A stretch of 64,000 nucleotides of DNA from Spirochaetia bacterium (GCA_963675665.1 OY776510.1:736001-800000); one strand, 5' to 3'; positions 1-64,000 are shown, counted from the stretch's first letter. Program-made: numbers and translations. The notes: a model not told the origin generated them from the letters alone.

Positions 1-1
1 T

Positions 2-742
2 ATGACTTTACGCCTGCGAAACACAATATTGATTCTACTGGCAGCAATTTCGGCGGTCGGGCCGGTCCTGATCATAAGAGGATTGATAAACGGAAGCCTT
101 ATATTCAATCTCGAAACAGTTGAAACAGTAATTCCGGTCATTTTACTTTCCGTATTTACGACCCTGTCCAGCATAATTATATTTTTATCATTCAGAAATA
201 CAGCCTCTTCGGAAATTTTCTTTTTTTTCATTTTCCTTTTTTCGTTCGCTTTCGATATTTTCAAACTTTCAGATTTTGAATTATACGGATATATCCTTAC
301 AAAAATAGTTTATTACGGAAGGTTTCTCGGCGCCCTGGCCTTGTTCAGTGCAGGGCTGTTTACAACCGGCCTTGAGTACCGGAGAATGGGAATTACATCG
401 ATTATTATTTTTATCCTTCCTGCCGCGCTGGTTCTGGTTCTGCCGGTAGATGTTACCACTCATATTCCGGGCGGAACATATAAAATCGGAAGATTCCATG
501 AAACGGCAATAGCGCTCGGATCCTTATCGATGATGGGAATCATAAATTTTATAATTGCAGGTATAAAAAATGAAAGCCGTGATTACCTTGTAATTGCCGC
601 CGGGGCCTTTTCCGCAGCCTGCGGCAGAGAACTGATTTATTATTTCGATATTGTTACAATACAGATGACAGGTTTTTTAATTTTACTTGCCGGATCAATA
701 ATATTCGGTCTTAAAACGCACAGACTCTATCTCTGGGACTAG
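2..742 (+). CDS. Multi-pass membrane protein of unknown function (5' end may lie outside the window)
   Basis: 246-aa ORF with about 7 hydrophobic segments; no catalytic motif recognised. Confidence 0.7.
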   Translation: MTLRLRNTILILLAAISAVGPVLIIRGLINGSLIFNLETVETVIPVILLSVFTTLSSIIIFLSFRNTASSEIFFFFIFLFSFAFDIFKLSDFELYGYILTKIVYYGRFLGALALFSAGLFTTGLEYRRMGITSIIIFILPAALVLVLPVDVTTHIPGGTYKIGRFHETAIALGSLSMMGIINFIIAGIKNESRDYLVIAAGAFSAACGRELIYYFDIVTIQMTGFLILLAGSIIFGLKTHRLYLWD

Positions 743-1404
743 AGAATCATTACAGCCGCAAAACCCGTCCCTACAGGGATTAAAAGGTTGTCTATATCTT
801 TAACCGGAACCAGCTCAAGAACAGCTGCCGCTACCGCAACAACAAAAGCAGCTGTACTGTCTGATGTTACAAGCAACGTACTTGTATACACAGCGCCGAA
901 ACAGGCCAGAGTTCCTTCCAGTGTTTTTTTGCCGAATCCCTGAAGTTCAATTCTGCCGAAAAACTTTCCAACCAGGCTTGCTGCGCTGTCGCCGAATGCA
1001 AGCGCGTAGATTGCAACTGCCGCTGCAGTTGAAGGATACAGCATGAGAGCCATCATGGCGCCTATTGCCAGGGTCACCGGACCCAGAACAAATCGTCCTT
1101 CATCGCGTTTTCGGGCGGCTGCAGCTGTAATTCCCGACACAAGAATAACTGATTTGCCGTTAACCCGGGAGACTTCACATACTGAATAGAAAATAGCAGC
1201 TGCGGCAAGAAAGAATTCCGTAGCCGCAATATTTATTGTCGCCAGCGCCGGAACCAGCGCCACCATTATATGTATTCCTTTTCTGAATAATTCAGTCCGG
1301 ATTTCTTCGTAGTTGATTCTTACAACTCTGCTGTCAATCATTAACAGAACAACTCCTGCTTGGTTTTTCCCAGTCAATATAAACATGCAATTATTATGCC
1401 ACAA
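739..1404 (-). CDS. Polyprenol/diacylglycerol kinase-like (SEC59/DGK1/VTE5; cytidylyltransferase-family) membrane protein; real start probably a downstream ATG
   Basis: Motifs ELFRKGIH, LAFGDSAASLVGKFFGR, KKTLEG and DNLLIP. Confidence 0.8.
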   Translation of the reverse strand: MWHNNCMFILTGKNQAGVVLLMIDSRVVRINYEEIRTELFRKGIHIMVALVPALATINIAATEFFLAAAAIFYSVCEVSRVNGKSVILVSGITAAAARKRDEGRFVLGPVTLAIGAMMALMLYPSTAAAVAIYALAFGDSAASLVGKFFGRIELQGFGKKTLEGTLACFGAVYTSTLLVTSDSTAAFVVAVAAAVLELVPVKDIDNLLIPVGTGFAAVMIL

Positions 1405-1535
1405 ACCATATTTCAGAGAGGCTTTGTTAAATACATATGTACAAAAGATTTATATTGACGATATTTTTTTTTGCAGATTTCAGGGGAACAAGTGTATGTT
1501 TTTTTATACAATTATTTTCATATTTTGCAATAGTT

Positions 1536-1570
1536 AAAAAAAGACCTGTGAAAAAAATTCTCCACAGGTC
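1536..1570 (-). terminator. Rho-independent terminator after mrp
   Basis: Minus-strand GACCTGTG...CACAGGTC stem followed by a T7 tract, 26 nt past the mrp stop. Confidence 0.7.
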
Positions 1571-1596
1571 GCATTATAGCACATCCGGCGTTTAAA

Positions 1597-2409
1597 TCAA
1601 GAAAACTGTTCAGCAATTTCATCTACGATTTTACTCAGAATCCTTACAGCCTCGGATTCGGGATGCGTTTTAAATACATTCCGGCCCTGGTCCTGGGCTT
1701 CCATCATTTTCTGATCAATCGGTATTCTGCCGAGAAACGGAACATCCAGTTCTTTGGCCGCTTTTTCGCCGCCGCCGCTGCCGAAGAGGTAATGCGTAGC
1801 CCCGCAGTCGGGACACACGAAGCCGCTCATGTTTTCAATAACGCCAAGGACGGGAACATTAACCTGTTTTGAAAAATTTATACTTTTTCTCGAATCCAGA
1901 ACAGCTACATCCTGAGGCGTTGTTACTATGATGCTTCCGTCAAGTTCCGGAATCAGCTGACATACCGACAGGGGTTCATCTCCCGTACCGGGAGGAGAAT
2001 CTACAACCAGAAAATCAAGTTCGCCCCAGTTGACGTCGGCAAGAAGCTGTTTAATAAATCCCATTTTCAGGGGACCTCTCCAGACAATAGGAGAGTCTGC
2101 ATCGCTGCCGGCCATAGCCAGACTTACAACTTTCATGTTGTCTTCAGCTGTCGGAGGTTCTATTCCGTTGTCGTTCTGATAAAGCATTTCGCCGTCCATG
2201 CCAAGCATTTTGGCAACATTCGGGCCATGGATATCCGTATCCATTAAACCGACTTTGTATCCTTTAGCTGCCAGCGCCCTTGCAATATTTACCGATACAG
2301 TGGATTTTCCTACCCCGCCCTTTCCGCTCATCACAATAATTTTGTGCCTGACTTGCTTCATCCGGTCGGATAGCCTTTCATCCTGCTCAATCTGTTCTTT
2401 GGTTTTCAC
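1597..2409 (-). CDS. mrp: Mrp/NBP35 (ApbC) Fe-S cluster carrier ATPase
   Basis: SGKGGVGKST, WRGP, DSPPGTGD, TTPQ and ENMSGFVCPDCG motifs. Confidence 0.93.
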   Translation of the reverse strand: MKTKEQIEQDERLSDRMKQVRHKIIVMSGKGGVGKSTVSVNIARALAAKGYKVGLMDTDIHGPNVAKMLGMDGEMLYQNDNGIEPPTAEDNMKVVSLAMAGSDADSPIVWRGPLKMGFIKQLLADVNWGELDFLVVDSPPGTGDEPLSVCQLIPELDGSIIVTTPQDVAVLDSRKSINFSKQVNVPVLGVIENMSGFVCPDCGATHYLFGSGGGEKAAKELDVPFLGRIPIDQKMMEAQDQGRNVFKTHPESEAVRILSKIVDEIAEQFS

Positions 2410-2423
2410 TGAATCCGCCTTTA

Positions 2424-2780
2424 TTAGTGATGGCTGCCATGATCGTGATCATGATGGTCACAGCCTACAGCCCCGCTCACCAGGGAACCCTTGCTCAATT
2501 CTTCAAGTACGGACTCGACTCCGCCGCTGATTGATCCCAATACCTTGATTCCGCGTATCTGCATGTTCTGAATAGCACCGGCGCCTATTCCGCCGACGAT
2601 TAAAGTTTCAACACCTTTTGAACCTAGAAAATCCGGAAGAACTGCGCAGTGTCCACCGGGATTATCCATGTACGCTATATCCGTTACTCCGTCCGCCTCT
2701 ACTGTTGCAAAGGTGAAGCCCTGACATTGACCAAAATGTTCCGACACCTGTCCGTTAAGTGTCGCTACTGCTACCTTCAT
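2424..2780 (-). CDS. NifB/NifX-family (FeMo-cofactor-biosynthesis-like) metal-cluster-binding protein with His-rich tail
   Basis: MKVAVAT...VSEHFGQC, IVGGIGAGA; C-terminal CDHHDHDHGSHH; AGGAG RBS. Confidence 0.88.
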   Translation of the reverse strand: MKVAVATLNGQVSEHFGQCQGFTFATVEADGVTDIAYMDNPGGHCAVLPDFLGSKGVETLIVGGIGAGAIQNMQIRGIKVLGSISGGVESVLEELSKGSLVSGAVGCDHHDHDHGSHH

Positions 2781-2786
2781 TCTTTT

Positions 2787-2943
2787 CTCCTATAAAAAGT
2801 TTCCGCATGGATGCGGGTTTTAAGAGGTGAAGTTGTAAAGCTAAACTGCGTTGCAGTTTAAACTGAGTTGCAGTTTAAACTGAGTTGCAGTTTTTGCTTT
2901 ACAACTTCAAAATGATAAAATTGCATGGAAGCAATTTTATCAT
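2787..2943. repeat. Three-hairpin intergenic element, copy 1
   Basis: CCGC-ATGGAT-GCGG (2803-2816); 14-bp inverted repeat 2828-2841/2896-2909 enclosing three 17-nt units; 13-bp stem ATGATAAAATTGC-ATGGAA-GCAATTTTATCAT (2912-2943). Confidence 0.9.
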
Positions 2944-3470
2944 TCCTTCTGTAATTTTCTGCAGTCGGGACATAATCCGTGAAACTGCACAATATGTCTT
3001 TTTATCTCAAATCCGTGTTTCTCGGACAGCACAGACTCAACCTTTCGGTAAAGTTCGCGTTCATCCTCGATAAAATCCGTATACCTGATAACCTTGTAAC
3101 ATCGCTCGCATACCAGCTGGTGGTGATGCTCGGCACGCTGATCCTCGGCGGCAATATATCTCGCCTTTCCTTCTCCGAAATTATATCTGTTGACAATGCC
3201 CATCTCATCAAGGAGGACCAGCGTCCTGTATACCGTAGCCAGTCCTATTGCCGGGTAATCCTCCCTGATTATCGAATATATCTCCTCTGCGCTCAGATAG
3301 CCGTCGGCATTCTCGAGAACACCGGCAACAAGCTGCCGTGGAATTGTCATTCTCATTCCCCGGTTCCGAATACCGCCCTCAAGCTCCATACAGCAAGGCT
3401 TGTGTCTTCCGGGCCGGCCCTGAAACTGATCACGGCCTTCAGCAGGTCTATTCATCAATGATTTCCACAA
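2940..3470 (-). CDS. fur: Fur-family transcriptional regulator (start probably ATG at 3455 or later)
   Basis: RMTIPRQ, IGLATVYRTL, HHHQLVCERC and GLCPDC motifs. Confidence 0.92.
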   Translation of the reverse strand: MWKSLMNRPAEGRDQFQGRPGRHKPCCMELEGGIRNRGMRMTIPRQLVAGVLENADGYLSAEEIYSIIREDYPAIGLATVYRTLVLLDEMGIVNRYNFGEGKARYIAAEDQRAEHHHQLVCERCYKVIRYTDFIEDERELYRKVESVLSEKHGFEIKRHIVQFHGLCPDCRKLQKE

Positions 3471-3474
3471 ATTT

Positions 3475-3493
3475 GATATTGATAATCATTATC
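3475..3493. promoter_or_regulatory. Fur box
   Basis: GATATTGATAATCATTATC, 18/19 match to the GATAATGATAATCATTATC consensus, immediately upstream of fur. Confidence 0.9.
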
Positions 3494-3496
3494 ATT

Positions 3497-3525
3497 AAGA
3501 TAGCAAAAAAATAAGATCCAGTCAA
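3497..3525 (-). promoter_or_regulatory. Sigma70 promoter of the fur operon
   Basis: TTGACT-17 nt-TATCTT with a TGn extension; predicted start site falls inside the Fur box. Confidence 0.7.
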
Positions 3526-3539
3526 GTTTTATTAATAAA

Positions 3540-3917
3540 TCAGCCGCACAGATGATCTACCGAAGAAATCAGGGAGTTTCTGCTGAAAGGTTTTATCAGC
3601 CAGTCAGCAGAAACATTCAAGCCGCTTAAATCGCCGAATTTTTTTTCAAGCTCAAGCCGCTTCTGTTCCGAAGCAAGAAACAGAATTGCTGTTTCTTCAT
3701 TACCGAACTCCCTGAGCTTATCCAGCACCTCTGTCTGGACAGCTGTTTTCATATCCATGTCTGCGATCAACAGTTTTACATAATGGTGATGAATATAATC
3801 TATCACCCAGCCTAACGACCCGGACGATATAAAATCCAGTTTGTTTTTGAAAACAAATTCGATATCGCCTATAAGCGCTTCCGAATCTGAAAATATTATT
3901 AACGGATTTTCAGTCAA
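3540..3917 (-). CDS. Stand-alone, atypical receiver (REC/CheY-like) domain protein
   Basis: LLIADMDM, ILFLAS and DWLIKPF pattern; acidic pocket degenerate (FSDSE); TTG start abuts the sigma factor stop. Confidence 0.65.
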   Translation of the reverse strand: MTENPLIIFSDSEALIGDIEFVFKNKLDFISSGSLGWVIDYIHHHYVKLLIADMDMKTAVQTEVLDKLREFGNEETAILFLASEQKRLELEKKFGDLSGLNVSADWLIKPFSRNSLISSVDHLCG

Positions 3918-4886
3918 TTAGATAACACTCCTGAGCTCTTTCATCCTGGTTGACTCTCCAAGTTTGGCAATGGCTTTATTCTGGATTTGTCTTACCCTTT
4001 CTCTGGTAATATTAAACATCTGGCCTATGTCTTCAAGAGTTTGCGGTCCGTCCTTTGTCAGTCCGAATCGCAGTTTAATAATATCTCTTTCCCTGTCGGT
4101 AAGTTCATCAAGCGAAACTTCCACAATCTCTTTTATATTATTCTGGAAAAAGGCTTCGAACGGTTCGTAATACTCATCGCTTGCAATAAGTTCAGTCAAA
4201 TTTGTAGAATTTTCATCATCCACCGAAATATCCAGGGATGTTGTATCGCCCGTACTTGAAAGAATTGTATTAACCTTTTCTTTGCTCAGATCCATATAGC
4301 GTGCTATTTCGGAAGCTTTCGGTTCTCGCCCCATCGACTGGGTAAGCTCTCGGGTTGCCGAATAGCATTTTCGCGCGGTATTCAGAACATGGACCGGTAT
4401 GCGAATGGTCTTTCCCTTATCGGCTATTGATTTAATTATCGACTGCTGGATCCACCAGGTTCCGTAGGTTGAGAATTTACAGCCCTTACGGTAATCAAAC
4501 CGTTCAACAGCTTCAATAAGACCGATATTACCTTCATTTATGAGATCTATCAAATTGAGACCTCTATGCTGATATTTTTTCGCAATCGATACTACAAGTC
4601 GTAAATTACTTGTTACAAGCCTGTTCCGGAATTTATTAAGTTCCGCTTCATAATATAAACGTTTCTGCTCGTAATCCGGGGTGTCTATCTCTTGATACTG
4701 AACCTTCTGTTCAAGATCCTTCATCTGACTTTTCAGCGTATCCAGATCACGGGCTAATTCAAGCTCTTCCTTTCGCGACAGAAGGGGATATACCGAAATT
4801 TGTTTAAGATACAACGAAAGCGAATCATGTTCCCCCGCTGCAAAATCTTTTTCCGACTCTATTTCTTTATTCCATGCCTCTTTCAT
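3918..4886 (-). CDS. RpoD/RpoS-family sigma70 factor lacking region 1.1
   Basis: DSLSLYLKQI (region 1.2), NLRLVVSIAKKY, DLINEGNIGL, KFSTYGTWWI, TRERVRQIQ; ATG at 4886 preferred over the ORF-track start at 4916. Confidence 0.92.
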   Translation of the reverse strand: MKEAWNKEIESEKDFAAGEHDSLSLYLKQISVYPLLSRKEELELARDLDTLKSQMKDLEQKVQYQEIDTPDYEQKRLYYEAELNKFRNRLVTSNLRLVVSIAKKYQHRGLNLIDLINEGNIGLIEAVERFDYRKGCKFSTYGTWWIQQSIIKSIADKGKTIRIPVHVLNTARKCYSATRELTQSMGREPKASEIARYMDLSKEKVNTILSSTGDTTSLDISVDDENSTNLTELIASDEYYEPFEAFFQNNIKEIVEVSLDELTDRERDIIKLRFGLTKDGPQTLEDIGQMFNITRERVRQIQNKAIAKLGESTRMKELRSVI

Positions 4887-5011
4887 GGTTTGAATAATGC
4901 CACGAAAAAACCACAAAAAAAATCGGGAAAGCTTGAGACATTTGGTAAGAAGTCCCCCTATCCAACCATAGGGGAATCCCCTATGGTTTTTGTCATATAT
5001 AAAGAATCCAA

Positions 5012-6049
5012 TTACTTGATTTTCTTTCTTTTCTTTCTGATAGACTTGTTGCCCCGTTTTACAGAGACAGTTTCAATATTATCATCGGTATAATCTTCTT
5101 CCGTCAATGTTCCGGCTGTTTGTCTTTTTCTGAAAAAATACAAGGCGAATCCTCCCGCCATCATTAAAGCACAAAGAATCTGCCCCGTAGAAAAATTAAG
5201 ATATGAGCTTAATAGCGCCGGTGTTTCTCCGGTGTCTCCGAATTGAAATATAAATCCCATATCCCGGTCGGGTTCCCGAAAATACTCAATGATAAACCGA
5301 ACCGCTCCGTATCCGATAAGGTAAAAGCTTATAACTGCACCATGAAATTTTTTCCTGTTCCTGATAATAAACCACAGGAAAAGCCACAATACAATTCCTT
5401 CAAAAAAAGCCTCGTACAATTGCGACGGATGCCTGGGCAGATTTATAAACCCGCTTTGCGGCAGGTTTATGCCGGCAGCATTTGCAACCTCCTGTACCCA
5501 GCCTGCGGAAACCGGAAACCTCTCGGCATTAGGAAAAACTATTCCCCACGGCCGCGTTGTGACACGCCCCCAAAGTTCGCCATTAATGAAGTTTCCGAGA
5601 CGGCCGAAGGTATAACCCAGAGGAATTCCCGCGGCGACTATATCAGCAAAAAGAAACCAGTTTTTCTTTTTAATTCGACAGAAAATTATTGTCGCTACCA
5701 CCGCACCGATTACTCCGCCGTGGTAACTCATTCCCTGAAGACCGGTAAATCTCCCGCCCCGGAACGGCCAGAAGATCATCCACGGCCTGGAAATGTAATA
5801 GTGTGTCGGATCATAAATGGTCGTGGCAAGCAGTCTGGCGCCGAGAAGCAGTCCGATTATACCCCAAAAGAAACAGTTAAGGATATCATCCTCACTGAAT
5901 CCTGTTTTTAGCCCGCGGGCCTGCTTCATCATTAAAAAATATGCTATTGAAAAAGCTATCAGATACATCAGTCCGTACCATCTGACAGGCAACCCAGGGA
6001 TTATCTCCGGCCTCAACCACTGGGGGAAATTAATATACGCAAGCATCAT
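5012..6049 (-). CDS. lgt: Prolipoprotein diacylglyceryl transferase
   Basis: VRWYGLMY, GMSYHGG, GRLGNFINGELWGR, HPSQLYEA and EYFREPD motifs; GGAGG RBS before ATG 6049/6046. Confidence 0.96.
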   Translation of the reverse strand: MMLAYINFPQWLRPEIIPGLPVRWYGLMYLIAFSIAYFLMMKQARGLKTGFSEDDILNCFFWGIIGLLLGARLLATTIYDPTHYYISRPWMIFWPFRGGRFTGLQGMSYHGGVIGAVVATIIFCRIKKKNWFLFADIVAAGIPLGYTFGRLGNFINGELWGRVTTRPWGIVFPNAERFPVSAGWVQEVANAAGINLPQSGFINLPRHPSQLYEAFFEGIVLWLFLWFIIRNRKKFHGAVISFYLIGYGAVRFIIEYFREPDRDMGFIFQFGDTGETPALLSSYLNFSTGQILCALMMAGGFALYFFRKRQTAGTLTEEDYTDDNIETVSVKRGNKSIRKKRKKIK

Positions 6050-6186
6050 TCCTCCTATAAAAGAGTCCCGCATGGATGCGGGTTATTACGGGAAGAAGTT
6101 TGTGAAACAAATCTGCTTTGCAGATTTGTTTTTCAAACTTCAAGATAAAATTGAACATGGATGTTCAATTTTATCATTCCTCCTAT
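6045..6186. repeat. Three-hairpin intergenic element, copy 2, flanked by a 14-bp direct repeat
   Basis: CCCGC-ATGGAT-GCGGG (6067-6082); central hairpin 6095-6141; GATAAAATTGAAC-ATGGAT-GTTCAATTTTATC (6144-6175); ATCATTCCTCCTAT at 6045-6058 and 6173-6186. Confidence 0.9.
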
Positions 6187-9143
6187 TCGGTTTTCCCGGA
6201 ATTATCCAACGGGTGTTTTTCAAGCACACCCGTTTCCTGATTAAAAATAATTTTCACTGCTTTTTCCTGTTTTGTTATTTCAAGACTTCTTCCGTGGCTC
6301 TCAAATAAAACCCCCGGAAAAACATCGCCCCTAATCACAATATCACCGGGATAATGTTGTTCAAAACGTTCTTTAAGAGCAAAAACCCGCATACTGCGTT
6401 TTCCCATTATCTTCATCAGCTTGACTTTCTCCATACGAAGATTCGTCAGGTTCTTTTTTTCACCGTCTTTCTCAGCCTGTCTCATCTCGGGCTCTATCTT
6501 TACCAGGCGGGTTTTAATCTTATTAATTTCATTTTCCTCCGTCTCGATCCGGTCCGAAACAAGATAATCCTGACCAAAAGAGACTTCGGTACGGCTGCCG
6601 GAAAGCGACCCTATATTCTGGGCTTCAATCCCTTCCCGGGCCTGAATTCTGCCGCCGACAAGATAACCTTTCTCAGACAACAGTTTTAGTTTGCCGTTGC
6701 ATTTTACCTTGCATCCGAATATGGCATTCTTAACCGTGATATTACCGACAGCCAGCAGTGTGGCCCGTTCGGCAAATGCAAGCTGAATCGAGTCCTTGGC
6801 TCTCAGGATAGCTTTGCCGCCGCCCTTGATTCCCTGTGCTACGGCAATTGATTTTTCCGATGAAAGCAGGGACATCTCGGAATTCATTCCGATGGCTATA
6901 TTTCCGCCGGATATTACAAAAAACCCGTTTTTTACATTTCCTTTTACGTTAACGTCACCGCCGAATTTGATGTTTCCTGTATTAAAATCGACATCGCCCT
7001 TGATGAACAGGCTTTCCTGCACCTCAAGCCTGTTGTTTTCAAAAAGAACCCTGCCTGATTTGTCCGCGATCAAAAAAGTGTCGCCGTTTTCGTCTTTTTC
7101 TTCCCTGATATTGGCGCCTACATCAATATTCAACGGCGTAAGCTTTTTGGCAGCTATGGTTTTACCGCAGACATCCCAACCGTCTTCCGATTCACCTTCC
7201 ACTACGCGGATTTCAGCAATGATATCTCCTGCTTTTACGGATGTCATCTTGTTCTGTTTGCGGTAATTCGCTTTCCCGCTCTTGTCTATTGTAACAGCTT
7301 CACCGCCGGCAAGTTCTATCAGCCATTTCAATTTTGCCTCACCGGCATTCTTCGGAGCCTTCCCCATGGCAATCAGTGCCCCGGAAACACTTTCTCCGGA
7401 TCTCGCTTTCTCTACTGCCGATCTTACAGCATCGGCATTCAGTCCGTTTTTTATTCCGGCTTCATCGATAAGGCGGTTTGCTTCCTCCAGCGACGTCGGC
7501 GCACCCGTTCCCACAGCTGGTTCAGCCGATATTACGGCGGTCATTTTGTCATCCGAAAGTTTGATTTTAAAAGACGAGTCGGCATGCTCGCGTATCCGGA
7601 AGACCTTTTCCCCGTCTCTGTCAAAACGTTCAAGCAGACCTTTTGTCACCGATATTATTATTCCGCCTGCAATTTTTACGTTTTCCAGCGCCTTGTAAGA
7701 GTCCTGTTCTTCCGCATCAGGCTCAATACCGGCTCCGTATACGTCCGTACCCTTTTTACCTTCGTTTACCGGTAAAGACGCAATCTGCTGTTCCGCCTGC
7801 ACAAGAGCAAGTGCTGATGCTTCTTCGGGAGGATACTCAACGGCAGATTCAATTGCGGAAAGGTAATCTTCGGAGACGCCGGGTATACGCTTTTTAATTT
7901 CATCTGCAGTCGAATCGGGAAGAAATTCCAGCTCATAAATCAGCTCGCCTGCCTCTCCGCTTTCAGCTGCAGTTCCCTCGCAAAGAGGAATTACCGTATC
8001 AACTTCCGGTCCGCGGTTAAATTCAAGGATGAGCTCCTGAATCTTCTTCAGATCCATCTGTTTAAGACCGCTCGCCTTTATTGCCGCTCCTACCTGCTTC
8101 AGTACAAGAGGCTTGCCGTTTCCCCGGCCTTTATGCATTACAAGATCAGCCTTGAGTTTGTCCTCGCTGATTTTAAACTCAAAAAAGCCGTCGTCATCCA
8201 GGCTGATCACCGCTCTTTCAAGGACCTTGCCTGTCTCTATCGCCGTATTGATTATTTCATTCAGCCGAACTTCGGAAACAAGCGTTTCAACCTCACAGCC
8301 GAGCATTTTTGCCCTCTCAAAGATTTCCGCCGGATCCGGGGGGCTTGATTCGGGACCGCCCGGGTTGAATTTCAGAAGGCAGGTATTTTTATCTTTCGAA
8401 AGCTCAAGAGACCAGTCGTGGGTTCTAAACGGAAAAACCTCCGCCCAATTGCTGCCTCGGCGAAGAATTCCGGGCTCTGTAGCAATAAGAGCAGCGCCCC
8501 GGGATTCTATTCCTCTTCCGAGATAAAACTCATCCTCATCCGTTAACGGAGATACGGGCTTTCCATAAACATCCTTGCCCGGCTTGCCGGTCTGCCCCGG
8601 TTTTATATCAGCTATTTTCTCTCCCGTCTCCACCAGGCCGGCGGCAATAACATCCGGAATTATTTCAACCCGGATCCTGTTTTCACGTTTTACGTTTTCT
8701 ACAACCGTTTCAGTCTTTTCTTTCCCGAAAGGCAGCAGGCCTTTCTTTTTTACGACTTTTTCCTGTTTTATCTTTTCAATTTCTGTTTTATATATTTCCG
8801 GAGTCGGCGTATTTTCAAGAACGCGGAGTATATCATCCTTCAGTTCATCGGGAATCACAGCTTCTGCCCATTTGTACTCTTCCGGTTCCGACGGTTCGGC
8901 AGGGTCACCTTCGGCTATGGTAATATTAAGTTCTTCGGAAGACAGAAAGAGCGATTCCAGATCTTTTTCAAATTTCGATCTGTCGAACCCGTAAACAATC
9001 TGCTTTTCAGAAACGAGTTGAGTAAACGCCTGAATATCCCATTCAGATCCTTCTTCATCAGGAATAAAATGCAGGACCGCAAGCATACCTTCATCATCAG
9101 CATCAATATTGGCCCGACCTTTTATTTTCTTTTCTTCCGCCAT
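6183..9143 (-). CDS. fapA: FapA (DUF342) family protein, long form
   Basis: IKGDVDFNTGNIKFGGDVNVKGNV beta-solenoid; repeated xKxSxDKxxA N-terminal modules; C-terminal coiled coil and VFPGV. Confidence 0.85.
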   Translation of the reverse strand: MAEEKKIKGRANIDADDEGMLAVLHFIPDEEGSEWDIQAFTQLVSEKQIVYGFDRSKFEKDLESLFLSSEELNITIAEGDPAEPSEPEEYKWAEAVIPDELKDDILRVLENTPTPEIYKTEIEKIKQEKVVKKKGLLPFGKEKTETVVENVKRENRIRVEIIPDVIAAGLVETGEKIADIKPGQTGKPGKDVYGKPVSPLTDEDEFYLGRGIESRGAALIATEPGILRRGSNWAEVFPFRTHDWSLELSKDKNTCLLKFNPGGPESSPPDPAEIFERAKMLGCEVETLVSEVRLNEIINTAIETGKVLERAVISLDDDGFFEFKISEDKLKADLVMHKGRGNGKPLVLKQVGAAIKASGLKQMDLKKIQELILEFNRGPEVDTVIPLCEGTAAESGEAGELIYELEFLPDSTADEIKKRIPGVSEDYLSAIESAVEYPPEEASALALVQAEQQIASLPVNEGKKGTDVYGAGIEPDAEEQDSYKALENVKIAGGIIISVTKGLLERFDRDGEKVFRIREHADSSFKIKLSDDKMTAVISAEPAVGTGAPTSLEEANRLIDEAGIKNGLNADAVRSAVEKARSGESVSGALIAMGKAPKNAGEAKLKWLIELAGGEAVTIDKSGKANYRKQNKMTSVKAGDIIAEIRVVEGESEDGWDVCGKTIAAKKLTPLNIDVGANIREEKDENGDTFLIADKSGRVLFENNRLEVQESLFIKGDVDFNTGNIKFGGDVNVKGNVKNGFFVISGGNIAIGMNSEMSLLSSEKSIAVAQGIKGGGKAILRAKDSIQLAFAERATLLAVGNITVKNAIFGCKVKCNGKLKLLSEKGYLVGGRIQAREGIEAQNIGSLSGSRTEVSFGQDYLVSDRIETEENEINKIKTRLVKIEPEMRQAEKDGEKKNLTNLRMEKVKLMKIMGKRSMRVFALKERFEQHYPGDIVIRGDVFPGVLFESHGRSLEITKQEKAVKIIFNQETGVLEKHPLDNSGKTE

Positions 9144-9145
9144 AA

Positions 9146-10288
9146 TTAAATTTTATAACCCTGCTCAGAAGCCTTTATGAGCTTGCTTTTCAGAAGATTA
9201 TTCTCCTTGCGTAAAACCGATATCTCATATTGCTGGCTCTTTACAGTTTCTATCAATTCTCCCTTTGTCAGAGCCCCGCTATGCAGCAGGCTTTCAAGAT
9301 CCTGCTGTTTATAGTCAAAATCAAGTTCCGCCTCCATTTCGGCATTCTGATATGTTTCCTCAAGATTCTGTATATCAAGTATGGACTGATCCTCCGAACT
9401 TTTTTGAATAATTCTGTCGGCTATCCGGTAAACAGCCATGGAGATGACAGATTCAGGTTTATATTTGATTATAGGAAGCCGGGAGTTAAGGGCAACATCC
9501 TGAAGATGATCCCTGTAGATTACCCCGAGATATTCCATATCAACCCCGAGGTACTGTTCACATGATCTTTTTATTTTTTCAGCTTTAACCGAATCCTTTG
9601 GATCCTCAATCATGTTCATCACAAGCATCGGCGAAAAAATTTCCATTTTTTTCATAAATGAAGCATGTTTGACGGAATCCAGGCTCTCAAGTTTATCGAG
9701 CAGCCCCGGAATATAAATCCTCTGCAGCCCGTCACCGTCGGCTGAAATATCATCCAGATATAAACGCGCGGGACTTTTTCCTGTAAAGCTTGTTGTTATC
9801 ATCCTGAAAACCACATTCTTCAAAAAAAGATAAGCATTAAGCGTCGCCGTTAAAGCCGGCGCGGTCACAATTATCCCTGTTGACGACAACAGAAAAAAAT
9901 CGAGGGTATTAAATGAGGTTCCGGCCCCGAGATCAACAACAACAAAATCGGCTTCAAGCGATTTAATATTGCTGATCAGGGATCGTTTCCGGGCCGAGGA
10001 AATATTGGCAAGTCCGGGAATTTCCGCATCTCCGGGAATAAATTTCATTCCGGGGTATTCCGATTCAATTATGATGTCTTTGAAATCCATATCGGTCCTG
10101 GTCAGCCATGTTCCGATTCCGGACCCGTTTTTACCGCTGCCCAGCATCATGTGAAGGTTTGAACCGCCGAGGTCCAGATCTGCCAATACTACATCTTTTC
10201 CAGCCTGAGACAGGGCTATTGAAAGGTTAACAGCAAGCAGCGATTTGCCTACGCCGCCTTTGCCGCCTGCAATTGGAATAATATGCAT
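9146..10288 (-). CDS. MinD/FlhG-like P-loop ATPase with C-terminal coiled-coil extension
   Basis: GGKGGVGKS, DLDLGGSNL and VVDLGAGTS motifs. Confidence 0.88.
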   Translation of the reverse strand: MHIIPIAGGKGGVGKSLLAVNLSIALSQAGKDVVLADLDLGGSNLHMMLGSGKNGSGIGTWLTRTDMDFKDIIIESEYPGMKFIPGDAEIPGLANISSARKRSLISNIKSLEADFVVVDLGAGTSFNTLDFFLLSSTGIIVTAPALTATLNAYLFLKNVVFRMITTSFTGKSPARLYLDDISADGDGLQRIYIPGLLDKLESLDSVKHASFMKKMEIFSPMLVMNMIEDPKDSVKAEKIKRSCEQYLGVDMEYLGVIYRDHLQDVALNSRLPIIKYKPESVISMAVYRIADRIIQKSSEDQSILDIQNLEETYQNAEMEAELDFDYKQQDLESLLHSGALTKGELIETVKSQQYEISVLRKENNLLKSKLIKASEQGYKI

Positions 10289-10351
10289 TTAAACCTCCGA
10301 ACGAATGAAAGTATATCATGAAGCCCTAATCACGGAAAGACACTTCAATAC

Positions 10352-10380
10352 TTGATGATCAACGGCAGTAATATTATTAT
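10352..10380 (+). promoter_or_regulatory. Putative sigma70 promoter of ctpA-rsmE-tagA
   Basis: TTGATG-17 nt-TATTAT, then AGAGG RBS and ATG at 10399. Confidence 0.55.
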
Positions 10381-10398
10381 TTATAACAGAGGTAAAAG

Positions 10399-11841
10399 AT
10401 GAAAAATAAAGAACGAATAATCTGGCTTGGAGTTACGGTTGTACTGGCTGCCGCCTTTATTTTCACAACTGCAAGCCCTATGAGGGCTTCCACTTCAGGA
10501 ACAGAAAGCGAAAGATATATCGAAAACCTTTCAGTACTGTTCGATTTCATACAGGATAACTATGTTGACGAGGTAAGCCCGCAGCAGCTCTATGAAGGCG
10601 CTGCCGTGGGTTTGTTTGAAAGTCTGAATGACCCGTATTCAGTATACCTTACCCCTGAAGACATGGAAGACTTTTCAGATACGACAACAGGCAGTTTCGG
10701 CGGAGTAGGTATGTTTATCTCAAAACAGGGGGGCGAACGACCTGAATATTCCTCCGACATGACCTTCCGTGAAAGATATTTTGATTTTGTAGAGGTCATT
10801 TCTCCCATTGAAGGAACACCGGCATACAAAGCAGGAATTTCCGCAGGCGATTTTATTTTAACAATAAACGGCGAATCAGCCGAAGGGTTTTCAAGCGACG
10901 AAGCAGCCGATATTCTGAGGGGCGTTCCGGGAACAGAGGTGAGCCTGACTATCGTCCGGCGCGGAGGAATTACAAAAACCTATACGCTGAAGAGAGCGGT
11001 GATTGAAGTTCCCACGGTAAAATACGCAATGATAGACAACGAAACGGCATATCTTAAAATAGTTAGATGGACGCCTTACACCGAGGAAAGCGTCCGGGAA
11101 GCTGCCGAGTTTTTCAAAAAAAATGAATACCAGTCGCTGATTATTGATGTGCGCGGCAATCCCGGCGGGCTTTTGTCCAGCGTTGTCGATACTGCCGACC
11201 TTTTTCTTGATAAGGGAACAATCGTCAGCACCAAAGACAGGAACATGGTCACCCTCGAAGATTTCAGGGCCTCAAGAAAGCTTTCAATACCCAAAGACAT
11301 TCCAATTATTCTCCTGACGGACAAGGGTTCGGCTTCAGCATCCGAAATTCTCGCCGGGGCGCTCAAGGACACAGGCAGGGCCTATCTCATAGGCGATACG
11401 ACCTTCGGCAAGGGTTCGGTCCAGCAAATCCGGGGATTCGGCGACAGCGGCTTCAAACTGACCATTTCACGCTACTATACACCTGATGATTACAACATCG
11501 ATAAAATAGGAATTGAACCGCATCTGAAATTAACCGAGGACGAGTTAAACGACGAAGAACTTGAAAGTCTTGCCCGGCTTGTTGAAAACAATACAATCGC
11601 CGTTTTTGTAAACGATAACCCTGTGGAACAAAAAGATCTTACAGACAGTTTTGTCGCCGAACTTAAAAACGACGGCTGTATTCTTGAAGACAGGCTGATC
11701 CGCAAACTGATCAGGGAAGAATACAACCGAAGCCTGAATGATCCTCCGGTTTATGATCTCGAATACGACAAGGTTCTGAACTATTCGCTTAACCTGTTTA
11801 AAAGTGGAAACTACGAAGCCGCGTTGAAAGCGGTTAATTAG
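10399..11841 (+). CDS. ctpA: S41A carboxyl-terminal processing protease
   Basis: N-terminal anchor, DPYSVY, PDZ domain, DVRGNPGGLL, SASASEILAGAL and TFGKGSVQ. Confidence 0.95.
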   Translation: MKNKERIIWLGVTVVLAAAFIFTTASPMRASTSGTESERYIENLSVLFDFIQDNYVDEVSPQQLYEGAAVGLFESLNDPYSVYLTPEDMEDFSDTTTGSFGGVGMFISKQGGERPEYSSDMTFRERYFDFVEVISPIEGTPAYKAGISAGDFILTINGESAEGFSSDEAADILRGVPGTEVSLTIVRRGGITKTYTLKRAVIEVPTVKYAMIDNETAYLKIVRWTPYTEESVREAAEFFKKNEYQSLIIDVRGNPGGLLSSVVDTADLFLDKGTIVSTKDRNMVTLEDFRASRKLSIPKDIPIILLTDKGSASASEILAGALKDTGRAYLIGDTTFGKGSVQQIRGFGDSGFKLTISRYYTPDDYNIDKIGIEPHLKLTEDELNDEELESLARLVENNTIAVFVNDNPVEQKDLTDSFVAELKNDGCILEDRLIRKLIREEYNRSLNDPPVYDLEYDKVLNYSLNLFKSGNYEAALKAVN

Positions 11842-11855
11842 GTCGTACAGCTGCA

Positions 11856-12623
11856 ATGAGACAGTTTGTTTTACCGCCCGATTACGACGGTTCCGGAAGT
11901 ATCCGTATTTCCGGCGGAGACGCAAAATATATCCTCAAGGTGCTAAGGCTTAAAGAGGGCGAGGCCTTCCCGGCAGTTGACCGTACCGGAAAACGATTCA
12001 GGCTGCAGATTTCACAGACCGGCGGAGGATTCTTCACAGCTTCGGTACAACCGTCTGAAGCCGGGGCCCCGCCGGATACACAGACAGTTTTAATGCAGTG
12101 CCTTCCCAAAGGAAAAAAACTCGAACTTATTGTCAGGCAGGCCGTTGAAGCCGGCGTTTCCATGATAATCCCCGTCGAAAGCGCCCATTCTATTGCACGA
12201 ATCAACAATGAACGTGAAGGAAAGAAAACCGATCGCCTTTCCAAAATTGCCGAAGAAGCAGCCCAGCAGAGCGGCAACAGGGGAGTTCCCGAGATAACGC
12301 CTCCCGTCACAATCAGCAAACTGCCGGCCCTGCTTTCAGAAAAGGGAATAAGCGGATTAAAACTTTTTTTTCATCAGGAAAGGCTTGAAAAAGGAAGCCT
12401 TCACGGGTACCTTAAAGGCGATTGTAATTCAGTCTGCCTGCTGATTGGTCCTGAGGGAGGTTTATCAGCAGATGAAACAGATTTTCTGCTTGCATCCGGT
12501 TTTTATCCGGTTTATCTTGGAGAAAACGTCCTTAGAACTGAAACCGCGGCAATTTATGCTTTAGGTGCGGTCAATACAATTCTGATGGAGAAAAATGAGT
12601 GGAAAACAGACATCCGGGAATAA
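11856..12623 (+). CDS. rsmE: 16S rRNA m3U1498 methyltransferase
   Basis: KVLRL, EAAQQSG, LIGPEGGLS and LGENVLRTETA motifs. Confidence 0.95.
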   Translation: MRQFVLPPDYDGSGSIRISGGDAKYILKVLRLKEGEAFPAVDRTGKRFRLQISQTGGGFFTASVQPSEAGAPPDTQTVLMQCLPKGKKLELIVRQAVEAGVSMIIPVESAHSIARINNEREGKKTDRLSKIAEEAAQQSGNRGVPEITPPVTISKLPALLSEKGISGLKLFFHQERLEKGSLHGYLKGDCNSVCLLIGPEGGLSADETDFLLASGFYPVYLGENVLRTETAAIYALGAVNTILMEKNEWKTDIRE

Positions 12624-13351
12624 AGAGAATAAACTTTTTAAAGGTTCCTGTAGATATTCTTCCCGAAGATCAGATTGAAAACGTATTTAAAACTCTTTCT
12701 GAAGACGGAAAGAAACATCAGGTTGTTCTTATTAATTTCTTCGATCTGATGAAAGCAAGACGAAGTAAAGAATTCATGAAAACGCTCAGGGAATCAAGCC
12801 TTGTTATTCCGACCGCAGGAAGTCTTTTGCGCGGAATAAAATTCCTGAAGAAGGATCCGGCGTTCAGATACCGCCCGTTCGATTTTGTAATCAGAATCCT
12901 GGGCCTGATGGAACAGCAGCAAAAAACGCTTTATCTCATCGGCGGCAGACAGCATTCGCTTCAAACCGTATTCAACAATATGAGGATTTCATTCCCTGGA
13001 CTGAATATTGTAGGACGCTATACGGGGTATTATCCTGCCCAGGTTGAAGAAAATATACTCGTCGCAATAAAAAAAGCGTCGCCGTCTTTTCTGCTGGCCG
13101 GAGACGGACTGAAAGGCGGGGACAAATGGCTGAACAACCGCAAAGAAGCGTTTAACCCGGGAATATATCTCTACTGCAGCGAGTGTTTTGCAATCTTCAG
13201 CGGCAAGAAGAAAAAAGGCGCCAGAAAAAACTGGGAGAACGGCACGGAAATAATACCGGAAGTATTTAAAAACCCCTTAAAGATATTCAGGGTATTCATA
13301 AGGTTTTATTATGTTCTGCTTCTTCTGATTTACAGGATCTCGGGAAAATAG
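12599..13351 (+). CDS. WecB/TagA/CpsF-family glycosyltransferase (GT26)
   Basis: INFLKVPVD, LYLIGG, FPGLNIVGRYTGY and IKKASPSFLLAG pattern. Confidence 0.8.
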   Translation: MENRHPGIKRINFLKVPVDILPEDQIENVFKTLSEDGKKHQVVLINFFDLMKARRSKEFMKTLRESSLVIPTAGSLLRGIKFLKKDPAFRYRPFDFVIRILGLMEQQQKTLYLIGGRQHSLQTVFNNMRISFPGLNIVGRYTGYYPAQVEENILVAIKKASPSFLLAGDGLKGGDKWLNNRKEAFNPGIYLYCSECFAIFSGKKKKGARKNWENGTEIIPEVFKNPLKIFRVFIRFYYVLLLLIYRISGK

Positions 13352-13365
13352 TAACTGAACATCTG

Positions 13366-13827
13366 TTAATCATAAAGTCTGAGATACTCGTAGGCTTCAC
13401 TCAATTTTGAGCTGATGTTGCGGGTTATTAATCTGCCGTAAAGCATTCTAATTACCGGGAAAAAGCTGATTGCGCCGATAAAATCGGTTATAAACCCGGG
13501 AAGTAGCAGAAGCAGCCCGCCGAACAGGGCGCCGGCCAGCTGAATCATGTCTTTTTCCGAATAAACCCCCTCGGAGACTCCCTCGCGGATTAATTTTATT
13601 CGTGAGGATATTTCATTATAACTTAAAAACAGTCCGATTATCCCTGTTATAGCTGCCACGGCAAGTGTAAAGTATACGCCCAGGAACCCGCTGATAAACT
13701 GTATTATGAAAATCTCCCCGAGAACAACCAAAGACAAGCCCAATATTACAAAGGCCGCTTTCAGGACAAATCCCGGGTCAAGAAACTTTAATAAAAACCT
13801 TGTATTCATTGACGATAACAATATCAT
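13366..13827 (-). CDS. fxsA: FxsA-family membrane protein
   Basis: GGLLLLLPGFITDFIG signature. Confidence 0.85.
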   Translation of the reverse strand: MILLSSMNTRFLLKFLDPGFVLKAAFVILGLSLVVLGEIFIIQFISGFLGVYFTLAVAAITGIIGLFLSYNEISSRIKLIREGVSEGVYSEKDMIQLAGALFGGLLLLLPGFITDFIGAISFFPVIRMLYGRLITRNISSKLSEAYEYLRLYD

Positions 13828-14507
13828 AAATCGGGATCAATCGTCCAGCCGTGGCCGGAAGCTGTCCGGATAAGACCGTTGAATCCTCCGGTACCTGCTT
13901 CGTTACCTTTTTGAACAATGCATATAATCTTCTGTCTGAGCCTGGAAATATGCATATCAACTGCCCTGGAAGCATCCGCCGTTTCGAGGCCGAGAAGGGT
14001 GGAAATCATCGATCTGTTCATAAAACATCCGCGGTTACGCAAAAGGGCCGTAAGTATTACCGTCTCAGATCTCGACAGATCTTCCGTTTCGACAGGTTCT
14101 TCAGCCAAAAAATACACGATTTTTCTGCCGGGGGATAATACAATGACGCCTTCTCCGGCGGCAGCTGCCAGAGGTTTCCTGCACCGGACGGCCCTTGCGA
14201 AAAACTCTGCAGGTGTCCATGGTTCACAAAGATAATCTTCGCTGCCGGCAGCAAGAGTCAACGCCATGGTTTCAGCCGGGCCGTATGCAAGGACAGGGGG
14301 AAGAAGAAGCTTTGCAGGGACTTTGGATTCAAAATATTCAGGAAGACATTCCGCAGGCATTACACAGAGGTCGCTTTCCAGGTTATGATTATTTTTTTCC
14401 GCAAAAAAAAGCTGTACGTCAGGAATCCGCTTCCTGTACAGCTTTAATTTTTGTCTGGTTATACTGTCGCATCCGCAAACGGAAATACGGCATTCCGGAA
14501 AAGGCAC
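13824..14507 (-). CDS. OmpR/PhoB-type winged-helix regulator with degenerate receiver domain
   Basis: AGSEDYLCEPW, LSRSETVILTALL, SRAVDMHISRLRQKI and IRTASGHGW. Confidence 0.75.
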   Translation of the reverse strand: MPFPECRISVCGCDSITRQKLKLYRKRIPDVQLFFAEKNNHNLESDLCVMPAECLPEYFESKVPAKLLLPPVLAYGPAETMALTLAAGSEDYLCEPWTPAEFFARAVRCRKPLAAAAGEGVIVLSPGRKIVYFLAEEPVETEDLSRSETVILTALLRNRGCFMNRSMISTLLGLETADASRAVDMHISRLRQKIICIVQKGNEAGTGGFNGLIRTASGHGWTIDPDL

Positions 14508-14524
14508 GAATTCTGCCCGTTAAA

Positions 14525-15076
14525 TCAGCCCAGAAAAACCTGACCCGAATTATCTATTGCAAGAATCGTTTTGCATTCAGAACATCTGAAGCGCCCGGAT
14601 TTTGTTGCTTTCAGTTTCTTTGAACATATCGGACACTGAAAAATCTTTGGAAACACGTCCGAACTTTTTGTTCCGCCGCTGGCCCCGAAAAACTCTACCG
14701 CTTCGGTCAAATTGTCCTTGATGTTGAAAAACTGCGAAAATCCGAGAAGCTGAAATACCTCATAAACCTTCGGCTGGATTTCCAGAAGAACCAGATCGCC
14801 GCCTCTTGGTCTTACAGCTTTGAGAAAAGCTGTAAATGAACCGATACCTGTACTCGATACGTAATTCAATCCGCTGCAGTTAAAAATCAGCTTGATGAAA
14901 CCGGCTTCGATAGCCTTGGTTACTCTTTTCTGGAAAAAGTTTGAATTGTATGTATCAATGTACCCGGTTAAAAATAACACCAGGCATCCTTCTACGCCTT
15001 CAACCGCCTGTAGCTTAATTCGGAGACTGTCGTCTTTTTCCTCGTCAAATCCTGTTACTATATCGTTATTACTCAT
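14525..15076 (-). CDS. STAS-domain anti-sigma-factor antagonist with C-terminal zinc ribbon
   Basis: LNYVSSTGIG phospho-Ser motif; VYEVFQLLGF; CPIC...CSEC. Confidence 0.88.
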   Translation of the reverse strand: MSNNDIVTGFDEEKDDSLRIKLQAVEGVEGCLVLFLTGYIDTYNSNFFQKRVTKAIEAGFIKLIFNCSGLNYVSSTGIGSFTAFLKAVRPRGGDLVLLEIQPKVYEVFQLLGFSQFFNIKDNLTEAVEFFGASGGTKSSDVFPKIFQCPICSKKLKATKSGRFRCSECKTILAIDNSGQVFLG

Positions 15077-15215
15077 TGTACCTCAACCTGCTCTTAGTTT
15101 AACAGCCAAATAACAGTTTTTCAATATAGATTATAAATTAATACTATATGATCGGCCTAAATTTCAATTAAATTAATAGCATGTTCCTAAAAAAGGTCAT
15201 AATAACATATAATTC

Positions 15216-15244
15216 TTGACCTGAGGCATTATAAATCTTAAAAT
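15216..15244 (+). promoter_or_regulatory. Sigma70 promoter predicted to give a leaderless mRNA
   Basis: TTGACC-17 nt-TAAAAT-7 nt-ATG(15252); no SD. Confidence 0.75.
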
Positions 15245-15251
15245 TACATTC

Positions 15252-15734
15252 ATGAGCAAGATAGTTAAAAAGTTGTTTGCAATTCTGCTGATAACTGCCA
15301 CGGCCGTATGCCTTTATGCCCAACCCGCGGAATCGTCCGCACCGGACATTGATTTATCGTTGACTGTTATTTCACTTGCAAAAGCAGTAGAGACCGGAAG
15401 GGGTATTCCAGCCGCGGGAACCCCGGTAATAATCAACGGGACCGTAATTGAACGCACCCTGATTGACGGGGAGAAAGAAACCTTCGCAGGCGAGTTAATA
15501 ATTGCAAGCGGAGAATGGGTAAGTTCTGCCGAAGTCGAAGTATCCAGGTGCGCCGTCCTTCTTAACGGGCCCAGGTTTGCAGACACAATTCCGGCAAGAC
15601 GATCCAGAACTGTCAACCCGAAAGAAATAGAGACCAATTCCGAATTAATTGTTTACGGAGTTTATCTCGGATATGCGGATACCGACGACGGTCCGCTTGC
15701 TGTTTTACAGGCGTACGACGTAAGAAAACTCTGA
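15252..15734 (+). CDS. Secreted hypothetical protein (possible OB-like fold)
   Basis: Signal peptide MSKIVKK...LYA; 160 aa. Confidence 0.7.
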   Translation: MSKIVKKLFAILLITATAVCLYAQPAESSAPDIDLSLTVISLAKAVETGRGIPAAGTPVIINGTVIERTLIDGEKETFAGELIIASGEWVSSAEVEVSRCAVLLNGPRFADTIPARRSRTVNPKEIETNSELIVYGVYLGYADTDDGPLAVLQAYDVRKL

Positions 15735-15743
15735 TCTTTCCGT

Positions 15744-16874
15744 TCAAAATCCGTACCTGATCGAATCAGCCGTCAAAAATCCCGACGGAGATGAATAAAC
15801 AGCCCGCCTGAAAACGTTTCTCAATTCACGAACGTTTCCGGGCCAGTTGTGTTCATAAAGTCTTTCAATAAACGAGTCTGTCATCTCATACTGCTTATTC
15901 GGCCGCTCGCTGCTTAACTGGGAACTGAAATGCATCAGCAGTTCGGGAATGTCGTCCATACGCTCACGCAGCGGCGGCAGCTGTATTCTGAACTCGTCTA
16001 TACGGAACAGAAGATCCTGTCTGAAACGTCCGGCAAGGGTTTCTTTCGGCAGGTTTTTATTTGTTGCCGATATCAGACGGGCATCTATTCTCTTTATACG
16101 GTTTGATCCGAGCTTTCTTACTTCTCCGGACTCAAGGACCCTCAGCAGCTCCGCCTGTGCCGAAGGTTCAATGTCTGCAATTTCATCAAGAAACAGGGTG
16201 CCGCCGTCTGCAAATTCGAAATGCCCGGCTCTGTTTACCGCCCCGGTATAAGCCCCCTGAGAAGACCCGAAAAACTCGGAAACGCTCAGCGCCGCGGGAA
16301 TGGCCCCCGCATTTACTGCATGGAAAGTATTATACTTTCGATCCGAAAAATCATGAAGCAGCCGGGCGATTATTTCCTTTCCGGTTCCGCTTTCCCCGGT
16401 AACGAGAACCGGTCCCGGCGCATTACACAATCCAAGGATCTCTTCCTTTACCCGTATCATTTTATCGGAAGACCCGACAAGTGCCGACATCCGGCTGTTA
16501 AGCCTGTAGCGTTCTACAGCGGAATATGTTTTCAAACGATCAGCGGCATATTGTTCGATGATTTCATTAAGCCCGCACGGATCAGAAGCCAATTCCAGAA
16601 AACAGGCGTCCTTTTCCGGAATTTTATAATCTGCCCGGTTTGTCTCCGCTTTTTTGTAAAAAATAACCAGTTTGAACGAATAACGGGAAATTTTTCTGCA
16701 TTCTTCCGCAGAAACAGACGGACCGGTAAGTATAATATCAACAGTAGCTTCTTCCAGTATTGAGGACGCTTCCGTAAAATCAGGAACTGAAACAACCGTG
16801 CAAAAATCGGGGATTTTTCCCTGAATAAGAATTCGGTTTGTGAGGATTTTCTCAACGAATAATATTTTCACCAT
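15744..16874 (-). CDS. Sigma54-interacting AAA+ activator with degenerate receiver and no C-terminal HTH
   Basis: GESGTGKE, GAYTGA, GGTLFLDE, FRQDLLFR and WPGNVREL; protein ends shortly after the AAA+ domain. Confidence 0.9.
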   Translation of the reverse strand: MVKILFVEKILTNRILIQGKIPDFCTVVSVPDFTEASSILEEATVDIILTGPSVSAEECRKISRYSFKLVIFYKKAETNRADYKIPEKDACFLELASDPCGLNEIIEQYAADRLKTYSAVERYRLNSRMSALVGSSDKMIRVKEEILGLCNAPGPVLVTGESGTGKEIIARLLHDFSDRKYNTFHAVNAGAIPAALSVSEFFGSSQGAYTGAVNRAGHFEFADGGTLFLDEIADIEPSAQAELLRVLESGEVRKLGSNRIKRIDARLISATNKNLPKETLAGRFRQDLLFRIDEFRIQLPPLRERMDDIPELLMHFSSQLSSERPNKQYEMTDSFIERLYEHNWPGNVRELRNVFRRAVYSSPSGFLTADSIRYGF

Positions 16875-16951
16875 TTTGTTATTGCTCTTCTTAAATAAAA
16901 TCTTTTTTACATCTTAAATTCTGTTTTTATAAAATAATTTTACCCTGTAAT

Positions 16952-16987
16952 AAAAAAGCGGGCAAGAAAAAAATTTTCCGCCCGCTT
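16952..16987 (-). terminator. Rho-independent terminator after ybjQ
   Basis: AAGCGGGC...GCCCGCTT stem with T6 tract on the minus strand. Confidence 0.7.
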
Positions 16988-17008
16988 CTTTAGTTTAATA
17001 TTACTTGT

Positions 17009-17338
17009 TTATTCGAATTCAACAGCTGTTCCGTAAGCCAGAAACTCGGCGGCGCCCTGCATCATGCTGGTTGTTGTAAAGCGAAGCCCCACTACAGCAT
17101 CCGCCCCCAGGGATTCGGCATCTTCCATCAGCCTGTCAATCGCCTGTTCCCGGGACTCGGCCATCATCTTTGTATAATCGACGATTTCGCCGCCTACCAT
17201 GTTTTTAAATCCGGCCATAATATCCTTTCCCAGATGTCTCGCCCTGATCGTATTACCGCGCGCCAGTCCAAGCACCTTTTTTATATTTTTTCCGGGCACT
17301 GTTTCCGTTGTCACGATAATCATTCCATTATCACTCAT
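17009..17338 (-). CDS. ybjQ: YbjQ/UPF0145 (putative heavy-metal-binding) family protein
   Basis: IVTTETVPG, MVGGEI, SREQAIDRL, LGADAVVGLRF and AYGTAV. Confidence 0.92.
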   Translation of the reverse strand: MSDNGMIIVTTETVPGKNIKKVLGLARGNTIRARHLGKDIMAGFKNMVGGEIVDYTKMMAESREQAIDRLMEDAESLGADAVVGLRFTTTSMMQGAAEFLAYGTAVEFE

Positions 17339-17769
17339 TTCATTACCCCCTTGTATTTGTCGGTTTTGCTTTCCCTGATTCTGTCCGACAAAGCGGTTAT
17401 AAATAAAACTATAACAGAAACAACAGCAGCTGTAACTATAAATTTCACAAACATCGCTTCCCCGGAATCGGTGAACAGCGTGTAGAGCGCATAGCCGGCA
17501 AGCATCAGCCAGGAGACAATCATCAGGATAAAACCGAAACCTCCGGCAAACCGCCTTCGTCTGCTTCGGTAAAGAGTTTCAAACCATTCTTCTTCCGGAG
17601 CTGCTGTTTTAATGCCCGCAAGCTTTTTCCGCAACTTAAGCAGTCCGATATATTCATCCCTGCAGCGATAGCAGGATTCAAGATGCTCCATCAACGGCGC
17701 AATTTTTTCCTCTTCAAGTTCATCATCTATAAGCATCTGACAATTTATTTTTGCTTCTTCACAATTCAT
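17335..17769 (-). CDS. Zinc-binding (zf-HC2/ZAS) membrane anti-sigma factor
   Basis: MNCEE...HLESCYRC plus two C-terminal TM helices; GGAGG RBS before ATG 17769. Confidence 0.88.
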   Translation of the reverse strand: MNCEEAKINCQMLIDDELEEEKIAPLMEHLESCYRCRDEYIGLLKLRKKLAGIKTAAPEEEWFETLYRSRRRRFAGGFGFILMIVSWLMLAGYALYTLFTDSGEAMFVKFIVTAAVVSVIVLFITALSDRIRESKTDKYKGVMK

Positions 17770-17774
17770 GATTA

Positions 17775-17884
17775 CCTCCAATAAAAACTCTTGCCATGGA
17801 CGGCAAGTTATTGAGAGCGAAGTTTGAGAAGCTTTGCTTTACAAACTTCAAAATGATAAAAACACATGGATGTAATTTTATCAT
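17775..17884. repeat. Three-hairpin intergenic element, copy 3
   Basis: CTTGCC-ATGGAC-GGCAAG (17790-17807); GAAGTTTG...GCTTTGC...CAAACTTC (17819-17849); ATGATAAAA-ACAC-ATGGAT-GTAA-TTTTATCAT (17853-17884). Confidence 0.88.
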
Positions 17885-18384
17885 TCACCCTCCAGTCTGT
17901 TTTTCAGCATTTTCCGCGCATTGAATAATCTTGACATGACTGTGCCTCTCGGAATATCGAGAATTTCAGCCATTTCATCATATGAACATTCATCATAATG
18001 CTTCAGTATGATAATCTCCCTGAATTTCTCGGGCAAACTTAATACGGCAGCCTTTATTTCCTCTCTCGACTCACGCTGCACCACCTCGTTCTCAACAGAA
18101 TCCTCTCCCGGATGCAGTTCCGGAAATTCGAGGCCCGCTTCGGACCCGGATTTTCTTTTCCAGCGGTTGATACACAAATTTTTTGTTATTCTGAACAGCC
18201 ATGGAAATACGGGACGGGCGGGATCAATATTTTTAAAGTTTTTCCAGGCCCTCAGAAAAACCTCCTGTGTGAGATCTGCAGCCTCTTCACTGCTGCCGAG
18301 ATACCTGAAGGCTGTATAGTATACACGCTTGTCATAGGCTTTAAACATCGCGGAAAATGCTTCGCTTTCTTTCATACTATTCAT
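17881..18384 (-). CDS. ECF sigma factor (RpoE/SigW-like)
   Basis: EAADLTQEVFLRAW, FPWLFRITKNLC and SYDEMAEILDIPRGTVMSRL. Confidence 0.93.
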   Translation of the reverse strand: MNSMKESEAFSAMFKAYDKRVYYTAFRYLGSSEEAADLTQEVFLRAWKNFKNIDPARPVFPWLFRITKNLCINRWKRKSGSEAGLEFPELHPGEDSVENEVVQRESREEIKAAVLSLPEKFREIIILKHYDECSYDEMAEILDIPRGTVMSRLFNARKMLKNRLEGE

Positions 18385-18466
18385 TAGTACAACCCTGTTA
18401 CTATTTTATTCATTTTTTTTTAACCTTGTTGCATTATGAATATCGACATGATAAAATTCCGTCATT

Positions 18467-19411
18467 ATGGGAAAAATCTTTTTGCCGCCCCTAAAGTTTT
18501 TGATCTTCTTTCTTGTAAGCGCTGCAATTCTGGTATTTCTTTCAATGCTGTACAGCTGGGAACTTCTGGTCTCTTTATCACTCGAACAAAAGAATAATCT
18601 GCTTTTATTCCTGCCCGCGGCGGCATCCGGTATTGTTTTCCCTGCGGCCTCTTCCGGGCTGCTTTTCTCTGTTTTTGACTACAGAAAAGAGGCTATAAAA
18701 CCTGTTTCTGCCGCAATTACAGCTGCCGCAATATTTCTGGTTCTGTATTTCGGATTCACCTTCACATCTTCAATGATTTCTTCCAACGATATCGCAGAAT
18801 TTCAACCTTTTAACGAAAGAAAGATCCATATGACTGAAAACAGCATTATCTATACAGACGAATGCGATTCGGACATTGTTTCGGGAATCATTATCCGAAA
18901 TCACGACGGCAGTCTTCCCGGGTTTAAATACTACGACAGAGCTGTCTTCAGCAGTACCCCCGGAGCAATACTGCAGTTTGACGATGCCCGCTCAATGGAT
19001 ATAGTTCCGGCAAACCCTGTATTTTACGATTCTTTTCGGCGAAGCGGAATGATCGGCAATTATATCGATGATATCCGGTTTATGAACGAAAGCCTGAAAA
19101 CAGCAGCATTGAACGGCGGCGGAGGTTTTATTCTTCTTGCAGCCGTTTTTTCAGCTTTCCTGATGATTGGCCTTCTTTTTCGTGGAGCATCATCCTGGCC
19201 GCTGTTTGATTTTGCGCTTATATTGTTCTTTCATCGCCTTGTTTATTATCTGTTCAGGCTATTTTCAAGCGAATCCGCATTCATAGCAGATACATTTTTC
19301 GGAGGAAAGCAGGAACTTAACATTCCGCTGTTTACAATTTCAGGACTTACGCTGATTCTTTTTCTCTGCGGTGTTCTTATTAAAACGACCTCGAAAAGGA
19401 AAGTCCGATGA
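18467..19411 (+). CDS. Membrane protein with central periplasmic domain, unknown function
   Basis: About 3 N-terminal and 3 C-terminal TM segments; ATGA overlap with next gene; upstream TTGCAT-17-TAAAAT. Confidence 0.7.
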   Translation: MGKIFLPPLKFLIFFLVSAAILVFLSMLYSWELLVSLSLEQKNNLLLFLPAAASGIVFPAASSGLLFSVFDYRKEAIKPVSAAITAAAIFLVLYFGFTFTSSMISSNDIAEFQPFNERKIHMTENSIIYTDECDSDIVSGIIIRNHDGSLPGFKYYDRAVFSSTPGAILQFDDARSMDIVPANPVFYDSFRRSGMIGNYIDDIRFMNESLKTAALNGGGGFILLAAVFSAFLMIGLLFRGASSWPLFDFALILFFHRLVYYLFRLFSSESAFIADTFFGGKQELNIPLFTISGLTLILFLCGVLIKTTSKRKVR

Positions 19412-21144
19412 ACCTGTCGATACCCAAACGCTTTCTGATTATTTCCGCAGTTCTTTATGTGTGTTCATTCCTTTTTTTCTTTATAATAAATTATGTGCAG
19501 TTTGCTCCGAAGAATATCGATCTGTATTTTAAAGGCAGCTGGATTCTAAACAGCGCCATGATCCGGTTCTTTGATAATATGGTGACAATACAGTGCTGCG
19601 CCATTATTTTTACTTTTTCAGTGTTCTACCCCAGGATTAAAACCGAATCCGGAATTGAAGTGCTTACAGCAAAAAACTTCAATTCCCTGGTTACCGTGGT
19701 TATAATAATCCTGCTGCTTCTGACCGCTGTTTTTTTCACCGAAAAAGAGCTTTTACAGCCGCGCCTGTATCAGAAACTCGACACATTATCCTATCTGACA
19801 AAAACAGGCCGGGCTTATTATGAGCAGGCTGAACAGTACTCTGCAGACGGAAAGTTATTTGAAGCCGAGACTGCAATTAAAAGATATCTCGCCATTAAAC
19901 CTGATGATGAAGCGGCCCTCGATTTATTTAAAACTATCTCCGGCAGGATAGAGAACCAGTATTCACTGGCAGAACGGGATGCCCCGGTTTCTTCAGAATC
20001 CGAACCGGTGCGAGACCTGACATACAAAGACGCAATGAAACTTGCCGAGAATTTTCTTAAAACTGAAGATTATTATTCTGCATACTATTATGCACAGATT
20101 GCTTCCAGACTTTCCGGAGGCGCCGGTGACGCCAGAGGACTTTCCTCCGAAGCATGGGCACTGTTGTCGGAAACCGAACCGTCATCCGAGGAAACCGAGG
20201 CTTTTTCACTGCATAACAGAAAAAAACAGGGCACAAAACTGCTGCTTGCCGGCAAACCGATAGAAGCCTATTATCTGTTTAATCAGCTTGCAGTGGAATA
20301 CCCGGAAGACCCGGATATTATCAAATATACGAAGGAAAGCGTCAGAGAAACCCGTAAGCTTACATATTTTATTGATGAGGCTGAAAACGCATTGAGTTTA
20401 CCCGGCATTACGGACATCTGTTTTCTCAACGTAAACAATGAAACGGAACGTGAGCTTTTTTATTGTGAGAAAGTGGTTTTTCTTTCAGAAGGAATATTTT
20501 TCAGAAATATTGAAACAATGGCAATAGGTTCAGATAAAGGCGTACTCCGCCATATGACCGCTGAATATGGAAAACTCTACGGAGATCACATAGTTCTTAA
20601 CGGAATAGACCGTGAAAACAATAAAATCCGAATCATTCCCGAGTATCTTGTCTCCGATTCTCTTCCGGAACTTTATAACACCATAAAACTTAATATTGAT
20701 TATAACCTTCTCGGCGGCCTGAGCAGCAGCAGTAATATCTACAGAAAGATGAATATAATTGAGCTGTACGAATTTGAACCGTTAATAGCGGCTTTCGGAT
20801 GGATGGTAGAACCGTTGTACCTGGAAATTATAACCAGAATTCTGAACCCCTTTGCATTTATTATTCTGTCGCTTATTATGATTGCCATCAGCTGGAAATA
20901 CCGGCGTTTTGCCGGAAAACTTCCCGTTGCAGCATTAATTCTGTCTCCGGCGCTTGTATACATTATAGCATTATTAACCGAAGCCTATATCTACGGAATC
21001 AGGATTCTCTGCGGATGGCTTTTTTTGGGGTTCGGCAAACCGGCGGCCCTGGCGCTGCTGACTTCAAGCCAGGTAATTCTTCTGATCACCGCATTTCTTC
21101 TTATTGCCGGATTAAAAACATCGGACGGCCGCCAGACAAACTGA
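19408..21144 (+). CDS. Membrane protein with TPR-like periplasmic region (LptF/G-like 3+3 TM topology)
   Basis: 3 TM, helical repeats (YYEQAEQY...AIKRYLAIKPDD), 3 TM. Confidence 0.65.
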   Translation: MNLSIPKRFLIISAVLYVCSFLFFFIINYVQFAPKNIDLYFKGSWILNSAMIRFFDNMVTIQCCAIIFTFSVFYPRIKTESGIEVLTAKNFNSLVTVVIIILLLLTAVFFTEKELLQPRLYQKLDTLSYLTKTGRAYYEQAEQYSADGKLFEAETAIKRYLAIKPDDEAALDLFKTISGRIENQYSLAERDAPVSSESEPVRDLTYKDAMKLAENFLKTEDYYSAYYYAQIASRLSGGAGDARGLSSEAWALLSETEPSSEETEAFSLHNRKKQGTKLLLAGKPIEAYYLFNQLAVEYPEDPDIIKYTKESVRETRKLTYFIDEAENALSLPGITDICFLNVNNETERELFYCEKVVFLSEGIFFRNIETMAIGSDKGVLRHMTAEYGKLYGDHIVLNGIDRENNKIRIIPEYLVSDSLPELYNTIKLNIDYNLLGGLSSSSNIYRKMNIIELYEFEPLIAAFGWMVEPLYLEIITRILNPFAFIILSLIMIAISWKYRRFAGKLPVAALILSPALVYIIALLTEAYIYGIRILCGWLFLGFGKPAALALLTSSQVILLITAFLLIAGLKTSDGRQTN

Positions 21145-21785
21145 TGAATTTTCGCGATCATGTTTTTAAAATTGCAGGAGCAGCTGCCGGTATTATTACA
21201 GGGTTGGGAATTTTCGGATTCATATTCGGGTTGATCGGCGGGGCTCTTATTGATCAGCTGTTTTCTTCGCTGAGAAGAAAGAAAAAACTGAAACTGTTCT
21301 TCAGTAATCCCGGAAATGAAACATCCCCGGAACTTGTTGAAGCAGCCGGGGCTGCCGCCGCCTGGAATAAATGCTCGGGAGATCCGCTTAAGACCGAACT
21401 GCTTTCCAAAATCCTGCAGGACTTTTTTCCTTTTGCCCCCGGACAATGCATTGAGATTCTCAGCGAGGCCGACAATGTCGACTTCGAAGCCTTATCGGTC
21501 TTTTTTAAACAGAATGCCGACGAACCCCAATTGAAAAACCTTGAAAATCTGCTTAAGAAATGCGCCGTCTTAAAGGGGCCGGAACCATCCGAAAAAAGCC
21601 CTGCTGATTATGCCGTTCTGGGCCTCGGCCCTGAAGCCTCGCCTTCTGAAGTTAAACGTGTATACCACAGACTTGCAGCCCAGTTCCACCCCGACGGCGG
21701 CGGTGTTCTGACAGATGAACAGAAACATATAACAGAAGAAGCGTTTAAAAAGATTAAGGACGCCTACGAACGGATTAATCGTTGA
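21144..21785 (+). CDS. DjlA-like membrane-anchored J-domain co-chaperone
   Basis: Gly-rich N-terminal TM; YAVLGL...[15 protein letters not shown]...[11 protein letters not shown]; start reassigned to ATG 21144 (TGATG overlap). Confidence 0.85.
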
Positions 21786-23055
21786 CCCGCTGAATACGGG
21801 CGCCGAGCGACTGAAGCCGGCCGCTGAGATTTTCATAACCGCGCTCGATCTGGTAAACATTATCAATAACGCTCTGACCTTCAGCGCATAGCGCAGCTAT
21901 AACCATGGCCATTCCTGCGCGGACATCCGGTGAAATCAGGTATGACGCCCGTAACCGGGACGGACCGCTGATTACCGCCCGGTGGGGGTCGCAAAGGATT
22001 ATCCGGGCGCCCATACCGATAAGCTTGTCTACAAAAAACATCCTTGATTCGAACATTTTCTCATGAATAAGTATTGTACCCTCTACCTGGGTCGCGACAA
22101 CCAGCATTATGCTCGTCAGATCAGCCGGAAATCCCGGCCACGGGGCATCATCTATTTTCGGAATCATTCCGCCCAGATCGGAGACTACCTTCATTTCGAG
22201 GCCCGCCGGTACATGGATATCATTTCCGGAGGTTTCCCAATGGATTCCAAGCCGGCCGAAAGCGATTTTGCTCATGCGCAGATGCTCCGGCGCCGCCTTT
22301 TTAATCGTCAGCTCACCGCGGGTTACCGCTGCAAGCCCGATATACGAGCCCACCTCCATAAAATCGGAACCTATGGCAAAATCAGCCCCGTGAAGCTTCT
22401 TAACGCCGGTAATGTACAGGATGTTTGAACCGATGCCTGTTATGCCGGCACCCATGGCATTCAGCATCATACACAGATCCTGCACATGGGGCTCGGAAGC
22501 GGCGTTTCTTATTACCGTTCTGCCCGAGGCAAGTACAGCAGCCATAATGGCATTTTCTGTGGCGGTAACGGACGCCTCATCAAGAAAAATATCAACTCCG
22601 ACAAGTTTATTTGCCAGCAGCTTGTAAACACCGTCCATTTCAACCCTTGCGCCCAGTTCGGTAAATGCAATGAAATGCGTGTCCAGCCGTCTGCGGCCGA
22701 TAACGTCTCCACCCGGCGGCGGCAGAATAACTTTACCGGTTCGGGCGAGAAGCGGGCCGGCAAAGAGAATGGAGGCCCTTATTGCGCGTGCCTGCCCCTG
22801 GGGGATTTCACTTGTTTTGATATCAAGGGTTTTTACGCGGTAAACTCCGCCGCCTTCGCTCTTTACGCCGGCTCCAAGCTCCTGCAGAACTTCGAACATT
22901 ACCCTGACATCTTCAATATCCGGAAGGTTGCGTAAAACAAGTTCTTCTTCCGTCAGCAAACATGCAGCTATACAGGGAAGCGCCGCATTCTTGTTGCCGC
23001 TTGCGGTTACTGTCCCGTTTACGGGAAAACTTCCGTCTATTATATATTTACTCAA
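21775..23055 (-). CDS. murA: UDP-N-acetylglucosamine 1-carboxyvinyltransferase (Asp-type active site)
   Basis: [40 protein letters not shown] and IERGYE. Confidence 0.96.
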
Positions 23056-23059
23056 TTAT

Positions 23060-24298
23060 TCACCTCAAAGACTCAATTCCGAAAAAGAACTGCCTGTTCT
23101 GAAACGGATTTTTTTTCATATTAAGTTCCGCCACAAATATCCGGCTTTCGCCGTCCCTGTTTCTGAACCTTACAGACACCTTATGGCTGAAATCATTGCG
23201 GTTTGCGTAGGAAAACGGGGTTTCCATTATTTCGGGAAAAACAACCGCGGAAAAGCCCCCTACGTTGAAGAAATCATCTTCTTCCGGCAGTATGTCTGCC
23301 GGTCTGAATATTTTCTCAAGAATATCGGCATCACTCAACCCCTGTTTTTTTAGCTCTGAAAGGGTGTTCGAGTCAAGTGCGTATTCCATAAATCCCGCAT
23401 ACTCTCCCGATCGGAGATATTCGGCGGAAACTATATAGAATTCCCTCAGATTCCGCACAATATTCGTACTCCGGTATTCGGTATATTCACGCAGGTTCCA
23501 TTTATACCAGGTAAGAAAAGTTTCAAATCCGGTTCCTTCTTCAAAACCCTGCTCATGTATTATTATGTCCTGATATCCGTCTTCATCGATATCCTCGACA
23601 AGAGTTATCTGCGACAGATTCTCAAAAACGGTAAACCTGGTTATTCCGTATCCGCTGAGGATTACCAGCTCATTCTCTATTCCGGCCCTTGTTCTGAACG
23701 AAAATTCCAGTGCATAAGGAAAATCAGATCCTTTTTTTATTTCAACGGGATTAACTCCGGTAAAAACCATTTTTCGTGAAACCGGGACGGTATAACGAAG
23801 AACAACATCCCCGCTGTACTGGTAAAAGATCAATAAGAGGAAGTTTGAATACTCATTTCCTGATTGAAAGAGCCTTGCCGTTCTTGAAAACTCCTCAAGC
23901 CTGTTCTCTGCATTATCATCGCCCTCAACCGCCACCACAAGGGCATCGTCATAACCGTTCTTGTCAAGATCATGAATGATCAGAAGCGGTGCATTGCCGT
24001 CCATTACGGCATTTATGTTCCACGGCATCATCTCCTGTATCGTTCTCCTCAACGAAACAGGCGAAAGAGGCGGCAACTGTGGCAGCACTTCTGCTGTTAA
24101 ATCGTCAGCGGCTGCTGTTCTTTCCTCAGGCGCATCCGGAACAGGCGTCGAATCAATTTGGGAAGTAACCGCCGTGACGGTTTCGGGATCATTCCCCTGC
24201 ATTTCCGAAATTTTGACGCTCGTTGTTTCCGTCGGAGTTACGCACGAAAACGAGAGTGGAACCAGCAGCGCTATAAAAAACAGGCGTTTGATTTTCAT
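23060..24298 (-). CDS. Lipoprotein of unknown function with Ca-binding-type DxDxxG loops
   Basis: Lipobox LSFSC; DLDKNGYDD and DIDEDGYQD. Confidence 0.75.
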   Translation of the reverse strand: MKIKRLFFIALLVPLSFSCVTPTETTSVKISEMQGNDPETVTAVTSQIDSTPVPDAPEERTAAADDLTAEVLPQLPPLSPVSLRRTIQEMMPWNINAVMDGNAPLLIIHDLDKNGYDDALVVAVEGDDNAENRLEEFSRTARLFQSGNEYSNFLLLIFYQYSGDVVLRYTVPVSRKMVFTGVNPVEIKKGSDFPYALEFSFRTRAGIENELVILSGYGITRFTVFENLSQITLVEDIDEDGYQDIIIHEQGFEEGTGFETFLTWYKWNLREYTEYRSTNIVRNLREFYIVSAEYLRSGEYAGFMEYALDSNTLSELKKQGLSDADILEKIFRPADILPEEDDFFNVGGFSAVVFPEIMETPFSYANRNDFSHKVSVRFRNRDGESRIFVAELNMKKNPFQNRQFFFGIESLR

Positions 24299-24305
24299 TG
24301 ACTAT

Positions 24306-24334
24306 ATAATAACAGCATAAGGTTTTATCGACAA
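24306..24334 (-). promoter_or_regulatory. Sigma70 promoter predicted to give a leaderless mRNA
   Basis: TTGTCG-17 nt-TATTAT (TGn-extended)-7 nt-ATG(24298). Confidence 0.7.
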
Positions 24335-24436
24335 GGTTGACAAAGAAATCCGGATGCTGCAAGTCTTTACACTACAAAAAAAAATGTTTAGATTATGGGT
24401 ATCTCAAATAAACCATAGATTTTTCCGGAGAAAACG

Positions 24437-25816
24437 ATGAAAATAATGAAATTCGGCGGCAGCTCCGTAAAGGATGCTGTTCACATCAGAAACGTCGTAT
24501 CGATAATCAGGGCCGAATCAGAAAAAACACAAACCGCGGTTGTCCTTTCCGCCATGAAAGGAATTACAGACGAACTTATTACCTGCGCGGATCTTGCTGA
24601 AAAGGACGATGAAAAATTCATTAGGGCTGTAGAAGCCATAGCCGAAAAGGAAAAATCTACATTCATTGATCTTGTCGGAAAAGAAAAAGAGAAAGACGCT
24701 TTCAGCAATCTTGAGGGCATGCTCAAAGATCTTTACGAGATTCTTCTCGGGGTGAAGATGGTTAAGGAATGTTCTCCGCGAAGCCTCGATCTTATAGTCA
24801 GCTTCGGTGAAAGAATGAATAATACGGTGGCGGCGGCTTATATGCGAAGCATCGGGATCGATGCGGAATATGTTGATACGCGAAACCTTATTCTGACCGA
24901 CAGTACCTACGGATCAGCCAAGGTTAATTACCGGGAAAGCTATAAACGGATACGGGAACATCTTGAAGGTATAAGGGGCATCCCCATGATAACCGGTTTT
25001 ATCGGGGCCAATGAAGACGGTGTTACAACCACGCTTGGGCGAAACGGATCAGACTTCACCGCATCGATAATTGCAGCCGCCACGGACAGCGAAGTTGTTG
25101 AGATCTGGACCGATGTGGACGGCGTTCTCAGCGCTGATCCGAGAAGCGTAAAAAATGCTTATGTCATTCCGGAAATCAGCTACCAGGAAGCTTCAGAGCT
25201 TTCGTATTTCGGAGCCGAGGTTATTCATCCGTATACCATGGTACCGGCCGTCGATCGAGGTATTCCCATACTGATTAAAAATACCCTGAAGCCGGCCGCT
25301 CCGGGAACAGTAATTGCCCGGGATATAACACCGCATGAGCGCCCAATTACAGGCATTGCCTCGATAAATAACATCTCGCTCATCAACGTTGAAGGAAACG
25401 GAATGATAGGCACTCCCGGTATTGCTTCGAAGGTTTTCGGAGCGCTCGCCGACGCCGGAATCAGTGTTATCATGATTTCTCAGGCATCAAGCGAACACAG
25501 CATCTGTCTTGTTTTCAGATCGGCGCAGGCTGAACGCGCACTTGAGACTCTGAACCGCGAACTTGAAACCGAGCTTAAAACAAAACGTATCGAACGTTTT
25601 GCTATCCGTGACGATTTGGAAATAATATCGGTAATAGGCGATAATATGGTCGGCACTCCCGGTATTGCGGGAAAGATCTTCAGCGCGCTCGGAGATGCCG
25701 GCATCAGCATCCTTGCAATTGCACAGGGTTCAAGCGAACGCAGTATTTCGTTTGTGATTGAAAAGAAATACAGTGAAAAGGCGCTTAATACGGTCCATGA
25801 TGCCTTTCTTTCCTGA
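24437..25816 (+). CDS. Aspartate kinase with two ACT domains (ThrA-like N-terminal half, no homoserine dehydrogenase domain)
   Basis: MKFGGSSV, TTTLGRNGSDFTAS, IWTDVDG, MISQASSEHSI and IAQGSSERSIS. Confidence 0.93.
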   Translation: MKIMKFGGSSVKDAVHIRNVVSIIRAESEKTQTAVVLSAMKGITDELITCADLAEKDDEKFIRAVEAIAEKEKSTFIDLVGKEKEKDAFSNLEGMLKDLYEILLGVKMVKECSPRSLDLIVSFGERMNNTVAAAYMRSIGIDAEYVDTRNLILTDSTYGSAKVNYRESYKRIREHLEGIRGIPMITGFIGANEDGVTTTLGRNGSDFTASIIAAATDSEVVEIWTDVDGVLSADPRSVKNAYVIPEISYQEASELSYFGAEVIHPYTMVPAVDRGIPILIKNTLKPAAPGTVIARDITPHERPITGIASINNISLINVEGNGMIGTPGIASKVFGALADAGISVIMISQASSEHSICLVFRSAQAERALETLNRELETELKTKRIERFAIRDDLEIISVIGDNMVGTPGIAGKIFSALGDAGISILAIAQGSSERSISFVIEKKYSEKALNTVHDAFLS

Positions 25817-25874
25817 GGTCCCTGGTCCTCAGGAAAGAATTTGGTAAGAATCGGACTTTGTCCGATTCTTACCA
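25806..25874. repeat. Two tandem perfect hairpins between aspartokinase and thrC
   Basis: 13-bp stem 25806-25818/25827-25839 containing the TGA stop; 15-bp stem 25842-25856/25860-25874 with TTT loop. Confidence 0.85.
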
Positions 25875-25926
25875 TTTTAAAACTACTAAATTTTGATACA
25901 GACTGATTTGCGAAGGATAAGGATAT

Positions 25927-27276
25927 ATGAGGTTTTTAAGTACAAGAGATAAAAACAACCGGGTTTCGTTCAAGGAAGCCATATTCAGGGGTCTTGCTCC
26001 GGACGGGGGTCTCTATATGCCGGAACTAATTCCGGATTTAAAGGATCTTATTGATTCATTCACGCCGGAAACTCCCTTTAATACTATTGCCACAGAGATT
26101 ACGCACGCGCTTTTATCGGAAGAGTTCGATAAAAATGCCGCTGAACGTGTTTGCAGCAGGGCTTTCGATTTTACCCCTGAAATTGTTGAAATCGACAGGA
26201 ATATAAGCATCCTTGAACTGTATCACGGCCCGTCATGCGCGTTTAAAGACTTTGGGGCTTCTTTTCTTGCTTCGACGATGGAGGAATTCCTTAAAACCGA
26301 TTCACGCGAAGCTACAATTCTTACCGCTACAAGCGGCGATACAGGCAGCGCTGTGGCCCGCGCTTTTTACGAAAAGAAAAACATCAATGTTATCATTTTA
26401 TATCCGTCAGGACGCGTCAGCCCGCTTCAGGAGAAACAGTTAACCACCCTCGGTAAAAATATACGAGCCCTCGAGGTAAAAGGGTCTTTCGATGACTGTC
26501 AGCGCATGGTTAAGGAAGCCTTTCTGGATCGCGAACTCTCGGAAAAACTGAATCTTACCTCGGCAAATTCGATAAGTCTGGGCCGGCTTATTCCGCAGTC
26601 GTTCTATTACATCTGGGCATGGGCACAGGCTGCCGCCGACCGCGGCAACGAAGGTCGTTCCGGCAAAGGTCGCTCCGACCTCTGGTTCTGCGTACCGAGC
26701 GGTAATTTCGGAAACCTGACAGCAGGAATCATGGCCCACAGCTGGGGTATGGGCAATAAAGGTTTTATTGCCGCGACAAATATAAATGATGTTGTGCCGG
26801 AATACCTTAAAAGCGGGGAATTCAAACCCCGAGCATCAAAACTCACTTTGTCTAACGCCATGGACGTCGGCAACCCGAGCAACTTCGAGCGGATGCTTGA
26901 AATATTCGAGCAGTCTCACGAAAAAATGTCAGATCTGATAAAGGAAGAAGTAATTACCGACGGCGAAACAAGCGATACCATCAGAAACCTGCTTTCAGAC
27001 CTGAAATATGAAAGTGATCCGCATACGGCTGTCGGATACCTTGCGTCAAAGCGGTTCCTGCAAAAAACGTCATCCGGCGCCGTATCTGCAGGCGGGGAGC
27101 CTCGGATAATCAGCCTTTCAACGGCGCACCCCGGAAAATTCACCGAGGTTTTTGAAGAAGCTACGGGAAACAAACCGGAGCTGCCGGAGCGTTTACAGAA
27201 GGTAATGAAACTTGAGAAGGTTTCGACGGTTGTGGGAAATACGCTGGAAGAGATGAAGACCGTTATCGGCGGGTAA
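25927..27276 (+). CDS. thrC: Threonine synthase
   Basis: GLAPDGGLYMP, ELYHGPSCAFKDFG, ATSGDTGSA, VPSGNFGN and TAHPGKF. Confidence 0.96.
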   Translation: MRFLSTRDKNNRVSFKEAIFRGLAPDGGLYMPELIPDLKDLIDSFTPETPFNTIATEITHALLSEEFDKNAAERVCSRAFDFTPEIVEIDRNISILELYHGPSCAFKDFGASFLASTMEEFLKTDSREATILTATSGDTGSAVARAFYEKKNINVIILYPSGRVSPLQEKQLTTLGKNIRALEVKGSFDDCQRMVKEAFLDRELSEKLNLTSANSISLGRLIPQSFYYIWAWAQAAADRGNEGRSGKGRSDLWFCVPSGNFGNLTAGIMAHSWGMGNKGFIAATNINDVVPEYLKSGEFKPRASKLTLSNAMDVGNPSNFERMLEIFEQSHEKMSDLIKEEVITDGETSDTIRNLLSDLKYESDPHTAVGYLASKRFLQKTSSGAVSAGGEPRIISLSTAHPGKFTEVFEEATGNKPELPERLQKVMKLEKVSTVVGNTLEEMKTVIGG

Positions 27277-27301
27277 ATACGTTAAGCCTGACCGATAACT
27301 G

Positions 27302-28489
27302 CTAAATTTTAATATTCGGAGCATTATCCCTGGAAATGCACCGAAGCGGAATTTCAGGATATAATGATGTAAACGTTTTATATTTGGACGCTGAAAAATT
27401 CATGTCGCTCCATTTAATCTCATAAGCTTTCTCGCGGCGGATAATAAAATCGACTTCATGCTGTTTGGCGGTACGCCAAAATGCAATATCTTCTTCACGA
27501 TATAAATCCAGAAAAAATCTGAAAACTGTCTGCTCAAGCAGCGCTCCTTTATCAGGGCGGACAGCAAAAGGTGAAAAATCATTATAAAACCTGTTTCGTA
27601 AACCATGATCATTAAAATAGATTTTCGGCATTTTCGTCAGCTCTTTTCTCAAATTCGAAAAAAACGGTTTTACAACGGTTATATGACAGGAAAGCCTCAT
27701 GGTTCTTATATACGAATCAACAGTAAGTCTGTTTATCCCAAGTGTGCCTGCGCATTCATTCGAATTAAACAGACTTCCAATCTGTGTGCTTAAGATTCGC
27801 ATCAGGTATACATATTTATCCGTTTTTGTAACGCCTGCTTCCAATGCATCTTTTTTCACATATGAATCTGCCAGCTCGGTTAAAATATCCTGTTTCTCCT
27901 GTTCATCATCAGTCAGAATTACTTCAGGATACCCTCCATAAACAGCATACTCATCCAGCAGTTCATCAAGTCTGCGCTGAACAGGTATTGAGAACTGCCG
28001 GCCTGTATGGATTGCTTCGGCTTCTTCAAATTCCCGATATACAAGATATTCCCTGAAACTGACGGTATCAAGATTGAACAACCGCTTTCTGCCGGCAAGA
28101 GAATCGGTAAATTTTTCATCAATATAAAAACTTGACGATCCGCTGACAAAAAACCTGACTGAATCAGAATATGTATCATACAGATATTTTAAAAAATTGG
28201 ACGGATTATCAAGATACTGTACTTCATCCAGTAAAAAGTAAAAACGCGGTCCGTTTTTAGCCTGCAACGCAAATTTAAATAAATTCTCGGGATGTTCGTT
28301 ACACAATAAAAGCAATTCGGGATCTTCAAACGAAAGATAAGCATGAGGCAATTTTTCACTTTTCAGCCGGTTGCCGATCAGTTTCATTAATGTAGTTTTC
28401 CCAGTCTGTCTTGCCCCGATAAGCAGACATATTGTCTTTTTGGTCAAAAGATGATTTTCCAATGTCTCGAGAATGTTTCTTTTAATCAT
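27302..28489 (-). CDS. AAA_14-type ATPase with DUF4143 and C-terminal restriction-endonuclease-like domain
   Basis: GARQTGKTT, LDEVQ, SGSS, LAGR, YGGYPE, KIYFNDHG and EVDF...EIK. Confidence 0.9.
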   Translation of the reverse strand: MIKRNILETLENHLLTKKTICLLIGARQTGKTTLMKLIGNRLKSEKLPHAYLSFEDPELLLLCNEHPENLFKFALQAKNGPRFYFLLDEVQYLDNPSNFLKYLYDTYSDSVRFFVSGSSSFYIDEKFTDSLAGRKRLFNLDTVSFREYLVYREFEEAEAIHTGRQFSIPVQRRLDELLDEYAVYGGYPEVILTDDEQEKQDILTELADSYVKKDALEAGVTKTDKYVYLMRILSTQIGSLFNSNECAGTLGINRLTVDSYIRTMRLSCHITVVKPFFSNLRKELTKMPKIYFNDHGLRNRFYNDFSPFAVRPDKGALLEQTVFRFFLDLYREEDIAFWRTAKQHEVDFIIRREKAYEIKWSDMNFSASKYKTFTSLYPEIPLRCISRDNAPNIKI

Positions 28490-28495
28490 AACAAC

Positions 28496-28524
28496 ATAAT
28501 ATCAGTATATTTTGTTATTATCAA
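28496..28524 (-). promoter_or_regulatory. Sigma70 promoter predicted to give a leaderless mRNA
   Basis: TTGATA-17 nt-TATTAT (TGn-extended)-6 nt-ATG(28489). Confidence 0.72.
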
Positions 28525-28570
28525 CAACAAAATATACCCTTTTGCTTATAAACCGCACGACATATTACAA

Positions 28571-29689
28571 TCAATCAACATACAGGCGGTACAGCTTTTT
28601 TCCGTCGGAGTCTCTGAAAGGGTTTTTTGTATTTCGGATGAAGGACCGGTAGGCCTTGCAGGCCTCGTAATAGCCTTCGGGGCCCATAAAGGTTGATAGA
28701 AGGTCGCAGCGGTAGACCTCGAGAAGAAGCGGGAAACTGGGGTTTTTCATGGCTTTTTCGGTCCGAAATGTGGGAAGGGTTTTAATTGCGGCGGGAAGCA
28801 TGTGGTTTTCGACAAGAAATCTGATTTTTTTAATTTTATCTTCGGAAAACTCAAGCCTCCGAAGAAAGCGGACTGCGGCGTCTCCGCCTATCTGGGCGTG
28901 GTTGTTAAACCTGTTGCCGTCGACTTCCGTAGAAAACGGTTTTCCAAGATCATGCAGCAGGAGGGCGAGCGAAAGATCAAGATCGTTTGTTTTCCGGTGA
29001 AACAGGGTCTCAAGCGAATGGTCCCAGACATCGCCTTCCGGATGGTATTCCTTGGCCTGATCAATCCCGACAAGCGCGTGCAGTTCGGGCCACAGGGCTT
29101 CGACAACTCCGAAATCGCGCAGCATGGTTAAGCCTGCAGCGGCAAACTCTCCCGACACAACAGCGGAAAGATACAATCTCTGCATAAGAGCCGGCGGCGC
29201 CGGAGCTTCCGGCAGAGGGCCGGATTCAAGCTTTTCCGAAACTGCCTTAAAAACCTTTATCAGGGGCTCCGTCGGTTTAAACCCGAAACAGGACACAAGC
29301 GCCGCCGCCTCGAGAAGGTTCAGAAGGCTGAGATCGGACGGGACAGCCCCCAGCGACAATTCAAGCTCAAGGGCCCTGATTCCGCTGTAACTTCCTGCAG
29401 GATCAAGATATACACCACGCTGACGATCATAATAAAAATTCATCTGCCTTAGCGGGTGCCTCGTCAGTTTATTTATATCATCGACGCAGCTGTAAAAAAC
29501 CTCGGTACCGTCTTTAAAAATTGATGCGTCAACGCCTTCTATTCCCGGATATTTAATATTGTCAAAAGCCTGCGCGATATCGACTACGGATCCTTCCGTC
29601 AGCTCAAATGAGAACCCGGGCAACTGTTTTTTTAAATATTTCGACAGCGAAGCAATACCGTAAAGATAGTTTGGGACTTTCAGACTCAT
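28571..29689 (-). CDS. HD-domain protein related to CCA-adding enzyme/poly(A) polymerase; nucleotidyltransferase head looks degenerate
   Basis: LWPEL...HPEGDVWDHS, LLHDLGKP, HAQIG and HM motifs; no GGxVRD/DxD at the N-terminus. Confidence 0.75.
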   Translation of the reverse strand: MSLKVPNYLYGIASLSKYLKKQLPGFSFELTEGSVVDIAQAFDNIKYPGIEGVDASIFKDGTEVFYSCVDDINKLTRHPLRQMNFYYDRQRGVYLDPAGSYSGIRALELELSLGAVPSDLSLLNLLEAAALVSCFGFKPTEPLIKVFKAVSEKLESGPLPEAPAPPALMQRLYLSAVVSGEFAAAGLTMLRDFGVVEALWPELHALVGIDQAKEYHPEGDVWDHSLETLFHRKTNDLDLSLALLLHDLGKPFSTEVDGNRFNNHAQIGGDAAVRFLRRLEFSEDKIKKIRFLVENHMLPAAIKTLPTFRTEKAMKNPSFPLLLEVYRCDLLSTFMGPEGYYEACKAYRSFIRNTKNPFRDSDGKKLYRLYVD

Positions 29690-29704
29690 AATTCAGTTTT
29701 CAGT

Positions 29705-30316
29705 TTAATATACGCCTGCGGCCTGCGCAACACAGTTAAACATGTCCGATACCTCATTGTCCGTAAAGGCTTCAAGAATCGCTTCCTGCAGAAAAAACGG
29801 CTTGTTGTAATCAAAATATGAATACAGACTGATTAAAGATCTGGACATTCCGTCGTCGGAATCGGGCAGTCTTTCAACATGCCATACCCCCCGATATCCG
29901 TTAAGCGTCTGATCCAGCGACTTTGTAAGCACGCTCTCGAGCGTAAACATGCTTTCGGTGTTCTCAATAAAATTAAGATTTTCAATAAAACTGTATGAAC
30001 GTCCTATGCCGAAAACCTTATAGGAAACCAGTATTCTGCGGCTGATAAGAGCGCTGTTGTTTATTAAAACCCGGCTTTCCTTTACGCTCGGAAAAAGGTC
30101 AGCGGCGCCGTCAAGGTCGGACAGAACATCAACCAGGGTATTAAAATCAGCATCTAGAACAGCCCGGTATTCGGATTCCGAGACAAGGGTCTTTCCTTCC
30201 GGTCCGCGGCCCGATTCTATCCGCCTGCTTACGGATTCCGGCTTTATCCGGCCTTCAGCATAAAGATTTAAACCGAAAACAATGATAATTCCCAGAAATA
30301 TAAAACGTCTGAACAA
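29705..30316 (-). CDS. Secreted SRPBCC/START-like protein (paralog of 38750-39421)
   Basis: Signal peptide; YRGVWHVERL strand; C-terminal helix; colinear similarity to 38750-39421. Confidence 0.6.
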   Translation of the reverse strand: MFRRFIFLGIIIVFGLNLYAEGRIKPESVSRRIESGRGPEGKTLVSESEYRAVLDADFNTLVDVLSDLDGAADLFPSVKESRVLINNSALISRRILVSYKVFGIGRSYSFIENLNFIENTESMFTLESVLTKSLDQTLNGYRGVWHVERLPDSDDGMSRSLISLYSYFDYNKPFFLQEAILEAFTDNEVSDMFNCVAQAAGVY

Positions 30317-30533
30317 GAGATTTCTCCAATGAAATATTTTCGTTGACTTTAAGGGAATGGCGGCATTCTATAGTATTTTTGTAAAGAATGGAAGAGCTCA
30401 GATAAATGAAACTTAAAAACCAGGTATAGAAATACTTTTTCTTGCATATATGAATAATTATGTATAAAAAATAGTTGAATAATATTTCTTTTCCATTTGC
30501 ATAATGACTTTTTAACGTTATTATAGATTAGTT

Positions 30534-32297
30534 ATGAAAAGAATTTGCATAATATTAATATATATTGTCTCATTTTTTTATTATTCCTGTACCCAGTTCA
30601 TTCCTGAAGCGCCTATGGTAACATGTATAACACAATCGAATGACACAACACCAACATGGACCTGGAATATTCCGGCAGGAACGATTGCTTTTCGATACTC
30701 CTTTGATGAAAATGAATCCAACTGGACAGAAGTTGGAATTGAAACAACCAATTTTACAGTCAAAGATTGTTTAATTGATGGAGAATACAGCCTGTACGTA
30801 CAATGCAAAAACATTTTTGACCAGTGGTCATATAGCGGGTTTGATTCAATAACAGTATCCGAGAATAATTTTCTTACATCAATAGAATTTAATGAAACAC
30901 GATGCGGAATTGATTCAGAATCTGCTACAATTTTGTTTCCTTTCTGTGAATTAGACTATGAAGAAATTAATATATCATATAAACCTGATTCTTTAGGTCT
31001 GATTATCGATGGTAATGAAATAAGAGACGGCGACTCTTTCTTTTTAAATGATACAAATATTGATTCTGAAATTATAGTCAGCACGATTGACAGCAAGAAC
31101 AATATTCTTGAATACAGATTATTATTCACAAAACTTCCTGTAGTTCAATTCACTACCGAGAATCTAATAATGGATGCGTCAGATGTGTTTTCAAATTTTA
31201 CTATCTCTTCCTCTTCACTATTCTCCGAGACACATCAAAACCAATCTTTTTCTTCTGATTCTTTTATTCAGATCAGAGGAGCATCTTCACAATATGCGCC
31301 AAAAAAATCATACGCCTTCTGTTTAGCCGATGAAAATAATGTAATCTCCGCATCACTACTTGATATGCAGCCAGATACTAAATGGATTTTAGATGCATTG
31401 TATTATGATCTTTCTAAATGCAGAAATAAGGGATCACTGGATTTATGGTTTTCTTTAACTGATTTTCCTGATATTGATGAGGAAAAGAATAACAATAAAA
31501 TTGAAAGCTGCTATGTTGAACTGTTTTTAAATAATGAATATAAAGGATTATACGTATTAACTCAGCATATTGATGCAGAAATTCTAAAACTTTCTGAAAG
31601 AAACAATGATGATTCTGGTGCATTATATAAAACTATTGCCCATACCGGTGATTACAATCCAACGCAATTTGAGAACTATCGGGAATATGACCCCAATAGT
31701 CTATATTGGGACGGTTTTGAACAATCTTTTCCTGAAAATCCTTACTGGACGCCTATCTATGAATTGGTTAAATTTGTGTCTGATTCGGAAGATAATAATT
31801 TTAAATATGGTATTAAATATAAAATTGATATAGACAATGCAATTAATTATTTATTGTTTACAAATCTCATCCTAGGTATTGATAATCTCAATAAAAACAT
31901 TTTCTATATTAAACCTGATGAAAGTGAAAAACTTTTTTTAGCACCCTGGGACATGGATCGTTCCTGGGGAAGAAATGTCGAGCAAGCGCTTCCGGTTGAT
32001 TACGGAGTATGGTTGACAAACACCTTATTTGACAGATTAATTTCAACTGAATCAGATGATTTTAAAAATAAATTGAAAAGAAGATGGGAGTCCTTAAGAA
32101 GCACTACTTTTTCTGAGAATAATTTAATAAATATATTCCAGAACAATATTAATCTTCTTATAGATTCCGGAGCAGCAGAACGTGACGCAGAAACGTGGCC
32201 GGAACTCCAAACCAATCTCTCAGATGAGTTAACATTTATCGAATCATGGATTAGCGCCCATTTGATATATCTAGATAACTATATAAATGAACTTTGA
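30534..32297 (+). CDS. CotH-family kinase lipoprotein
   Basis: Lipobox YYSC; IRGASS...KKSY, VELFLNNEYKGLYVLTQ, DNLNKNIFY and PWDMDRSWG. Confidence 0.9.
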   Translation: MKRICIILIYIVSFFYYSCTQFIPEAPMVTCITQSNDTTPTWTWNIPAGTIAFRYSFDENESNWTEVGIETTNFTVKDCLIDGEYSLYVQCKNIFDQWSYSGFDSITVSENNFLTSIEFNETRCGIDSESATILFPFCELDYEEINISYKPDSLGLIIDGNEIRDGDSFFLNDTNIDSEIIVSTIDSKNNILEYRLLFTKLPVVQFTTENLIMDASDVFSNFTISSSSLFSETHQNQSFSSDSFIQIRGASSQYAPKKSYAFCLADENNVISASLLDMQPDTKWILDALYYDLSKCRNKGSLDLWFSLTDFPDIDEEKNNNKIESCYVELFLNNEYKGLYVLTQHIDAEILKLSERNNDDSGALYKTIAHTGDYNPTQFENYREYDPNSLYWDGFEQSFPENPYWTPIYELVKFVSDSEDNNFKYGIKYKIDIDNAINYLLFTNLILGIDNLNKNIFYIKPDESEKLFLAPWDMDRSWGRNVEQALPVDYGVWLTNTLFDRLISTESDDFKNKLKRRWESLRSTTFSENNLINIFQNNINLLIDSGAAERDAETWPELQTNLSDELTFIESWISAHLIYLDNYINEL

Positions 32298-32324
32298 GGG
32301 TCCCGATAAAAGAATATCAAGAAC

Positions 32325-34004
32325 TCATTGTAACTGAGTAATCAACTCCGTTCTTCGTTGAATCAAATATTGAAGTCTGTCGTCATAATAGTTGGTAAAC
32401 TGAATCCAGGAAACCTCATCCTCCACTGAAATATTATGCTGAATATCACATATTTCTTTTCTTTTTAAGAAAAATGATAATTCATATTCTGTATTTTGAA
32501 AAACAGCATTTAGATAATCTTCCGTTAAAATATTTTCCAATAAATTCAAAAAAATGCTTTTATATCTATTATATAAAAAGGAGTCCTCTTCAATTGCCTT
32601 ATCCAATATCATTTCATTGCAATAAACCAAACTTCCGGGTGTAAAATTTCCCCAATGCGGAGGCAAAAAAAGATCATCATAATCCCATGCTGAAATTAAA
32701 AAATATGGTTTATCATTTTCAATAATTCCAGGTAAACCATAAAAAAATATTTCATCTGAATAATCACCGTTCTGAACGAAAGTATTAAATGCTATCCAGC
32801 ACATATAACCATCTATATCCATTCTCTTGGAAAGTTCATCATATAATTCAGAACCAGAATAGCTATTTGATAAATCATAAATACTATTATATGTTTCAAT
32901 GTAATTTGATAAATCAATTTGTGCTGAATCGTAATAATATTTTAAATCATATTCGGGGTAATATCTTCTTCTTATTACAAACTCAACTTCCGGTTTTTTT
33001 CTTATAATCCCATCCTGAGTTTTTTCAACCAACATGTACATGCCTAAAGACTGATAATTAAACTCAACTTCAAATAATTTAAATGATGGGACAAACAACC
33101 CAAGCTCACTCAAAATTGTAAATGCCATATGATGGTTCAGATACCCGGTATCAGCATCCATAGATATAAGCAAGAAAGAATCTGCATATACATCTGAAAA
33201 CAGATTTGTATAGTCTCCGGATGGCAATCGAATTTCATAACTCTTACGATTGTACCCTAAAGAACTCGCACCATGAAGATTGATTTCAGCATCCTCAAAT
33301 ACATCATCCCTAAACTCAATATTTATTTCATGCTCGGCCGTATAATCATAACCCACAGGATTTGTTAATGATTCAACAGCATCCTGATCAGCAAATATTC
33401 TAATCTGCCTGTTGTCTTCAATTAATACTTTAACTATATAGTTTTTATATTCATTTAATTCATTTATTGTTCGAACATAAACTATATTTTCTCCGATCTC
33501 CAAATCTTGCGTAGGACGTATAATTTTATTCGAAGCACATTGCCATATATTAAATAATGAATTTATCTTATATTCAATCTCCAAATTGGTTTCAGAAAAA
33601 TCTAATATTGGTCGGTTATTGACTGTAACCAACATCAAGTCTCCCAATTCATTTTTTTCTTCATCAAATGTATTTATATTTATATTCTTAATTAATTCTA
33701 ATCCGTTTTTATTATATTTTACTTCAAAATTATAACTGCCATTTGCAGAAACCGGCGTTAAGATCAAATTGCTATCTGAATCCAGATCCTGCCAATCTTC
33801 ACTATTTATACGGAATTGTAAATCATCAGATAAAATAGTATTATCCCATTGATAAATAATTTCCTGTGTAACAGGTGAATAAAATCCAGATATAATCAGT
33901 TCATCGTTATTGTCCAGACTATGTTCTATTTTAAATAAATTACATGAAGAAAATAGTATCAAAATCAGAAGCCATCCAGGTTTTTTAAAATGACAGTATT
34001 TCAT
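32325..34004 (-). CDS. Second CotH-family kinase lipoprotein (variant catalytic loop)
   Basis: Lipobox FSSC; HGASS...RKSY, LGMYMLVEK, NGDYSDE and AWDYDDLF. Confidence 0.85.
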   Translation of the reverse strand: MKYCHFKKPGWLLILILFSSCNLFKIEHSLDNNDELIISGFYSPVTQEIIYQWDNTILSDDLQFRINSEDWQDLDSDSNLILTPVSANGSYNFEVKYNKNGLELIKNININTFDEEKNELGDLMLVTVNNRPILDFSETNLEIEYKINSLFNIWQCASNKIIRPTQDLEIGENIVYVRTINELNEYKNYIVKVLIEDNRQIRIFADQDAVESLTNPVGYDYTAEHEINIEFRDDVFEDAEINLHGASSLGYNRKSYEIRLPSGDYTNLFSDVYADSFLLISMDADTGYLNHHMAFTILSELGLFVPSFKLFEVEFNYQSLGMYMLVEKTQDGIIRKKPEVEFVIRRRYYPEYDLKYYYDSAQIDLSNYIETYNSIYDLSNSYSGSELYDELSKRMDIDGYMCWIAFNTFVQNGDYSDEIFFYGLPGIIENDKPYFLISAWDYDDLFLPPHWGNFTPGSLVYCNEMILDKAIEEDSFLYNRYKSIFLNLLENILTEDYLNAVFQNTEYELSFFLKRKEICDIQHNISVEDEVSWIQFTNYYDDRLQYLIQRRTELITQLQ

Positions 34005-34005
34005 C

Positions 34006-35823
34006 TTAATCGATCAATCCCATACTCAGACCGTCGCTTCCGGCATTATACCCAATACTATCACTTGTTAAACGATATCTGGAATCCATATTCGGTTCAC
34101 CGATAATATTATTTTGAAAAAGCTCATTGTAAGTTGATAGTAATGAATTATTTACACTAATTCTCATAGACGGATTCCAGTTGAATTGATGGAAATCCCA
34201 TATATCTTTTAAATTCTCAATTAATATACTGTTTTCAACAATCAAGCTTCCGCCGGAACCTTCCCAGGAATAATTATCTCCGTGTCGTATCCCGATTTCA
34301 TTTTCCATTATAAGGCAATGATCAATATCAACTCTATGCTCAACATTACTGTAACCCAATTCGATTCCCTGGCCACAATTCCTTATCACAGTATTATATA
34401 TAGTGTGCTGAATAACATCATTATCAGTACTAGTCAGAGCTAAACCCTCATGAAAACATGACTCTATCCAACAATTATTAATTGTTAAGTCGCCCATATT
34501 TCCACTGTCTATTCCATCATCCTTACAATTAATAATAACTGTGTTATTCAGTGTCGCGGTTGCTGATGCTGCAAAGTATAAAGCGTCATTATCGTTATCT
34601 ATATAATTCCTGCTGCTATCTGGAAAATCAAGCAAATAACTATTTTCTATTAACACATCAGAAGCGTTAAACTGACCGGCTGACTGTGCCCTTTGAATAA
34701 GTGAATTTTGAATAGTTACAGATGCTCCTGTTCCTCCAAAAGCCTGTGTTTTTGTATTAATAATATAGGAATTATTCAGTAATATTGTAGATAAATCCTG
34801 AAAAAAGAAAAGAGGCTGTCCCCCGGCGTGACCCCAGCTGTAATCTTTGGAATTCGCTCCACTATTTATAAAAATCGCTCCTGTTGCCGTAAAATCTGTA
34901 GTTGTGTCGCTAAAAATAAATCCGCCCCAATATTCTTCTTTCGAAGCAGAGGTGAAAACAACCGGGTTCGCGATTGTTCCATTAATAATAATATTGCCGT
35001 CACATATGAAATCAGCATTGTTGCTAACTTTTATAATTGTGCCTTCTTCTATTGTCAGAGTTTCCCCCGCAGGTATCTGCACATCACTTAAGATTGAAAT
35101 AAAACTAAATGAATTCCAACTTTGGGTTTCAATGAGACCTGCTTTTTCAATCCAGACAGGATTCTCGGTAAATGTAATTGCTTTCAGGTCGCTTGTTTCT
35201 GAGTCAATACTAACATCAAAAGATCCTACAGAAGTATTATGATCGTATAGAATAACAGAACCTACTCCTCTTTGTATTTCCAGTAATTCTGAGCTAAAAG
35301 AAAAGTCGGCATAATTATAAACAGGAATAATAATACTCGACTCTTTTATATTTACAATAATCGGAAGTGGCAAATTTACCGGATATGATTTAGGAGAAAT
35401 TACTTCGATTAAAGGCGTATTATAATCTGAAATTACCGGTATCGAATAATTTTTCAAATCAGGACAAGATAATCCCCAATCTGCCCATCCTCTCACCGGA
35501 TGTAATATTATAAATTGAACTTTTTCATAGTATTTCTGCCCATTAAGCAGATGTTCATAAAATATTTCCACTTCATAATAACCGGGTAAAGCAACCCGGT
35601 AAGAAGTATCTGGTTCTATGGATTCTCCATTAAGATAAATTTTATATGTATACTCAGCATTTGTATTTATTTTGAATAATACAGGCTCCCAGTATGAAAC
35701 CTTGTTTTCTACACCGGTCAATAGCGGCAAGACTTCTTCTTCATCCAATACTGACGACTGGTCAGAACAAGAATAAGAAAGTAAAATCAAGATAAAACAA
35801 ATTATGTATCTATAACGAAACAC
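34006..35823 (-). CDS. Lipoprotein with right-handed parallel beta-helix repeats
   Basis: Lipobox SYSC; GTIANPVVFTS, WGG, DNDNDALY, DDGID and repeated IxNs.i motifs. Confidence 0.8.
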   Translation of the reverse strand: MFRYRYIICFILILLSYSCSDQSSVLDEEEVLPLLTGVENKVSYWEPVLFKINTNAEYTYKIYLNGESIEPDTSYRVALPGYYEVEIFYEHLLNGQKYYEKVQFIILHPVRGWADWGLSCPDLKNYSIPVISDYNTPLIEVISPKSYPVNLPLPIIVNIKESSIIIPVYNYADFSFSSELLEIQRGVGSVILYDHNTSVGSFDVSIDSETSDLKAITFTENPVWIEKAGLIETQSWNSFSFISILSDVQIPAGETLTIEEGTIIKVSNNADFICDGNIIINGTIANPVVFTSASKEEYWGGFIFSDTTTDFTATGAIFINSGANSKDYSWGHAGGQPLFFFQDLSTILLNNSYIINTKTQAFGGTGASVTIQNSLIQRAQSAGQFNASDVLIENSYLLDFPDSSRNYIDNDNDALYFAASATATLNNTVIINCKDDGIDSGNMGDLTINNCWIESCFHEGLALTSTDNDVIQHTIYNTVIRNCGQGIELGYSNVEHRVDIDHCLIMENEIGIRHGDNYSWEGSGGSLIVENSILIENLKDIWDFHQFNWNPSMRISVNNSLLSTYNELFQNNIIGEPNMDSRYRLTSDSIGYNAGSDGLSMGLID

Positions 35824-36811
35824 AAATCTCCCCTGTAAGACTATTTACTATTGTGTTTAGTCTATATTCATAATTATACTGCATTTTTGTAGTTAAAAAC
35901 TTATTTAATTCAAAGGAAACACCTCCTCCGGTATTAATAAATGACTCATCAGATACTTTTGTTACACTATCGTCATAAAACTCAAATGTACAACAAATAG
36001 AAAATTTATTATATCTATATGAGAGTAAAGCCCCTCCGCCCCTCTTCCAATAAAAATAATCGTTCATAACGCTGGCAAAAATCTTCGATTCAAAGTATTC
36101 CAAAAGAAAACTAATGTCTTGAGAGTTATTTATTCCAAAAAAGAAATCTGTATATAATCCATGAGTAAAATTCTGCATTGGGATTTCCTTGAAAAATATG
36201 GAATCATATATATTATATCCAATTTTATACTTTGAATTCTTAAAAACCTTATCTTGAATGAAGATATTACCAACTAAAGAAAATGCTGTTTCGGCGCCAC
36301 CATCCAATAGCTCCTGATTATTAAATATTCCAATTTTATAACCTAATAAATTAAATACTTTCTTGCCATAGATTGAAACCCCAATATCTCGTCCCAGACA
36401 AAACTCATCTGTTATATTATAATGATTAATATATGTTCGCTCGTTATCCCCAAGAGAATATTCCTCGCCGAATGGTGTTTTATATTTTCCAATCTTAATC
36501 GAATGGTTTTTATTAATTTTTTTATCCAGATATATATCTTTTATTTTAAAAAAATAATCTTCATCATTTGACGAATTTGAAAAATCAATTTCGACATTTG
36601 CACTATAGCCGTCCTGAAATTTTAATTCTAATCCGGGTTGAAGTTCGCCCAGATGGAATTTTCCAAAGCCGTCGGAATCATAATACGAATATACTCCCGC
36701 CATATCAAATTTAAATTCCAATTCAAACTCTTCACTCTTATAAAAATTAATATCGGCAAAAAGAATATGACTGCAATTGATAATAAGCAGAATAAATATA
36801 AGTTTTCTCAA
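35810..36811 (-). CDS. Outer-membrane beta-barrel porin resembling phosphate-selective OprO/OprP
   Basis: Signal peptide; IKDIYLD, KIGKYKTPFGEE, GRDIGVSIYG and YKIGIFN. Confidence 0.7.
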   Translation of the reverse strand: MRKLIFILLIINCSHILFADINFYKSEEFELEFKFDMAGVYSYYDSDGFGKFHLGELQPGLELKFQDGYSANVEIDFSNSSNDEDYFFKIKDIYLDKKINKNHSIKIGKYKTPFGEEYSLGDNERTYINHYNITDEFCLGRDIGVSIYGKKVFNLLGYKIGIFNNQELLDGGAETAFSLVGNIFIQDKVFKNSKYKIGYNIYDSIFFKEIPMQNFTHGLYTDFFFGINNSQDISFLLEYFESKIFASVMNDYFYWKRGGGALLSYRYNKFSICCTFEFYDDSVTKVSDESFINTGGGVSFELNKFLTTKMQYNYEYRLNTIVNSLTGEICVSL

Positions 36812-37314
36812 GACTCATTACTCCTTCCCATCGTATGCTCCTCAAAATATTTATATATTCCGCCTCCATCTATTTCCAATCCATATGATCCGTTATAGGT
36901 ATCAGGTATATCATCAATACGATCTATTACATAATCTTTGCCACTATCTGTGTATATTAATATTATTGATTCTCCCATTTTTAATTTAAAATCAGTGCTT
37001 CCATTTTCTTCTTTTCCATCACAGATGACAACTTCAAAAGATTTTCCGGGAATTATGCTTCCTGAAGGGAATGTCCATTTTTCTCCGAGCAGATCATCAT
37101 TTAAAGATATCCTTGAAAGGTCAATTGCTGTTTCTGAGGAGTTATACAACTCTATCCAGTCATCCTCATCTGTGTTATTATTCGAATATTCATTTATAAA
37201 TAGTACTTTCTGAGATTGTAAGAATGAAAATTCTTTTTCCTCATAAAAAAAGGAACATCCTGATATAATAAAAACAAAAAATAATAGACTGTATTTTTTC
37301 AGATAAAACTCCAT
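36808..37314 (-). CDS. Lamin-tail-domain (LTD) lipoprotein
   Basis: Lipobox ISGC; LFINEY, DWIELYN, IDLS...LND, WTFPSGS and TDFKL. Confidence 0.88.
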   Translation of the reverse strand: MEFYLKKYSLLFFVFIISGCSFFYEEKEFSFLQSQKVLFINEYSNNNTDEDDWIELYNSSETAIDLSRISLNDDLLGEKWTFPSGSIIPGKSFEVVICDGKEENGSTDFKLKMGESIILIYTDSGKDYVIDRIDDIPDTYNGSYGLEIDGGGIYKYFEEHTMGRSNES

Positions 37315-37322
37315 TTTATTTA

Positions 37323-37958
37323 TTATAGCTCCTCCTCCGGAATATAAAAAATTCTTATCTTTGCCGTGTCCTGAAGAAAATCGATTTGATTAATCTCAAC
37401 TCTCGAAATTTCAAGTCCGGTTCGCGCAGATAGATCAGCGATTAATTCATCACGTCTTTCCGGAACAATGAGTTCAATTTTTTCATATAATATTATTTTT
37501 GTATAAATATTATTGAAAATTTTATGTTCAAGAAAAGCTGTAGAGGCAATGATAGTAATATTTGCAAGAAGCAATTCAGTATGACTGACGCTTTTATTTG
37601 ATAATGCATTAATCACACCAACACCAATAATAATAAACATATACGTCATTTCTTTTATTGCAATTTGAGAAGTACGATACCTTAATATCCCGAAAATCGC
37701 AAATAACCCTACCGCGAAACCCATTTCAACATCTACACTTTCAAGAAGAAAACATAATAAAAAGACAACTGTGCTTAAGAGGAAGAAAGTGAAAACATAA
37801 TTCTTATGTTTTTGTAATTCTACTCGCTGTCTTTTTTTTCTATAATAAATTGAGCAAATTATGAAAGTTACGATTAAATGAAATACTAATCTGACAATCA
37901 GTTCGAAAAAATCATCAGGATTAATTATTTTAATCCCTAAAAACCTGAGATTATCCAA
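37323..37958 (-). CDS. DUF4956-family membrane protein
   Basis: GFAVGLFAIFGILRYRT, KEMTYMF and ELIADLSARTG; about 4 TM plus soluble C-terminal domain. Confidence 0.88.
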   Translation of the reverse strand: MDNLRFLGIKIINPDDFFELIVRLVFHLIVTFIICSIYYRKKRQRVELQKHKNYVFTFFLLSTVVFLLCFLLESVDVEMGFAVGLFAIFGILRYRTSQIAIKEMTYMFIIIGVGVINALSNKSVSHTELLLANITIIASTAFLEHKIFNNIYTKIILYEKIELIVPERRDELIADLSARTGLEISRVEINQIDFLQDTAKIRIFYIPEEEL

Positions 37959-38724
37959 AAATTTCCTCCATTCCCTGAATTAATTTTATAATTTGTCTGT
38001 TTCGTTTTTTAAACCTGTTAGATTTTAAAAATGATGAATTTAGTATATTCTGTCCTAAACAATATTTACTTATCTTAAAAGGAAATATTCCTTCACTTTT
38101 CATATAGCGATAAAAATCGGTTTTTTGTCCTTTTGATTTAACTTCAATAACAGCCAAATTATTCAATTTAACTTTATTCCCTTTCATATGATAAGCAAGG
38201 TTATAATCAATTGTAACTCTTTCGTTAGAGTCGAAGTTTACTAAAGTAAACCGACTAAACTCAATATTAAACTGTTTTTCCAAATCTTCCGGCAGATATG
38301 GTGTTTTTTCCGTAATGAATTTCTCAATTATTTCAGAATTATCATTCGCAGAATTTAATTCTAACCTCTTCTTATCTACTCTTCCCACATTAGATTTAAA
38401 TTTTGATTCAATGAAACAGAGATCTGAATCCAGATACCTTCTTATACGAATTTTATACCTGTTCAATTTTTTATTATGATGTTTCAGATACATTTCACAA
38501 TCAGAAGTATCATAGTAAGTTGTAGAGTATCTAAAAACTCTTTTTTCATCAATTTCCAGTATTCTATATTGATTAATAAATCTTTTTAGCAGTTTTGGTA
38601 ATTTATCTTGACTAATTATAAATTTAGTATCAAATCTTTTCAGCAGAACTGCTGATTCTATTTCAATTAATGAAACAGGAGTAAAATCATTAAGAAATGA
38701 AATTTCATCACTGAGCAATTCCAT
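37951..38724 (-). CDS. VTC (polyphosphate polymerase / triphosphate-tunnel) domain protein
   Basis: KRFDTKF, YYDT, RYKIRIRRY, FIESK, ERVTID, IEVK and SKYC motifs. Confidence 0.9.
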   Translation of the reverse strand: MELLSDEISFLNDFTPVSLIEIESAVLLKRFDTKFIISQDKLPKLLKRFINQYRILEIDEKRVFRYSTTYYDTSDCEMYLKHHNKKLNRYKIRIRRYLDSDLCFIESKFKSNVGRVDKKRLELNSANDNSEIIEKFITEKTPYLPEDLEKQFNIEFSRFTLVNFDSNERVTIDYNLAYHMKGNKVKLNNLAVIEVKSKGQKTDFYRYMKSEGIFPFKISKYCLGQNILNSSFLKSNRFKKRNRQIIKLIQGMEEIFG

Positions 38725-38749
38725 AATTAACTCCAGAATTCATGTATAT

Positions 38750-39421
38750 TCATTTTTTTATTTCTGCAGCAACACTGTATACAGATTCAAAAATTTCCTG
38801 AGTTTCAGGTTTTGTAAATATTTTCATAATTGTATCCTGAAGCGGTATGGGATTATCAAACTGGGTTTCAGCATAACAGCGAATATAGGTGCGTGGAGCT
38901 CCATCGACAGATTCAAGGCTCTGCAGATACCAGAAACCTTCATATTCCTTAAAGTTACCTTCCTCGCAGTCTATCAGGCGCCAGTTCATTACAAACTCAG
39001 TTGAGGTGAACTTTACAACATTTACTATAGTTGTATAGATGTAATCCTGACCTATTCCCAGAAATTTCGCACTGGTATGTATTTTTTGGCGATGAGGAAC
39101 AGTTAAAGGATCTTCCGGATTAAGATCAACAGTATCAATCATTCTTTTAAACACTTTTTCACCGTTATCATGATCGGAAATTATCTCTGCGAGAGTTTTT
39201 AACTTAATATCGAAGACTGCATGAAAATCGGAGACTGCATGTATGCGTTTCTCGCCATCTTCACTTAATCGATTTATCCTAAGTGTAATTTCTTTTGCCT
39301 TCTTTCCTAATGAAGAAATATCTGCTCCAGGCGCTATTGAGTATTGTGAATTTAACGAGTACAAATTCACTGTAGTTAGTAATGTTAAGAAAAAAAGAAT
39401 TATTCTACATAAAAGTTTCAT
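38750..39421 (-). CDS. Secreted SRPBCC/START-like protein (paralog of 29705-30316)
   Basis: Signal peptide; FKEYEGFWYL; colinear with 29705-30316. Confidence 0.6.
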   Translation of the reverse strand: MKLLCRIILFFLTLLTTVNLYSLNSQYSIAPGADISSLGKKAKEITLRINRLSEDGEKRIHAVSDFHAVFDIKLKTLAEIISDHDNGEKVFKRMIDTVDLNPEDPLTVPHRQKIHTSAKFLGIGQDYIYTTIVNVVKFTSTEFVMNWRLIDCEEGNFKEYEGFWYLQSLESVDGAPRTYIRCYAETQFDNPIPLQDTIMKIFTKPETQEIFESVYSVAAEIKK

Positions 39422-41036
39422 TGCTTATTGTCATCTTTACTGATATTACTGCCTGAAAATCATTGAATACTGATTCGGGTTCATGATTAAAATTATTTAT
39501 GTTTATATATGCAAGATTTACACTTGCGCATAAAAACGGGAAGATTTCATAAGTGCCGTACAGACCTATAACAAGTTTGTATTCTGGAATACCTGTAGGT
39601 GTTTTTAATCCTGCAGCTTCCGCAGTTTCTTCATATTCAGTTGCAATTGTATTCCCGCCTTTTAGAATATAATCAGCCGTTAGTGCTGCTTTAATCATTC
39701 CAGGAATCGTATAACCTGCTTCAGAAGAAAATGCTATTGTATCAGGTCCATATTTATAACCTATAGGCTTATAGATGTTGACCCTTTTGTTAAGAATGTC
39801 CGATGATTCCCGATGAGACCATACCATACCGGCTTCAGGAATTTCCAGTAAATAACACCACGGGCTGGTGTATAAATATTCAAAATAAGCCGAGATATAA
39901 CCGGGACCAACAGGTAGTGAAAAATCTATTCCAAGCAAGTGCGCATCAGCATTCGGCGTGACGTTGACTTCACTTCCGTATTCGGCCTGTTCCAGTCCTG
40001 TACTTATTTCATCAAGCAGGTATTCTCCATAGAACTCTATACCGGACAGAGGAACAATACTGAACCCGGCAGTCATACAAATATTTGCCACGCTTATGTT
40101 TCCGTCTTCATCGGTAATCGGATGATTTCTGAATAGATTGTGGTATACAATTAAAGGATTAATAAACTGCAATTCAGTAGATTCACCGTAGAATAATGAA
40201 GATTCATTAACAGAAAGTGTAAATTTATCAAAAAATCGTGCTTCCAGCGCATGATCTACTTGATACCGCTGAGCCGGATCATAATCGGTCCAGCTTTCGA
40301 AATTCAGATATGTCCAGGTATAAGCAAAATTATCTGTATATCCCCGGATCTTAAAAAAATCATAATAGTCCGGATACGAAGACAGAAGCAGTTTTCCGTT
40401 TTTTCCATTGCCATATTCAAACTGATCTCTGCCTAATTGAATATTCCAGTTGCTGCCGCCGAATGAAAAAAAACCGCGATCCGGAAAATGGTAATTAAGA
40501 TCTCCAAACGAAACGGGCAGATTTGTATAATTTCCTTTATATTCTCCATCATCATCAGTATCAGTAATTATAAATCTGCTTTCTTCAAAATCGGGTTCCA
40601 TAACTGCATAGAACCCTTTGTTAAACCAGGTTTCTGCGGTAACTGTTAAAAAAGGCCGGCGATCTTCATAAGCATAATACCATTGTGTTTCATCATCGGA
40701 ACTATGAAGATAAGACTCAATAGAAGCTGCTATTGAAACATCCATTAAAAATCCATTTTCTTGATATATTCCGGAGTGTTCCAATAACTTCTCAAGCCGT
40801 TTCATCGCAATCTTGCCAGGTTGCGACAACTGTCCTTCGTCTATCTGTTCGATAATATTTTTTATTTGCGCCTCGGAAAAAGGCTTGACAGCCGATAGAG
40901 AACTGACCCCTGCTTCAGCTTCCAGAAGACTCATCAGGCTGTATATCTCAGAATCAATAGGAACAATTTTTTGATCGTTTGGGAAAAGTGAAAAAGGAAT
41001 TATTAATAATAAAAAAACAACCAGGAACTTATTCAT
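39405..41036 (-). CDS. Wzi (capsule assembly)-like outer-membrane protein
   Basis: Signal peptide; IQLGRDQFEYGNG...LLLS, YGEYLLDE and IGYKYGPD. Confidence 0.7.
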   Translation of the reverse strand: MNKFLVVFLLLIIPFSLFPNDQKIVPIDSEIYSLMSLLEAEAGVSSLSAVKPFSEAQIKNIIEQIDEGQLSQPGKIAMKRLEKLLEHSGIYQENGFLMDVSIAASIESYLHSSDDETQWYYAYEDRRPFLTVTAETWFNKGFYAVMEPDFEESRFIITDTDDDGEYKGNYTNLPVSFGDLNYHFPDRGFFSFGGSNWNIQLGRDQFEYGNGKNGKLLLSSYPDYYDFFKIRGYTDNFAYTWTYLNFESWTDYDPAQRYQVDHALEARFFDKFTLSVNESSLFYGESTELQFINPLIVYHNLFRNHPITDEDGNISVANICMTAGFSIVPLSGIEFYGEYLLDEISTGLEQAEYGSEVNVTPNADAHLLGIDFSLPVGPGYISAYFEYLYTSPWCYLLEIPEAGMVWSHRESSDILNKRVNIYKPIGYKYGPDTIAFSSEAGYTIPGMIKAALTADYILKGGNTIATEYEETAEAAGLKTPTGIPEYKLVIGLYGTYEIFPFLCASVNLAYININNFNHEPESVFNDFQAVISVKMTISNETFM

Positions 41037-41042
41037 AATCTT

Positions 41043-42437
41043 TTATATCGAATAGATTACTCCCAGGGAAATTGAAAAGATACCCTTATTATATTCAGAC
41101 GGGACCCAATATTGTATCATATTTACATCACTTTGTAATTCGACAGGCACATCAGTAAGCTCGAGAACATTCCAGATATAGCCTACTTCCAGGGCAGCGC
41201 TTATTTTCAGATCCGAAAGATCTATCTCCGGAAGACCGCGGGACACCCCGGCCGTCAACACCAGTTTTTTCTCCAGTACATCTGCATCGAGAAACTTCGT
41301 ACCTGCATCCGGTACCTGTGTCCACAATTCGTATTCCGACCATGGATTTGCAGGAGATTTGCTGCCTGATAAAGAGAACTCAACAGAAGTATATAATCCG
41401 ATATCAAACCACTCAGCAGTATAATCAGCCATAATTGTGAAATTATTCTCTCCGTTGTAGTACCCGATATAGTTATCCTCTAATTCAATAGGCATTATTA
41501 CGCCATTAGCATAATATGTTGCCTCCGGATAAAAACTGTAACCGTATTTATAATCAATTGAACTTCCGCCGGATGATTGAAAGGTATATTTTGTTGCACC
41601 TGCATGATACAGACCGACAATGCCGAAATTAAAATTATACCGGCATCCTGCCGACCATGCAATTTTATTCGGATTTTGAGAACTTTCCGGATTGAATATT
41701 GCATTGGCATTAAAATCATCTACTAAAACCTGGCCATATGCATAGAACCTTTCCGGCTCCCATTCAAGAAATAATCCCATAATTGAATTATCATTTCCGT
41801 CTACCTGCCAGGGTTTTCCGACAGAGACCCTTGTATACTGTTTGAAAAATCCAGGCAAAGGGTTTAAAAAATATTCGATATCAAAACTTCGTTCTGTATA
41901 GATCAAGGAATCCTGAAAGCCGAATTTGAAATCGCCAATATAAATTCCATAACTGTTATATTGCCATCCTCTTTCAGGAAAACCAAGAGCCGAATCACGA
42001 TTGAGCTCAGTCCATCGTGAAGTATAGAAGAAATTTCTATCATCATAACTGATATCAGCTAATAAAGCCGGGATAATTTTTGAGGAAACAAACAGACTAT
42101 ATGGCGAATCAATAGTATCATTTAAAGTCGTTCTTCCGAGTGTCACCGCCAGATCTTTCCATGTAAACTCAAAGCCTCCGTCCTCAAGAAAGAAGTAATA
42201 GCCAAAAAACAAGTCGTCACCATGCGAAGGCTGATATTTATTATCATTACAGACTGAAAGACTCCAGAAAAAATCTATATACTCATTGGTATGTCCAATG
42301 TCGAGAACACCGTACTGATAGAAGCTTTTTACGGAATTCAAATCATAAACAAAATCCGCTCCAGCTGAAACATCAAATGCGAATACATTTATTACAAAAC
42401 CTGTTATATAAAAAATTATAAAAATCAACTTTTTCAT
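41043..42437 (-). CDS. Second Wzi-like outer-membrane beta-barrel protein
   Basis: Signal peptide; VTLGR...SLFVSS, YGQVLVDD and IGYYNGEN; terminal amphipathic strand. Confidence 0.55.
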   Translation of the reverse strand: MKKLIFIIFYITGFVINVFAFDVSAGADFVYDLNSVKSFYQYGVLDIGHTNEYIDFFWSLSVCNDNKYQPSHGDDLFFGYYFFLEDGGFEFTWKDLAVTLGRTTLNDTIDSPYSLFVSSKIIPALLADISYDDRNFFYTSRWTELNRDSALGFPERGWQYNSYGIYIGDFKFGFQDSLIYTERSFDIEYFLNPLPGFFKQYTRVSVGKPWQVDGNDNSIMGLFLEWEPERFYAYGQVLVDDFNANAIFNPESSQNPNKIAWSAGCRYNFNFGIVGLYHAGATKYTFQSSGGSSIDYKYGYSFYPEATYYANGVIMPIELEDNYIGYYNGENNFTIMADYTAEWFDIGLYTSVEFSLSGSKSPANPWSEYELWTQVPDAGTKFLDADVLEKKLVLTAGVSRGLPEIDLSDLKISAALEVGYIWNVLELTDVPVELQSDVNMIQYWVPSEYNKGIFSISLGVIYSI

Positions 42438-43573
42438 TTTATTCTCTTTTTCCAGGAAATTATCGTTCCCTTCCAGTTAATAGTTCTTGTCAGTACGGCG
42501 ATAAAAAAACTTTGAACATAGATAAATGGATATAATAAAACGGATACAAACAAGCCCTTCCAATATCGTGTATTGACAGGACCTGTAAAACCAAGCAATA
42601 TCGAAGATAAAAATAAAAAGCCATACATAACCGACGGAAAAATAAAGAAAACCGGATTTAAAATTCCCAAAGGTATGCTTAACAAACAAAATGCTGTGAT
42701 AATCATTAATGCTATGAAACTCGTTTGGGCAAATCTGTTCTCTGAAAAAACAGCTCCCGCCGCCCAACGAACAGCTTGATTTGTATGTTCATTCCAGGTC
42801 CTTTTATGAACCGTTTCGATAAATGAATCGTCATTAAATAGAGCTCTGATTTTGTACTTTCCGGCAGTATTCACTTTTGAGATCAATTCTGCATCTTCTG
42901 TTGCTGAATGAAGAAGGCATTCATAACCTCCTACTGATAAATATGTTTCTTTTCTGATTGCAAGGTTATTTCCAAAGCAGCCTATAGGCTTGCCCAGACC
43001 AATCGCACCAAACGCAAACAACATCCTGAAAAAATGATCAAAATTCTGAAATCTGCAGAGGACATTGTTCTCACCCGTAAGAGTCAGCATCCCACAGACA
43101 ACTCCGGTTGAAAGATTGGAAAAAGCTTCTACCAATAACTCTGCCCAACACTCTCCCGCTTCACAATCAGCATCTGTAAATACAAAAAGTTCTCCTTCTG
43201 CCTGTTCAATTCCCTTAAGTAATACATTCACCTTGGGATTAAAAGCTCCCGGCGACTCAGTATTTGCAATAACTTTAATCTTCAGATTCGAAGCAGTATG
43301 AAAATTATTCATCAGCTTTAAACTTTGATCTTCGGATCTGTCGTCGATCAGAATAATTTCCAGGTTTTTATAACTTTGGTTTTCCAGAGATGTAAATAAC
43401 CTGGGCAGGTTTTCCGCTTCATTTCGGGCCGGTATAATGATTGATATAAAAGGCTGATAATCCTTATTAATGCCGTTTATATTAGCTCGTTTCTTTTCCA
43501 ACGACAAACCCAGTGCGACAAAAAAAGTAAGGACAATAAGTACTGCTGATATTAATAATATAAATATATGCAT
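42434..43573 (-). CDS. Membrane GT2 glycosyltransferase
   Basis: SIIIPARNE, DDRSED, FTDADC, TED and QAVRW motifs. Confidence 0.88.
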   Translation of the reverse strand: MHIFILLISAVLIVLTFFVALGLSLEKKRANINGINKDYQPFISIIIPARNEAENLPRLFTSLENQSYKNLEIILIDDRSEDQSLKLMNNFHTASNLKIKVIANTESPGAFNPKVNVLLKGIEQAEGELFVFTDADCEAGECWAELLVEAFSNLSTGVVCGMLTLTGENNVLCRFQNFDHFFRMLFAFGAIGLGKPIGCFGNNLAIRKETYLSVGGYECLLHSATEDAELISKVNTAGKYKIRALFNDDSFIETVHKRTWNEHTNQAVRWAAGAVFSENRFAQTSFIALMIITAFCLLSIPLGILNPVFFIFPSVMYGFLFLSSILLGFTGPVNTRYWKGLFVSVLLYPFIYVQSFFIAVLTRTINWKGTIISWKKRIK

Positions 43574-43595
43574 CTATCTCTTAAAAATAAAACAA

Positions 43596-44666
43596 CTATC
43601 TATTGTTATAATTTCTTTCCATCCACTTCAGATATTCACCGGATTTTACCTGCTCAATCCAGTCCCGGTTTTTAAGATACCATCTTACCGTTTCCCGAAG
43701 ACCGGAATCAAATGTATATGACTGCTTCCACCCAAGCTCTCTCTTAAGCCGTTCGCAGTTGATGGCGTATCGTCTGTCGTGTCCCGGACGATCTTTTACA
43801 AAATTAATCAGCTTCCTGTAGTATTCGCTGTTTTTACCATTTTCATCTGCCATTATCTCGCAAAGACGGTTAACAAGTTTGATATTTTCCCATTCGTTCT
43901 CACCGCCAATGTTATATGAACGTCCTGCCTCTCCGCTGTTAACAATTATCCAGACAGCGGAGTTGTGATCTTCCACATAAAGCCAGTCTCGGATATTTTT
44001 TCCGTCACCATATATTGGCAACGGTTTTTCTTCAAGCATATTCTCTATCATTACCGGTATCAGTTTCTCCGGAAACTGATACGGACCGTAATTATTTGAA
44101 CAGTTTGAAAGGGTTATTGGTAGCCCGTATGTATGAAAATATGCTCTTACAAGATGATCGGAAGCCGACTTCGCAGCAGAATACGGACTACGCGGATCAT
44201 AAGGGGTTTCTTCTGAAAAAGATCCTTCATCTCCAAGACTTCCGTAGACCTCGTCTGTTGATACGTGATGAAAGAGTTTTCCTTCATAATTATTCCAGAA
44301 TCCACGCACAGCTTCAAGAAGTGTAAATGTCCCATTTATATTAGTTGTTATAAATTCTTCCGGACCGGTTATCGAACGGTCTACGTGACTTTCAGCAGCA
44401 AGATGTATTACCGTATCAATATCGTATTTTATGAGAATATTATCAACAGCCTCGCGATCCCTGATATCCGCCTTCTCGAAAAAATAACGCTTCCCGCCGT
44501 ATTCTTTATCAATATCATTAAGGCTATAAGGATTGCCTGCATAAGTCAGGACATCGAGATTTATAATATTCCCGTTAAATCCGGTTTTTTCAAACAGATA
44601 TCTGACAAAGTTTGATCCGATAAATCCGGAGCCGCCTGTTATAAGGATATTGCTCAGTTTTCTCAT
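43596..44666 (-). CDS. rfbB: dTDP-glucose 4,6-dehydratase
   Basis: GGSGFIGSN, HLAAESHVDRSI, HVSTDEVYG, YSAAK and DRPGHDRRYA. Confidence 0.96.
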   Translation of the reverse strand: MRKLSNILITGGSGFIGSNFVRYLFEKTGFNGNIINLDVLTYAGNPYSLNDIDKEYGGKRYFFEKADIRDREAVDNILIKYDIDTVIHLAAESHVDRSITGPEEFITTNINGTFTLLEAVRGFWNNYEGKLFHHVSTDEVYGSLGDEGSFSEETPYDPRSPYSAAKSASDHLVRAYFHTYGLPITLSNCSNNYGPYQFPEKLIPVMIENMLEEKPLPIYGDGKNIRDWLYVEDHNSAVWIIVNSGEAGRSYNIGGENEWENIKLVNRLCEIMADENGKNSEYYRKLINFVKDRPGHDRRYAINCERLKRELGWKQSYTFDSGLRETVRWYLKNRDWIEQVKSGEYLKWMERNYNNR

Positions 44667-45892
44667 TTAGTTGAGACTCCTTGTATATTTTTTAATACAT
44701 TTTCCATTTGCTCTATTCTTAGTTCTTTCCTGAATACCCGTTCATAATATCTCTTCCCATTAATTCCCTTAATCTTCAATTCATCTTTATTCATTTTTAA
44801 AAAAGAGTTAATGCCTCTTTCTGTTTCTTTAATATTGCCGGCAGGGACCGCTATCCCACAGTCAGCATCTTTTATCAGATCAGCACCATCACCGTTTAAC
44901 ATTGCAAGAACAGGTTTACCCTGAGACATATAGAATTGGACCTTGGCAGGAACAGTCATATTAAAAATCTTTTCATCTTTTAAAGAAACAACAAGGACAT
45001 CGGCAATAGACATTAACTCCGGCATTGCTTCCAATGGAAACCTTCCCGGGAAAAAACAAGTCTCTTCCAGCCTTAAGGAAACAACCATCTCTTGAAGATG
45101 TCTTTTTTTTCTTCCGTCTCCAAGAAATACAAATTTAATATTTTGTCTGTCTTTAAATTTCATTGCAGCCGTTAAGAGACAATCAAGATTCTGTGCTTCT
45201 CCGATATTTCCTGCAAACATAAAAATAAAATCATTGTCATTTTTAGGAAACGGCTCTTTAGAAAAATTTTTAATGGGTTTAATATCCTCTGCCCAATTGG
45301 GAAAATACTCAATTTTTGACTCAAAATTACCTTTTTCACAAATGGACTTTTTAAATCCTTTTGAACCGACAAGGATTCGGTCACAGTGTGAATAAACCTT
45401 TTGAACCATTTTTTCCAAAGGATACAAAATTGCTTTTGATTTAATATTACCTGCCGATACGACAGACTCCGGCCATAAATCAAGTACCCAGAATATTAAT
45501 GGAATACTCTTTTTTTTCTTCAACCACACAGCAGGTAAACCAAGAAAGAACGGAGATGTCATATGAACAAGAACTGCATCATAATCCTTTTTTATAGAAT
45601 GAAATCTTATGTAAAAAGAAAGAGATACAAGATATGAAAAATAATTTAAGCCCAATTTTATTTTATTCCCTTTACCTCTGGGAATTCTTGGTATCCGAAC
45701 TATATTAACGCCATTTATAACTTCTCTATTCTTTTTAAATAGAGAATAACCATCATAATATTTTCCGTAAGGATAATCCGGAATAGCTGTCAGCACTGTT
45801 ATCTCATTTTCTTTTACGGCTAATTCAAAAGCAATATCGTTTATCTTGAAATCTTCCGGATAAAAATGATTTGTTATAATACAAATCTTCAC
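44663..45892 (-). CDS. GT4 glycosyltransferase, WbuB/Cap5L-like (probable L-FucNAc transferase)
   Basis: HFYPE, DLWPES, FAGNIGEAQNL and VPAKVQFYM; follows fnlABC; GTG start overlapping the upstream TAG. Confidence 0.82.
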   Translation of the reverse strand: MKICIITNHFYPEDFKINDIAFELAVKENEITVLTAIPDYPYGKYYDGYSLFKKNREVINGVNIVRIPRIPRGKGNKIKLGLNYFSYLVSLSFYIRFHSIKKDYDAVLVHMTSPFFLGLPAVWLKKKKSIPLIFWVLDLWPESVVSAGNIKSKAILYPLEKMVQKVYSHCDRILVGSKGFKKSICEKGNFESKIEYFPNWAEDIKPIKNFSKEPFPKNDNDFIFMFAGNIGEAQNLDCLLTAAMKFKDRQNIKFVFLGDGRKKRHLQEMVVSLRLEETCFFPGRFPLEAMPELMSIADVLVVSLKDEKIFNMTVPAKVQFYMSQGKPVLAMLNGDGADLIKDADCGIAVPAGNIKETERGINSFLKMNKDELKIKGINGKRYYERVFRKELRIEQMENVLKNIQGVSTK

Positions 45893-47025
45893 TAATACAA
45901 TCCCCAAACAACTCTTTTAATATAATCAGTATAACTGAGGATTATTCTCACTACTTTATCAGAGACATTCGGCATCGAATAATCTGATACTTTTCTATAG
46001 ACAGTTTTCGCTGTATTATCCTGTTCCAGAAGTTTTAAGCCCTGAAGAATTCGTTCAGGATTTAAACCTACCATCATTACAGAGGCTTCTTCCATGGCTT
46101 CCGGTCTTTCATGTGCTTCCCTGATATTTAATGCAGGAAAACCAAGAATCGACGACTCTTCAGATATAGTACCGCTATCGGATAAAACAGCGAAAGAATT
46201 CAACTGTAAGGCTATATAATCACTTAAACAGAAGGGTTTCTCAAGCCTGATTTTTTTATTGAACACAACATTTTTCTGTTCAATCATTTTACGGGTTCTT
46301 GGGTGTGTAGAAACGATAACTGGGAGATTGAACATATCTGCTATTTCATTCAAAACACTGCATATCCCATTAAAGTTCTTTTCGGAAGCAATATTTTCTT
46401 CTCTATGTGCGGAAACAACAAAATATTGCCCTTTTTCTAACTTAAGCTTTTCCAAAATCCTAGACTTTTTCACCTTCGGCATATACTCAGAAAGAACTTC
46501 AAACATGGGGCTTCCTGTTTTTATCACCCGGTCAGCACGTAGCCCTTCAGCAAGCAGGTATTCCCTGGCAATATCGCTATAAGTCAGGTTTATATCACTT
46601 ATATGATCCACAATCTTTCTGTTTGTTTCTTCAGGTACACGTTGATCAAAACAACGGTTTCCTGCTTCCATATGAAAAATTGGGATATGCCTTTTTTTTG
46701 CTGCTATTGCACATAAACAAGAATTTGTGTCGCCAAGAACCAGAAACGAGTCAGGTTCAACCTCAGAAAGGACTTTGTCTATTTTAACAAGAATATTCCC
46801 TGCCGTTTCAGTCGCATTACTGCCGGCCGCCTCCAGAAAATAATCCGGTTTCCTCAAGCCAAGATCATCGAAAAAAATCTGGTTCAACTCATAATCATAA
46901 TTTTGCCCTGTATGAACAAGAACATGTTCAACGGCAGAACAACTGTCTAGCTTTTTTAGTACACATGAAAGCCTTATTATTTCCGGTCTTGTTCCGACAA
47001 CAGTTAAAACCTTAAGCTTGTTCAT
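45892..47025 (-). CDS. fnlC: UDP-2-acetamido-2,6-dideoxy-L-talose 2-epimerase (FnlC/Cap5G/WbjD)
   Basis: VGTRPEIIRLS, HTGQNYDYEL, HMEAGNRCFDQRVPEETNR and SDSGTISEE. Confidence 0.9.
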   Translation of the reverse strand: MNKLKVLTVVGTRPEIIRLSCVLKKLDSCSAVEHVLVHTGQNYDYELNQIFFDDLGLRKPDYFLEAAGSNATETAGNILVKIDKVLSEVEPDSFLVLGDTNSCLCAIAAKKRHIPIFHMEAGNRCFDQRVPEETNRKIVDHISDINLTYSDIAREYLLAEGLRADRVIKTGSPMFEVLSEYMPKVKKSRILEKLKLEKGQYFVVSAHREENIASEKNFNGICSVLNEIADMFNLPVIVSTHPRTRKMIEQKNVVFNKKIRLEKPFCLSDYIALQLNSFAVLSDSGTISEESSILGFPALNIREAHERPEAMEEASVMMVGLNPERILQGLKLLEQDNTAKTVYRKVSDYSMPNVSDKVVRIILSYTDYIKRVVWGLY

Positions 47026-48137
47026 TCAACATCCTCATAATATGTATCCGGCTTTTCTTTATCAAAATACTCATTAGCCCACACAACCAGAATCATGTCA
47101 TTATCCCCGATATTGGTTATTTTATGCGTATATCCGGGAGGGATATCTACAACTTCCAGTTTTTTATCAGATACATTATATTCAATTATTTCATCATCCA
47201 GGATATTTCTAAATACAATTTTTGCTCTTCCTTTGATTACCAAAAATTTTTCGTTCTTTGTATCATGAAAATGATTTCCCCTGGTTATCCCCGGTCTTGA
47301 AGTTGAGATTGAAAATTGTCCGCTGCTTAAAGTTTTCACAATCTCAATAAAACTGCCCCGTTCATCTTCATGGGCCTTTAACGGATATGAAAAATCATCT
47401 TTAGATAAAAACGACAGATAAGTTGAATACAAAGCCCTGGCGAAGCCTATTCCGACATTATCTATCGTTAGCGAATTTCTCGATTCCTTGAATGAATATA
47501 ATAAATCTCTTACTTCACCTAATGTTACATCATAAATACAATCTACATTATAAAATGTTTTAAAATGTCTGATTTTTTCTTCTGTTAGATGTTTTACAAA
47601 ACAATTAACAACATCATCTATATAGACAAGAGAAATCTTCTTTCTCGGATCGTCAATCGATATATCTATATTATGAGTGATATTATATGCCCAGGTTGCT
47701 ATTACTGTATTATAGTTTGGTTTACTCCATTTACCAAAAACACCGGGCAATCTATATATATATACTGCTACGAAGTTTTTTATGCTATATTCTTCGATAA
47801 TTTTCTCAGCGGCTAATTTACTCCGGCCATATTCATTATTTAATTCAGCCTGAGTGGAGGATGTTATTAAAATCGGTATTTTTAGACCTTTATTTTCTAT
47901 TGCTCTAACAATACTTTGTGTTAAGTCGACATTATTCTTTTTGAAATCAGAATCATTTTTCGGTCTGTTTTCACCGGCAAGATGATAGATAAATGAAACG
48001 CCATCGAGAAGAGAATCCAACTCTTCTATTTTATTTTTTTTATCAAATTCAATAATCTCAAGTCCCGATTTTCTTTTTAACGTTTGTTTTAAATTCTTCC
48101 CGATAAAACCACTAGAACCTGTTATTAATATTTTCAT
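47022..48137 (-). CDS. fnlB: FnlB/Cap5F/WbjC reductase with C-terminal cupin
   Basis: GSSGFIGKNL, HLAGENRP, FGKWSKPNYN, DERGSF, RGNHFH and PPGYTH. Confidence 0.9.
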   Translation of the reverse strand: MKILITGSSGFIGKNLKQTLKRKSGLEIIEFDKKNKIEELDSLLDGVSFIYHLAGENRPKNDSDFKKNNVDLTQSIVRAIENKGLKIPILITSSTQAELNNEYGRSKLAAEKIIEEYSIKNFVAVYIYRLPGVFGKWSKPNYNTVIATWAYNITHNIDISIDDPRKKISLVYIDDVVNCFVKHLTEEKIRHFKTFYNVDCIYDVTLGEVRDLLYSFKESRNSLTIDNVGIGFARALYSTYLSFLSKDDFSYPLKAHEDERGSFIEIVKTLSSGQFSISTSRPGITRGNHFHDTKNEKFLVIKGRAKIVFRNILDDEIIEYNVSDKKLEVVDIPPGYTHKITNIGDNDMILVVWANEYFDKEKPDTYYEDVE

Positions 48138-48151
48138 TTCTAATCCTTTTC

Positions 48152-49147
48152 TTAAAATAATCTCAAATTGTCAATCATTTTCTTTAACTCTTCTATCTCA
48201 AGTTGTCTGGTATTGTCAGAGTTGTATTCTTTTGCCTCTGTTATTTCTATTTCACCCGCTTCATAATATTTTTTATAGTTTAAATCTCTAACATCAGCCG
48301 GAATTCTATAATAATTTCCCATATCAATAGCTCTGGCGCTTTCTTCCTTTGTCATAAGTACTTCATACTTTTTTTCACCGTGCCGGGTTCCAATAATATC
48401 TATCTTATAATCTGGTTTGTTTAACAACCATAGAATAGCTTCAACTAAAACACGAATTGTAGCCGCAGGTGATTTCTGTACAAAAAGATCTCCATTCTCT
48501 CCGTTTCTGAAAGCAAAAAGTACCAGATCTACGGCCTGCTCAAGTGTCATCATAAATCTGGTCATTTCAGGATCTGTTATTGTAACAGGATTTCCACTAT
48601 CAATCTGGTTTAAAAATAGCGGTATCACTGAACCCCGCGATGCCATTACATTACCATACCTGGTTACACATATTACAGTATTCTTTTCTTCCAGATTCCT
48701 ACTCTTCGAAACCGCAATTTTTTCCATCATCGCCTTTGAGATACCCATTGCATTAATTGGATAAGCAGCCTTGTCGGTACTCAAGCATACAACACGTTCT
48801 ACATTTTCACTAATTGCGGCATTAAGTACATTCTCTGTTCCAAGTATGTTCGTTTTTACCGCCTGCATCGGATAAAATTCACAAGAAGGTACCTGCTTAA
48901 GCGCCGCTGCATGAAATACATAATCAACATTTCTCATAGCATCTGTGATTGATTTTTCATCTCTCACATCGCCAATATAAAATTTTAATTTACTGTTATT
49001 ATGCTTTTTACGCATATCATCCTGTTTTTTCTCATCTCTTGAAAAGATTCTTATTTCTTTAATTCCGGTATCAATAAATCTATTCAGTACAGCATTCCCG
49101 AAAGAACCTGTTCCTCCTGTAATCATTAATACTTTATTTTCAAACAT
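48152..49147 (-). CDS. fnlA: UDP-GlcNAc 4,6-dehydratase/5-epimerase (FnlA/Cap5E/WbjB)
   Basis: TGGTGSFG, FSRDEKKQDDMR, HAAALKQVPSCEF and RYGNVMASRGSVIP. Confidence 0.92.
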   Translation of the reverse strand: MFENKVLMITGGTGSFGNAVLNRFIDTGIKEIRIFSRDEKKQDDMRKKHNNSKLKFYIGDVRDEKSITDAMRNVDYVFHAAALKQVPSCEFYPMQAVKTNILGTENVLNAAISENVERVVCLSTDKAAYPINAMGISKAMMEKIAVSKSRNLEEKNTVICVTRYGNVMASRGSVIPLFLNQIDSGNPVTITDPEMTRFMMTLEQAVDLVLFAFRNGENGDLFVQKSPAATIRVLVEAILWLLNKPDYKIDIIGTRHGEKKYEVLMTKEESARAIDMGNYYRIPADVRDLNYKKYYEAGEIEITEAKEYNSDNTRQLEIEELKKMIDNLRLF

Positions 49148-49150
49148 AAC

Positions 49151-50296
49151 TTAGCCTTCTTTATTTAAAACAATCTCTTCACATATTCTGATATATTTTT
49201 TAGCCCTTGATTCTGATGTTTCAAATTCCTTGACCCGTTCCAAACCTTTTCTTATTTTTTCATTTTGCAACTCTTTTGAATTTACTATTTTAAATATTTT
49301 TTCTACTGCATCACGCGGATCAAGCGGATTAAAATATATGGCGGCATCTTTGCATAAGTCTTTTGCAAATGAATATTCTGATGTCAGAATTGGTATTCTC
49401 ATTATCATCGCTTCAGGATAAGAGGCACTGAATGTCTCAAGCAGAGTTGGCGCAAACAATGCATCTGCCTGTTGATAGATTGACGGACATGCTTTTTGAT
49501 TGATTGGGCCAACATTTATTATCTTTTTTTCATATTGCCCAAAGATATTATTGTAACTCCTGTTATCTATTGTCAAAATAAACTTCACATTAACTTTATC
49601 TAGAAACGGCAATATTTTCTTAATTAAAATCAAGTTTTTATTAGGATGATTATGTGAGATGTAAACAAACCTAAATTCATTTTCCTCTCTTTCAGGTAAT
49701 TCAATAAAATTCTTATTATTTCTTTCTAGAAGCGTTTTATCACTAAAAACATCACTATGTGTATTTCCAACTACAAAAACTTTTGAAGAATTAATATCAA
49801 ATATCTTTATAAATTTATCTTTTGCATCATTTGTTTCAATAATAAAAAAAGCCGATTCCTTTTTAAGATGCGATATTTTATAAATGTTATAAAGTCTTCT
49901 TTTTACATTTTTAATAAAAGATAAACGTTTGTATGCGATTGAATTTTGATTATATACCCATCCGTCCGCAAATCCGGTAAGATGCACAGCTTTCGGCTTC
50001 CAGTAAGCTGGACCGAATACTGTAAAGACAATATCAGGATTTACAGCATTCTCAATCTCATTCAATTTCTTTATTATACGCATTCTGCTTTTCAGCGAGG
50101 CAGGGGACTTTTCAATAATATAAAAATCAACATTTTGTGGAAAACTGCAAACATCTAACTGATTCTCAATAACCGGTGAAAGAATTACAATGTATCTATA
50201 ATTATCTTTAAAATTTTTTATTTCGTTAATTAATGATAAAGCAACCTGAACCCCGCCACCCACATATAAATTTGATGTATTTATTAAAATATTCAA
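49151..50296 (-). CDS. GT4 glycosyltransferase
   Basis: GGGVQVA N-terminus; PTLLETFSASYPEAM. Confidence 0.85.
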   Translation of the reverse strand: MNILINTSNLYVGGGVQVALSLINEIKNFKDNYRYIVILSPVIENQLDVCSFPQNVDFYIIEKSPASLKSRMRIIKKLNEIENAVNPDIVFTVFGPAYWKPKAVHLTGFADGWVYNQNSIAYKRLSFIKNVKRRLYNIYKISHLKKESAFFIIETNDAKDKFIKIFDINSSKVFVVGNTHSDVFSDKTLLERNNKNFIELPEREENEFRFVYISHNHPNKNLILIKKILPFLDKVNVKFILTIDNRSYNNIFGQYEKKIINVGPINQKACPSIYQQADALFAPTLLETFSASYPEAMIMRIPILTSEYSFAKDLCKDAAIYFNPLDPRDAVEKIFKIVNSKELQNEKIRKGLERVKEFETSESRAKKYIRICEEIVLNKEG

Positions 50297-50320
50297 TTGC
50301 TCTTTCCCCTGTCGCTTTAA

Positions 50321-52063
50321 CTACAGAATTTCATATAAATATATTCCCCAATATGAGTCTTCGTGATCAAAATATTTCAAAAACTTTAAATCTATACTAT
50401 CAGAATTACCAATTTTAACAGTAGAAAAAATATATTTTCCACCCATTTCCTTTAAAGCAGTTGTATTAATATCAAAATGATTAATTACCCGATTTTCTTC
50501 TTTATTAATAAGATAGGAATCTATTTCTGATGAAAATAAATAGCACCTGTTACCCCATTCATCAAAATAAATTCTTAGATCCTCATTCTTGTTCAGTTCT
50601 CCTTCTATAATTTTCCTGAATTTGTCTTTATATTTTTTGGGGTATATATTCTGGTATGAATCTAATGAATAGAACCCGTTATATGTTGCAACTGAAGGAT
50701 GTAATCCTAAGCTTACGACTCTATAATCTTCCTTATCAATTCCTATATAATTATCTATATCAATAAAAAGTTCATCATCAAAAAACGTTTTATAAGATAT
50801 CTTAACATCTATTTTATTTAATCCAACATTTGTCAGATAAACAATGTTTTTAAGATACGTGATATTACCGATTGCAACAGTACAAAACTGAATTACAATC
50901 AGAAAATATGCAATCTTAATAAATCCCTTTTCCTTTATAGACATTAAACAGATTGCAAAAACAACCAACCATGCCACTGGCAATAAAAAATAGAATCTGT
51001 CAAATTGGAATGTTTTTATTATTTCAATTTTATTACCATATCTATTTACTATATAAGGATATATTAAGTACAGTACTAATATTGACAATATAGCTAAATA
51101 TAAGAATATAACTGTTTTAGCCCTATTTTTAATGAAAATGCTTTTTATTTTATACTTCTCAAAAAATTGACTGATAACAATTAAAAGAGATGTAATGATT
51201 ATAAAAATAGTATTTATATGTCCCGCATGTATTTGATTATAAATCAACATGTCAACAGTATCTTTAATTCGATCTGTAAGCGTAAAGGTAGGGATTTTCC
51301 AGTCTACACGATGTGAAATAAAATTGGCATCAAAAAAAGTAATTAAAAAAAGTTGATATTCGGATATAAGATATCCGGCACCAAAAATTATTAATCCTGA
51401 CAAAATATTTAATTTTAGCTTTTTATTCTTTATTGTATTTATAATTATATAGATCGTAAATATGACAATAATAAAAACTCCTGCAAGGACAAGAGACGAA
51501 TAGAAAGTAAATAATAATATTATAATATAATTATAAATATTATTTTTATCCTTTATAAGATTAATAATAGCAAAGTAAAGAAAGGGCTGCCCTGCTGTCG
51601 TTAAATCATATGCTGAATAGAATGGAATAAAACAAAATATTACAGATAGAAAAAAAGAAAGACTATTATTATCTCTGGATATATGCTTTGATAAAAACAA
51701 ATACATTCCACTAAATGCAATAATCTTGATCAATATATCATTTATCAAATACGCATTGAACGGGTTAAAAATTTTATATAGTATGAAGCTAACAGAAATT
51801 TTAGTGCCGAATGAAGTTACCGGCAAACCATTCATAACATTTTCAATTATTTGATTTCTATTCAAAATCCATCCGCTTCTTGCTAAAAGAACCTTATTAA
51901 CAAACACACCATCCAAATTATCATGTATACTGATGAAACAATTATCTTTAAGGATCATATATGGTATATAATAAATTAATAAAAGCAACAGCCCGGAGAA
52001 AAACCAATATTTATTAAAATATGTATCAATTATATTTTCTTTTGTTCTCATCTTTTTCACCAT
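50321..52063 (-). CDS. Polytopic membrane protein, DUF6044-like (probable GT-C sugar transferase)
   Basis: HDNLD luminal motif; about 10 TM; QFDRFYFLLP, YRVVSLGLHP and WGNRCY. Confidence 0.65.
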   Translation of the reverse strand: MVKKMRTKENIIDTYFNKYWFFSGLLLLLIYYIPYMILKDNCFISIHDNLDGVFVNKVLLARSGWILNRNQIIENVMNGLPVTSFGTKISVSFILYKIFNPFNAYLINDILIKIIAFSGMYLFLSKHISRDNNSLSFFLSVIFCFIPFYSAYDLTTAGQPFLYFAIINLIKDKNNIYNYIIILLFTFYSSLVLAGVFIIVIFTIYIIINTIKNKKLKLNILSGLIIFGAGYLISEYQLFLITFFDANFISHRVDWKIPTFTLTDRIKDTVDMLIYNQIHAGHINTIFIIITSLLIVISQFFEKYKIKSIFIKNRAKTVIFLYLAILSILVLYLIYPYIVNRYGNKIEIIKTFQFDRFYFLLPVAWLVVFAICLMSIKEKGFIKIAYFLIVIQFCTVAIGNITYLKNIVYLTNVGLNKIDVKISYKTFFDDELFIDIDNYIGIDKEDYRVVSLGLHPSVATYNGFYSLDSYQNIYPKKYKDKFRKIIEGELNKNEDLRIYFDEWGNRCYLFSSEIDSYLINKEENRVINHFDINTTALKEMGGKYIFSTVKIGNSDSIDLKFLKYFDHEDSYWGIYLYEIL

Positions 52064-52082
52064 CCAAGGACTTAAAATTGAT

Positions 52083-52421
52083 CTAAAAATTATAGATTAA
52101 AATGCCGCATACTATTACTGACAATCCAAAAATTCTTATCCTGTTAATTTTTTCTTTTAAAATTACCCTTGAGAATACAACTACAAAAATATAATTCATT
52201 GGAAGCAAGAGGATCATCACTTTTAACGGCAGGATTCTATATGCAAAAAGGTTAATTAATGTTACCGATACAAGAATAGCATACCCGGAAATAGTCCAGA
52301 TGTTGAATAAGGATCTTATTAGTGAATGCCTTATCTTTTTTTTTGCACCAATTTTAAGAGATATTTGACTTAAGGCTGTCATCAATACACCGACAAATGC
52401 AAGAATTTTATAATAAATCAT
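52083..52421 (-). CDS. Small EamA/SMR-like transporter (ArnE/F-type flippase subunit)
   Basis: 112 aa, 4 TM; SQISLK and ILKEKI...G. Confidence 0.72.
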   Translation of the reverse strand: MIYYKILAFVGVLMTALSQISLKIGAKKKIRHSLIRSLFNIWTISGYAILVSVTLINLFAYRILPLKVMILLLPMNYIFVVVFSRVILKEKINRIRIFGLSVIVCGILIYNF

Positions 52422-52793
52422 CTATTTATTATCCTTATATGATAAAGAATAGATAATTACCCCAATACCTATGGTAAAAACGCCAATTATATTATTTATA
52501 CTAACCGGTTCATTAAAAATCAAATAACTGCAAATTAAAAGAACTAAATATACAAGACTTAGAAAACAGTATGCAAATGATAATTCAAATTTTCTCAGGA
52601 CAACCTGCCAACAAAGAGCCTGAAAAATTAACGCTAAAAAAGATAAAAGATACCAGTAGTTGTGTACAATATTGTTAAAACTGTAATTATCAAGCCTTGT
52701 TGCAGCTATTTTTATTAAAACCAAAGATGCTGATTGAAAAAAAACCGATAAAACAATAAATAGAAAACTTATCCTGCTTTTAAGTTCTTCCAT
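52422..52793 (-). CDS. Small EamA/SMR-like transporter (ArnE/F-type flippase subunit)
   Basis: 123 aa, 4 TM; WQVVLRKFELSFAY...IFNEPVS. Confidence 0.78.
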   Translation of the reverse strand: MEELKSRISFLFIVLSVFFQSASLVLIKIAATRLDNYSFNNIVHNYWYLLSFLALIFQALCWQVVLRKFELSFAYCFLSLVYLVLLICSYLIFNEPVSINNIIGVFTIGIGVIIYSLSYKDNK

Positions 52794-53460
52794 AATAATA
52801 CCACAATCCTATTTTCTCCGGCAGGAATCCTTGTCTGATATAAAATTTTTGTGCTGAAAGATTTACTCCCTGTGTGGCAACAGAAATAATATCATATCCC
52901 ATTTTTTTCGCCCAAAATTTTGCATCCTCTATTAAAGCGGCAGCAAAACCATGCCCCTGATATTTTTTTAAAACACCTAATAAACCAATCTGTATTGTTC
53001 GATTCTTAATATATTTTAAAGTAATAAAACCGACTATTTTATTTCCATTTTTTTTAATTATGCATAAGTCATCAAATTGCCCAAGTATTGCATTCTCAAC
53101 CCATTTCGCATAAAAATTTTTATATTGGTTTGAACCAAAATAAGAATTATTATATCTGCTATAAATAAAAACCTCTTTTGCAATATCTATAATAATGTCG
53201 CAATCTTTTTCTGCGGCTATTACCGGTTCCCGTGTTCCGGTCTTATCAATATTCATTAAAAAATCTATTCTGGTATCAATATAATGAAAACCTATTCTTT
53301 CCAGTTTTAAAATATATCCGGTATTCTTTATATCACAACAACATTGAACAAGATCATACCTTTCCAAAATTTCTATAAACAGGTTTTTATCATCATCTTC
53401 ATCGATAGAACCTATTTCTTTTTTAAAGAATTGACTGTCCCATTCCAATTTTCTTATCAT
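52780..53460 (-). CDS. WecD-like dTDP-amino-sugar N-acetyltransferase (GNAT)
   Basis: LEWDSQFF, SRY, FYAKW, IGLLGV...QGHG and VATQGVNLSAQKFY. Confidence 0.85.
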   Translation of the reverse strand: MIRKLEWDSQFFKKEIGSIDEDDDKNLFIEILERYDLVQCCCDIKNTGYILKLERIGFHYIDTRIDFLMNIDKTGTREPVIAAEKDCDIIIDIAKEVFIYSRYNNSYFGSNQYKNFYAKWVENAILGQFDDLCIIKKNGNKIVGFITLKYIKNRTIQIGLLGVLKKYQGHGFAAALIEDAKFWAKKMGYDIISVATQGVNLSAQKFYIRQGFLPEKIGLWYYYGRT

Positions 53461-54368
53461 ATTTCTTCTTTAATTATATATTCCGGCCTGTCTTTAACAC
53501 TATCAAAAATTTTACCTACATATAAACCTACGATTCCGATTATAGCTATTATTATTCCACTTAAAAACCATAAAGAAATCATTAAACTTGCCCAACCCTG
53601 AACTACAATTCCGCCGAATATAGCCCTGAAGAAAAAAATCACGGCAACAATAGCAGCGCCAATTGAGATAAGCCCGCCAATTTTAATAGTTAATCTTAAC
53701 GGTTTATCAGAAAAAGAAACCATTACATTGAGTGCAAGTTTCAGTGAACTATAAAAATTATAACTGGATTTCCCGAATGATCGTTTTGATGGTGTTATAT
53801 CAACAGTAGTACTGTTAAAACCTATCCACTTTACCATCGATGGGAAATATTTATTTTTGTCACCCATCGATAATATCGAATCAACAGCTTGCCGTGAATA
53901 TATTCCGTAATTTCCAACAGATGCATCTTGCTTTGTTTCAGTCAGATAACTCAATACCGCATAAAACATTTTTGAGAATATTTTTTTTATAAAACGATCT
54001 TTCCTGTTGATCCGTCTTGCCTGAACAATATCATAACCTTTTTTCGCTATTACATAAAGTTTTTCTATTTCATCAGGATTATCCTGTAAATCTCCATCCA
54101 TAACAACTATAAAACTACCTGTTGTTCTTTTAAGACCCGCAATAATTGCATTATGTTGTCCAAAGTTTCTGGAAAAATTTATACCATGTACTTTATTATT
54201 TTCAACTGCAATCGATTTTATTACTTCCCAATCTTTTTCAGGGCTGCAGTCATTTATAAAAATAATTTCATAATCTTCACCAATCTTTTTAAAAACATTA
54301 TCAAGCTGTATTGATAACTCTTTTAAAGATAAAGAAGTATTATAACATGGTATTACTACTGATATCAT
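53457..54368 (-). CDS. GtrB/ArnC-type undecaprenyl-phosphate glycosyltransferase (GT2)
   Basis: ISVVIPCYN, FSRNFGQHNA, MDGDLQD, two C-terminal TMs and RPEYII; start reassigned to ATG 54368. Confidence 0.9.
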   Translation of the reverse strand: MISVVIPCYNTSLSLKELSIQLDNVFKKIGEDYEIIFINDCSPEKDWEVIKSIAVENNKVHGINFSRNFGQHNAIIAGLKRTTGSFIVVMDGDLQDNPDEIEKLYVIAKKGYDIVQARRINRKDRFIKKIFSKMFYAVLSYLTETKQDASVGNYGIYSRQAVDSILSMGDKNKYFPSMVKWIGFNSTTVDITPSKRSFGKSSYNFYSSLKLALNVMVSFSDKPLRLTIKIGGLISIGAAIVAVIFFFRAIFGGIVVQGWASLMISLWFLSGIIIAIIGIVGLYVGKIFDSVKDRPEYIIKEEI

Positions 54369-54375
54369 TAATATC

Positions 54376-55518
54376 CTACTTAAAAACTGATGATAATGTT
54401 TTTTGAAACGTTGATAGAACATAATCTATCTCGTTATCATTCATCAGATAAAATGGTAATCGAACAATTCGTTCTGCTACATATTCAGTATTTTCAAGAT
54501 TATATTTATTTCCGCCTAATTTTTTCCCCATAGGAGAATTATGAAGAGGGATATAACCTATATATGAAGAAACATCTCTTTCCAGGTTTAATTCAATAAA
54601 TTTATCTCTCATTTCTGATTCCGGAAAAATAACCCAGAAAGCATGATAATTTGACTTGATTTCATCAGGGATTGTTGTCATCCTGATCCCTTTTTCATTA
54701 TAAAAATTAAAAAAATTACTGTACGCATCATGTAACTTTTTACGTAATACCTGCATTTCGTCCTTATTTTCCAATTGCGCAAGAAGTATTGCTGCCAATA
54801 AATCCGAAGGCAGGAAACTTGAACCATAGTCAACCCATGAATATTTATTCTTCAAACCTTTAATCACCAAACTTCGGTCGGTACCTTTTTCCCAGAGGAA
54901 TTCAGATCTCTCGAAATATTTTTCATTATTTAACAACAGAGCCCCGCCTTCGCCACACGAATATGATTTCGTAGCATGAAAAGAAAACGTACCTAAATCG
55001 GCAATAGCCCCTGCAAATTTTTCTTTATATTGGGAATTTACAGCTTGCGCTGCATCTTCAACAACTGTTATCCCATGTCGCTCTGCAATTTCCATAATTG
55101 TGTCCATCTCGGCAGGTATACCGGCATAATGAATCGGAACAATTGCTTTTGTTTTTTCTGTTATTGCGGCTTCAATTTTGCTTTCATCAATATTTAAAGT
55201 ATCCAATCTTATATCAACATACACAGGTGTAAATCCATGCATTGCAAATGCATTTACAGTACTGGAAAATGTGTATGATGGAAAAATAATTTCATCACCG
55301 GGTTTACAATCCAATAATAAAGCCGCCATTTCCAGAGCATCTGTACATGATGTTGTCAGAAGAGTTTTTTTAATTTTAAAAATATTATTTATATATTTCT
55401 GACATTCCTGGGTATTAGGGCCTCCTCCGTGATGAAATCCGGAATCAAACGCCTTTAACAGATATTCTCTCTCGTTTTTATAAATCGGAACTTTCATAAA
55501 AGGTATTTTCACTATCAT
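54376..55518 (-). CDS. WecE/RffA-like dTDP-4-keto-sugar aminotransferase (DegT family)
   Basis: TTSCTDALEM, EDAAQ, FSFHATKSY and EKGTDR; start reassigned to ATG 55518. Confidence 0.88.
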   Translation of the reverse strand: MIVKIPFMKVPIYKNEREYLLKAFDSGFHHGGGPNTQECQKYINNIFKIKKTLLTTSCTDALEMAALLLDCKPGDEIIFPSYTFSSTVNAFAMHGFTPVYVDIRLDTLNIDESKIEAAITEKTKAIVPIHYAGIPAEMDTIMEIAERHGITVVEDAAQAVNSQYKEKFAGAIADLGTFSFHATKSYSCGEGGALLLNNEKYFERSEFLWEKGTDRSLVIKGLKNKYSWVDYGSSFLPSDLLAAILLAQLENKDEMQVLRKKLHDAYSNFFNFYNEKGIRMTTIPDEIKSNYHAFWVIFPESEMRDKFIELNLERDVSSYIGYIPLHNSPMGKKLGGNKYNLENTEYVAERIVRLPFYLMNDNEIDYVLSTFQKTLSSVFK

Positions 55519-55525
55519 GTTCTCC

Positions 55526-56485
55526 TTAACTGATTTTGGAAATTTTATCAATCAGCTCAGACTGTAAGGAAATTTTATTTAATTCTTCTAAATTCTGATT
55601 ATTATTTATTCTATAACAAAAATCTTCCAGCAGATTAATAAAATGGTTATCACTGTTAACCAGATATTCGTGTCTCTCATTCTGTCTTTCCAGAATTATT
55701 TTTGGATTATATCCTGGAGGCGCAGTAAATATCCGGTCAGCAATAATCTTTCCTTTTGAGCCCCAAATTTCCAAATTACATTGATAGTAATTATCAAACC
55801 CGAAACTTATCTGGGCAATTTTATTATCATTATTTTTTAAAGTTGCCGTGCCGAATATATCCACGCCCAGCTCATCTGAATATACAAGATTTGAAGAAAT
55901 GACATCAATATCGTTTCCAAGGAAGATCGTCGCAGCTTTTACGGGATATCCGCCTGCATCTAAAAGTACACCGCCACCCAATTCTCTTGAATATCTGAAA
56001 TTACCGGGATCCATCATAGGAAAACCAAAACTGCTTTTCAGTAATTTTATATCTCCAATCTCATCGTCACTTATTAGCTTCAGTATAAATTCTATTTGCG
56101 AGTGGTATTTAAACATATAATTTTCAAAAAAAACCAAAGAGTTTTTTTTTGCTTCTTCAATTAATTTCTTTGTATCAGAATTACTGGTTGTAGAAGGTTT
56201 TTCTACAAGAACATGCTTTCCATAATTAAATGCTTTCAGACACCATTCTTTATGAAGAGCCGGCGGCAGCGGGATATATACGGCGTCAAGATCAGGTCTC
56301 TTTAATAGTTTATCATAACCCTCAACATGATCTATATTGAATAAATCGGCAACCTTATTTGCCTTTTCTTTATCCCGGCTTGCTATTGCCACAACATCTA
56401 TCGAATCAGCCAGTTTCATTGCAGGTAGTGCTGATCTAATTGCGATATTCGCACAACCGATAATGCCAATCCTTACTTTATTCAT
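55526..56485 (-). CDS. Gfo/Idh/MocA oxidoreductase, probable NDP-hexose 3-ketoreductase
   Basis: GCANIA, VYIPLP, HVLVEKP and LGGGVLLDAGGYP; adjacent to the 2,3-dehydratase. Confidence 0.82.
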   Translation of the reverse strand: MNKVRIGIIGCANIAIRSALPAMKLADSIDVVAIASRDKEKANKVADLFNIDHVEGYDKLLKRPDLDAVYIPLPPALHKEWCLKAFNYGKHVLVEKPSTTSNSDTKKLIEEAKKNSLVFFENYMFKYHSQIEFILKLISDDEIGDIKLLKSSFGFPMMDPGNFRYSRELGGGVLLDAGGYPVKAATIFLGNDIDVISSNLVYSDELGVDIFGTATLKNNDNKIAQISFGFDNYYQCNLEIWGSKGKIIADRIFTAPPGYNPKIILERQNERHEYLVNSDNHFINLLEDFCYRINNNQNLEELNKISLQSELIDKISKIS

Positions 56486-56498
56486 AGCAACATTTCCT

Positions 56499-57884
56499 TT
56501 AAAAATTTATCAATGACAACAGGCTTCTGGCTTGTATGTTCAACATATTGGTAAATTGAGAGAAATAATTTAACTGTTCGATTGTGATCCACATAAATTC
56601 TTCTTTTACATTCTCATTAAATTCTTCAGGCACTTCAATAATCATGTTACGGTTTTCTTCATGATAAAAACGACCGCCTTCTTCAGACTGCATAGAATCA
56701 TGAATTATTTTATATTTCCCCTCATTCAGATATTCCATATAGAAATTATTACAGTTCTGATCAGAAGACATTTGAATAGTCGGGCCCATTTCAATTATGT
56801 CTATTAATCCCGGTTCGATCACAGCTTGTACTAAGAAATGGAAAACACAGTTAATTTTTTTCATAAAAAAGCAAAACAGTCCTTTCCTTTCTGATTTAAT
56901 TACTGGTTGATCCCAATTAAATACTTCCCGGTTTCCAACTTCAATTCTACAACCTATTACAGAAAAAAAACGGCCTTCCCTGTCATAAATTGAGATATTA
57001 TCCATTACATAATTATCCAGCTCGTCTAAAGGTAAATATTCATGTTTTTTATCAATAAACATCTTCCTTTCTGCAAGCCATGAATGAATTTCTGCTGCAT
57101 TATTCCTGGCAAGAATAATATCATCCGAATACAAGTTCATTGAATCAGTTTTATAATGATCCTTTATTATCTTCTCTTTTTGAACTATTGGCAATAATGA
57201 AATAACTGATCTTGTATCCATGTTTACGACATTATTATACTCTAAAAGCTTTTTTATTTGCCCCAATGTCATCCAGCAATAATCAGGATCCTCCGGAACA
57301 TCATTTTCAGTTAAAATAATGATGTTTCTGTTTCTTTTATTAAAAAACCTTGATCCCTGCTCTGATTGAAGCTGATCAACCAAAATGTTTTTCTTTTTAC
57401 CAAGAAAATATTCTAGAAACTTCGGTGTTTTGCCTTTGTGTACTTTGGTAAAATTACTTTGCGTTGCCTGTAATGTCGGTGAAATTTGAATGTAATTTAA
57501 ATTTCCCGGTTCGATCTTTGCTTGCATTAAAAAATACAGAATTCCATCAAACCTTTTTGACAATATTCCGAGAAATCCAATTTCAGGTTGTACAATTATC
57601 GGTTGAAGCCAGTGTTGTTCAAAATTATTGTTTATTTTTACGCTTGCTTTAAAACCTTTTATTGAAAAGAATTTTCCGGATTCATGAAAAATACCATTTT
57701 CCCTGGTAAAGTTCCATTTCTGTAAATCTGATAATGGTTTCTTTTCAATATTTACAAACGCCTTTTTCTTCCGTTCTTCAATCCAGATCAGAATATCATT
57801 CATTGTTACTTTATCAGTATCTACCAATAAAGAAGATTTAATAATATCGCTAATTATGATCAACCAATCTCTCCAAACAGTCAT
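56499..57884 (-). CDS. NDP-hexose 2,3-dehydratase
   Basis: Tandem domains: HESGKFF...QPII.QPEIG, QAKIEPGN, SPTLQATQSN, QSEQGSRF and QSEEGGRF. Confidence 0.9.
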   Translation of the reverse strand: MTVWRDWLIIISDIIKSSLLVDTDKVTMNDILIWIEERKKKAFVNIEKKPLSDLQKWNFTRENGIFHESGKFFSIKGFKASVKINNNFEQHWLQPIIVQPEIGFLGILSKRFDGILYFLMQAKIEPGNLNYIQISPTLQATQSNFTKVHKGKTPKFLEYFLGKKKNILVDQLQSEQGSRFFNKRNRNIIILTENDVPEDPDYCWMTLGQIKKLLEYNNVVNMDTRSVISLLPIVQKEKIIKDHYKTDSMNLYSDDIILARNNAAEIHSWLAERKMFIDKKHEYLPLDELDNYVMDNISIYDREGRFFSVIGCRIEVGNREVFNWDQPVIKSERKGLFCFFMKKINCVFHFLVQAVIEPGLIDIIEMGPTIQMSSDQNCNNFYMEYLNEGKYKIIHDSMQSEEGGRFYHEENRNMIIEVPEEFNENVKEEFMWITIEQLNYFSQFTNMLNIQARSLLSLINF

Positions 57885-58759
57885 TAAATCAGATTATTTT
57901 CAGATATTTTTAAAAGGTACTTACCATAGGAGGAATTCTTCATTTTATCTGCTAAAGAACGAAACTGTTTCATATCAATGTAACCCATTCGCAATGCAAT
58001 TTCCTCAATACAGGAAATCTTGAAACCCTGTCGATCTTCAATAATTTTTACAAAGTTGGAAGCTTCATTTAATGATTCATGGGTCCCGGAATCCAGCCAG
58101 GCAATTCCTCGGCCGAAAGTTTTCACATTTAAACTGGATCTTTCCAGATAGATTCTGTTTAAATCGGTAATTTCAAGTTCTCCTCTGGCTGACGGTTTCA
58201 GATTCTCAGCTATTTCCACAACACAGTTATCATAAAAATATAAACCGACTACGGCATAATTCGACTTCGGGTTTTCGGGTTTTTCTTCAATTGATTTTAC
58301 TTTGCCAAATTTGTCAAATTCAACAACACCAAATCTTTTGGGATCATCCACATGATATCCAATAACGGTCGCTCCTACATTATTTATAACGATATCAGAT
58401 AATATTTTTTGCAGATTGTTACCGTAGAAAATGTTATCTCCAAGAATTAAGCAAACTGCATCATTTCCTATAAATTCTTTACCGATTATAAAAGCCTCGG
58501 CCAAACCATTAGGTTGGTGTTGTACTTTATATTTTAATTTTAATCCCAGCTGTTCGCCATTACCCAATAATGATTCTATTCTTGGAGTGTCTTCGGGAGT
58601 AGAAATGATTAAAATTTCGTTTATCCCGGCAAGCATCAGGGTAGATAACGGATAATATATCATCGGTTTGTCATAAACCGGTAAAAGCTGTTTGCTTATT
58701 GTCAGCGTTAAAGGAAAAAGTCTCGTCCCTGATCCGCCTGCTAATATTATCCCTTTCAT
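57884..58759 (-). CDS. rfbA: Glucose-1-phosphate thymidylyltransferase
   Basis: [24 protein letters not shown] and [10 protein letters not shown]. Confidence 0.96.
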
Positions 58760-58778
58760 CTTTAGACTCCTTTCAGAA

Positions 58779-59678
58779 TTACTCCCAGAATTTTCTCATA
58801 ATACCTTTTATCAGAATTAAAGTTTTTCTTGTGTCTTTTATCTTTTTATTATTCAACAACTCTTTCATATTGTGGGTTCTGTAATACTCGGTACGAATAA
58901 TTTCTTCCGATTCATAATTATTTATCTTTTTACGGAGTTCCTCTCTTTTATCACCGATGGCAGCATCATGTTTATCATAGATAAATCTGATTTTTTCATA
59001 CTTTCTAACAATAGCCTGCTCTGAATTCCCGGTAGTATTGCTATCATGCAACCTGTATTTAAGCAATCGGTCTTTTAGTACTTTAATCCCTTCGGGATAC
59101 GCAATAGATATTCTTATCCAATAATCATAATCTTCAACCGCTCTTAATTCAGGAGTTTCATCTAGTAACCCTACTTTTTCAATAACATTCCGTCTTATCA
59201 TAACGCTTGAATTGATAATTTTATTTACCAATATAAGCTCTTCGAACTTTACTTTCCGTGAAAAATATAATTTCAGGAGATTTTTTTGACCATATGGAAA
59301 CTGATCGCAATTTGTTGAACAAAGCATTAGTTGAGTGTTATTTTTAAATTCTATTAATTGTTTTTCCAATTTATTTGGAGACCATATATCATCCGAATCC
59401 AGAAAAGCAATATATTCCCCTTTTGCTTTCTGTAAACCAATATTTCTGGAAGCTGCGATAATACCTTTATTCGAAAAATTAATCAGTTTTATTCTTTCGT
59501 CATTAAAAGATTCAACAATTTCTATTGTATTATCATCAGAGAAATTGTTTATAATAATCAGTTCCCAGTTTTTATAAGTTTGTGTTTTTACCGAGACAAT
59601 TGCTTCTCTTAAATATTCAGCGTGGTTATATGTCGGAATAATTACCGATACTAAAGACTGATTGATAACTTTATTCAT
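58779..59678 (-). CDS. GT2 glycosyltransferase
   Basis: [16 protein letters not shown] and EDYDYW; start reassigned to ATG 59678. Confidence 0.88.
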
Positions 59679-60633
59679 GGAAATGCTTCCAGCAAAAAAG
59701 CAGCGTTTGCTTGATTTCTTCTTTAATATTACCTTCGAGTTTAAAACCGATTTTTTTAATTTTTTCAATCGAATATTTCTCAAATGGAGAATTACTATCT
59801 CTATTATTCCCAATTAATATTTCCGGTGTAAACGACAAGACATCGTTTGTAATTTCGGCGATGAGAGTGGCCAGATCCAGAATTGACATTACATTATCCC
59901 CGCCAAGATTAAAAATACCATCTCCAATCATTTCAGACTCTATATTTATAAAAAACCTGATTCCTCTTATGACATCAGTCATTGTAATGAAATCTCTCTT
60001 TTGAGTTCCGTCAGATTTTAATACTATCCTTTTATTTTTCGCAATTTCCAGGCAAATACTGTTAACCAGTAATGTCCATCTGTCTATATTTTTATGTTCC
60101 GGGTAACCGAAACTATTTGAAAGTCTCAGTATAACGCCTTCCATTTCATTTCGTTTGTTTGCATTGTAGATGAATTGCTCTGCCAATAAATGCGATGTTG
60201 CATATGGATGTACAGGATGAGGGATTACAGTCTCGTCAACCATTCCGCAAACAGAGTTGTTGTATATATGAGCTGTAGATAGATAGATAAATCGTTTTAC
60301 ATTATTACTGATCGCCAGTTCTATAATCCGCTTGGTATCCAGAGTATTAACCCTGTATGCATTTACCGGATCCTCTGCACATAAAATCTCATTGACAGCA
60401 GACAGATGTATTACAACATCAATTTTATCCAAACCGTTAAAAAGATTTCCATCAAGTAATTCCGAATATGAGTATTTCTTATAATAACAACTATTGTCCA
60501 AATCAGGATTATCAGGATTTCTGCTAACTAAAAATAAATTATAACAGTCTGTCTCCCCCAGATATTTGATTAATCTGGAACCAATATAGCCGGAGACTCC
60601 TGTAACCAGTATATTTTTTAATTTATTGCCCAA
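59671..60633 (-). CDS. NAD-dependent epimerase/reductase (extended SDR), probable CDP-4-keto-6-deoxyhexose reductase
   Basis: TGVSGYIG, YLSTAHIY, YATSH and RDFI; follows rfbG. Confidence 0.75.
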   Translation of the reverse strand: MGNKLKNILVTGVSGYIGSRLIKYLGETDCYNLFLVSRNPDNPDLDNSCYYKKYSYSELLDGNLFNGLDKIDVVIHLSAVNEILCAEDPVNAYRVNTLDTKRIIELAISNNVKRFIYLSTAHIYNNSVCGMVDETVIPHPVHPYATSHLLAEQFIYNANKRNEMEGVILRLSNSFGYPEHKNIDRWTLLVNSICLEIAKNKRIVLKSDGTQKRDFITMTDVIRGIRFFINIESEMIGDGIFNLGGDNVMSILDLATLIAEITNDVLSFTPEILIGNNRDSNSPFEKYSIEKIKKIGFKLEGNIKEEIKQTLLFCWKHFHE

Positions 60634-61721
60634 TGTATCCCTCTGGATTCGGCAATATCTGAGTAAGCTTTAATTTGTTTTACTGTTTTTTCAAACATAT
60701 TCTCTTTATCTATATAAAAACATCTATACCAATCACCTGTAAATTTCACTGTATCGTGATAGGACAGCGTCGGCAACCAGCGCAAATAAACATACGATTT
60801 ATCACAATTTAATTTCAGTAAAGTTGCTTCGTTAAACGGTTTATTCTCTACCACAACATATCCGGTACCAAGATCTTTTGAGGGCCACACCTCTCTTAAA
60901 TCTTTTAACAAATCTTCAACTGTTTTTGTCTCTCCTGATGTCGGTCCGAAATTAAAACTTTCGCCGGAAATTTTAGAATCATTATACAATTTTGCCCCTA
61001 AAGACAAATATCCGCTGAGCGGTTCAAGAACATGCTCCCAAGGTCGTATCGCATTCGGTGATCGAATCTCTACGTTTGTCCCTGAAGACCATGATCTCAT
61101 ACAATCCGGAACAATCCTGTCCAGTGCCCAATCTCCACCGCCGATAACATTTCCTGCTCTTGTTGTAGCAATTCTAATTTTATTCTTTTTTTCAGAGAAA
61201 AATGAATGGTAATAAGATTGAAAAATAATTTCTGCTGCACCTTTTGATCCGCTGTAAATATCTTTACCGCCTAATCTGTCCGATTCTCTATATCCCCATT
61301 CCCATTCATTATTATGATAACATTTATCACTTGTAATAATTACACCAACACAATCATTTTCCAGCTTCCGTATTGCTTCGAGTATATTGGTAACTCCGAT
61401 AACATTTGTTTCTATAGTCTCTGCAGGATTCTTATATGATAAAGATACAATCGGTTGTGCTGCGAGATGAAAAATAAAATCGGGCTTAATTTTACTGACA
61501 ATTTTTTTCACTTCATCCCGATCTCTGATATCTGCCCGATAATCTTCAATTTGTTCCGATAATCCCAGACATTCAAACATTGACGGGTTTGTCGGGATAT
61601 CATTTGAGAGTCCATATACTTTTGCTCCCAGATCCAACAACCATGAAGTCAACCAACTACCTTTAAACCCGGTATGCCCTGTGATAAGAATTTTTCTATT
61701 CTTATATATATCATTAAACAT
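60618..61721 (-). CDS. rfbG: CDP-glucose 4,6-dehydratase
   Basis: TGHTGFKGSWL, HLAAQP, TSDKCY and RAGNVIGGGDW; start reassigned to ATG 61721. Confidence 0.95.
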   Translation of the reverse strand: MFNDIYKNRKILITGHTGFKGSWLTSWLLDLGAKVYGLSNDIPTNPSMFECLGLSEQIEDYRADIRDRDEVKKIVSKIKPDFIFHLAAQPIVSLSYKNPAETIETNVIGVTNILEAIRKLENDCVGVIITSDKCYHNNEWEWGYRESDRLGGKDIYSGSKGAAEIIFQSYYHSFFSEKKNKIRIATTRAGNVIGGGDWALDRIVPDCMRSWSSGTNVEIRSPNAIRPWEHVLEPLSGYLSLGAKLYNDSKISGESFNFGPTSGETKTVEDLLKDLREVWPSKDLGTGYVVVENKPFNEATLLKLNCDKSYVYLRWLPTLSYHDTVKFTGDWYRCFYIDKENMFEKTVKQIKAYSDIAESRGIHWAIN

Positions 61722-61723
61722 CG

Positions 61724-62494
61724 TTACTCCCAGACTTTCCATAAAGGATTTTCTTTCCAAAGTTTTTCCAGTTTATTTTTATCATTAAGAGAATCCATGC
61801 ATCTCCAAAATCCATTATGATGATAAGTGTATAATTCGCCGTCGGCCGCAAGATGCTCAAGAGGCTGTCGTTCAAAAATCAGACCATCGTCTTCCGGCAG
61901 ATAGTAAAAAATTTCCTTATTCACAACAAAAAAACCTATATTTATCCAACTTCCGTCGCCTTTAGGTTTTTCAATAAACTGTTTTATTTTACCGTCCTCT
62001 TCGAATTCAATTGATCCGAACCTGCCCTCAGGCTGGGTTGAAGACATTGTTACACATTTATTATGTTTTTTATGCATATTCAACAACTCGTCAATATTGA
62101 TATCACCTACACCGTCACCATAAGTCAGCATAAATGTATCATCTACATAATCCTTAATTCTTCGTATACGTCCTCCGGTCATTGTATCAATACCGGTATC
62201 AACCAATGTAACTTTCCAGGGTTCGCTGAAGTTATTATGTACATCAAAAGATTGTTTTTGCAGATCAAAAGTCACATCGCTTTGATGCAGAAAGTAATTT
62301 GCAAAATATTCTTTGATAACATACCCCTTGTAACCTAAACAGATTACAAATTCATTAAAACCATAATGAGAATAAATTTTCATGATATGCCATAAGATTG
62401 GTTTCCCCCCTATTTCAACCATTGGCTTTGGCTTTATACTTGTTTCTTCACCTAATCTTGTTCCGTATCCGCCAGCAAGAATAACAACCTTCAT
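61724..62494 (-). CDS. rfbF: Glucose-1-phosphate cytidylyltransferase
   Basis: LAGGYGTRLGEET, KPMVEIGGKPILWHIMK, TMTGGR and TYGDG. Confidence 0.95.
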   Translation of the reverse strand: MKVVILAGGYGTRLGEETSIKPKPMVEIGGKPILWHIMKIYSHYGFNEFVICLGYKGYVIKEYFANYFLHQSDVTFDLQKQSFDVHNNFSEPWKVTLVDTGIDTMTGGRIRRIKDYVDDTFMLTYGDGVGDINIDELLNMHKKHNKCVTMSSTQPEGRFGSIEFEEDGKIKQFIEKPKGDGSWINIGFFVVNKEIFYYLPEDDGLIFERQPLEHLAADGELYTYHHNGFWRCMDSLNDKNKLEKLWKENPLWKVWE

Positions 62495-62500
62495 GTTTAC

Positions 62501-62950
62501 CTACCTATGTCTTATTTTCCAATCGTATGGAATATCGTTTGTATATGGATCTTTACGTTCTATTTCATCCGGATCATGTTTCATTGTTGCACAATTTGCA
62601 ACCAGGGCCATTTGTTCGCCTATTCCCTTAAAACCGTTCCAGACAAGAGGGGGAACTGTAACCAAACAGTAATTATCAGGACCAAGAAATATTTCCTGGA
62701 TTTCTCCAAACGTTTTGCTGTCAGGTCTTGAGTCATATAATACAAATTTAATATTCCCGACTGGAACAGAATAGTTTAAAGTCATATTTTTATGTTTATG
62801 CCATGCTTTAATCGCATCTTTATATATACATGAAAAGTAAATTTCTCCAAATTCTTTAAATTCCGGATCGCTGTTTTTTAACATATGCATGACTTTTCCC
62901 CGTTCATCCAGAATTTGTTTTAATGGTTTTATATTTACTCCTTCAATCAT
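62501..62950 (-). CDS. RmlC-like cupin NDP-4-keto-6-deoxyhexose epimerase
   Basis: DERG, FGEIYFS, KAWHKH and VPPLVWNGF. Confidence 0.82.
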   Translation of the reverse strand: MIEGVNIKPLKQILDERGKVMHMLKNSDPEFKEFGEIYFSCIYKDAIKAWHKHKNMTLNYSVPVGNIKFVLYDSRPDSKTFGEIQEIFLGPDNYCLVTVPPLVWNGFKGIGEQMALVANCATMKHDPDEIERKDPYTNDIPYDWKIRHR

Positions 62951-64000
62951 TCAGTAATTCCCTCCACATCTCTTTATATCTTTTAACTGCTATACAGGCA
63001 TTATATTTTAATTCAAAAATTTTTTTACTCTCTTTGCCCCATTCATTAATTATTGACGGAGATCTCAGTACCTTTTGTATAGCATCTGCAAGTTGTTCTA
63101 TATTCTTCGATTCTACAATAATTCCGTTATTTTCAATCTGTTCCGGAATACCTGCAATATCAGTTCCGATAATTCCCTTTCCCATTGCCATCGCTTCTAT
63201 AACGACATTAGGAAAATCCTCATTTCTGATTGACGGTATTATTAAACAATCTATACTATTGTAAAGTTCAAATATATTATCAATTCTTCCTGTGAATATA
63301 ATATATTTACTTAAATTTTCTTCTTCGACTTTACGCTTTAATTTTGAAAATAAAGGCCCCTCTCCTTCAATCAAAACTTTCGGAAGAGTATTCCCTGTTT
63401 TTTTTATCATATTTATTGCATCTATTAAAAAAATATGACCTTTTCTCTCTTCAAGTATTCCTACAACACCAAAAACAATACTTGAATTTTCAAGACCATA
63501 TTTTTTAAGGAACTTTTTTTTATCAATTTCTATACATCTCGGACTAATACCGTTAAATAGCTGCCTATACTGATTTTTGTTTAATCCAAGAGTATTAATT
63601 ATCTTTTTTCCGGCAAACTTTGAAGCGGTAATGAATTTATCGACCGAACGAATAAGAATTCTGTCAAACAGGAATCCCAGTTTCCGTTTCCCGTGATATG
63701 GTACAATAATATTATTCACTGTATATGTTATCTTTTTTATACCGCATATTTTTGCGGCAATAACAGCCGCATTACATGAATCAGCTCCTGGATAACCGCC
63801 ATTATTTATATGAAGTAAATCAATATTTTTTCTTTTTAAAAATAAAAATAATATTAATGTATTATACAGAAACTGTACCGGTTCAACAATAATGCTGATT
63901 AATACAAGCAATTTTCGCAGGAACAGATTCTTGGTATATAAAATTAGATCATTAATATCAATTAAATATAACCCGAATAATTTCTCAATACTATTAAGCC
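62943..64000 (-). CDS. GT4 glycosyltransferase, 5' end outside the window
   Basis: RKGH and EDFPNVVIEAMAMGK; reading frame stays open to the window edge. Confidence 0.88.
   Translation of the reverse strand, partial: LNSIEKLFGLYLIDINDLILYTKNLFLRKLLVLISIIVEPVQFLYNTLILFLFLKRKNIDLLHINNGGYPGADSCNAAVIAAKICGIKKITYTVNNIIVPYHGKRKLGFLFDRILIRSVDKFITASKFAGKKIINTLGLNKNQYRQLFNGISPRCIEIDKKKFLKKYGLENSSIVFGVVGILEERKGHIFLIDAINMIKKTGNTLPKVLIEGEGPLFSKLKRKVEEENLSKYIIFTGRIDNIFELYNSIDCLIIPSIRNEDFPNVVIEAMAMGKGIIGTDIAGIPEQIENNGIIVESKNIEQLADAIQKVLRSPSIINEWGKESKKIFELKYNACIAVKRYKEMWRELLND

Follow-up and report, generated by a model that had tools for sequence, protein, structure and literature searches.

Junctions carrying a shared hairpin element

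Three gene junctions of the window (the whole stretch of DNA analysed here, 64 kb in length) carry the same structured element. It stands between a Fur-family and a Nitro_FeMo-Co gene (copy 1), between FapA and lgt (copy 2), and between the gene for an ECF-type sigma factor and an ORF of 144 codons (copy 3). At each of these sites both neighbouring genes run on the − strand, which makes the motif strand antisense to its hosts, as originally predicted (Table 1). Read directly in the sequence, the order of parts is also the one predicted: CTCC(T/A)ATAAAA, a short G+C-rich hairpin, a GAAGTT...AACTTC hairpin and GATAAAA...TTTTATCAT. The sole departure from this architecture is a pair of internal mismatches in the third hairpin of copy 3. 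All six outer loops are of the predicted form C-ATGGAN-G (ATGGAT four times, ATGGAA and ATGGAC once each), every one closed by C-G.

Table 1. Positions of the three copies, their parts and their neighbouring genes in the window.
Feature	Position	Strand	Detail
Copy 1, whole element	2787..2952	+ (TD-2 orientation)	own model R1, sequence
Copy 1, Fur-family gene	2940..3470	−	neighbour
Copy 1, Nitro_FeMo-Co gene	2424..2780	−	neighbour
Copy 1, hairpin 1	2803..2816	+	CCGC-ATGGAT-GCGG; terminator-like on − strand
Copy 1, central hairpin	2829..2908	+	GAAGTT...AACTTC
Copy 1, central hairpin tip	2842..2893		17-nt unit, 3.1 tandem copies
Copy 1, hairpin 3	2914..2941	+	GATAAAATTGC-ATGGAA-GCAATTTTATC
Copy 1, sense-strand 5′ end	2940..2950	−	GAAGGAA, then AUG (2943-2941) over Fur TGA stop (2942-2940)
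Copy 1, sense-strand 3′ end	2778..2796	−	UUUAUAGGAG, 6 nt, downstream gene ATG (2780-2778)
Copy 2, whole element	6052..6186	+	Rfam TD-2 and R1
Copy 2, FapA	6183..9143	−	neighbour
Copy 2, lgt	5012..6049	−	neighbour
Copy 2, hairpin 1	6067..6082	+	CCCGC-ATGGAT-GCGGG
Copy 2, central hairpin	6095..6141	+	
Copy 2, hairpin 3	6144..6175	+	GATAAAATTGAAC-ATGGAT-GTTCAATTTTATC
Copy 2, sense-strand 5′ end	6175..6185	−	FapA TAG stop (6185-6183) within AUAGGAGGAAUG; AUG 6177-6175
Copy 2, sense-strand 3′ end	6044..6061	−	UUUAUAGGAGGA, then ATGATG
Copy 3, whole element	17776..17893	+	R1, sequence
Copy 3, ECF-type sigma factor	17881..18384	−	neighbour
Copy 3, 144-codon ORF	17335..17769	−	neighbour
Copy 3, hairpin 1	17790..17807	+	CTTGCC-ATGGAC-GGCAAG
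Copy 3, central hairpin	17819..17849	+	
Copy 3, hairpin 3	17855..17882	+	GATAAAAACAC-ATGGAT-GTAATTTTATC, two internal mismatches
Copy 3, sense-strand 5′ end	17881..17893	−	GGAGGGUGA, then AUG (17884-17882) over sigma TGA stop (17883-17881)
Copy 3, sense-strand 3′ end	17767..17785	−	UUUAUUGGAGG, 5 nt, then ATG (17769-17767)

The pattern of the shared stems matched three times in the 64 kb, exactly at the copies (0.00 matches expected from 100 shuffles), and TTTAT[AT]GGAG occurs three times on the two strands of the window, at the elements only. When the window was scanned for ATGGAN loops borne by stems of four or more pairs, five were found on the + strand, all within the copies, and one on the − strand. 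Comparison of copy 2 with its counterpart in another spirochaete (L084) indicates that lgt starts at the second ATG of ATGATG.

Membership in TD-2 and conservation of the fold

The three loci are members of a spirochaete repeat family that is listed by Rfam as TD-2 (RF03162). The original prediction had not recognized a named family, and had itself set down a match to a described repeat as grounds for refutation; precisely such a match exists, as the motif was described from Treponema denticola, with no known function, by Weinberg et al in 2007 (PMC1950547). Against the Rfam model (98 positions; gathering threshold 48.7 bits), copy 2 scored 49.2 bits over model positions 1-98 and passes, whereas two of the three copies in the window lie under the threshold, copy 3 with 44.6 bits and copy 1 with 34.3 bits (the latter from a small-slice search).

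Further copies do exist: 18 were confirmed by the model in five other spirochaete genomes (n = 21 with the window), a sample skewed to one subfamily because the search pattern held the stems of hairpin 3 fixed and contained CAT. The loop sequence was left free in this pattern, and two copies caught by the model and not by the pattern obey the same placement rule as the others (see below). Five of the 18 also reach the Rfam threshold (51.0-54.8 bits), and our own covariance model, R1, joins all 21 copies at 47-123 bits (91.7, 71.0 and 96.9 bits for copies 1, 2 and 3, respectively). The family is thus multi-copy and scattered over unrelated operons of several species; the nearest relative among the fetched loci belongs to a Spirochaetales MAG (70.5% identity over 644 nt).

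The remarks on TD-2 in PMC1950547 include "very good covariation", "many consecutive A-U pairs" and "disjoint hairpins". Like the motif described there, the copies found here have three disjoint hairpins, the outer two of which carry AUGGAU-type loops, a variable-length middle stem GA(A)GUUU/AAAC(U)UC and many A-U pairs in succession, and they are multi-copy in spirochaetes. Disjoint hairpins, covarying stems, the variable-length middle stem and conserved loops, the features by which membership was judged, were all present.

Across the 21 copies, 97.8% of 580 cells are paired and 20 of the 28 pairs have changed on both sides, which none of 500 shuffles matched; 83 double changes stand against 7 single-side changes. 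Covariation of this strength, together with the persistence of A-N-G-G-A-N in copies fetched without a loop constraint, bears out the original proposal that both structure and loops are under selection. Because 559 of the 580 cells are Watson-Crick, a constraint at the level of DNA fits as well as one at the level of RNA, and the tests for the folding strand were indecisive. When folded, both strands of copy 2 gave the three hairpins (−56.0 kcal/mol, z −7.4, and −56.5 kcal/mol, z −8.7); among the core pairs, 8 G-U cells speak for the TD-2 strand, and 7 A-C cells would become G-U on the sense strand; and in 15 of 21 copies the better fold is that of the sense strand (Wilcoxon p = 0.14).

Placement and orientation between co-directional genes

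Every one of the 21 copies lies between co-directional genes, with the TD-2 strand antisense to them. The flanking genes are ordinary operon partners (tal-rpiB, flgF-flgG, fabH-fabG, pyrD-pyrK, pyrB-pyrI, FapA-lgt, and sigma factor plus downstream ORF). In all 21 model-confirmed copies, the strand complementary to TD-2 has GG(A/G)G 2-9 nt ahead of the start codon of the downstream ORF. In 19 of 21 cases, the upstream ORF (67 codons or more, or cut by the end of the locus) stops between −47 and +18 nt of the element's 5′ end, and its stop falls within the first 18 nt of the element in 13 of 21 (14 of 22 when L069 is included). On the sense strand, the element opens with an SD and an AUG by the upstream stop, and closes with UUUAUAGGAG before the downstream start. 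Since a copy fills the gap between two co-directional operon genes, it is presumably transcribed, in the reverse-complement sense, within the operon mRNA.

The 5′ AUG is present in 20 of 21 copies and opens frames of 3 to 173 codons, 14 of which stop inside the element and 6 beyond it, a spread from which it follows that no peptide is conserved. A leader-peptide attenuator was rejected on the same ground, as the short ORF ahead of the hairpins is not conserved. The downstream SD has a predicted mean unpaired probability of 0.28, being mostly weakly paired with partners that are inconsistent between copies, so that an exposed ribosome-binding site is not demonstrated.

In T. denticola, 19 of 36 TD-2 copies were reported upstream of a same-strand gene and 17 were not (PMC1950547), in contrast to the uniformly antisense placement observed here; strict antisense placement may thus fail in that species. 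Rfam places TD-2 in clan CL00124 together with TD-1, which the same paper describes as usually 5′ regulatory to genes, and of which seven copies overlap reverse complements of TD-2, with two hairpins common to both (PMC1950547). The copies found here, when read in mRNA sense, agree with this description: the reverse complement of all 21 lies directly upstream of a gene start. No TD-1 match was listed by cmscan, which suppresses overlapping matches of the same clan and could therefore have masked one.

Dispersal over unrelated operons in several species, and pairing that is Watson-Crick on both strands with far more double than single-side changes, would also suit a selfish palindromic DNA repeat (MITE-, REP- or PATE-like) without host function, the hairpins and loops of which would be recognized, in single-stranded DNA, by a transposase whose gene lies elsewhere. 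The orientation would then arise because insertions failing to give the downstream gene an SD are purged. The modular make-up of the copies points the same way (the 17-nt unit of copy 1 is palindromic, and the first-hairpin loops of three copies carry nested CTGC-NNN-GCAG-type inserts), as does the slightly greater likeness of the SD-bearing ends within a copy (8.0) than between copies (7.39; permutation p = 0.017, with a few copies driving the difference). However, no transposase family was recognized among the 62 ORFs of the window or the 33 ORFs flanking copies elsewhere, and an exact flanking duplication is seen at copy 2 only, where the comparison with L084 suggests a mere 3-nt difference rather than a duplication. 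This FapA-lgt junction, the sole orthologous one that can be compared, carries a copy in either species (protein identity of the flanks, 73.9% and 83.6%), and despite 70.5% nucleotide identity the structure is kept, the inner stems differing by paired changes and the loops being retained. The original suggestion of a MITE/REP element is weakened by these results, and we consider a purely selfish repeat unlikely.

REP/BIME, ERIC and Correia elements are short, dispersed hairpin repeats co-transcribed with operons, some of which have been reported to change mRNA stability or processing. The copies described here share with them the small size, the dispersal, the hairpins and the position inside operons; judged by general descriptions of those elements, they differ in having an SD at both ends, a single fixed orientation and a strand-specific loop motif that is kept. 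An integron attC site was rejected as well: the flanks are housekeeping operon partners, no integrase was found among the ORFs scanned, and the three copies of the window show no GTTRRRY-type ends.

Candidate loop readers and a possible inter-cistron cassette

RsmY and RsmZ are small RNAs that titrate CsrA/RsmA, and the loops of TD-2 recall those of this class. Although loop sequence was not selected for, 20 of the 21 third hairpins and 13 of the 21 first hairpins carry ANGGAN, so the loop conservation anticipated for a larger alignment was indeed observed; strict CANGGANG is seen in 17 of the 21 third hairpins. Both N vary (N1: T 11, C 6, A 3; N2: T 7, A 7, G 4, C 2), while the A, G, G and A are invariant, and the loops are kept even in L054:5311-5423, the stem sequences of which are different. 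At the sequence level, the loops match the CsrA/RsmE consensus (A/U)CANGGANG(U/A) and the E. coli SELEX consensus RUACARGGAUGU as given in PMC6692469, in line with their original designation as CsrA-type motifs, and CsrA is encoded by spirochaetes (T. denticola TDE2355, in a fliW-csrA cluster; PMC9481697).

The TD-2 strand might accordingly be a small antisense RNA, the two ANGGAN loops of which bind one CsrA dimer, with the copies titrating CsrA or recruiting it to the junction. Like CsrB, RsmY and RsmZ, the copies present GGA in hairpin loops agreeing with the CsrA consensus; unlike them, they hold just two sites each, carry neither promoter-like nor terminator-like signals on the strand with the GGA loops, and occur as dozens of dispersed copies antisense to operons instead of one or two dedicated genes. 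On the TD-2 strand, a consensus scan found promoter-like sites ahead of hairpin 1 in 2 of 21 copies (1.2 expected; spirochaete promoters may differ from the consensus), and terminator-like ends in 0 of 21 on this strand compared with 11 of 21 on the sense strand (also by consensus scan). Thus, the signals expected of a stand-alone antisense decoy RNA, as originally envisaged, are missing. In addition, each of the 21 copies is antisense to an operon mRNA, GGA is absent from the first hairpin in 8 of 21, and the base before GGA is mostly a pyrimidine, where the E. coli consensus has a purine (PMC6692469). No csrA was found among the ORFs scanned within the window. The loops are all that speaks for an antisense CsrA decoy, which we regard as improbable. 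A broader version, in which the family comprises dispersed two-site ligands for the FliW-type CsrA of spirochaetes, bound through the conserved CANGGANG loops either as antisense RNA from each operon junction or as an mRNA-sense module elsewhere, seems to us just as doubtful. If true, a FliW-type lineage would have its first RNA antagonists or scaffolds of CsrA, and dozens of core operons would be coupled to CsrA.

On the mRNA strand, the element could act as a cis-regulator whose NUCCNU loops are read by a protein or by the GGA of the adjacent SD; in one variant, the complement of the first hairpin, separated from the SD by an 11-nt linker, could form a pseudoknot and mask the ribosome-binding site. 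The tight spacing between this hairpin and GGAG (9-12 nt in the copies read), the predicted pairing of the SD mentioned above, and the terminator-like hairpin plus U-rich tract on the mRNA strand of 11 of 21 copies are compatible with such regulation. Yet just three base pairs (UCC with GGA) would be conserved, and the adjoining loop positions are not complementary to the flanks of the SD. Moreover, conservation is best in the loop of the distal hairpin (20 of 21), which is topologically unable to reach the SD, whereas the proximal loop is kept in 13 of 21, and the predicted partners of the SD vary from copy to copy. This regulator is therefore highly improbable.

The reading we favour, if only tentatively, is that of a structured inter-cistron repeat that brings its own ribosome-binding site, is probably of mobile or repeat origin, and may affect expression. 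The mRNA strand first presents, where the upstream stop codon lies or overlapping it, an SD-like AGGAGGA and then AUG(A); next come the three hairpins with their pairs remaining Watson-Crick, and finally an A/U-rich stretch with UUUAUAGGAG 2-9 nt ahead of the downstream start codon. In this way, the cassette would supply the downstream cistron with a strong ribosome-binding site and set a stable folded spacer between the cistrons, which could alter translational coupling, mRNA processing or mRNA stability.

Counting against this cassette, the loops read NUCCNU on the mRNA strand, and the known RNA-binding consensus fits the opposite strand only. We know of no reader of NUCCNU loops. The puzzle is that a selected loop motif matches the site of a known protein only on the strand that bears no sign of its own transcription.

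In our literature search, TD-1 and TD-2 were mentioned in the original 2007 paper only. Orphan motifs since then, they now belong to a family extended beyond T. denticola, and what is new is that TD-2 is tied to operon junctions in a fixed orientation. Should the cassette be a repeat that is simply tolerated, the finding would be an ordinary one; a cultivable species makes the function of the motif directly testable, for example, via the ratio of pyrB to pyrI expression.

TD-2 elements in the window

Read along the strand that bears the ANGGAN loops (hereafter the TD-2 strand), all three copies have CTCC(T/A)ATAAAA followed by three hairpins: the first short and G+C-rich, the middle one GAAGTT...AACTTC, and the third GATAAAA...TTTTATCAT. 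The six outer loops, each with C-G closure, are ATGGAT (four times), ATGGAA, and ATGGAC. All of this agrees with what the original prediction had described for all three places. The third hairpin of copy 3 contains two internal mismatches. A pattern made of the shared stems matched exactly these three copies in the window (expected 0.00), and when the window was searched for ATGGAN loops borne by stems of four or more pairs, five turned up on the + strand, all within the copies, and one on the - strand. Copy 2 folded into three hairpins on both strands (z = -7.4 and -8.7).

The element had not been recognized as a named family, but it belongs to one: the Rfam model TD-2 (RF03162; clan CL00124, together with TD-1) matched copy 2 over its full length with 49.2 bits, above the gathering score of 48.7. 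Copy 3 scored 44.6 bits and copy 1 scored 34.3 bits (search of a small slice), the latter because its long middle hairpin spoils the alignment. TD-1 (28 copies) and TD-2 (36 copies) were described as candidate structured RNAs of Treponema denticola only, given without known function, with variable or modular stems; of the TD-1 copies, seven correspond to TD-2 copies in reverse complement, and TD-1, but not TD-2, usually lies upstream of genes (Weinberg et al. 2007, PMC1950547). No use of the motif names besides that paper was found in the literature searched. The family was described in 2007, and the window copies are new members of it in another spirochaete.

In copy 1, the tip of the middle hairpin consists of a 17-nt unit, TAAACTGAGTTGCAGTT, repeated 3.1 times in tandem; the unit is a small palindrome in its own right, and related mini-hairpins of the CTGC-NNN-GCAG type are nested in first-hairpin loops elsewhere (see the table). 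The family seems to grow by addition of small palindromic modules.

Among other features of the window, a perfect 11-pair G+C-rich palindrome (AACCATAGGGG-AAT-CCCCTATGGTT, then a T-run) lies between lgt and a sigma-70-family gene and is terminator-like on the + strand, antisense to both. The 110-nt direct repeat within the aspartate kinase gene (71% identity) probably reflects its two ACT domains. The CotH-kinase-family genes adjoin genes with VTC, DUF4956, lamin-tail, and beta-helix domains, and a long polysaccharide-synthesis operon comes after this neighborhood.

Locations of TD-2 elements and other features (L-numbers denote loci fetched from other genomes by pattern scan; gene pairs in gene-strand order)
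Feature	Location	TD-2 or coding strand	Flanking genes
Copy 1	window 2787..2952	+	Fur-family regulator, Nitro_FeMo-Co protein
Copy 2	window 6052..6186	+	FapA, Lgt
Copy 3	window 17776..17893	+	ECF sigma factor, 144-codon ORF
Element	L084		FapA, Lgt
Element	L006		transaldolase, RpiB
Element	L044		FlgF-like, FlgG-like
Element	L053		LacI-type regulator, lyxose isomerase
Element	L068		FabH, FabG
Element	L054		PyrD, PyrK-like
Element	L054		PyrB, PyrI
Element with divergent stems	L054:5311-5423		
Variant left half	L093:227-349		
Variant left half	L069:2475-2560		
Tandem 17-nt units	window 2842-2893		
Nested mini-hairpins	L054:9922; L058; L097		
SD-covering small hairpin	L053:9992-10098; L092:79-183; window 6044-6066		
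Palindrome	window 4964-4988		
Aspartate kinase repeat	window 25403-25512 / 25646-25755		
CotH-kinase-family gene	window 30534-32297	+	
CotH-kinase-family gene	window 32325-34004	-	
Polysaccharide-synthesis operon	window 41 to 64 kb		

Fold and loops across spirochaetes

A genome_contigs scan with the stems fixed and both loops left free matched at least 109 loci. Among the matches listed, at least 17 were spirochaete loci with the same layout: at least seven in Spirochaeta sp. UBA9216, at least six in Spirochaetales bin_125, and at least one each in SZUA-414, SUG513, a Treponema MAG, and Thalassospirochaeta. The remaining 92 listed matches lay in AT-rich genomes from outside the spirochaetes; they arose by chance, and none had CATGGA in the hairpin. 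A covariance model built on 10 copies (R1) recovered 21 copies, 18 of them outside the window, at E <= 1.5e-7 in 183 kb (window plus spirochaete loci), including two that the pattern had not selected; it returned no fourth window copy and no match in 1.13 Mb of the non-spirochaete loci, from which the element architecture is absent. R1 missed the degenerate SUG513 copy (L069), so that the covariance-model search of other Spirochaetota that had been proposed added 18 copies from five other genomes. The Rfam TD-2 threshold was reached in five of these 18. The window's sole close match among the loci was L084 (SZUA-414; 70.5% identity over 644 nt).

The copies in L069 and in the Treponema MAG (L093) have a common, distinct left half, AAAGTTT...AACGCAGATT..AAACTTCA, without the usual first hairpin, and by their sequences look like a separate subfamily. 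The third hairpin of L069 lacks GGA.

Of the 580 cells in the alignment of all 21 copies, 97.8% were paired, and 20 of 28 pairs had changed on both sides (83 cells), values that no shuffled or slid control came near, in an alignment fitted to the model and with the base of hairpin 3 fixed by the search pattern. One element in L054 differs in its middle and third stem sequences while its architecture and loops are unchanged. Third-hairpin loops read ANGGAN in 20 of 21 copies (strict CANGGANG in 17; one loop is CATGAATG), with T 11, C 6, and A 3 at N1 and T 7, A 7, G 4, and C 2 at N2. First-hairpin loops did so in 13, all strict CANGGANG; three others contain a nested small hairpin and five differ. 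These data establish the TD-2 structure and, as the loops were unconstrained in the search, bear out the claimed selection on structure and loop. An extra UAUAA/UUAUA helix flanking hairpin 1 was seen, on reading the copies, in some of them and is broken in others.

The loops correspond to the CsrA/RsmE consensus, (A/U)CANGGANG(U/A), and nearly match the consensus obtained by SELEX for E. coli CsrA, RUACARGGAUGU, as both are given in PMC6692469. Among the papers searched that mention both CsrA and Treponema denticola, no link of TD-1 or TD-2 to CsrA was found, though one may exist elsewhere.

Operon junctions and the strand of function

The TD-2 strand is opposite to the flanking genes in all 21 copies and in the degenerate L069, and these genes are ordinary operon partners (see the table). 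The gene-strand 3′ end of every copy is GG(A/G)G, in most cases as UUUAUAGGAG, and a start codon follows 2-9 nt later; the ORF beyond it has at least 57 codons or runs off the locus. In 19/21 copies, an upstream ORF in the same direction terminates no more than 47 nt ahead of or 18 nt past the element's 5′ end, which is (A)GGAGGAAUGAUAAAA in most copies; the stop codon of this ORF (TAG of AUAGGAGG, TGA of AUGA, or TAA) lies inside the element in 13/21 copies (14/22 including L069). Within the window TTTAT[AT]GGAG occurs in the three copies only; therefore, this Shine-Dalgarno-like sequence (SD) is part of the element and not of a duplicated target. In window 1-27 kb, GGAG was present within 25 nt upstream of 3/22 element-free gene starts versus 3/3 genes downstream of an element (starts approximated by the longest ORF). 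Genes that follow an element may owe to it a ribosome-binding site of unusual strength.

Because the copies lie inside operons, a gene-strand RNA presumably exists; at its upstream end it would carry a block of SD, AUG, and stop, and at its other end an SD that serves the downstream gene. With SDs at both ends of this presumed RNA, the element would be a structured intercistronic cassette that originated as a repeat and provides both a ribosome-binding site and a folded spacer; we favor this reading tentatively, as plausible if short of probable. The main rival, a purely selfish DNA repeat, is possible, if somewhat doubtful. Neither a transposase, which was to be sought near the copies, nor an integrase was found among window ORFs or genes flanking copies. 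As to a target-site duplication of the SD region, a weak similarity between the ends within copies was seen (p = 0.017). Integron attC sites were rejected, given the housekeeping-gene flanks and the lack of an integrase.

Core pairs contained eight G-U cells on the TD-2 strand versus seven A-C cells (G-U on the other strand), with 559/580 cells being Watson-Crick, and in the free-energy comparison 15/21 copies folded better on the gene strand, though without significance (p = 0.14). The motif strand is antisense to its host genes, as claimed. Promoter-like sites before hairpin 1 on the TD-2 strand were at chance level (2/21 versus 1.2 expected), and terminator-like ends on that strand were absent (0/21). 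An antisense CsrA decoy is unlikely, its sole remaining support being the loop motif, which is real and unexplained by the other readings. Gene-strand terminator-like ends occurred in 11/21 copies, including all three of the window. That an unknown reader recognizes the loops on the mRNA, as NUCCNU, is a further but improbable reading. The left-end TATAAA was not accepted as a -10 box: the final T is missing, and complete promoter-like sites were at chance level.

On the gene strand, the 5′ AUG is predicted to fall within the stem of the hairpin that comes first there (mean unpaired probability 0.06). The frames it opens span 3-173 codons, so that no conserved peptide is encoded and a leader peptide was dismissed. 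For the downstream SD, weak pairing is predicted (mean unpaired probability 0.28), and its partners are inconsistent among copies. In several copies, not all, the conserved UUCUUUAUAGGAG(AA) can fold, by prediction, into a small 5-7-pair hairpin that contains G-U pairs and covers this SD, much as fourU-type thermometers do. A loop-SD pseudoknot and pairing of the linker CACCUC with either SD were dropped (by eye, only 3-5 pairs; no covariation).

A conserved FapA-lgt copy

In both the window and L084, the element occupies the FapA-lgt junction, and the proteins encoded on either side share 73.9% and 83.6% identity. The base stems are the same and the ANGGAN loops are kept (ATGGAT/ATGGAT versus AAGGAT/AAGGAC), with paired changes in the inner stems and a middle hairpin of different length. 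Such a pattern speaks either for selection to retain the element or for repeated conversion between copies. New points for TD-2 are a distribution wider than before, CsrA-like loops confirmed without bias from loop selection, a strict operon-junction placement, and a conserved orthologous copy.

Follow-up and report, generated by a model that had tools for sequence, protein, structure and literature searches.

Seven genes in the window, a 64,000-nt stretch of DNA from a Spirochaetia bacterium (GCA_963675665.1 OY776510.1:736001-800000), appear to be built around a split Vtc4-type polyphosphate polymerase, a DUF4956 membrane protein and an outer-membrane barrel, and our preferred, if tentative, explanation of the analysis is that this core places polyphosphate in the cell envelope. 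In this mechanism, drawn by analogy with the yeast VTC complex, the cytoplasmic VTC protein would use ATP to polymerise phosphate on the inner side of the membrane and pass the growing chain to DUF4956, and the polymer would move outward to the periplasm and possibly, via the barrel, to the cell surface. Bacteria with two membranes would add a barrel to the pair, an OprO/OprP-family porin here and a DUF2490 protein in Bacteroidota. The CotH, LTD and beta-helix proteins, all exported, would be optional, lineage-specific additions that may act where the polymer arrives, either on or with the polymer itself or on the surface polysaccharide of the adjoining cluster.

Table 1. Genes of the module and of its upstream context, with positions in the window
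Feature	Position	Strand	Description
CotH_A	30534-32297	+	587 aa, lipoprotein; Pfam CotH 1.8e-44
CotH_B	32325-34004	-	559 aa, lipoprotein; Pfam CotH 6.8e-25
Beta-helix lipoprotein	34006-35823	-	605 aa; Pfam Beta_helix 2.3e-10
Outer-membrane barrel	35810-36811	-	333 aa; Pfam Porin_O_P 9.8e-08
LTD lipoprotein	36808-37314	-	168 aa; Pfam LTD 5.9e-13
DUF4956 inner-membrane protein	37323-37958	-	211 aa; Pfam DUF4956 5.1e-46
VTC protein	37951-38724	-	257 aa; Pfam VTC 4.7e-26
Secreted protein	38750-39421	-	223 aa; between polysaccharide cluster and module
Wzi-like outer-membrane protein, 464-aa secreted protein, multi-pass GT2 glycosyltransferase	39405-43573	-	upstream context

The earlier note on this DNA had described six tightly coupled minus-strand genes and a convergent CotH gene, and that observation is confirmed: the open reading frames coincide exactly with the coordinates in Table 1, and all seven genes are intact and fit their named Pfam families. 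By coordinate, VTC and DUF4956 overlap by 8 nt, DUF4956 and LTD are separated by 8 nt, LTD and the porin overlap by 4 nt, the porin and beta-helix genes overlap by 14 nt (taking GTG 35823 as the start codon), and beta-helix and CotH_B are 1 nt apart; CotH_B and CotH_A converge, with their stops separated by 27 nt. Export signals are present on five of the seven products: the barrel, which has an ordinary signal peptide, and four lipoproteins whose signal peptides end in Cys (CotH_A ..FYYSC, CotH_B ..LFSSC, beta-helix ..LSYSC, LTD ..IISGC), as the note had claimed when it counted four lipobox products and placed both CotH kinases outside the cytoplasm. We take the lipobox of the LTD product to be the only canonical one, with CotH_A, CotH_B and the beta-helix protein fitting looser patterns.

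The six minus-strand genes extend, with no strand switch, a cluster for polysaccharide biosynthesis that spans 25 kb or more (38750-63911). The last genes of that cluster before the module encode the Wzi-like protein (Caps_assemb_Wzi 1.4e-05, under the curated cut-off), the 464-aa secreted protein and the GT2 glycosyltransferase (5.8e-25, with further matches to Glyco_transf_21 and Glyco_trans_2_3). The 223-aa secreted protein, for which no family match was found in Pfam or NCBIfam, has a paralogue on the opposite side of the module (29705-30316; 26% identity, E 2e-20); the GC content of its gene is 36%, against 45% in the paralogue. The seven module genes have the lowest GC of the island (27-35%, against 36-38% in the neighbouring polysaccharide genes at 38750-43573 and mostly 45-50% in the housekeeping flank), and the seven-gene cluster is horizontally acquired. 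That composition, the opposite strand of CotH_A and a promoter and terminator scan of the locus in which no promoter rose above shuffles would all suit chance neighbours brought together by horizontal transfer, with no common function. We regard this as highly improbable: start and stop codons overlap, and the same families are found together in four phyla and in published Gram-positive loci. The grouping goes beyond chance: the families turn up together across 80 related loci and, in three other phyla, in plasmid records.

The VTC protein covers positions 1-233 of the 235 in the Pfam profile (92.2 bits; cut-off 23) and has neither an export signal nor a hydrophobic N-terminus. Its model (pLDDT 89, pTM 0.86) contains no membrane helices, and the best PDB folds found by Foldseek are those of Vtc4 (3g3r, 7ytj and 8i6v; E about 4e-13, TM 0.62-0.63), followed by Vtc3 and Vtc2 and then by YgiF (2.3e-09) and other tunnel enzymes. 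Residues K34, R93, R95, K108, E194, S219 and K220 align to K200, R264, R266, K281, E426, S457 and K458 of Vtc4 (185 added to the residue numbers of chain 3g3q) and do not vary across 27 homologues; the yeast papers report that these seven Vtc4 residues are critical and that K458 is the only one lacking from Vtc2 and Vtc3. Seven of the eight placeable Vtc4 residues are kept, including the lysine absent from the non-catalytic Vtc2 and Vtc3. R158, also invariant, matches Arg R361 in a stretch aligned via Vtc2 only, and the inferred position of Y359, placed through the same alignment, is Phe in the bacterial consensus; a yeast Y359F mutant is reported to make less polyphosphate. From fold and residues together, the protein looks like a cytoplasmic, catalytic Vtc4-type polyphosphate polymerase and not a generic triphosphatase, in agreement with the earlier note, which had named a triphosphatase as the alternative. 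In the searchable literature, no activity has been demonstrated for any bacterial VTC-domain protein.

The yeast VTC complex (Vtc4/Vtc3/Vtc1), in which polyphosphate synthesis is reported to be coupled to passage through the membrane, shares with the window protein the tunnel fold and the phosphate- and metal-binding residues, as judged from alignment and model, and likewise has its soluble catalytic domain at the membrane, as we read the window protein. In contrast, the window VTC protein is a stand-alone domain of 257 aa in which the yeast-type SPX domain and fused C-terminal membrane domain are absent; its membrane partner is the separate DUF4956 protein, of a family unrelated to that of yeast VTC, and an outer-membrane barrel is added. 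Membership of the eukaryotic VTC complex type was rejected for a protein that has the VTC domain only and is Vtc4-like at most.

The DUF4956 protein matches positions 3-169 of the 169 in its Pfam profile (156.9 bits) and has more than 7,849 relatives, with identities of 52-59% among the 119 that were listed. Its model (pLDDT 79) consists of five helices (14-42, 48-75, 79-95, 101-118 and 126-147) and a beta-alpha-beta-beta C-terminal domain (residues 152-206). The motif RYRT..IKEMTY is invariant, and an invariant Arg/Lys cluster is predicted to face the cytoplasm together with the C-terminal domain. Our proposal is that DUF4956 serves the VTC protein as membrane partner or as conduit and would be in contact with it, although a single five-helix monomer cannot form a pore. 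The earlier note had joined the two proteins in a synthase-translocase: their near-obligate pairing, set out below, speaks for this, whereas the channel part finds no echo in the model, which had no match among PDB folds at E<=0.001 and no solved channel or transporter as a look-alike. Membership of the MgtC family, which the 2025 mBio paper on Streptococcus intermedius suggests for the streptococcal DUF4956-type homologue, was tried and rejected for the window protein: there was no Pfam MgtC match even at E<=10, and an hhalign comparison of the DUF4956 alignment with E. coli YhiD (our MgtC reference; Pfam MgtC 5.4e-39) gave a probability of 0.07%, a figure from a low-diversity alignment that leaves room for very distant kinship.

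The barrel scores 32.1 bits against Pfam Porin_O_P (cut-off 20.9) with the matched part limited to residues 52-155 of 333, and 26 of 29 aligned barrel homologues match the same family. The Pseudomonas phosphate and pyrophosphate porins OprO and OprP are known as uptake pores. The barrel shares their Pfam family, and its family profile weakly matches OprO (4rjx, E 0.0022) and OprP (2o4v, E 0.03), but it is shorter than their chains of 411-429 aa and aligned over the N-terminal third only. It is also remotely related (hhalign 94%, E 1.3e-07) to the DUF2490 barrels that occupy the same position in Bacteroidota.

Conserved neighbourhoods were examined in 80 related Bacteroidota loci, of which 42 were counted as complete (flanked by 4 kb or more on either side) and 8 were fully annotated, and in five annotated plasmid regions (Deinococcus, Pseudoalteromonas, Aminobacter, Shinella and Nitratireductor). 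In 73/80 Bacteroidota loci the gene immediately upstream of DUF4956 is VTC, and in one more it is 1.6 kb away; three others are cut by a contig end and three have no VTC gene in the sequence examined. Adjacency extends to other phyla, where the overlap or gap between the two genes measures 1-23 nt: VTC comes first in Deinococcus, and DUF4956 comes first in Aminobacter, Shinella and Nitratireductor. VTC and DUF4956 are thus near-obligate neighbours across phyla, whichever the gene order, and the co-occurrence of families asserted by the earlier note is borne out. A DUF2490 barrel is present in 55/80 Bacteroidota loci, in most cases encoded immediately behind DUF4956, and in 31 of the complete ones; in Pseudoalteromonas the gene after DUF4956 encodes a full-length porin of the Porin_O_P family (2.4e-47), with an LTD gene alongside, so that an outer-membrane barrel partner, as the note envisaged, recurs. 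Loci of the VTC-DUF4956-DUF2490 type in Bacteroidota, such as BT3498-99 of B. thetaiotaomicron, are the closest sequence relatives of the window module (DUF4956 46-56% identity) and share its order of VTC, DUF4956 and outer-membrane barrel, often with CotH, but their barrel is related to the window's porin only remotely. In four of the eight annotated loci the gene after CotH begins a LytS/LytTR-type two-component pair, and in a fifth such a pair sits a few genes further on, whereas none is found at the window locus.

The neighbours of the pair in other phyla bear on a different explanation, in which the porin admits phosphate, pyrophosphate or polyphosphate and VTC/DUF4956 stores it as polyphosphate, either periplasmic or cytoplasmic and at the membrane, while CotH, LTD and the beta-helix protein belong to the polysaccharide cluster. 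The Deinococcus pair is accompanied by a HAD acid phosphatase and phnDCEE (a Phn transporter), that of Nitratireductor by an inorganic phosphate transporter (PiT) and a phytase-like protein, and those of Aminobacter and Shinella by phytase-like proteins; in the Deinococcus and alphaproteobacterial regions the pair was found with neither CotH nor barrel. These neighbours fit storage as well as export. The barrel comes from a phosphate-porin family, and yeast VTC is described as serving phosphate storage. We nevertheless think such hoarding unlikely to be the function, as it leaves unexplained both the exported CotH and LTD proteins that recur by the pair in Bacteroidota, Firmicutes and the window and the grouping of LTD, DUF4956 and porin in Pseudoalteromonas; moreover, according to a review, PPK1 already provides bacteria with cytoplasmic polyphosphate stores.

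Published arrangements close to the envelope-directed core that we favour come from Gram-positive bacteria. In S. intermedius (SIR_1591-1594; Whitfield 2020; 2025 mBio paper), a secreted CotH, a polyphosphate-polymerase-domain protein and a DUF4956-type protein are described as adjoining the pel locus. These accessory genes share with the window the CotH/VTC/DUF4956 trio, a glycan-active fourth protein and an adjoining exopolysaccharide cluster. They differ in that their fourth protein is a TIM-barrel hydrolase with DUF4832, and the window's a beta-helix; the polysaccharide cluster adjoining the window module is not pel, and the window locus, which belongs to a cell with an outer membrane, also has an extra CotH, an LTD lipoprotein and a porin of phosphate type. 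The mBio paper states that the three-gene synteny was not found outside the Pel locus; unlike that report, the VTC-DUF4956(-CotH) loci surveyed here sit outside pel loci. C. perfringens NELoc-2 carries VTC-domain genes each followed by a membrane protein of about 225 aa, together with CotH and a glycosyltransferase; in contrast to the window it is Gram-positive, duplicated around a resolvase gene and devoid of a porin. From their size and position, we infer that its membrane proteins, annotated 'tubulin/FtsZ', are DUF4956. While the trio is thus already published for Gram-positive pel loci, our literature searches did not find the form of the module with an outer-membrane barrel. A link to polysaccharide speaks for our preferred explanation: the trio lies by pel in Gram-positives, by a glycosyltransferase in NELoc-2 and at the end of a cluster here.

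Could the module simply be an accessory unit of polysaccharide synthesis, with the glycan or its assembly proteins as CotH substrates, VTC and DUF4956 regulating or sensing instead of exporting a polymer, and the beta-helix protein trimming glycan? The module abuts the large cluster in the same direction, and the Gram-positive trio keeps company with a glycoside hydrolase or a glycosyltransferase. S. intermedius mutants deleted for CotH or for the DUF4956-type gene are reported to aggregate less and to show Pel levels shifted in opposite directions, and the authors describe the C-terminal domain of the DUF4956-type protein as ACT-like. The right-handed, pectate-lyase-like beta-helix lipoprotein had no match among PDB sequences, but its Atlas look-alikes, which we treat as a lead only, are Big_2/Beta_helix_4 clusters, mostly from Bacteroidota, with scores up to 0.90, and the protein probably acts on glycan. 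On the other side, polysaccharide genes are not consistently adjacent in the eight fully annotated Bacteroidota loci and were not found in the five plasmid regions, and the full, invariant Vtc4 catalytic set is unexpected in a mere sensor. We therefore hold this role to be rather improbable. The knockout results in print for Streptococcus are at odds with a simple linear pathway. For the VTC-gene mutant, no drop in aggregation like that of the two neighbouring mutants is reported.

Envelope polyphosphate could also have a more specific use, namely as the phosphoryl donor for CotH kinases, and would thereby get round the absence of extracytoplasmic ATP. Both CotH proteins exceed the Pfam cut-off of 23.8 (CotH_A 153 bits, CotH_B 88.7 bits), and they are 25% identical to each other over 118 aa. 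CotH_A matches B. cereus CotH (5jd9, E 3.6e-05), with Asp, Asn(+5) and Asp(+23) retained at identical spacing; CotH_B keeps both aspartates, with Glu in place of the usual Asn after the first. Since the two catalytic aspartates (equivalent to D228 and D251 of B. subtilis) are kept, both look from sequence like active kinases. Every CotH relative beside the VTC/DUF4956 pair is exported, with lipoprotein signals or T9SS sorting tails, and CotH adjoins the pair in 19/80 Bacteroidota loci (two more are cut by contig ends) as well as in Gram-positive loci. However, we know of no kinase of the CotH fold that uses polyphosphate. CotH is missing from 27 of the 42 complete Bacteroidota loci and from all five plasmid regions; present in 15/42 and 0/5, it is optional, so the pair cannot exist chiefly to feed CotH, the role that the earlier note gave it. 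The note's interpretation as a whole is partly supported. B. subtilis CotH is reported to take ATP as donor in vitro, with D228/D251 mutant data, and to act in the mother cell on the coat proteins CotB and CotG; it belongs to the same family as CotH_A and CotH_B and the catalytic aspartates are kept in all, but the window proteins, unlike it, are lipoproteins with extra N-terminal domains. The S. intermedius VTC mutant is also unlike the CotH mutant, and the opposite effects on Pel noted above likewise speak against polyphosphate as the donor. This extra step beyond our preferred explanation seems unlikely to us.

The LTD lipoprotein (49.6 bits; Pfam cut-off 34.3) aligns with the LTD portion of CotH-LTD fusion proteins of the Flavobacteriales type, architecture A (6.1e-19, profile positions 510-659). 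In that Bacteroidota architecture LTD is fused to a T9SS-exported CotH, whereas in the window it is a separate lipoprotein. That the LTD and beta-helix proteins present substrate, the task the earlier note assigned to them, is a guess.

The placement of polyphosphate in the envelope by a module of this type would be a process so far undescribed in bacteria. It is a long shot, but a conceivable one, that bacteria have a third, VTC-type route to polyphosphate in the form of a trans-envelope machine (cytoplasmic polymerase, DUF4956 conduit and barrel of the phosphate-porin family) whose product serves as energy and phosphate currency for surface kinases; if true, this would mean ATP-independent extracytoplasmic phosphorylation of surface proteins or polysaccharide.

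The seven genes of the module lie in the window exactly where the earlier note had placed them, and Pfam confirms every family that it named. The six minus-strand genes are tightly coupled as described, overlapping or lying 8 nt or less apart, and four of the products carry the claimed signal peptide with a terminal cysteine; that of the porin is of the ordinary kind, and the VTC protein lacks one. In the best-supported reading of these genes, the VTC and DUF4956 proteins (hereafter the pair) form a split, membrane-bound polyphosphate polymerase of the Vtc4 type, and the CotH, LTD and beta-helix proteins are optional exported additions, found here at the end of a polysaccharide cluster.

Genes of the module and their Pfam matches
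Protein	Position	Strand	Pfam E-value	Remark
CotH (CotH_A)	30534-32297	+	1.8e-44	
CotH (CotH_B)	32325-34004	-	6.8e-25	
Beta_helix protein	34006-35823	-	2.3e-10	
Porin_O_P barrel	35810-36811	-	9.8e-08	match confined to residues 52-155
LTD protein	36808-37314	-	5.9e-13	
DUF4956 protein	37323-37958	-	5.1e-46	
VTC protein	37951-38724	-	4.7e-26	

When solved structures were searched with the VTC sequence alone no relative was found, and it took a profile built from 27 homologues to detect yeast Vtc2 and Vtc4 (E 1.8e-04). The AlphaFold model (pLDDT 89) is matched best by the catalytic domain of Vtc4 (E 4e-13, TM 0.63), followed by Vtc3 and Vtc2, with YgiF and other triphosphate-tunnel enzymes ranking below them. 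In native Vtc4 numbering (3g3q chain number + 185, from the printed alignment), K34, R93, R95, K108, E194, S219 and K220 of the window protein correspond to K200, R264, R266, K281, E426, S457 and K458, and all seven are invariant (27/27 sequences). According to the available text of two yeast cryo-EM papers, catalysis is impaired in R264A/R266A/E426N, each of K200, R264, R266, K281, R361, K458, S457 and Y359 is required for cellular polyphosphate, and K458 is the sole one of these residues to differ in the non-catalytic Vtc2 and Vtc3; at this position the bacterial protein has the Vtc4 state. The stretch with Y359 and R361 aligned to Vtc2 only, and there the arginine is kept (R158) and the tyrosine position is a phenylalanine. 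The polymerase proposed in the earlier note is thus favored by a predicted Vtc4-like fold and by invariant residues, with the phenylalanine counting against it.

The model of the DUF4956 protein (pLDDT 79) combines five long helices with a small beta-alpha-beta-beta domain at the C-terminus. No solved look-alike was found at E≤0.001, a direct sequence search of solved structures gave no match, and a look-alike search of the atlas returned nothing usable. Because a strongly basic loop follows helix 1, we infer from the positive-inside rule that the N-terminus is outside and that the invariant motif RYRT..IKEMTY (R93, R95, K102) and the C-terminal domain are on the cytoplasmic side of the membrane, the side of the VTC protein. 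A homologue is called MgtC-like, with an ACT domain, in the available text of a 2025 paper on Streptococcus intermedius; kinship with MgtC found no sequence support in Pfam or in profile comparison, and DUF4956 itself has a weak, sub-threshold match to the 5TM-LYT sensor domain (E 0.017). A VTC-DUF4956 complex predicted with a separate alignment for each protein scored 0.00, which is neutral for binding, and a search for fusions among longer proteins with DUF4956 gave four matches, none of them a fusion to VTC.

Gene order upholds the pairing. The best 80 loci of the genome scan are all from Bacteroidota, and VTC lies directly 5' of DUF4956 in 73 of them; it is 1.6 kb upstream in one, cut off by the contig end in three and absent from the available sequence in three. 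Among the 119 DUF4956 relatives listed, at 52-59% identity, those with names are also Bacteroidota, except for one bin labelled Euryarchaeota. Clustering of 519 flanking ORFs, with cluster representatives scanned against Pfam, identified a DUF2490 outer-membrane barrel as the usual gene after DUF4956, with DUF2490 present in 55 of the best 80 loci; a 2026 preprint likewise describes DUF2490 as an outer-membrane barrel with a signal peptide and of unknown function. Proteins of ~140-150 aa without a Pfam family also accompany the pair, mostly just upstream of VTC, with one cluster in 40 and another in 20 of the best 80 loci. Two metagenome proteins of ~500 aa (P0149, P0150) appear as DUF4956-DUF2490 fusions. 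Because a protein of the inner membrane would hardly be fused to an outer-membrane barrel, overlapping genes have probably been called as one here.

The barrel of the window has few relatives, with 23 family representatives found at E≤1e-10, and its family is remotely related to DUF2490 (hhalign 94%). Porin_O_P matches 26 of its 29 aligned members, and NCBIfam gave only a sub-threshold match to porin_ExtI. In double-membraned bacteria, the pair would be extended by such an outer-membrane barrel of the phosphate-porin kind, with the periplasm or the surface as the destination of the polyphosphate. This arrangement of a cytoplasmic synthase, an inner-membrane partner and an outer-membrane pore recalls synthase-dependent exopolymer secretion.

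Of six plasmid regions inspected, five are annotated, all with no CotH near the pair. A rival in which the pair serves storage or scavenging is kept alive by its phosphate-uptake neighbors in Deinococcus and Alphaproteobacteria. On the Deinococcus plasmid VTC-DUF4956 adjoins an acid phosphatase and phnDCEE; on those of Aminobacter and Shinella, DUF4956-VTC is followed by a phytase-like gene, and that of Nitratireductor additionally has a phosphate transporter. The fifth, from Pseudoalteromonas sp. CuT4-3 (locus L082, 7141-9519), holds an LTD gene, a VTC remnant, an intact DUF4956 gene and a full-length Porin_O_P porin (2.4e-47). There the LTD gene overlaps a 104-aa ORF that covers only the C-terminal 45-67 positions of the VTC profile, so the polymerase gene seems to be truncated while its partners DUF4956 and the porin persist.

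The earlier note had gone a step further, with polyphosphate as the phosphoryl donor for the CotH kinases, an attractive but unproven idea. The kinases themselves look active: CotH_A aligns with Bacillus cereus CotH and keeps the pattern Asp, Asn(+5), Asp(+23), its Asp-Asp spacing of 23 equalling that of D228 and D251 in B. subtilis CotH, where mutation of these residues inactivates the kinase according to the published text available. CotH_B keeps both aspartates and has Glu in place of Asn. The two are 25% identical over 118 residues and are therefore not a recent duplication. The free LTD lipoprotein matches the LTD portion of the CotH-LTD fusions of architecture A (described below), which suggests that it works with CotH. 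Against the donor model, CotH is absent from most loci. By profile, and excluding proteins with only an LTD or a type IX secretion (T9SS) tail, 19 of the best 80 loci have a CotH kinase domain next to the pair, with two more cut by contig ends; single-sequence phmmer detects it in only 2/80, so a profile is required. Where at least 4 kb is available on both sides (42 loci), VTC is found in 42, DUF2490 in 31 and CotH in 15.

Full annotation of eight loci (106 proteins) revealed two architectures. In architecture A (Flavobacteriales wherever an order is named), CotH-LTD proteins carrying T9SS tails precede a small protein, VTC, DUF4956 and DUF2490; in architecture B (Bacteroidales, Prolixibacteraceae) the order is VTC, DUF4956, DUF2490 and a CotH lipoprotein. 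In five of the eight, all of the Bacteroidales type (L013, L038, L048, L068, L078), CotH is followed by genes for a membrane histidine kinase (His_kinase family) and a LytTR response regulator, directly in four (at most one small ORF between) and at a distance of a few genes in L038. Upstream of the pair, the architecture A loci L009, L010, L012 and L014 (L010 and L012 labelled Flavobacteriales) encode other T9SS-tail proteins besides CotH-LTD, namely arylsulfotransferase-like, two-component regulator propeller (Reg_prop) and C25 peptidase proteins, which suggests that the module there travels with a wider set of surface proteins.

Published work bears on the same question. As far as the text available goes, Whitfield et al. 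2020 report that pel operons of streptococci, clostridia and bifidobacteria directly adjoin genes for CotH, a polyphosphate polymerase, DUF4956 and DUF4832, and guess at protein phosphorylation; Lepp et al. 2010 report VTC-domain genes and CotH in NELoc-2 of Clostridium perfringens. The sole functional data found in the literature searched come from the 2025 mBio work on S. intermedius. In its available text, aggregation in artificial sputum medium falls by more than half in the DUF4956-type or the CotH mutant, Pel rises in the former and falls in the latter, and for the VTC-gene mutant nothing similar is reported. A VTC-gene mutant unlike the CotH mutant speaks against the donor model. The observation behind the earlier note is real and its interpretation partly supported; CotH co-occurs with the pair in a minority of loci.

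A role in glycan modification is also alive, favored by a polysaccharide context that is repeated. In the window, the module's six minus-strand genes are the tail of a run that continues without a break to at least position 63911 and codes for polysaccharide functions, among them sugar-nucleotide enzymes, six glycosyltransferases and a Wzi-like protein. The seven module genes have a GC content of 27-35% and the adjoining polysaccharide genes (38750-43573) one of 36-38%; the housekeeping flank is mostly at 45-50%. The module is foreign DNA, as its GC below that of the flank indicates, and was possibly acquired separately from the polysaccharide cluster. It is bracketed by paralogous secreted proteins at 29705-30316 (-) and 38750-39421 (-) (26% identity, E 2e-20), which have no family in Pfam or NCBIfam; one has a core-like GC of 45% and the other an island-like 36%, and the two may mark the insertion site. 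No tRNA was found at the island edge, promoter signals were not above those of shuffled sequence, and the terminator scan gave 9 terminator-like sites against 3.9 expected, which lie within genes. Just beyond the island, an AAA_14/DUF4143 ATPase gene (27302-28489, -) with 38% GC amid housekeeping genes of 45-50% is possibly a further acquired gene.

Within the cluster, 39405-42437 (-) encodes, between a GT2 gene and the module, a Wzi-like protein (under the Pfam threshold) and a secreted protein of 464 aa without a family. Each has the look of an outer-membrane protein and may serve either the polysaccharide or the module. Two neighboring half-size EamA-like membrane proteins of 112 and 123 aa (52083-52793, -) adjoin a GNAT acetyltransferase, a GT2 and a DegT aminotransferase (52780-55551). 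The arrangement resembles a flippase pair of the ArnE/ArnF type together with an amino-sugar lipid-carrier pathway, and a 580-aa DUF6044 protein (4.5e-153) lies beside it. The left flank codes for Lgt and an LptF/G-like permease; the latter suggests an outer membrane with LPS, and we take the host to have one. Rfam matches a TD-2 RNA (6066-6179, +), flanked by the Lgt gene and a gene with a FapA domain, barely over the gathering score (49.2 vs 48.7 bits, E 2e-04). This family, described from Treponema, hints at a spirochaete host.

The gene trio of the pair and CotH is already known. New relative to the print found are the outer-membrane barrel that recurs as a third component, no trio with such a barrel having been described in the literature searched; the occurrence of the trio outside pel loci, where the 2025 mBio authors, in the text available, did not find the three-gene synteny; and a residue-level case for a putative Vtc4-like VTC protein in bacteria. 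The available text of a 2023 review ascribes bacterial polyphosphate synthesis to PPK1 and presents its VTC survey across eukaryotes only, and the literature searched yielded no bacterial VTC-domain protein with reported activity.

The finding concerns DUF4956, a family without known function for which the protein collection contains more than 7,849 relatives. If active, a bacterial Vtc4-type polymerase would be a new route of polyphosphate synthesis and would hint that the eukaryotic enzyme possibly has a prokaryotic origin or counterpart. Export of the polymer from the cytoplasm, if real, would make this the first bacterial route of polyphosphate secretion to be described, and would offer a testable answer to how exported CotH/Fam20-type kinases are supplied with phosphate where there is no ATP pool. 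Because the module recurs beside biofilm and surface-polysaccharide loci, including streptococcal pel and the disease-associated locus of C. perfringens, it may also bear on aggregation and host interaction.
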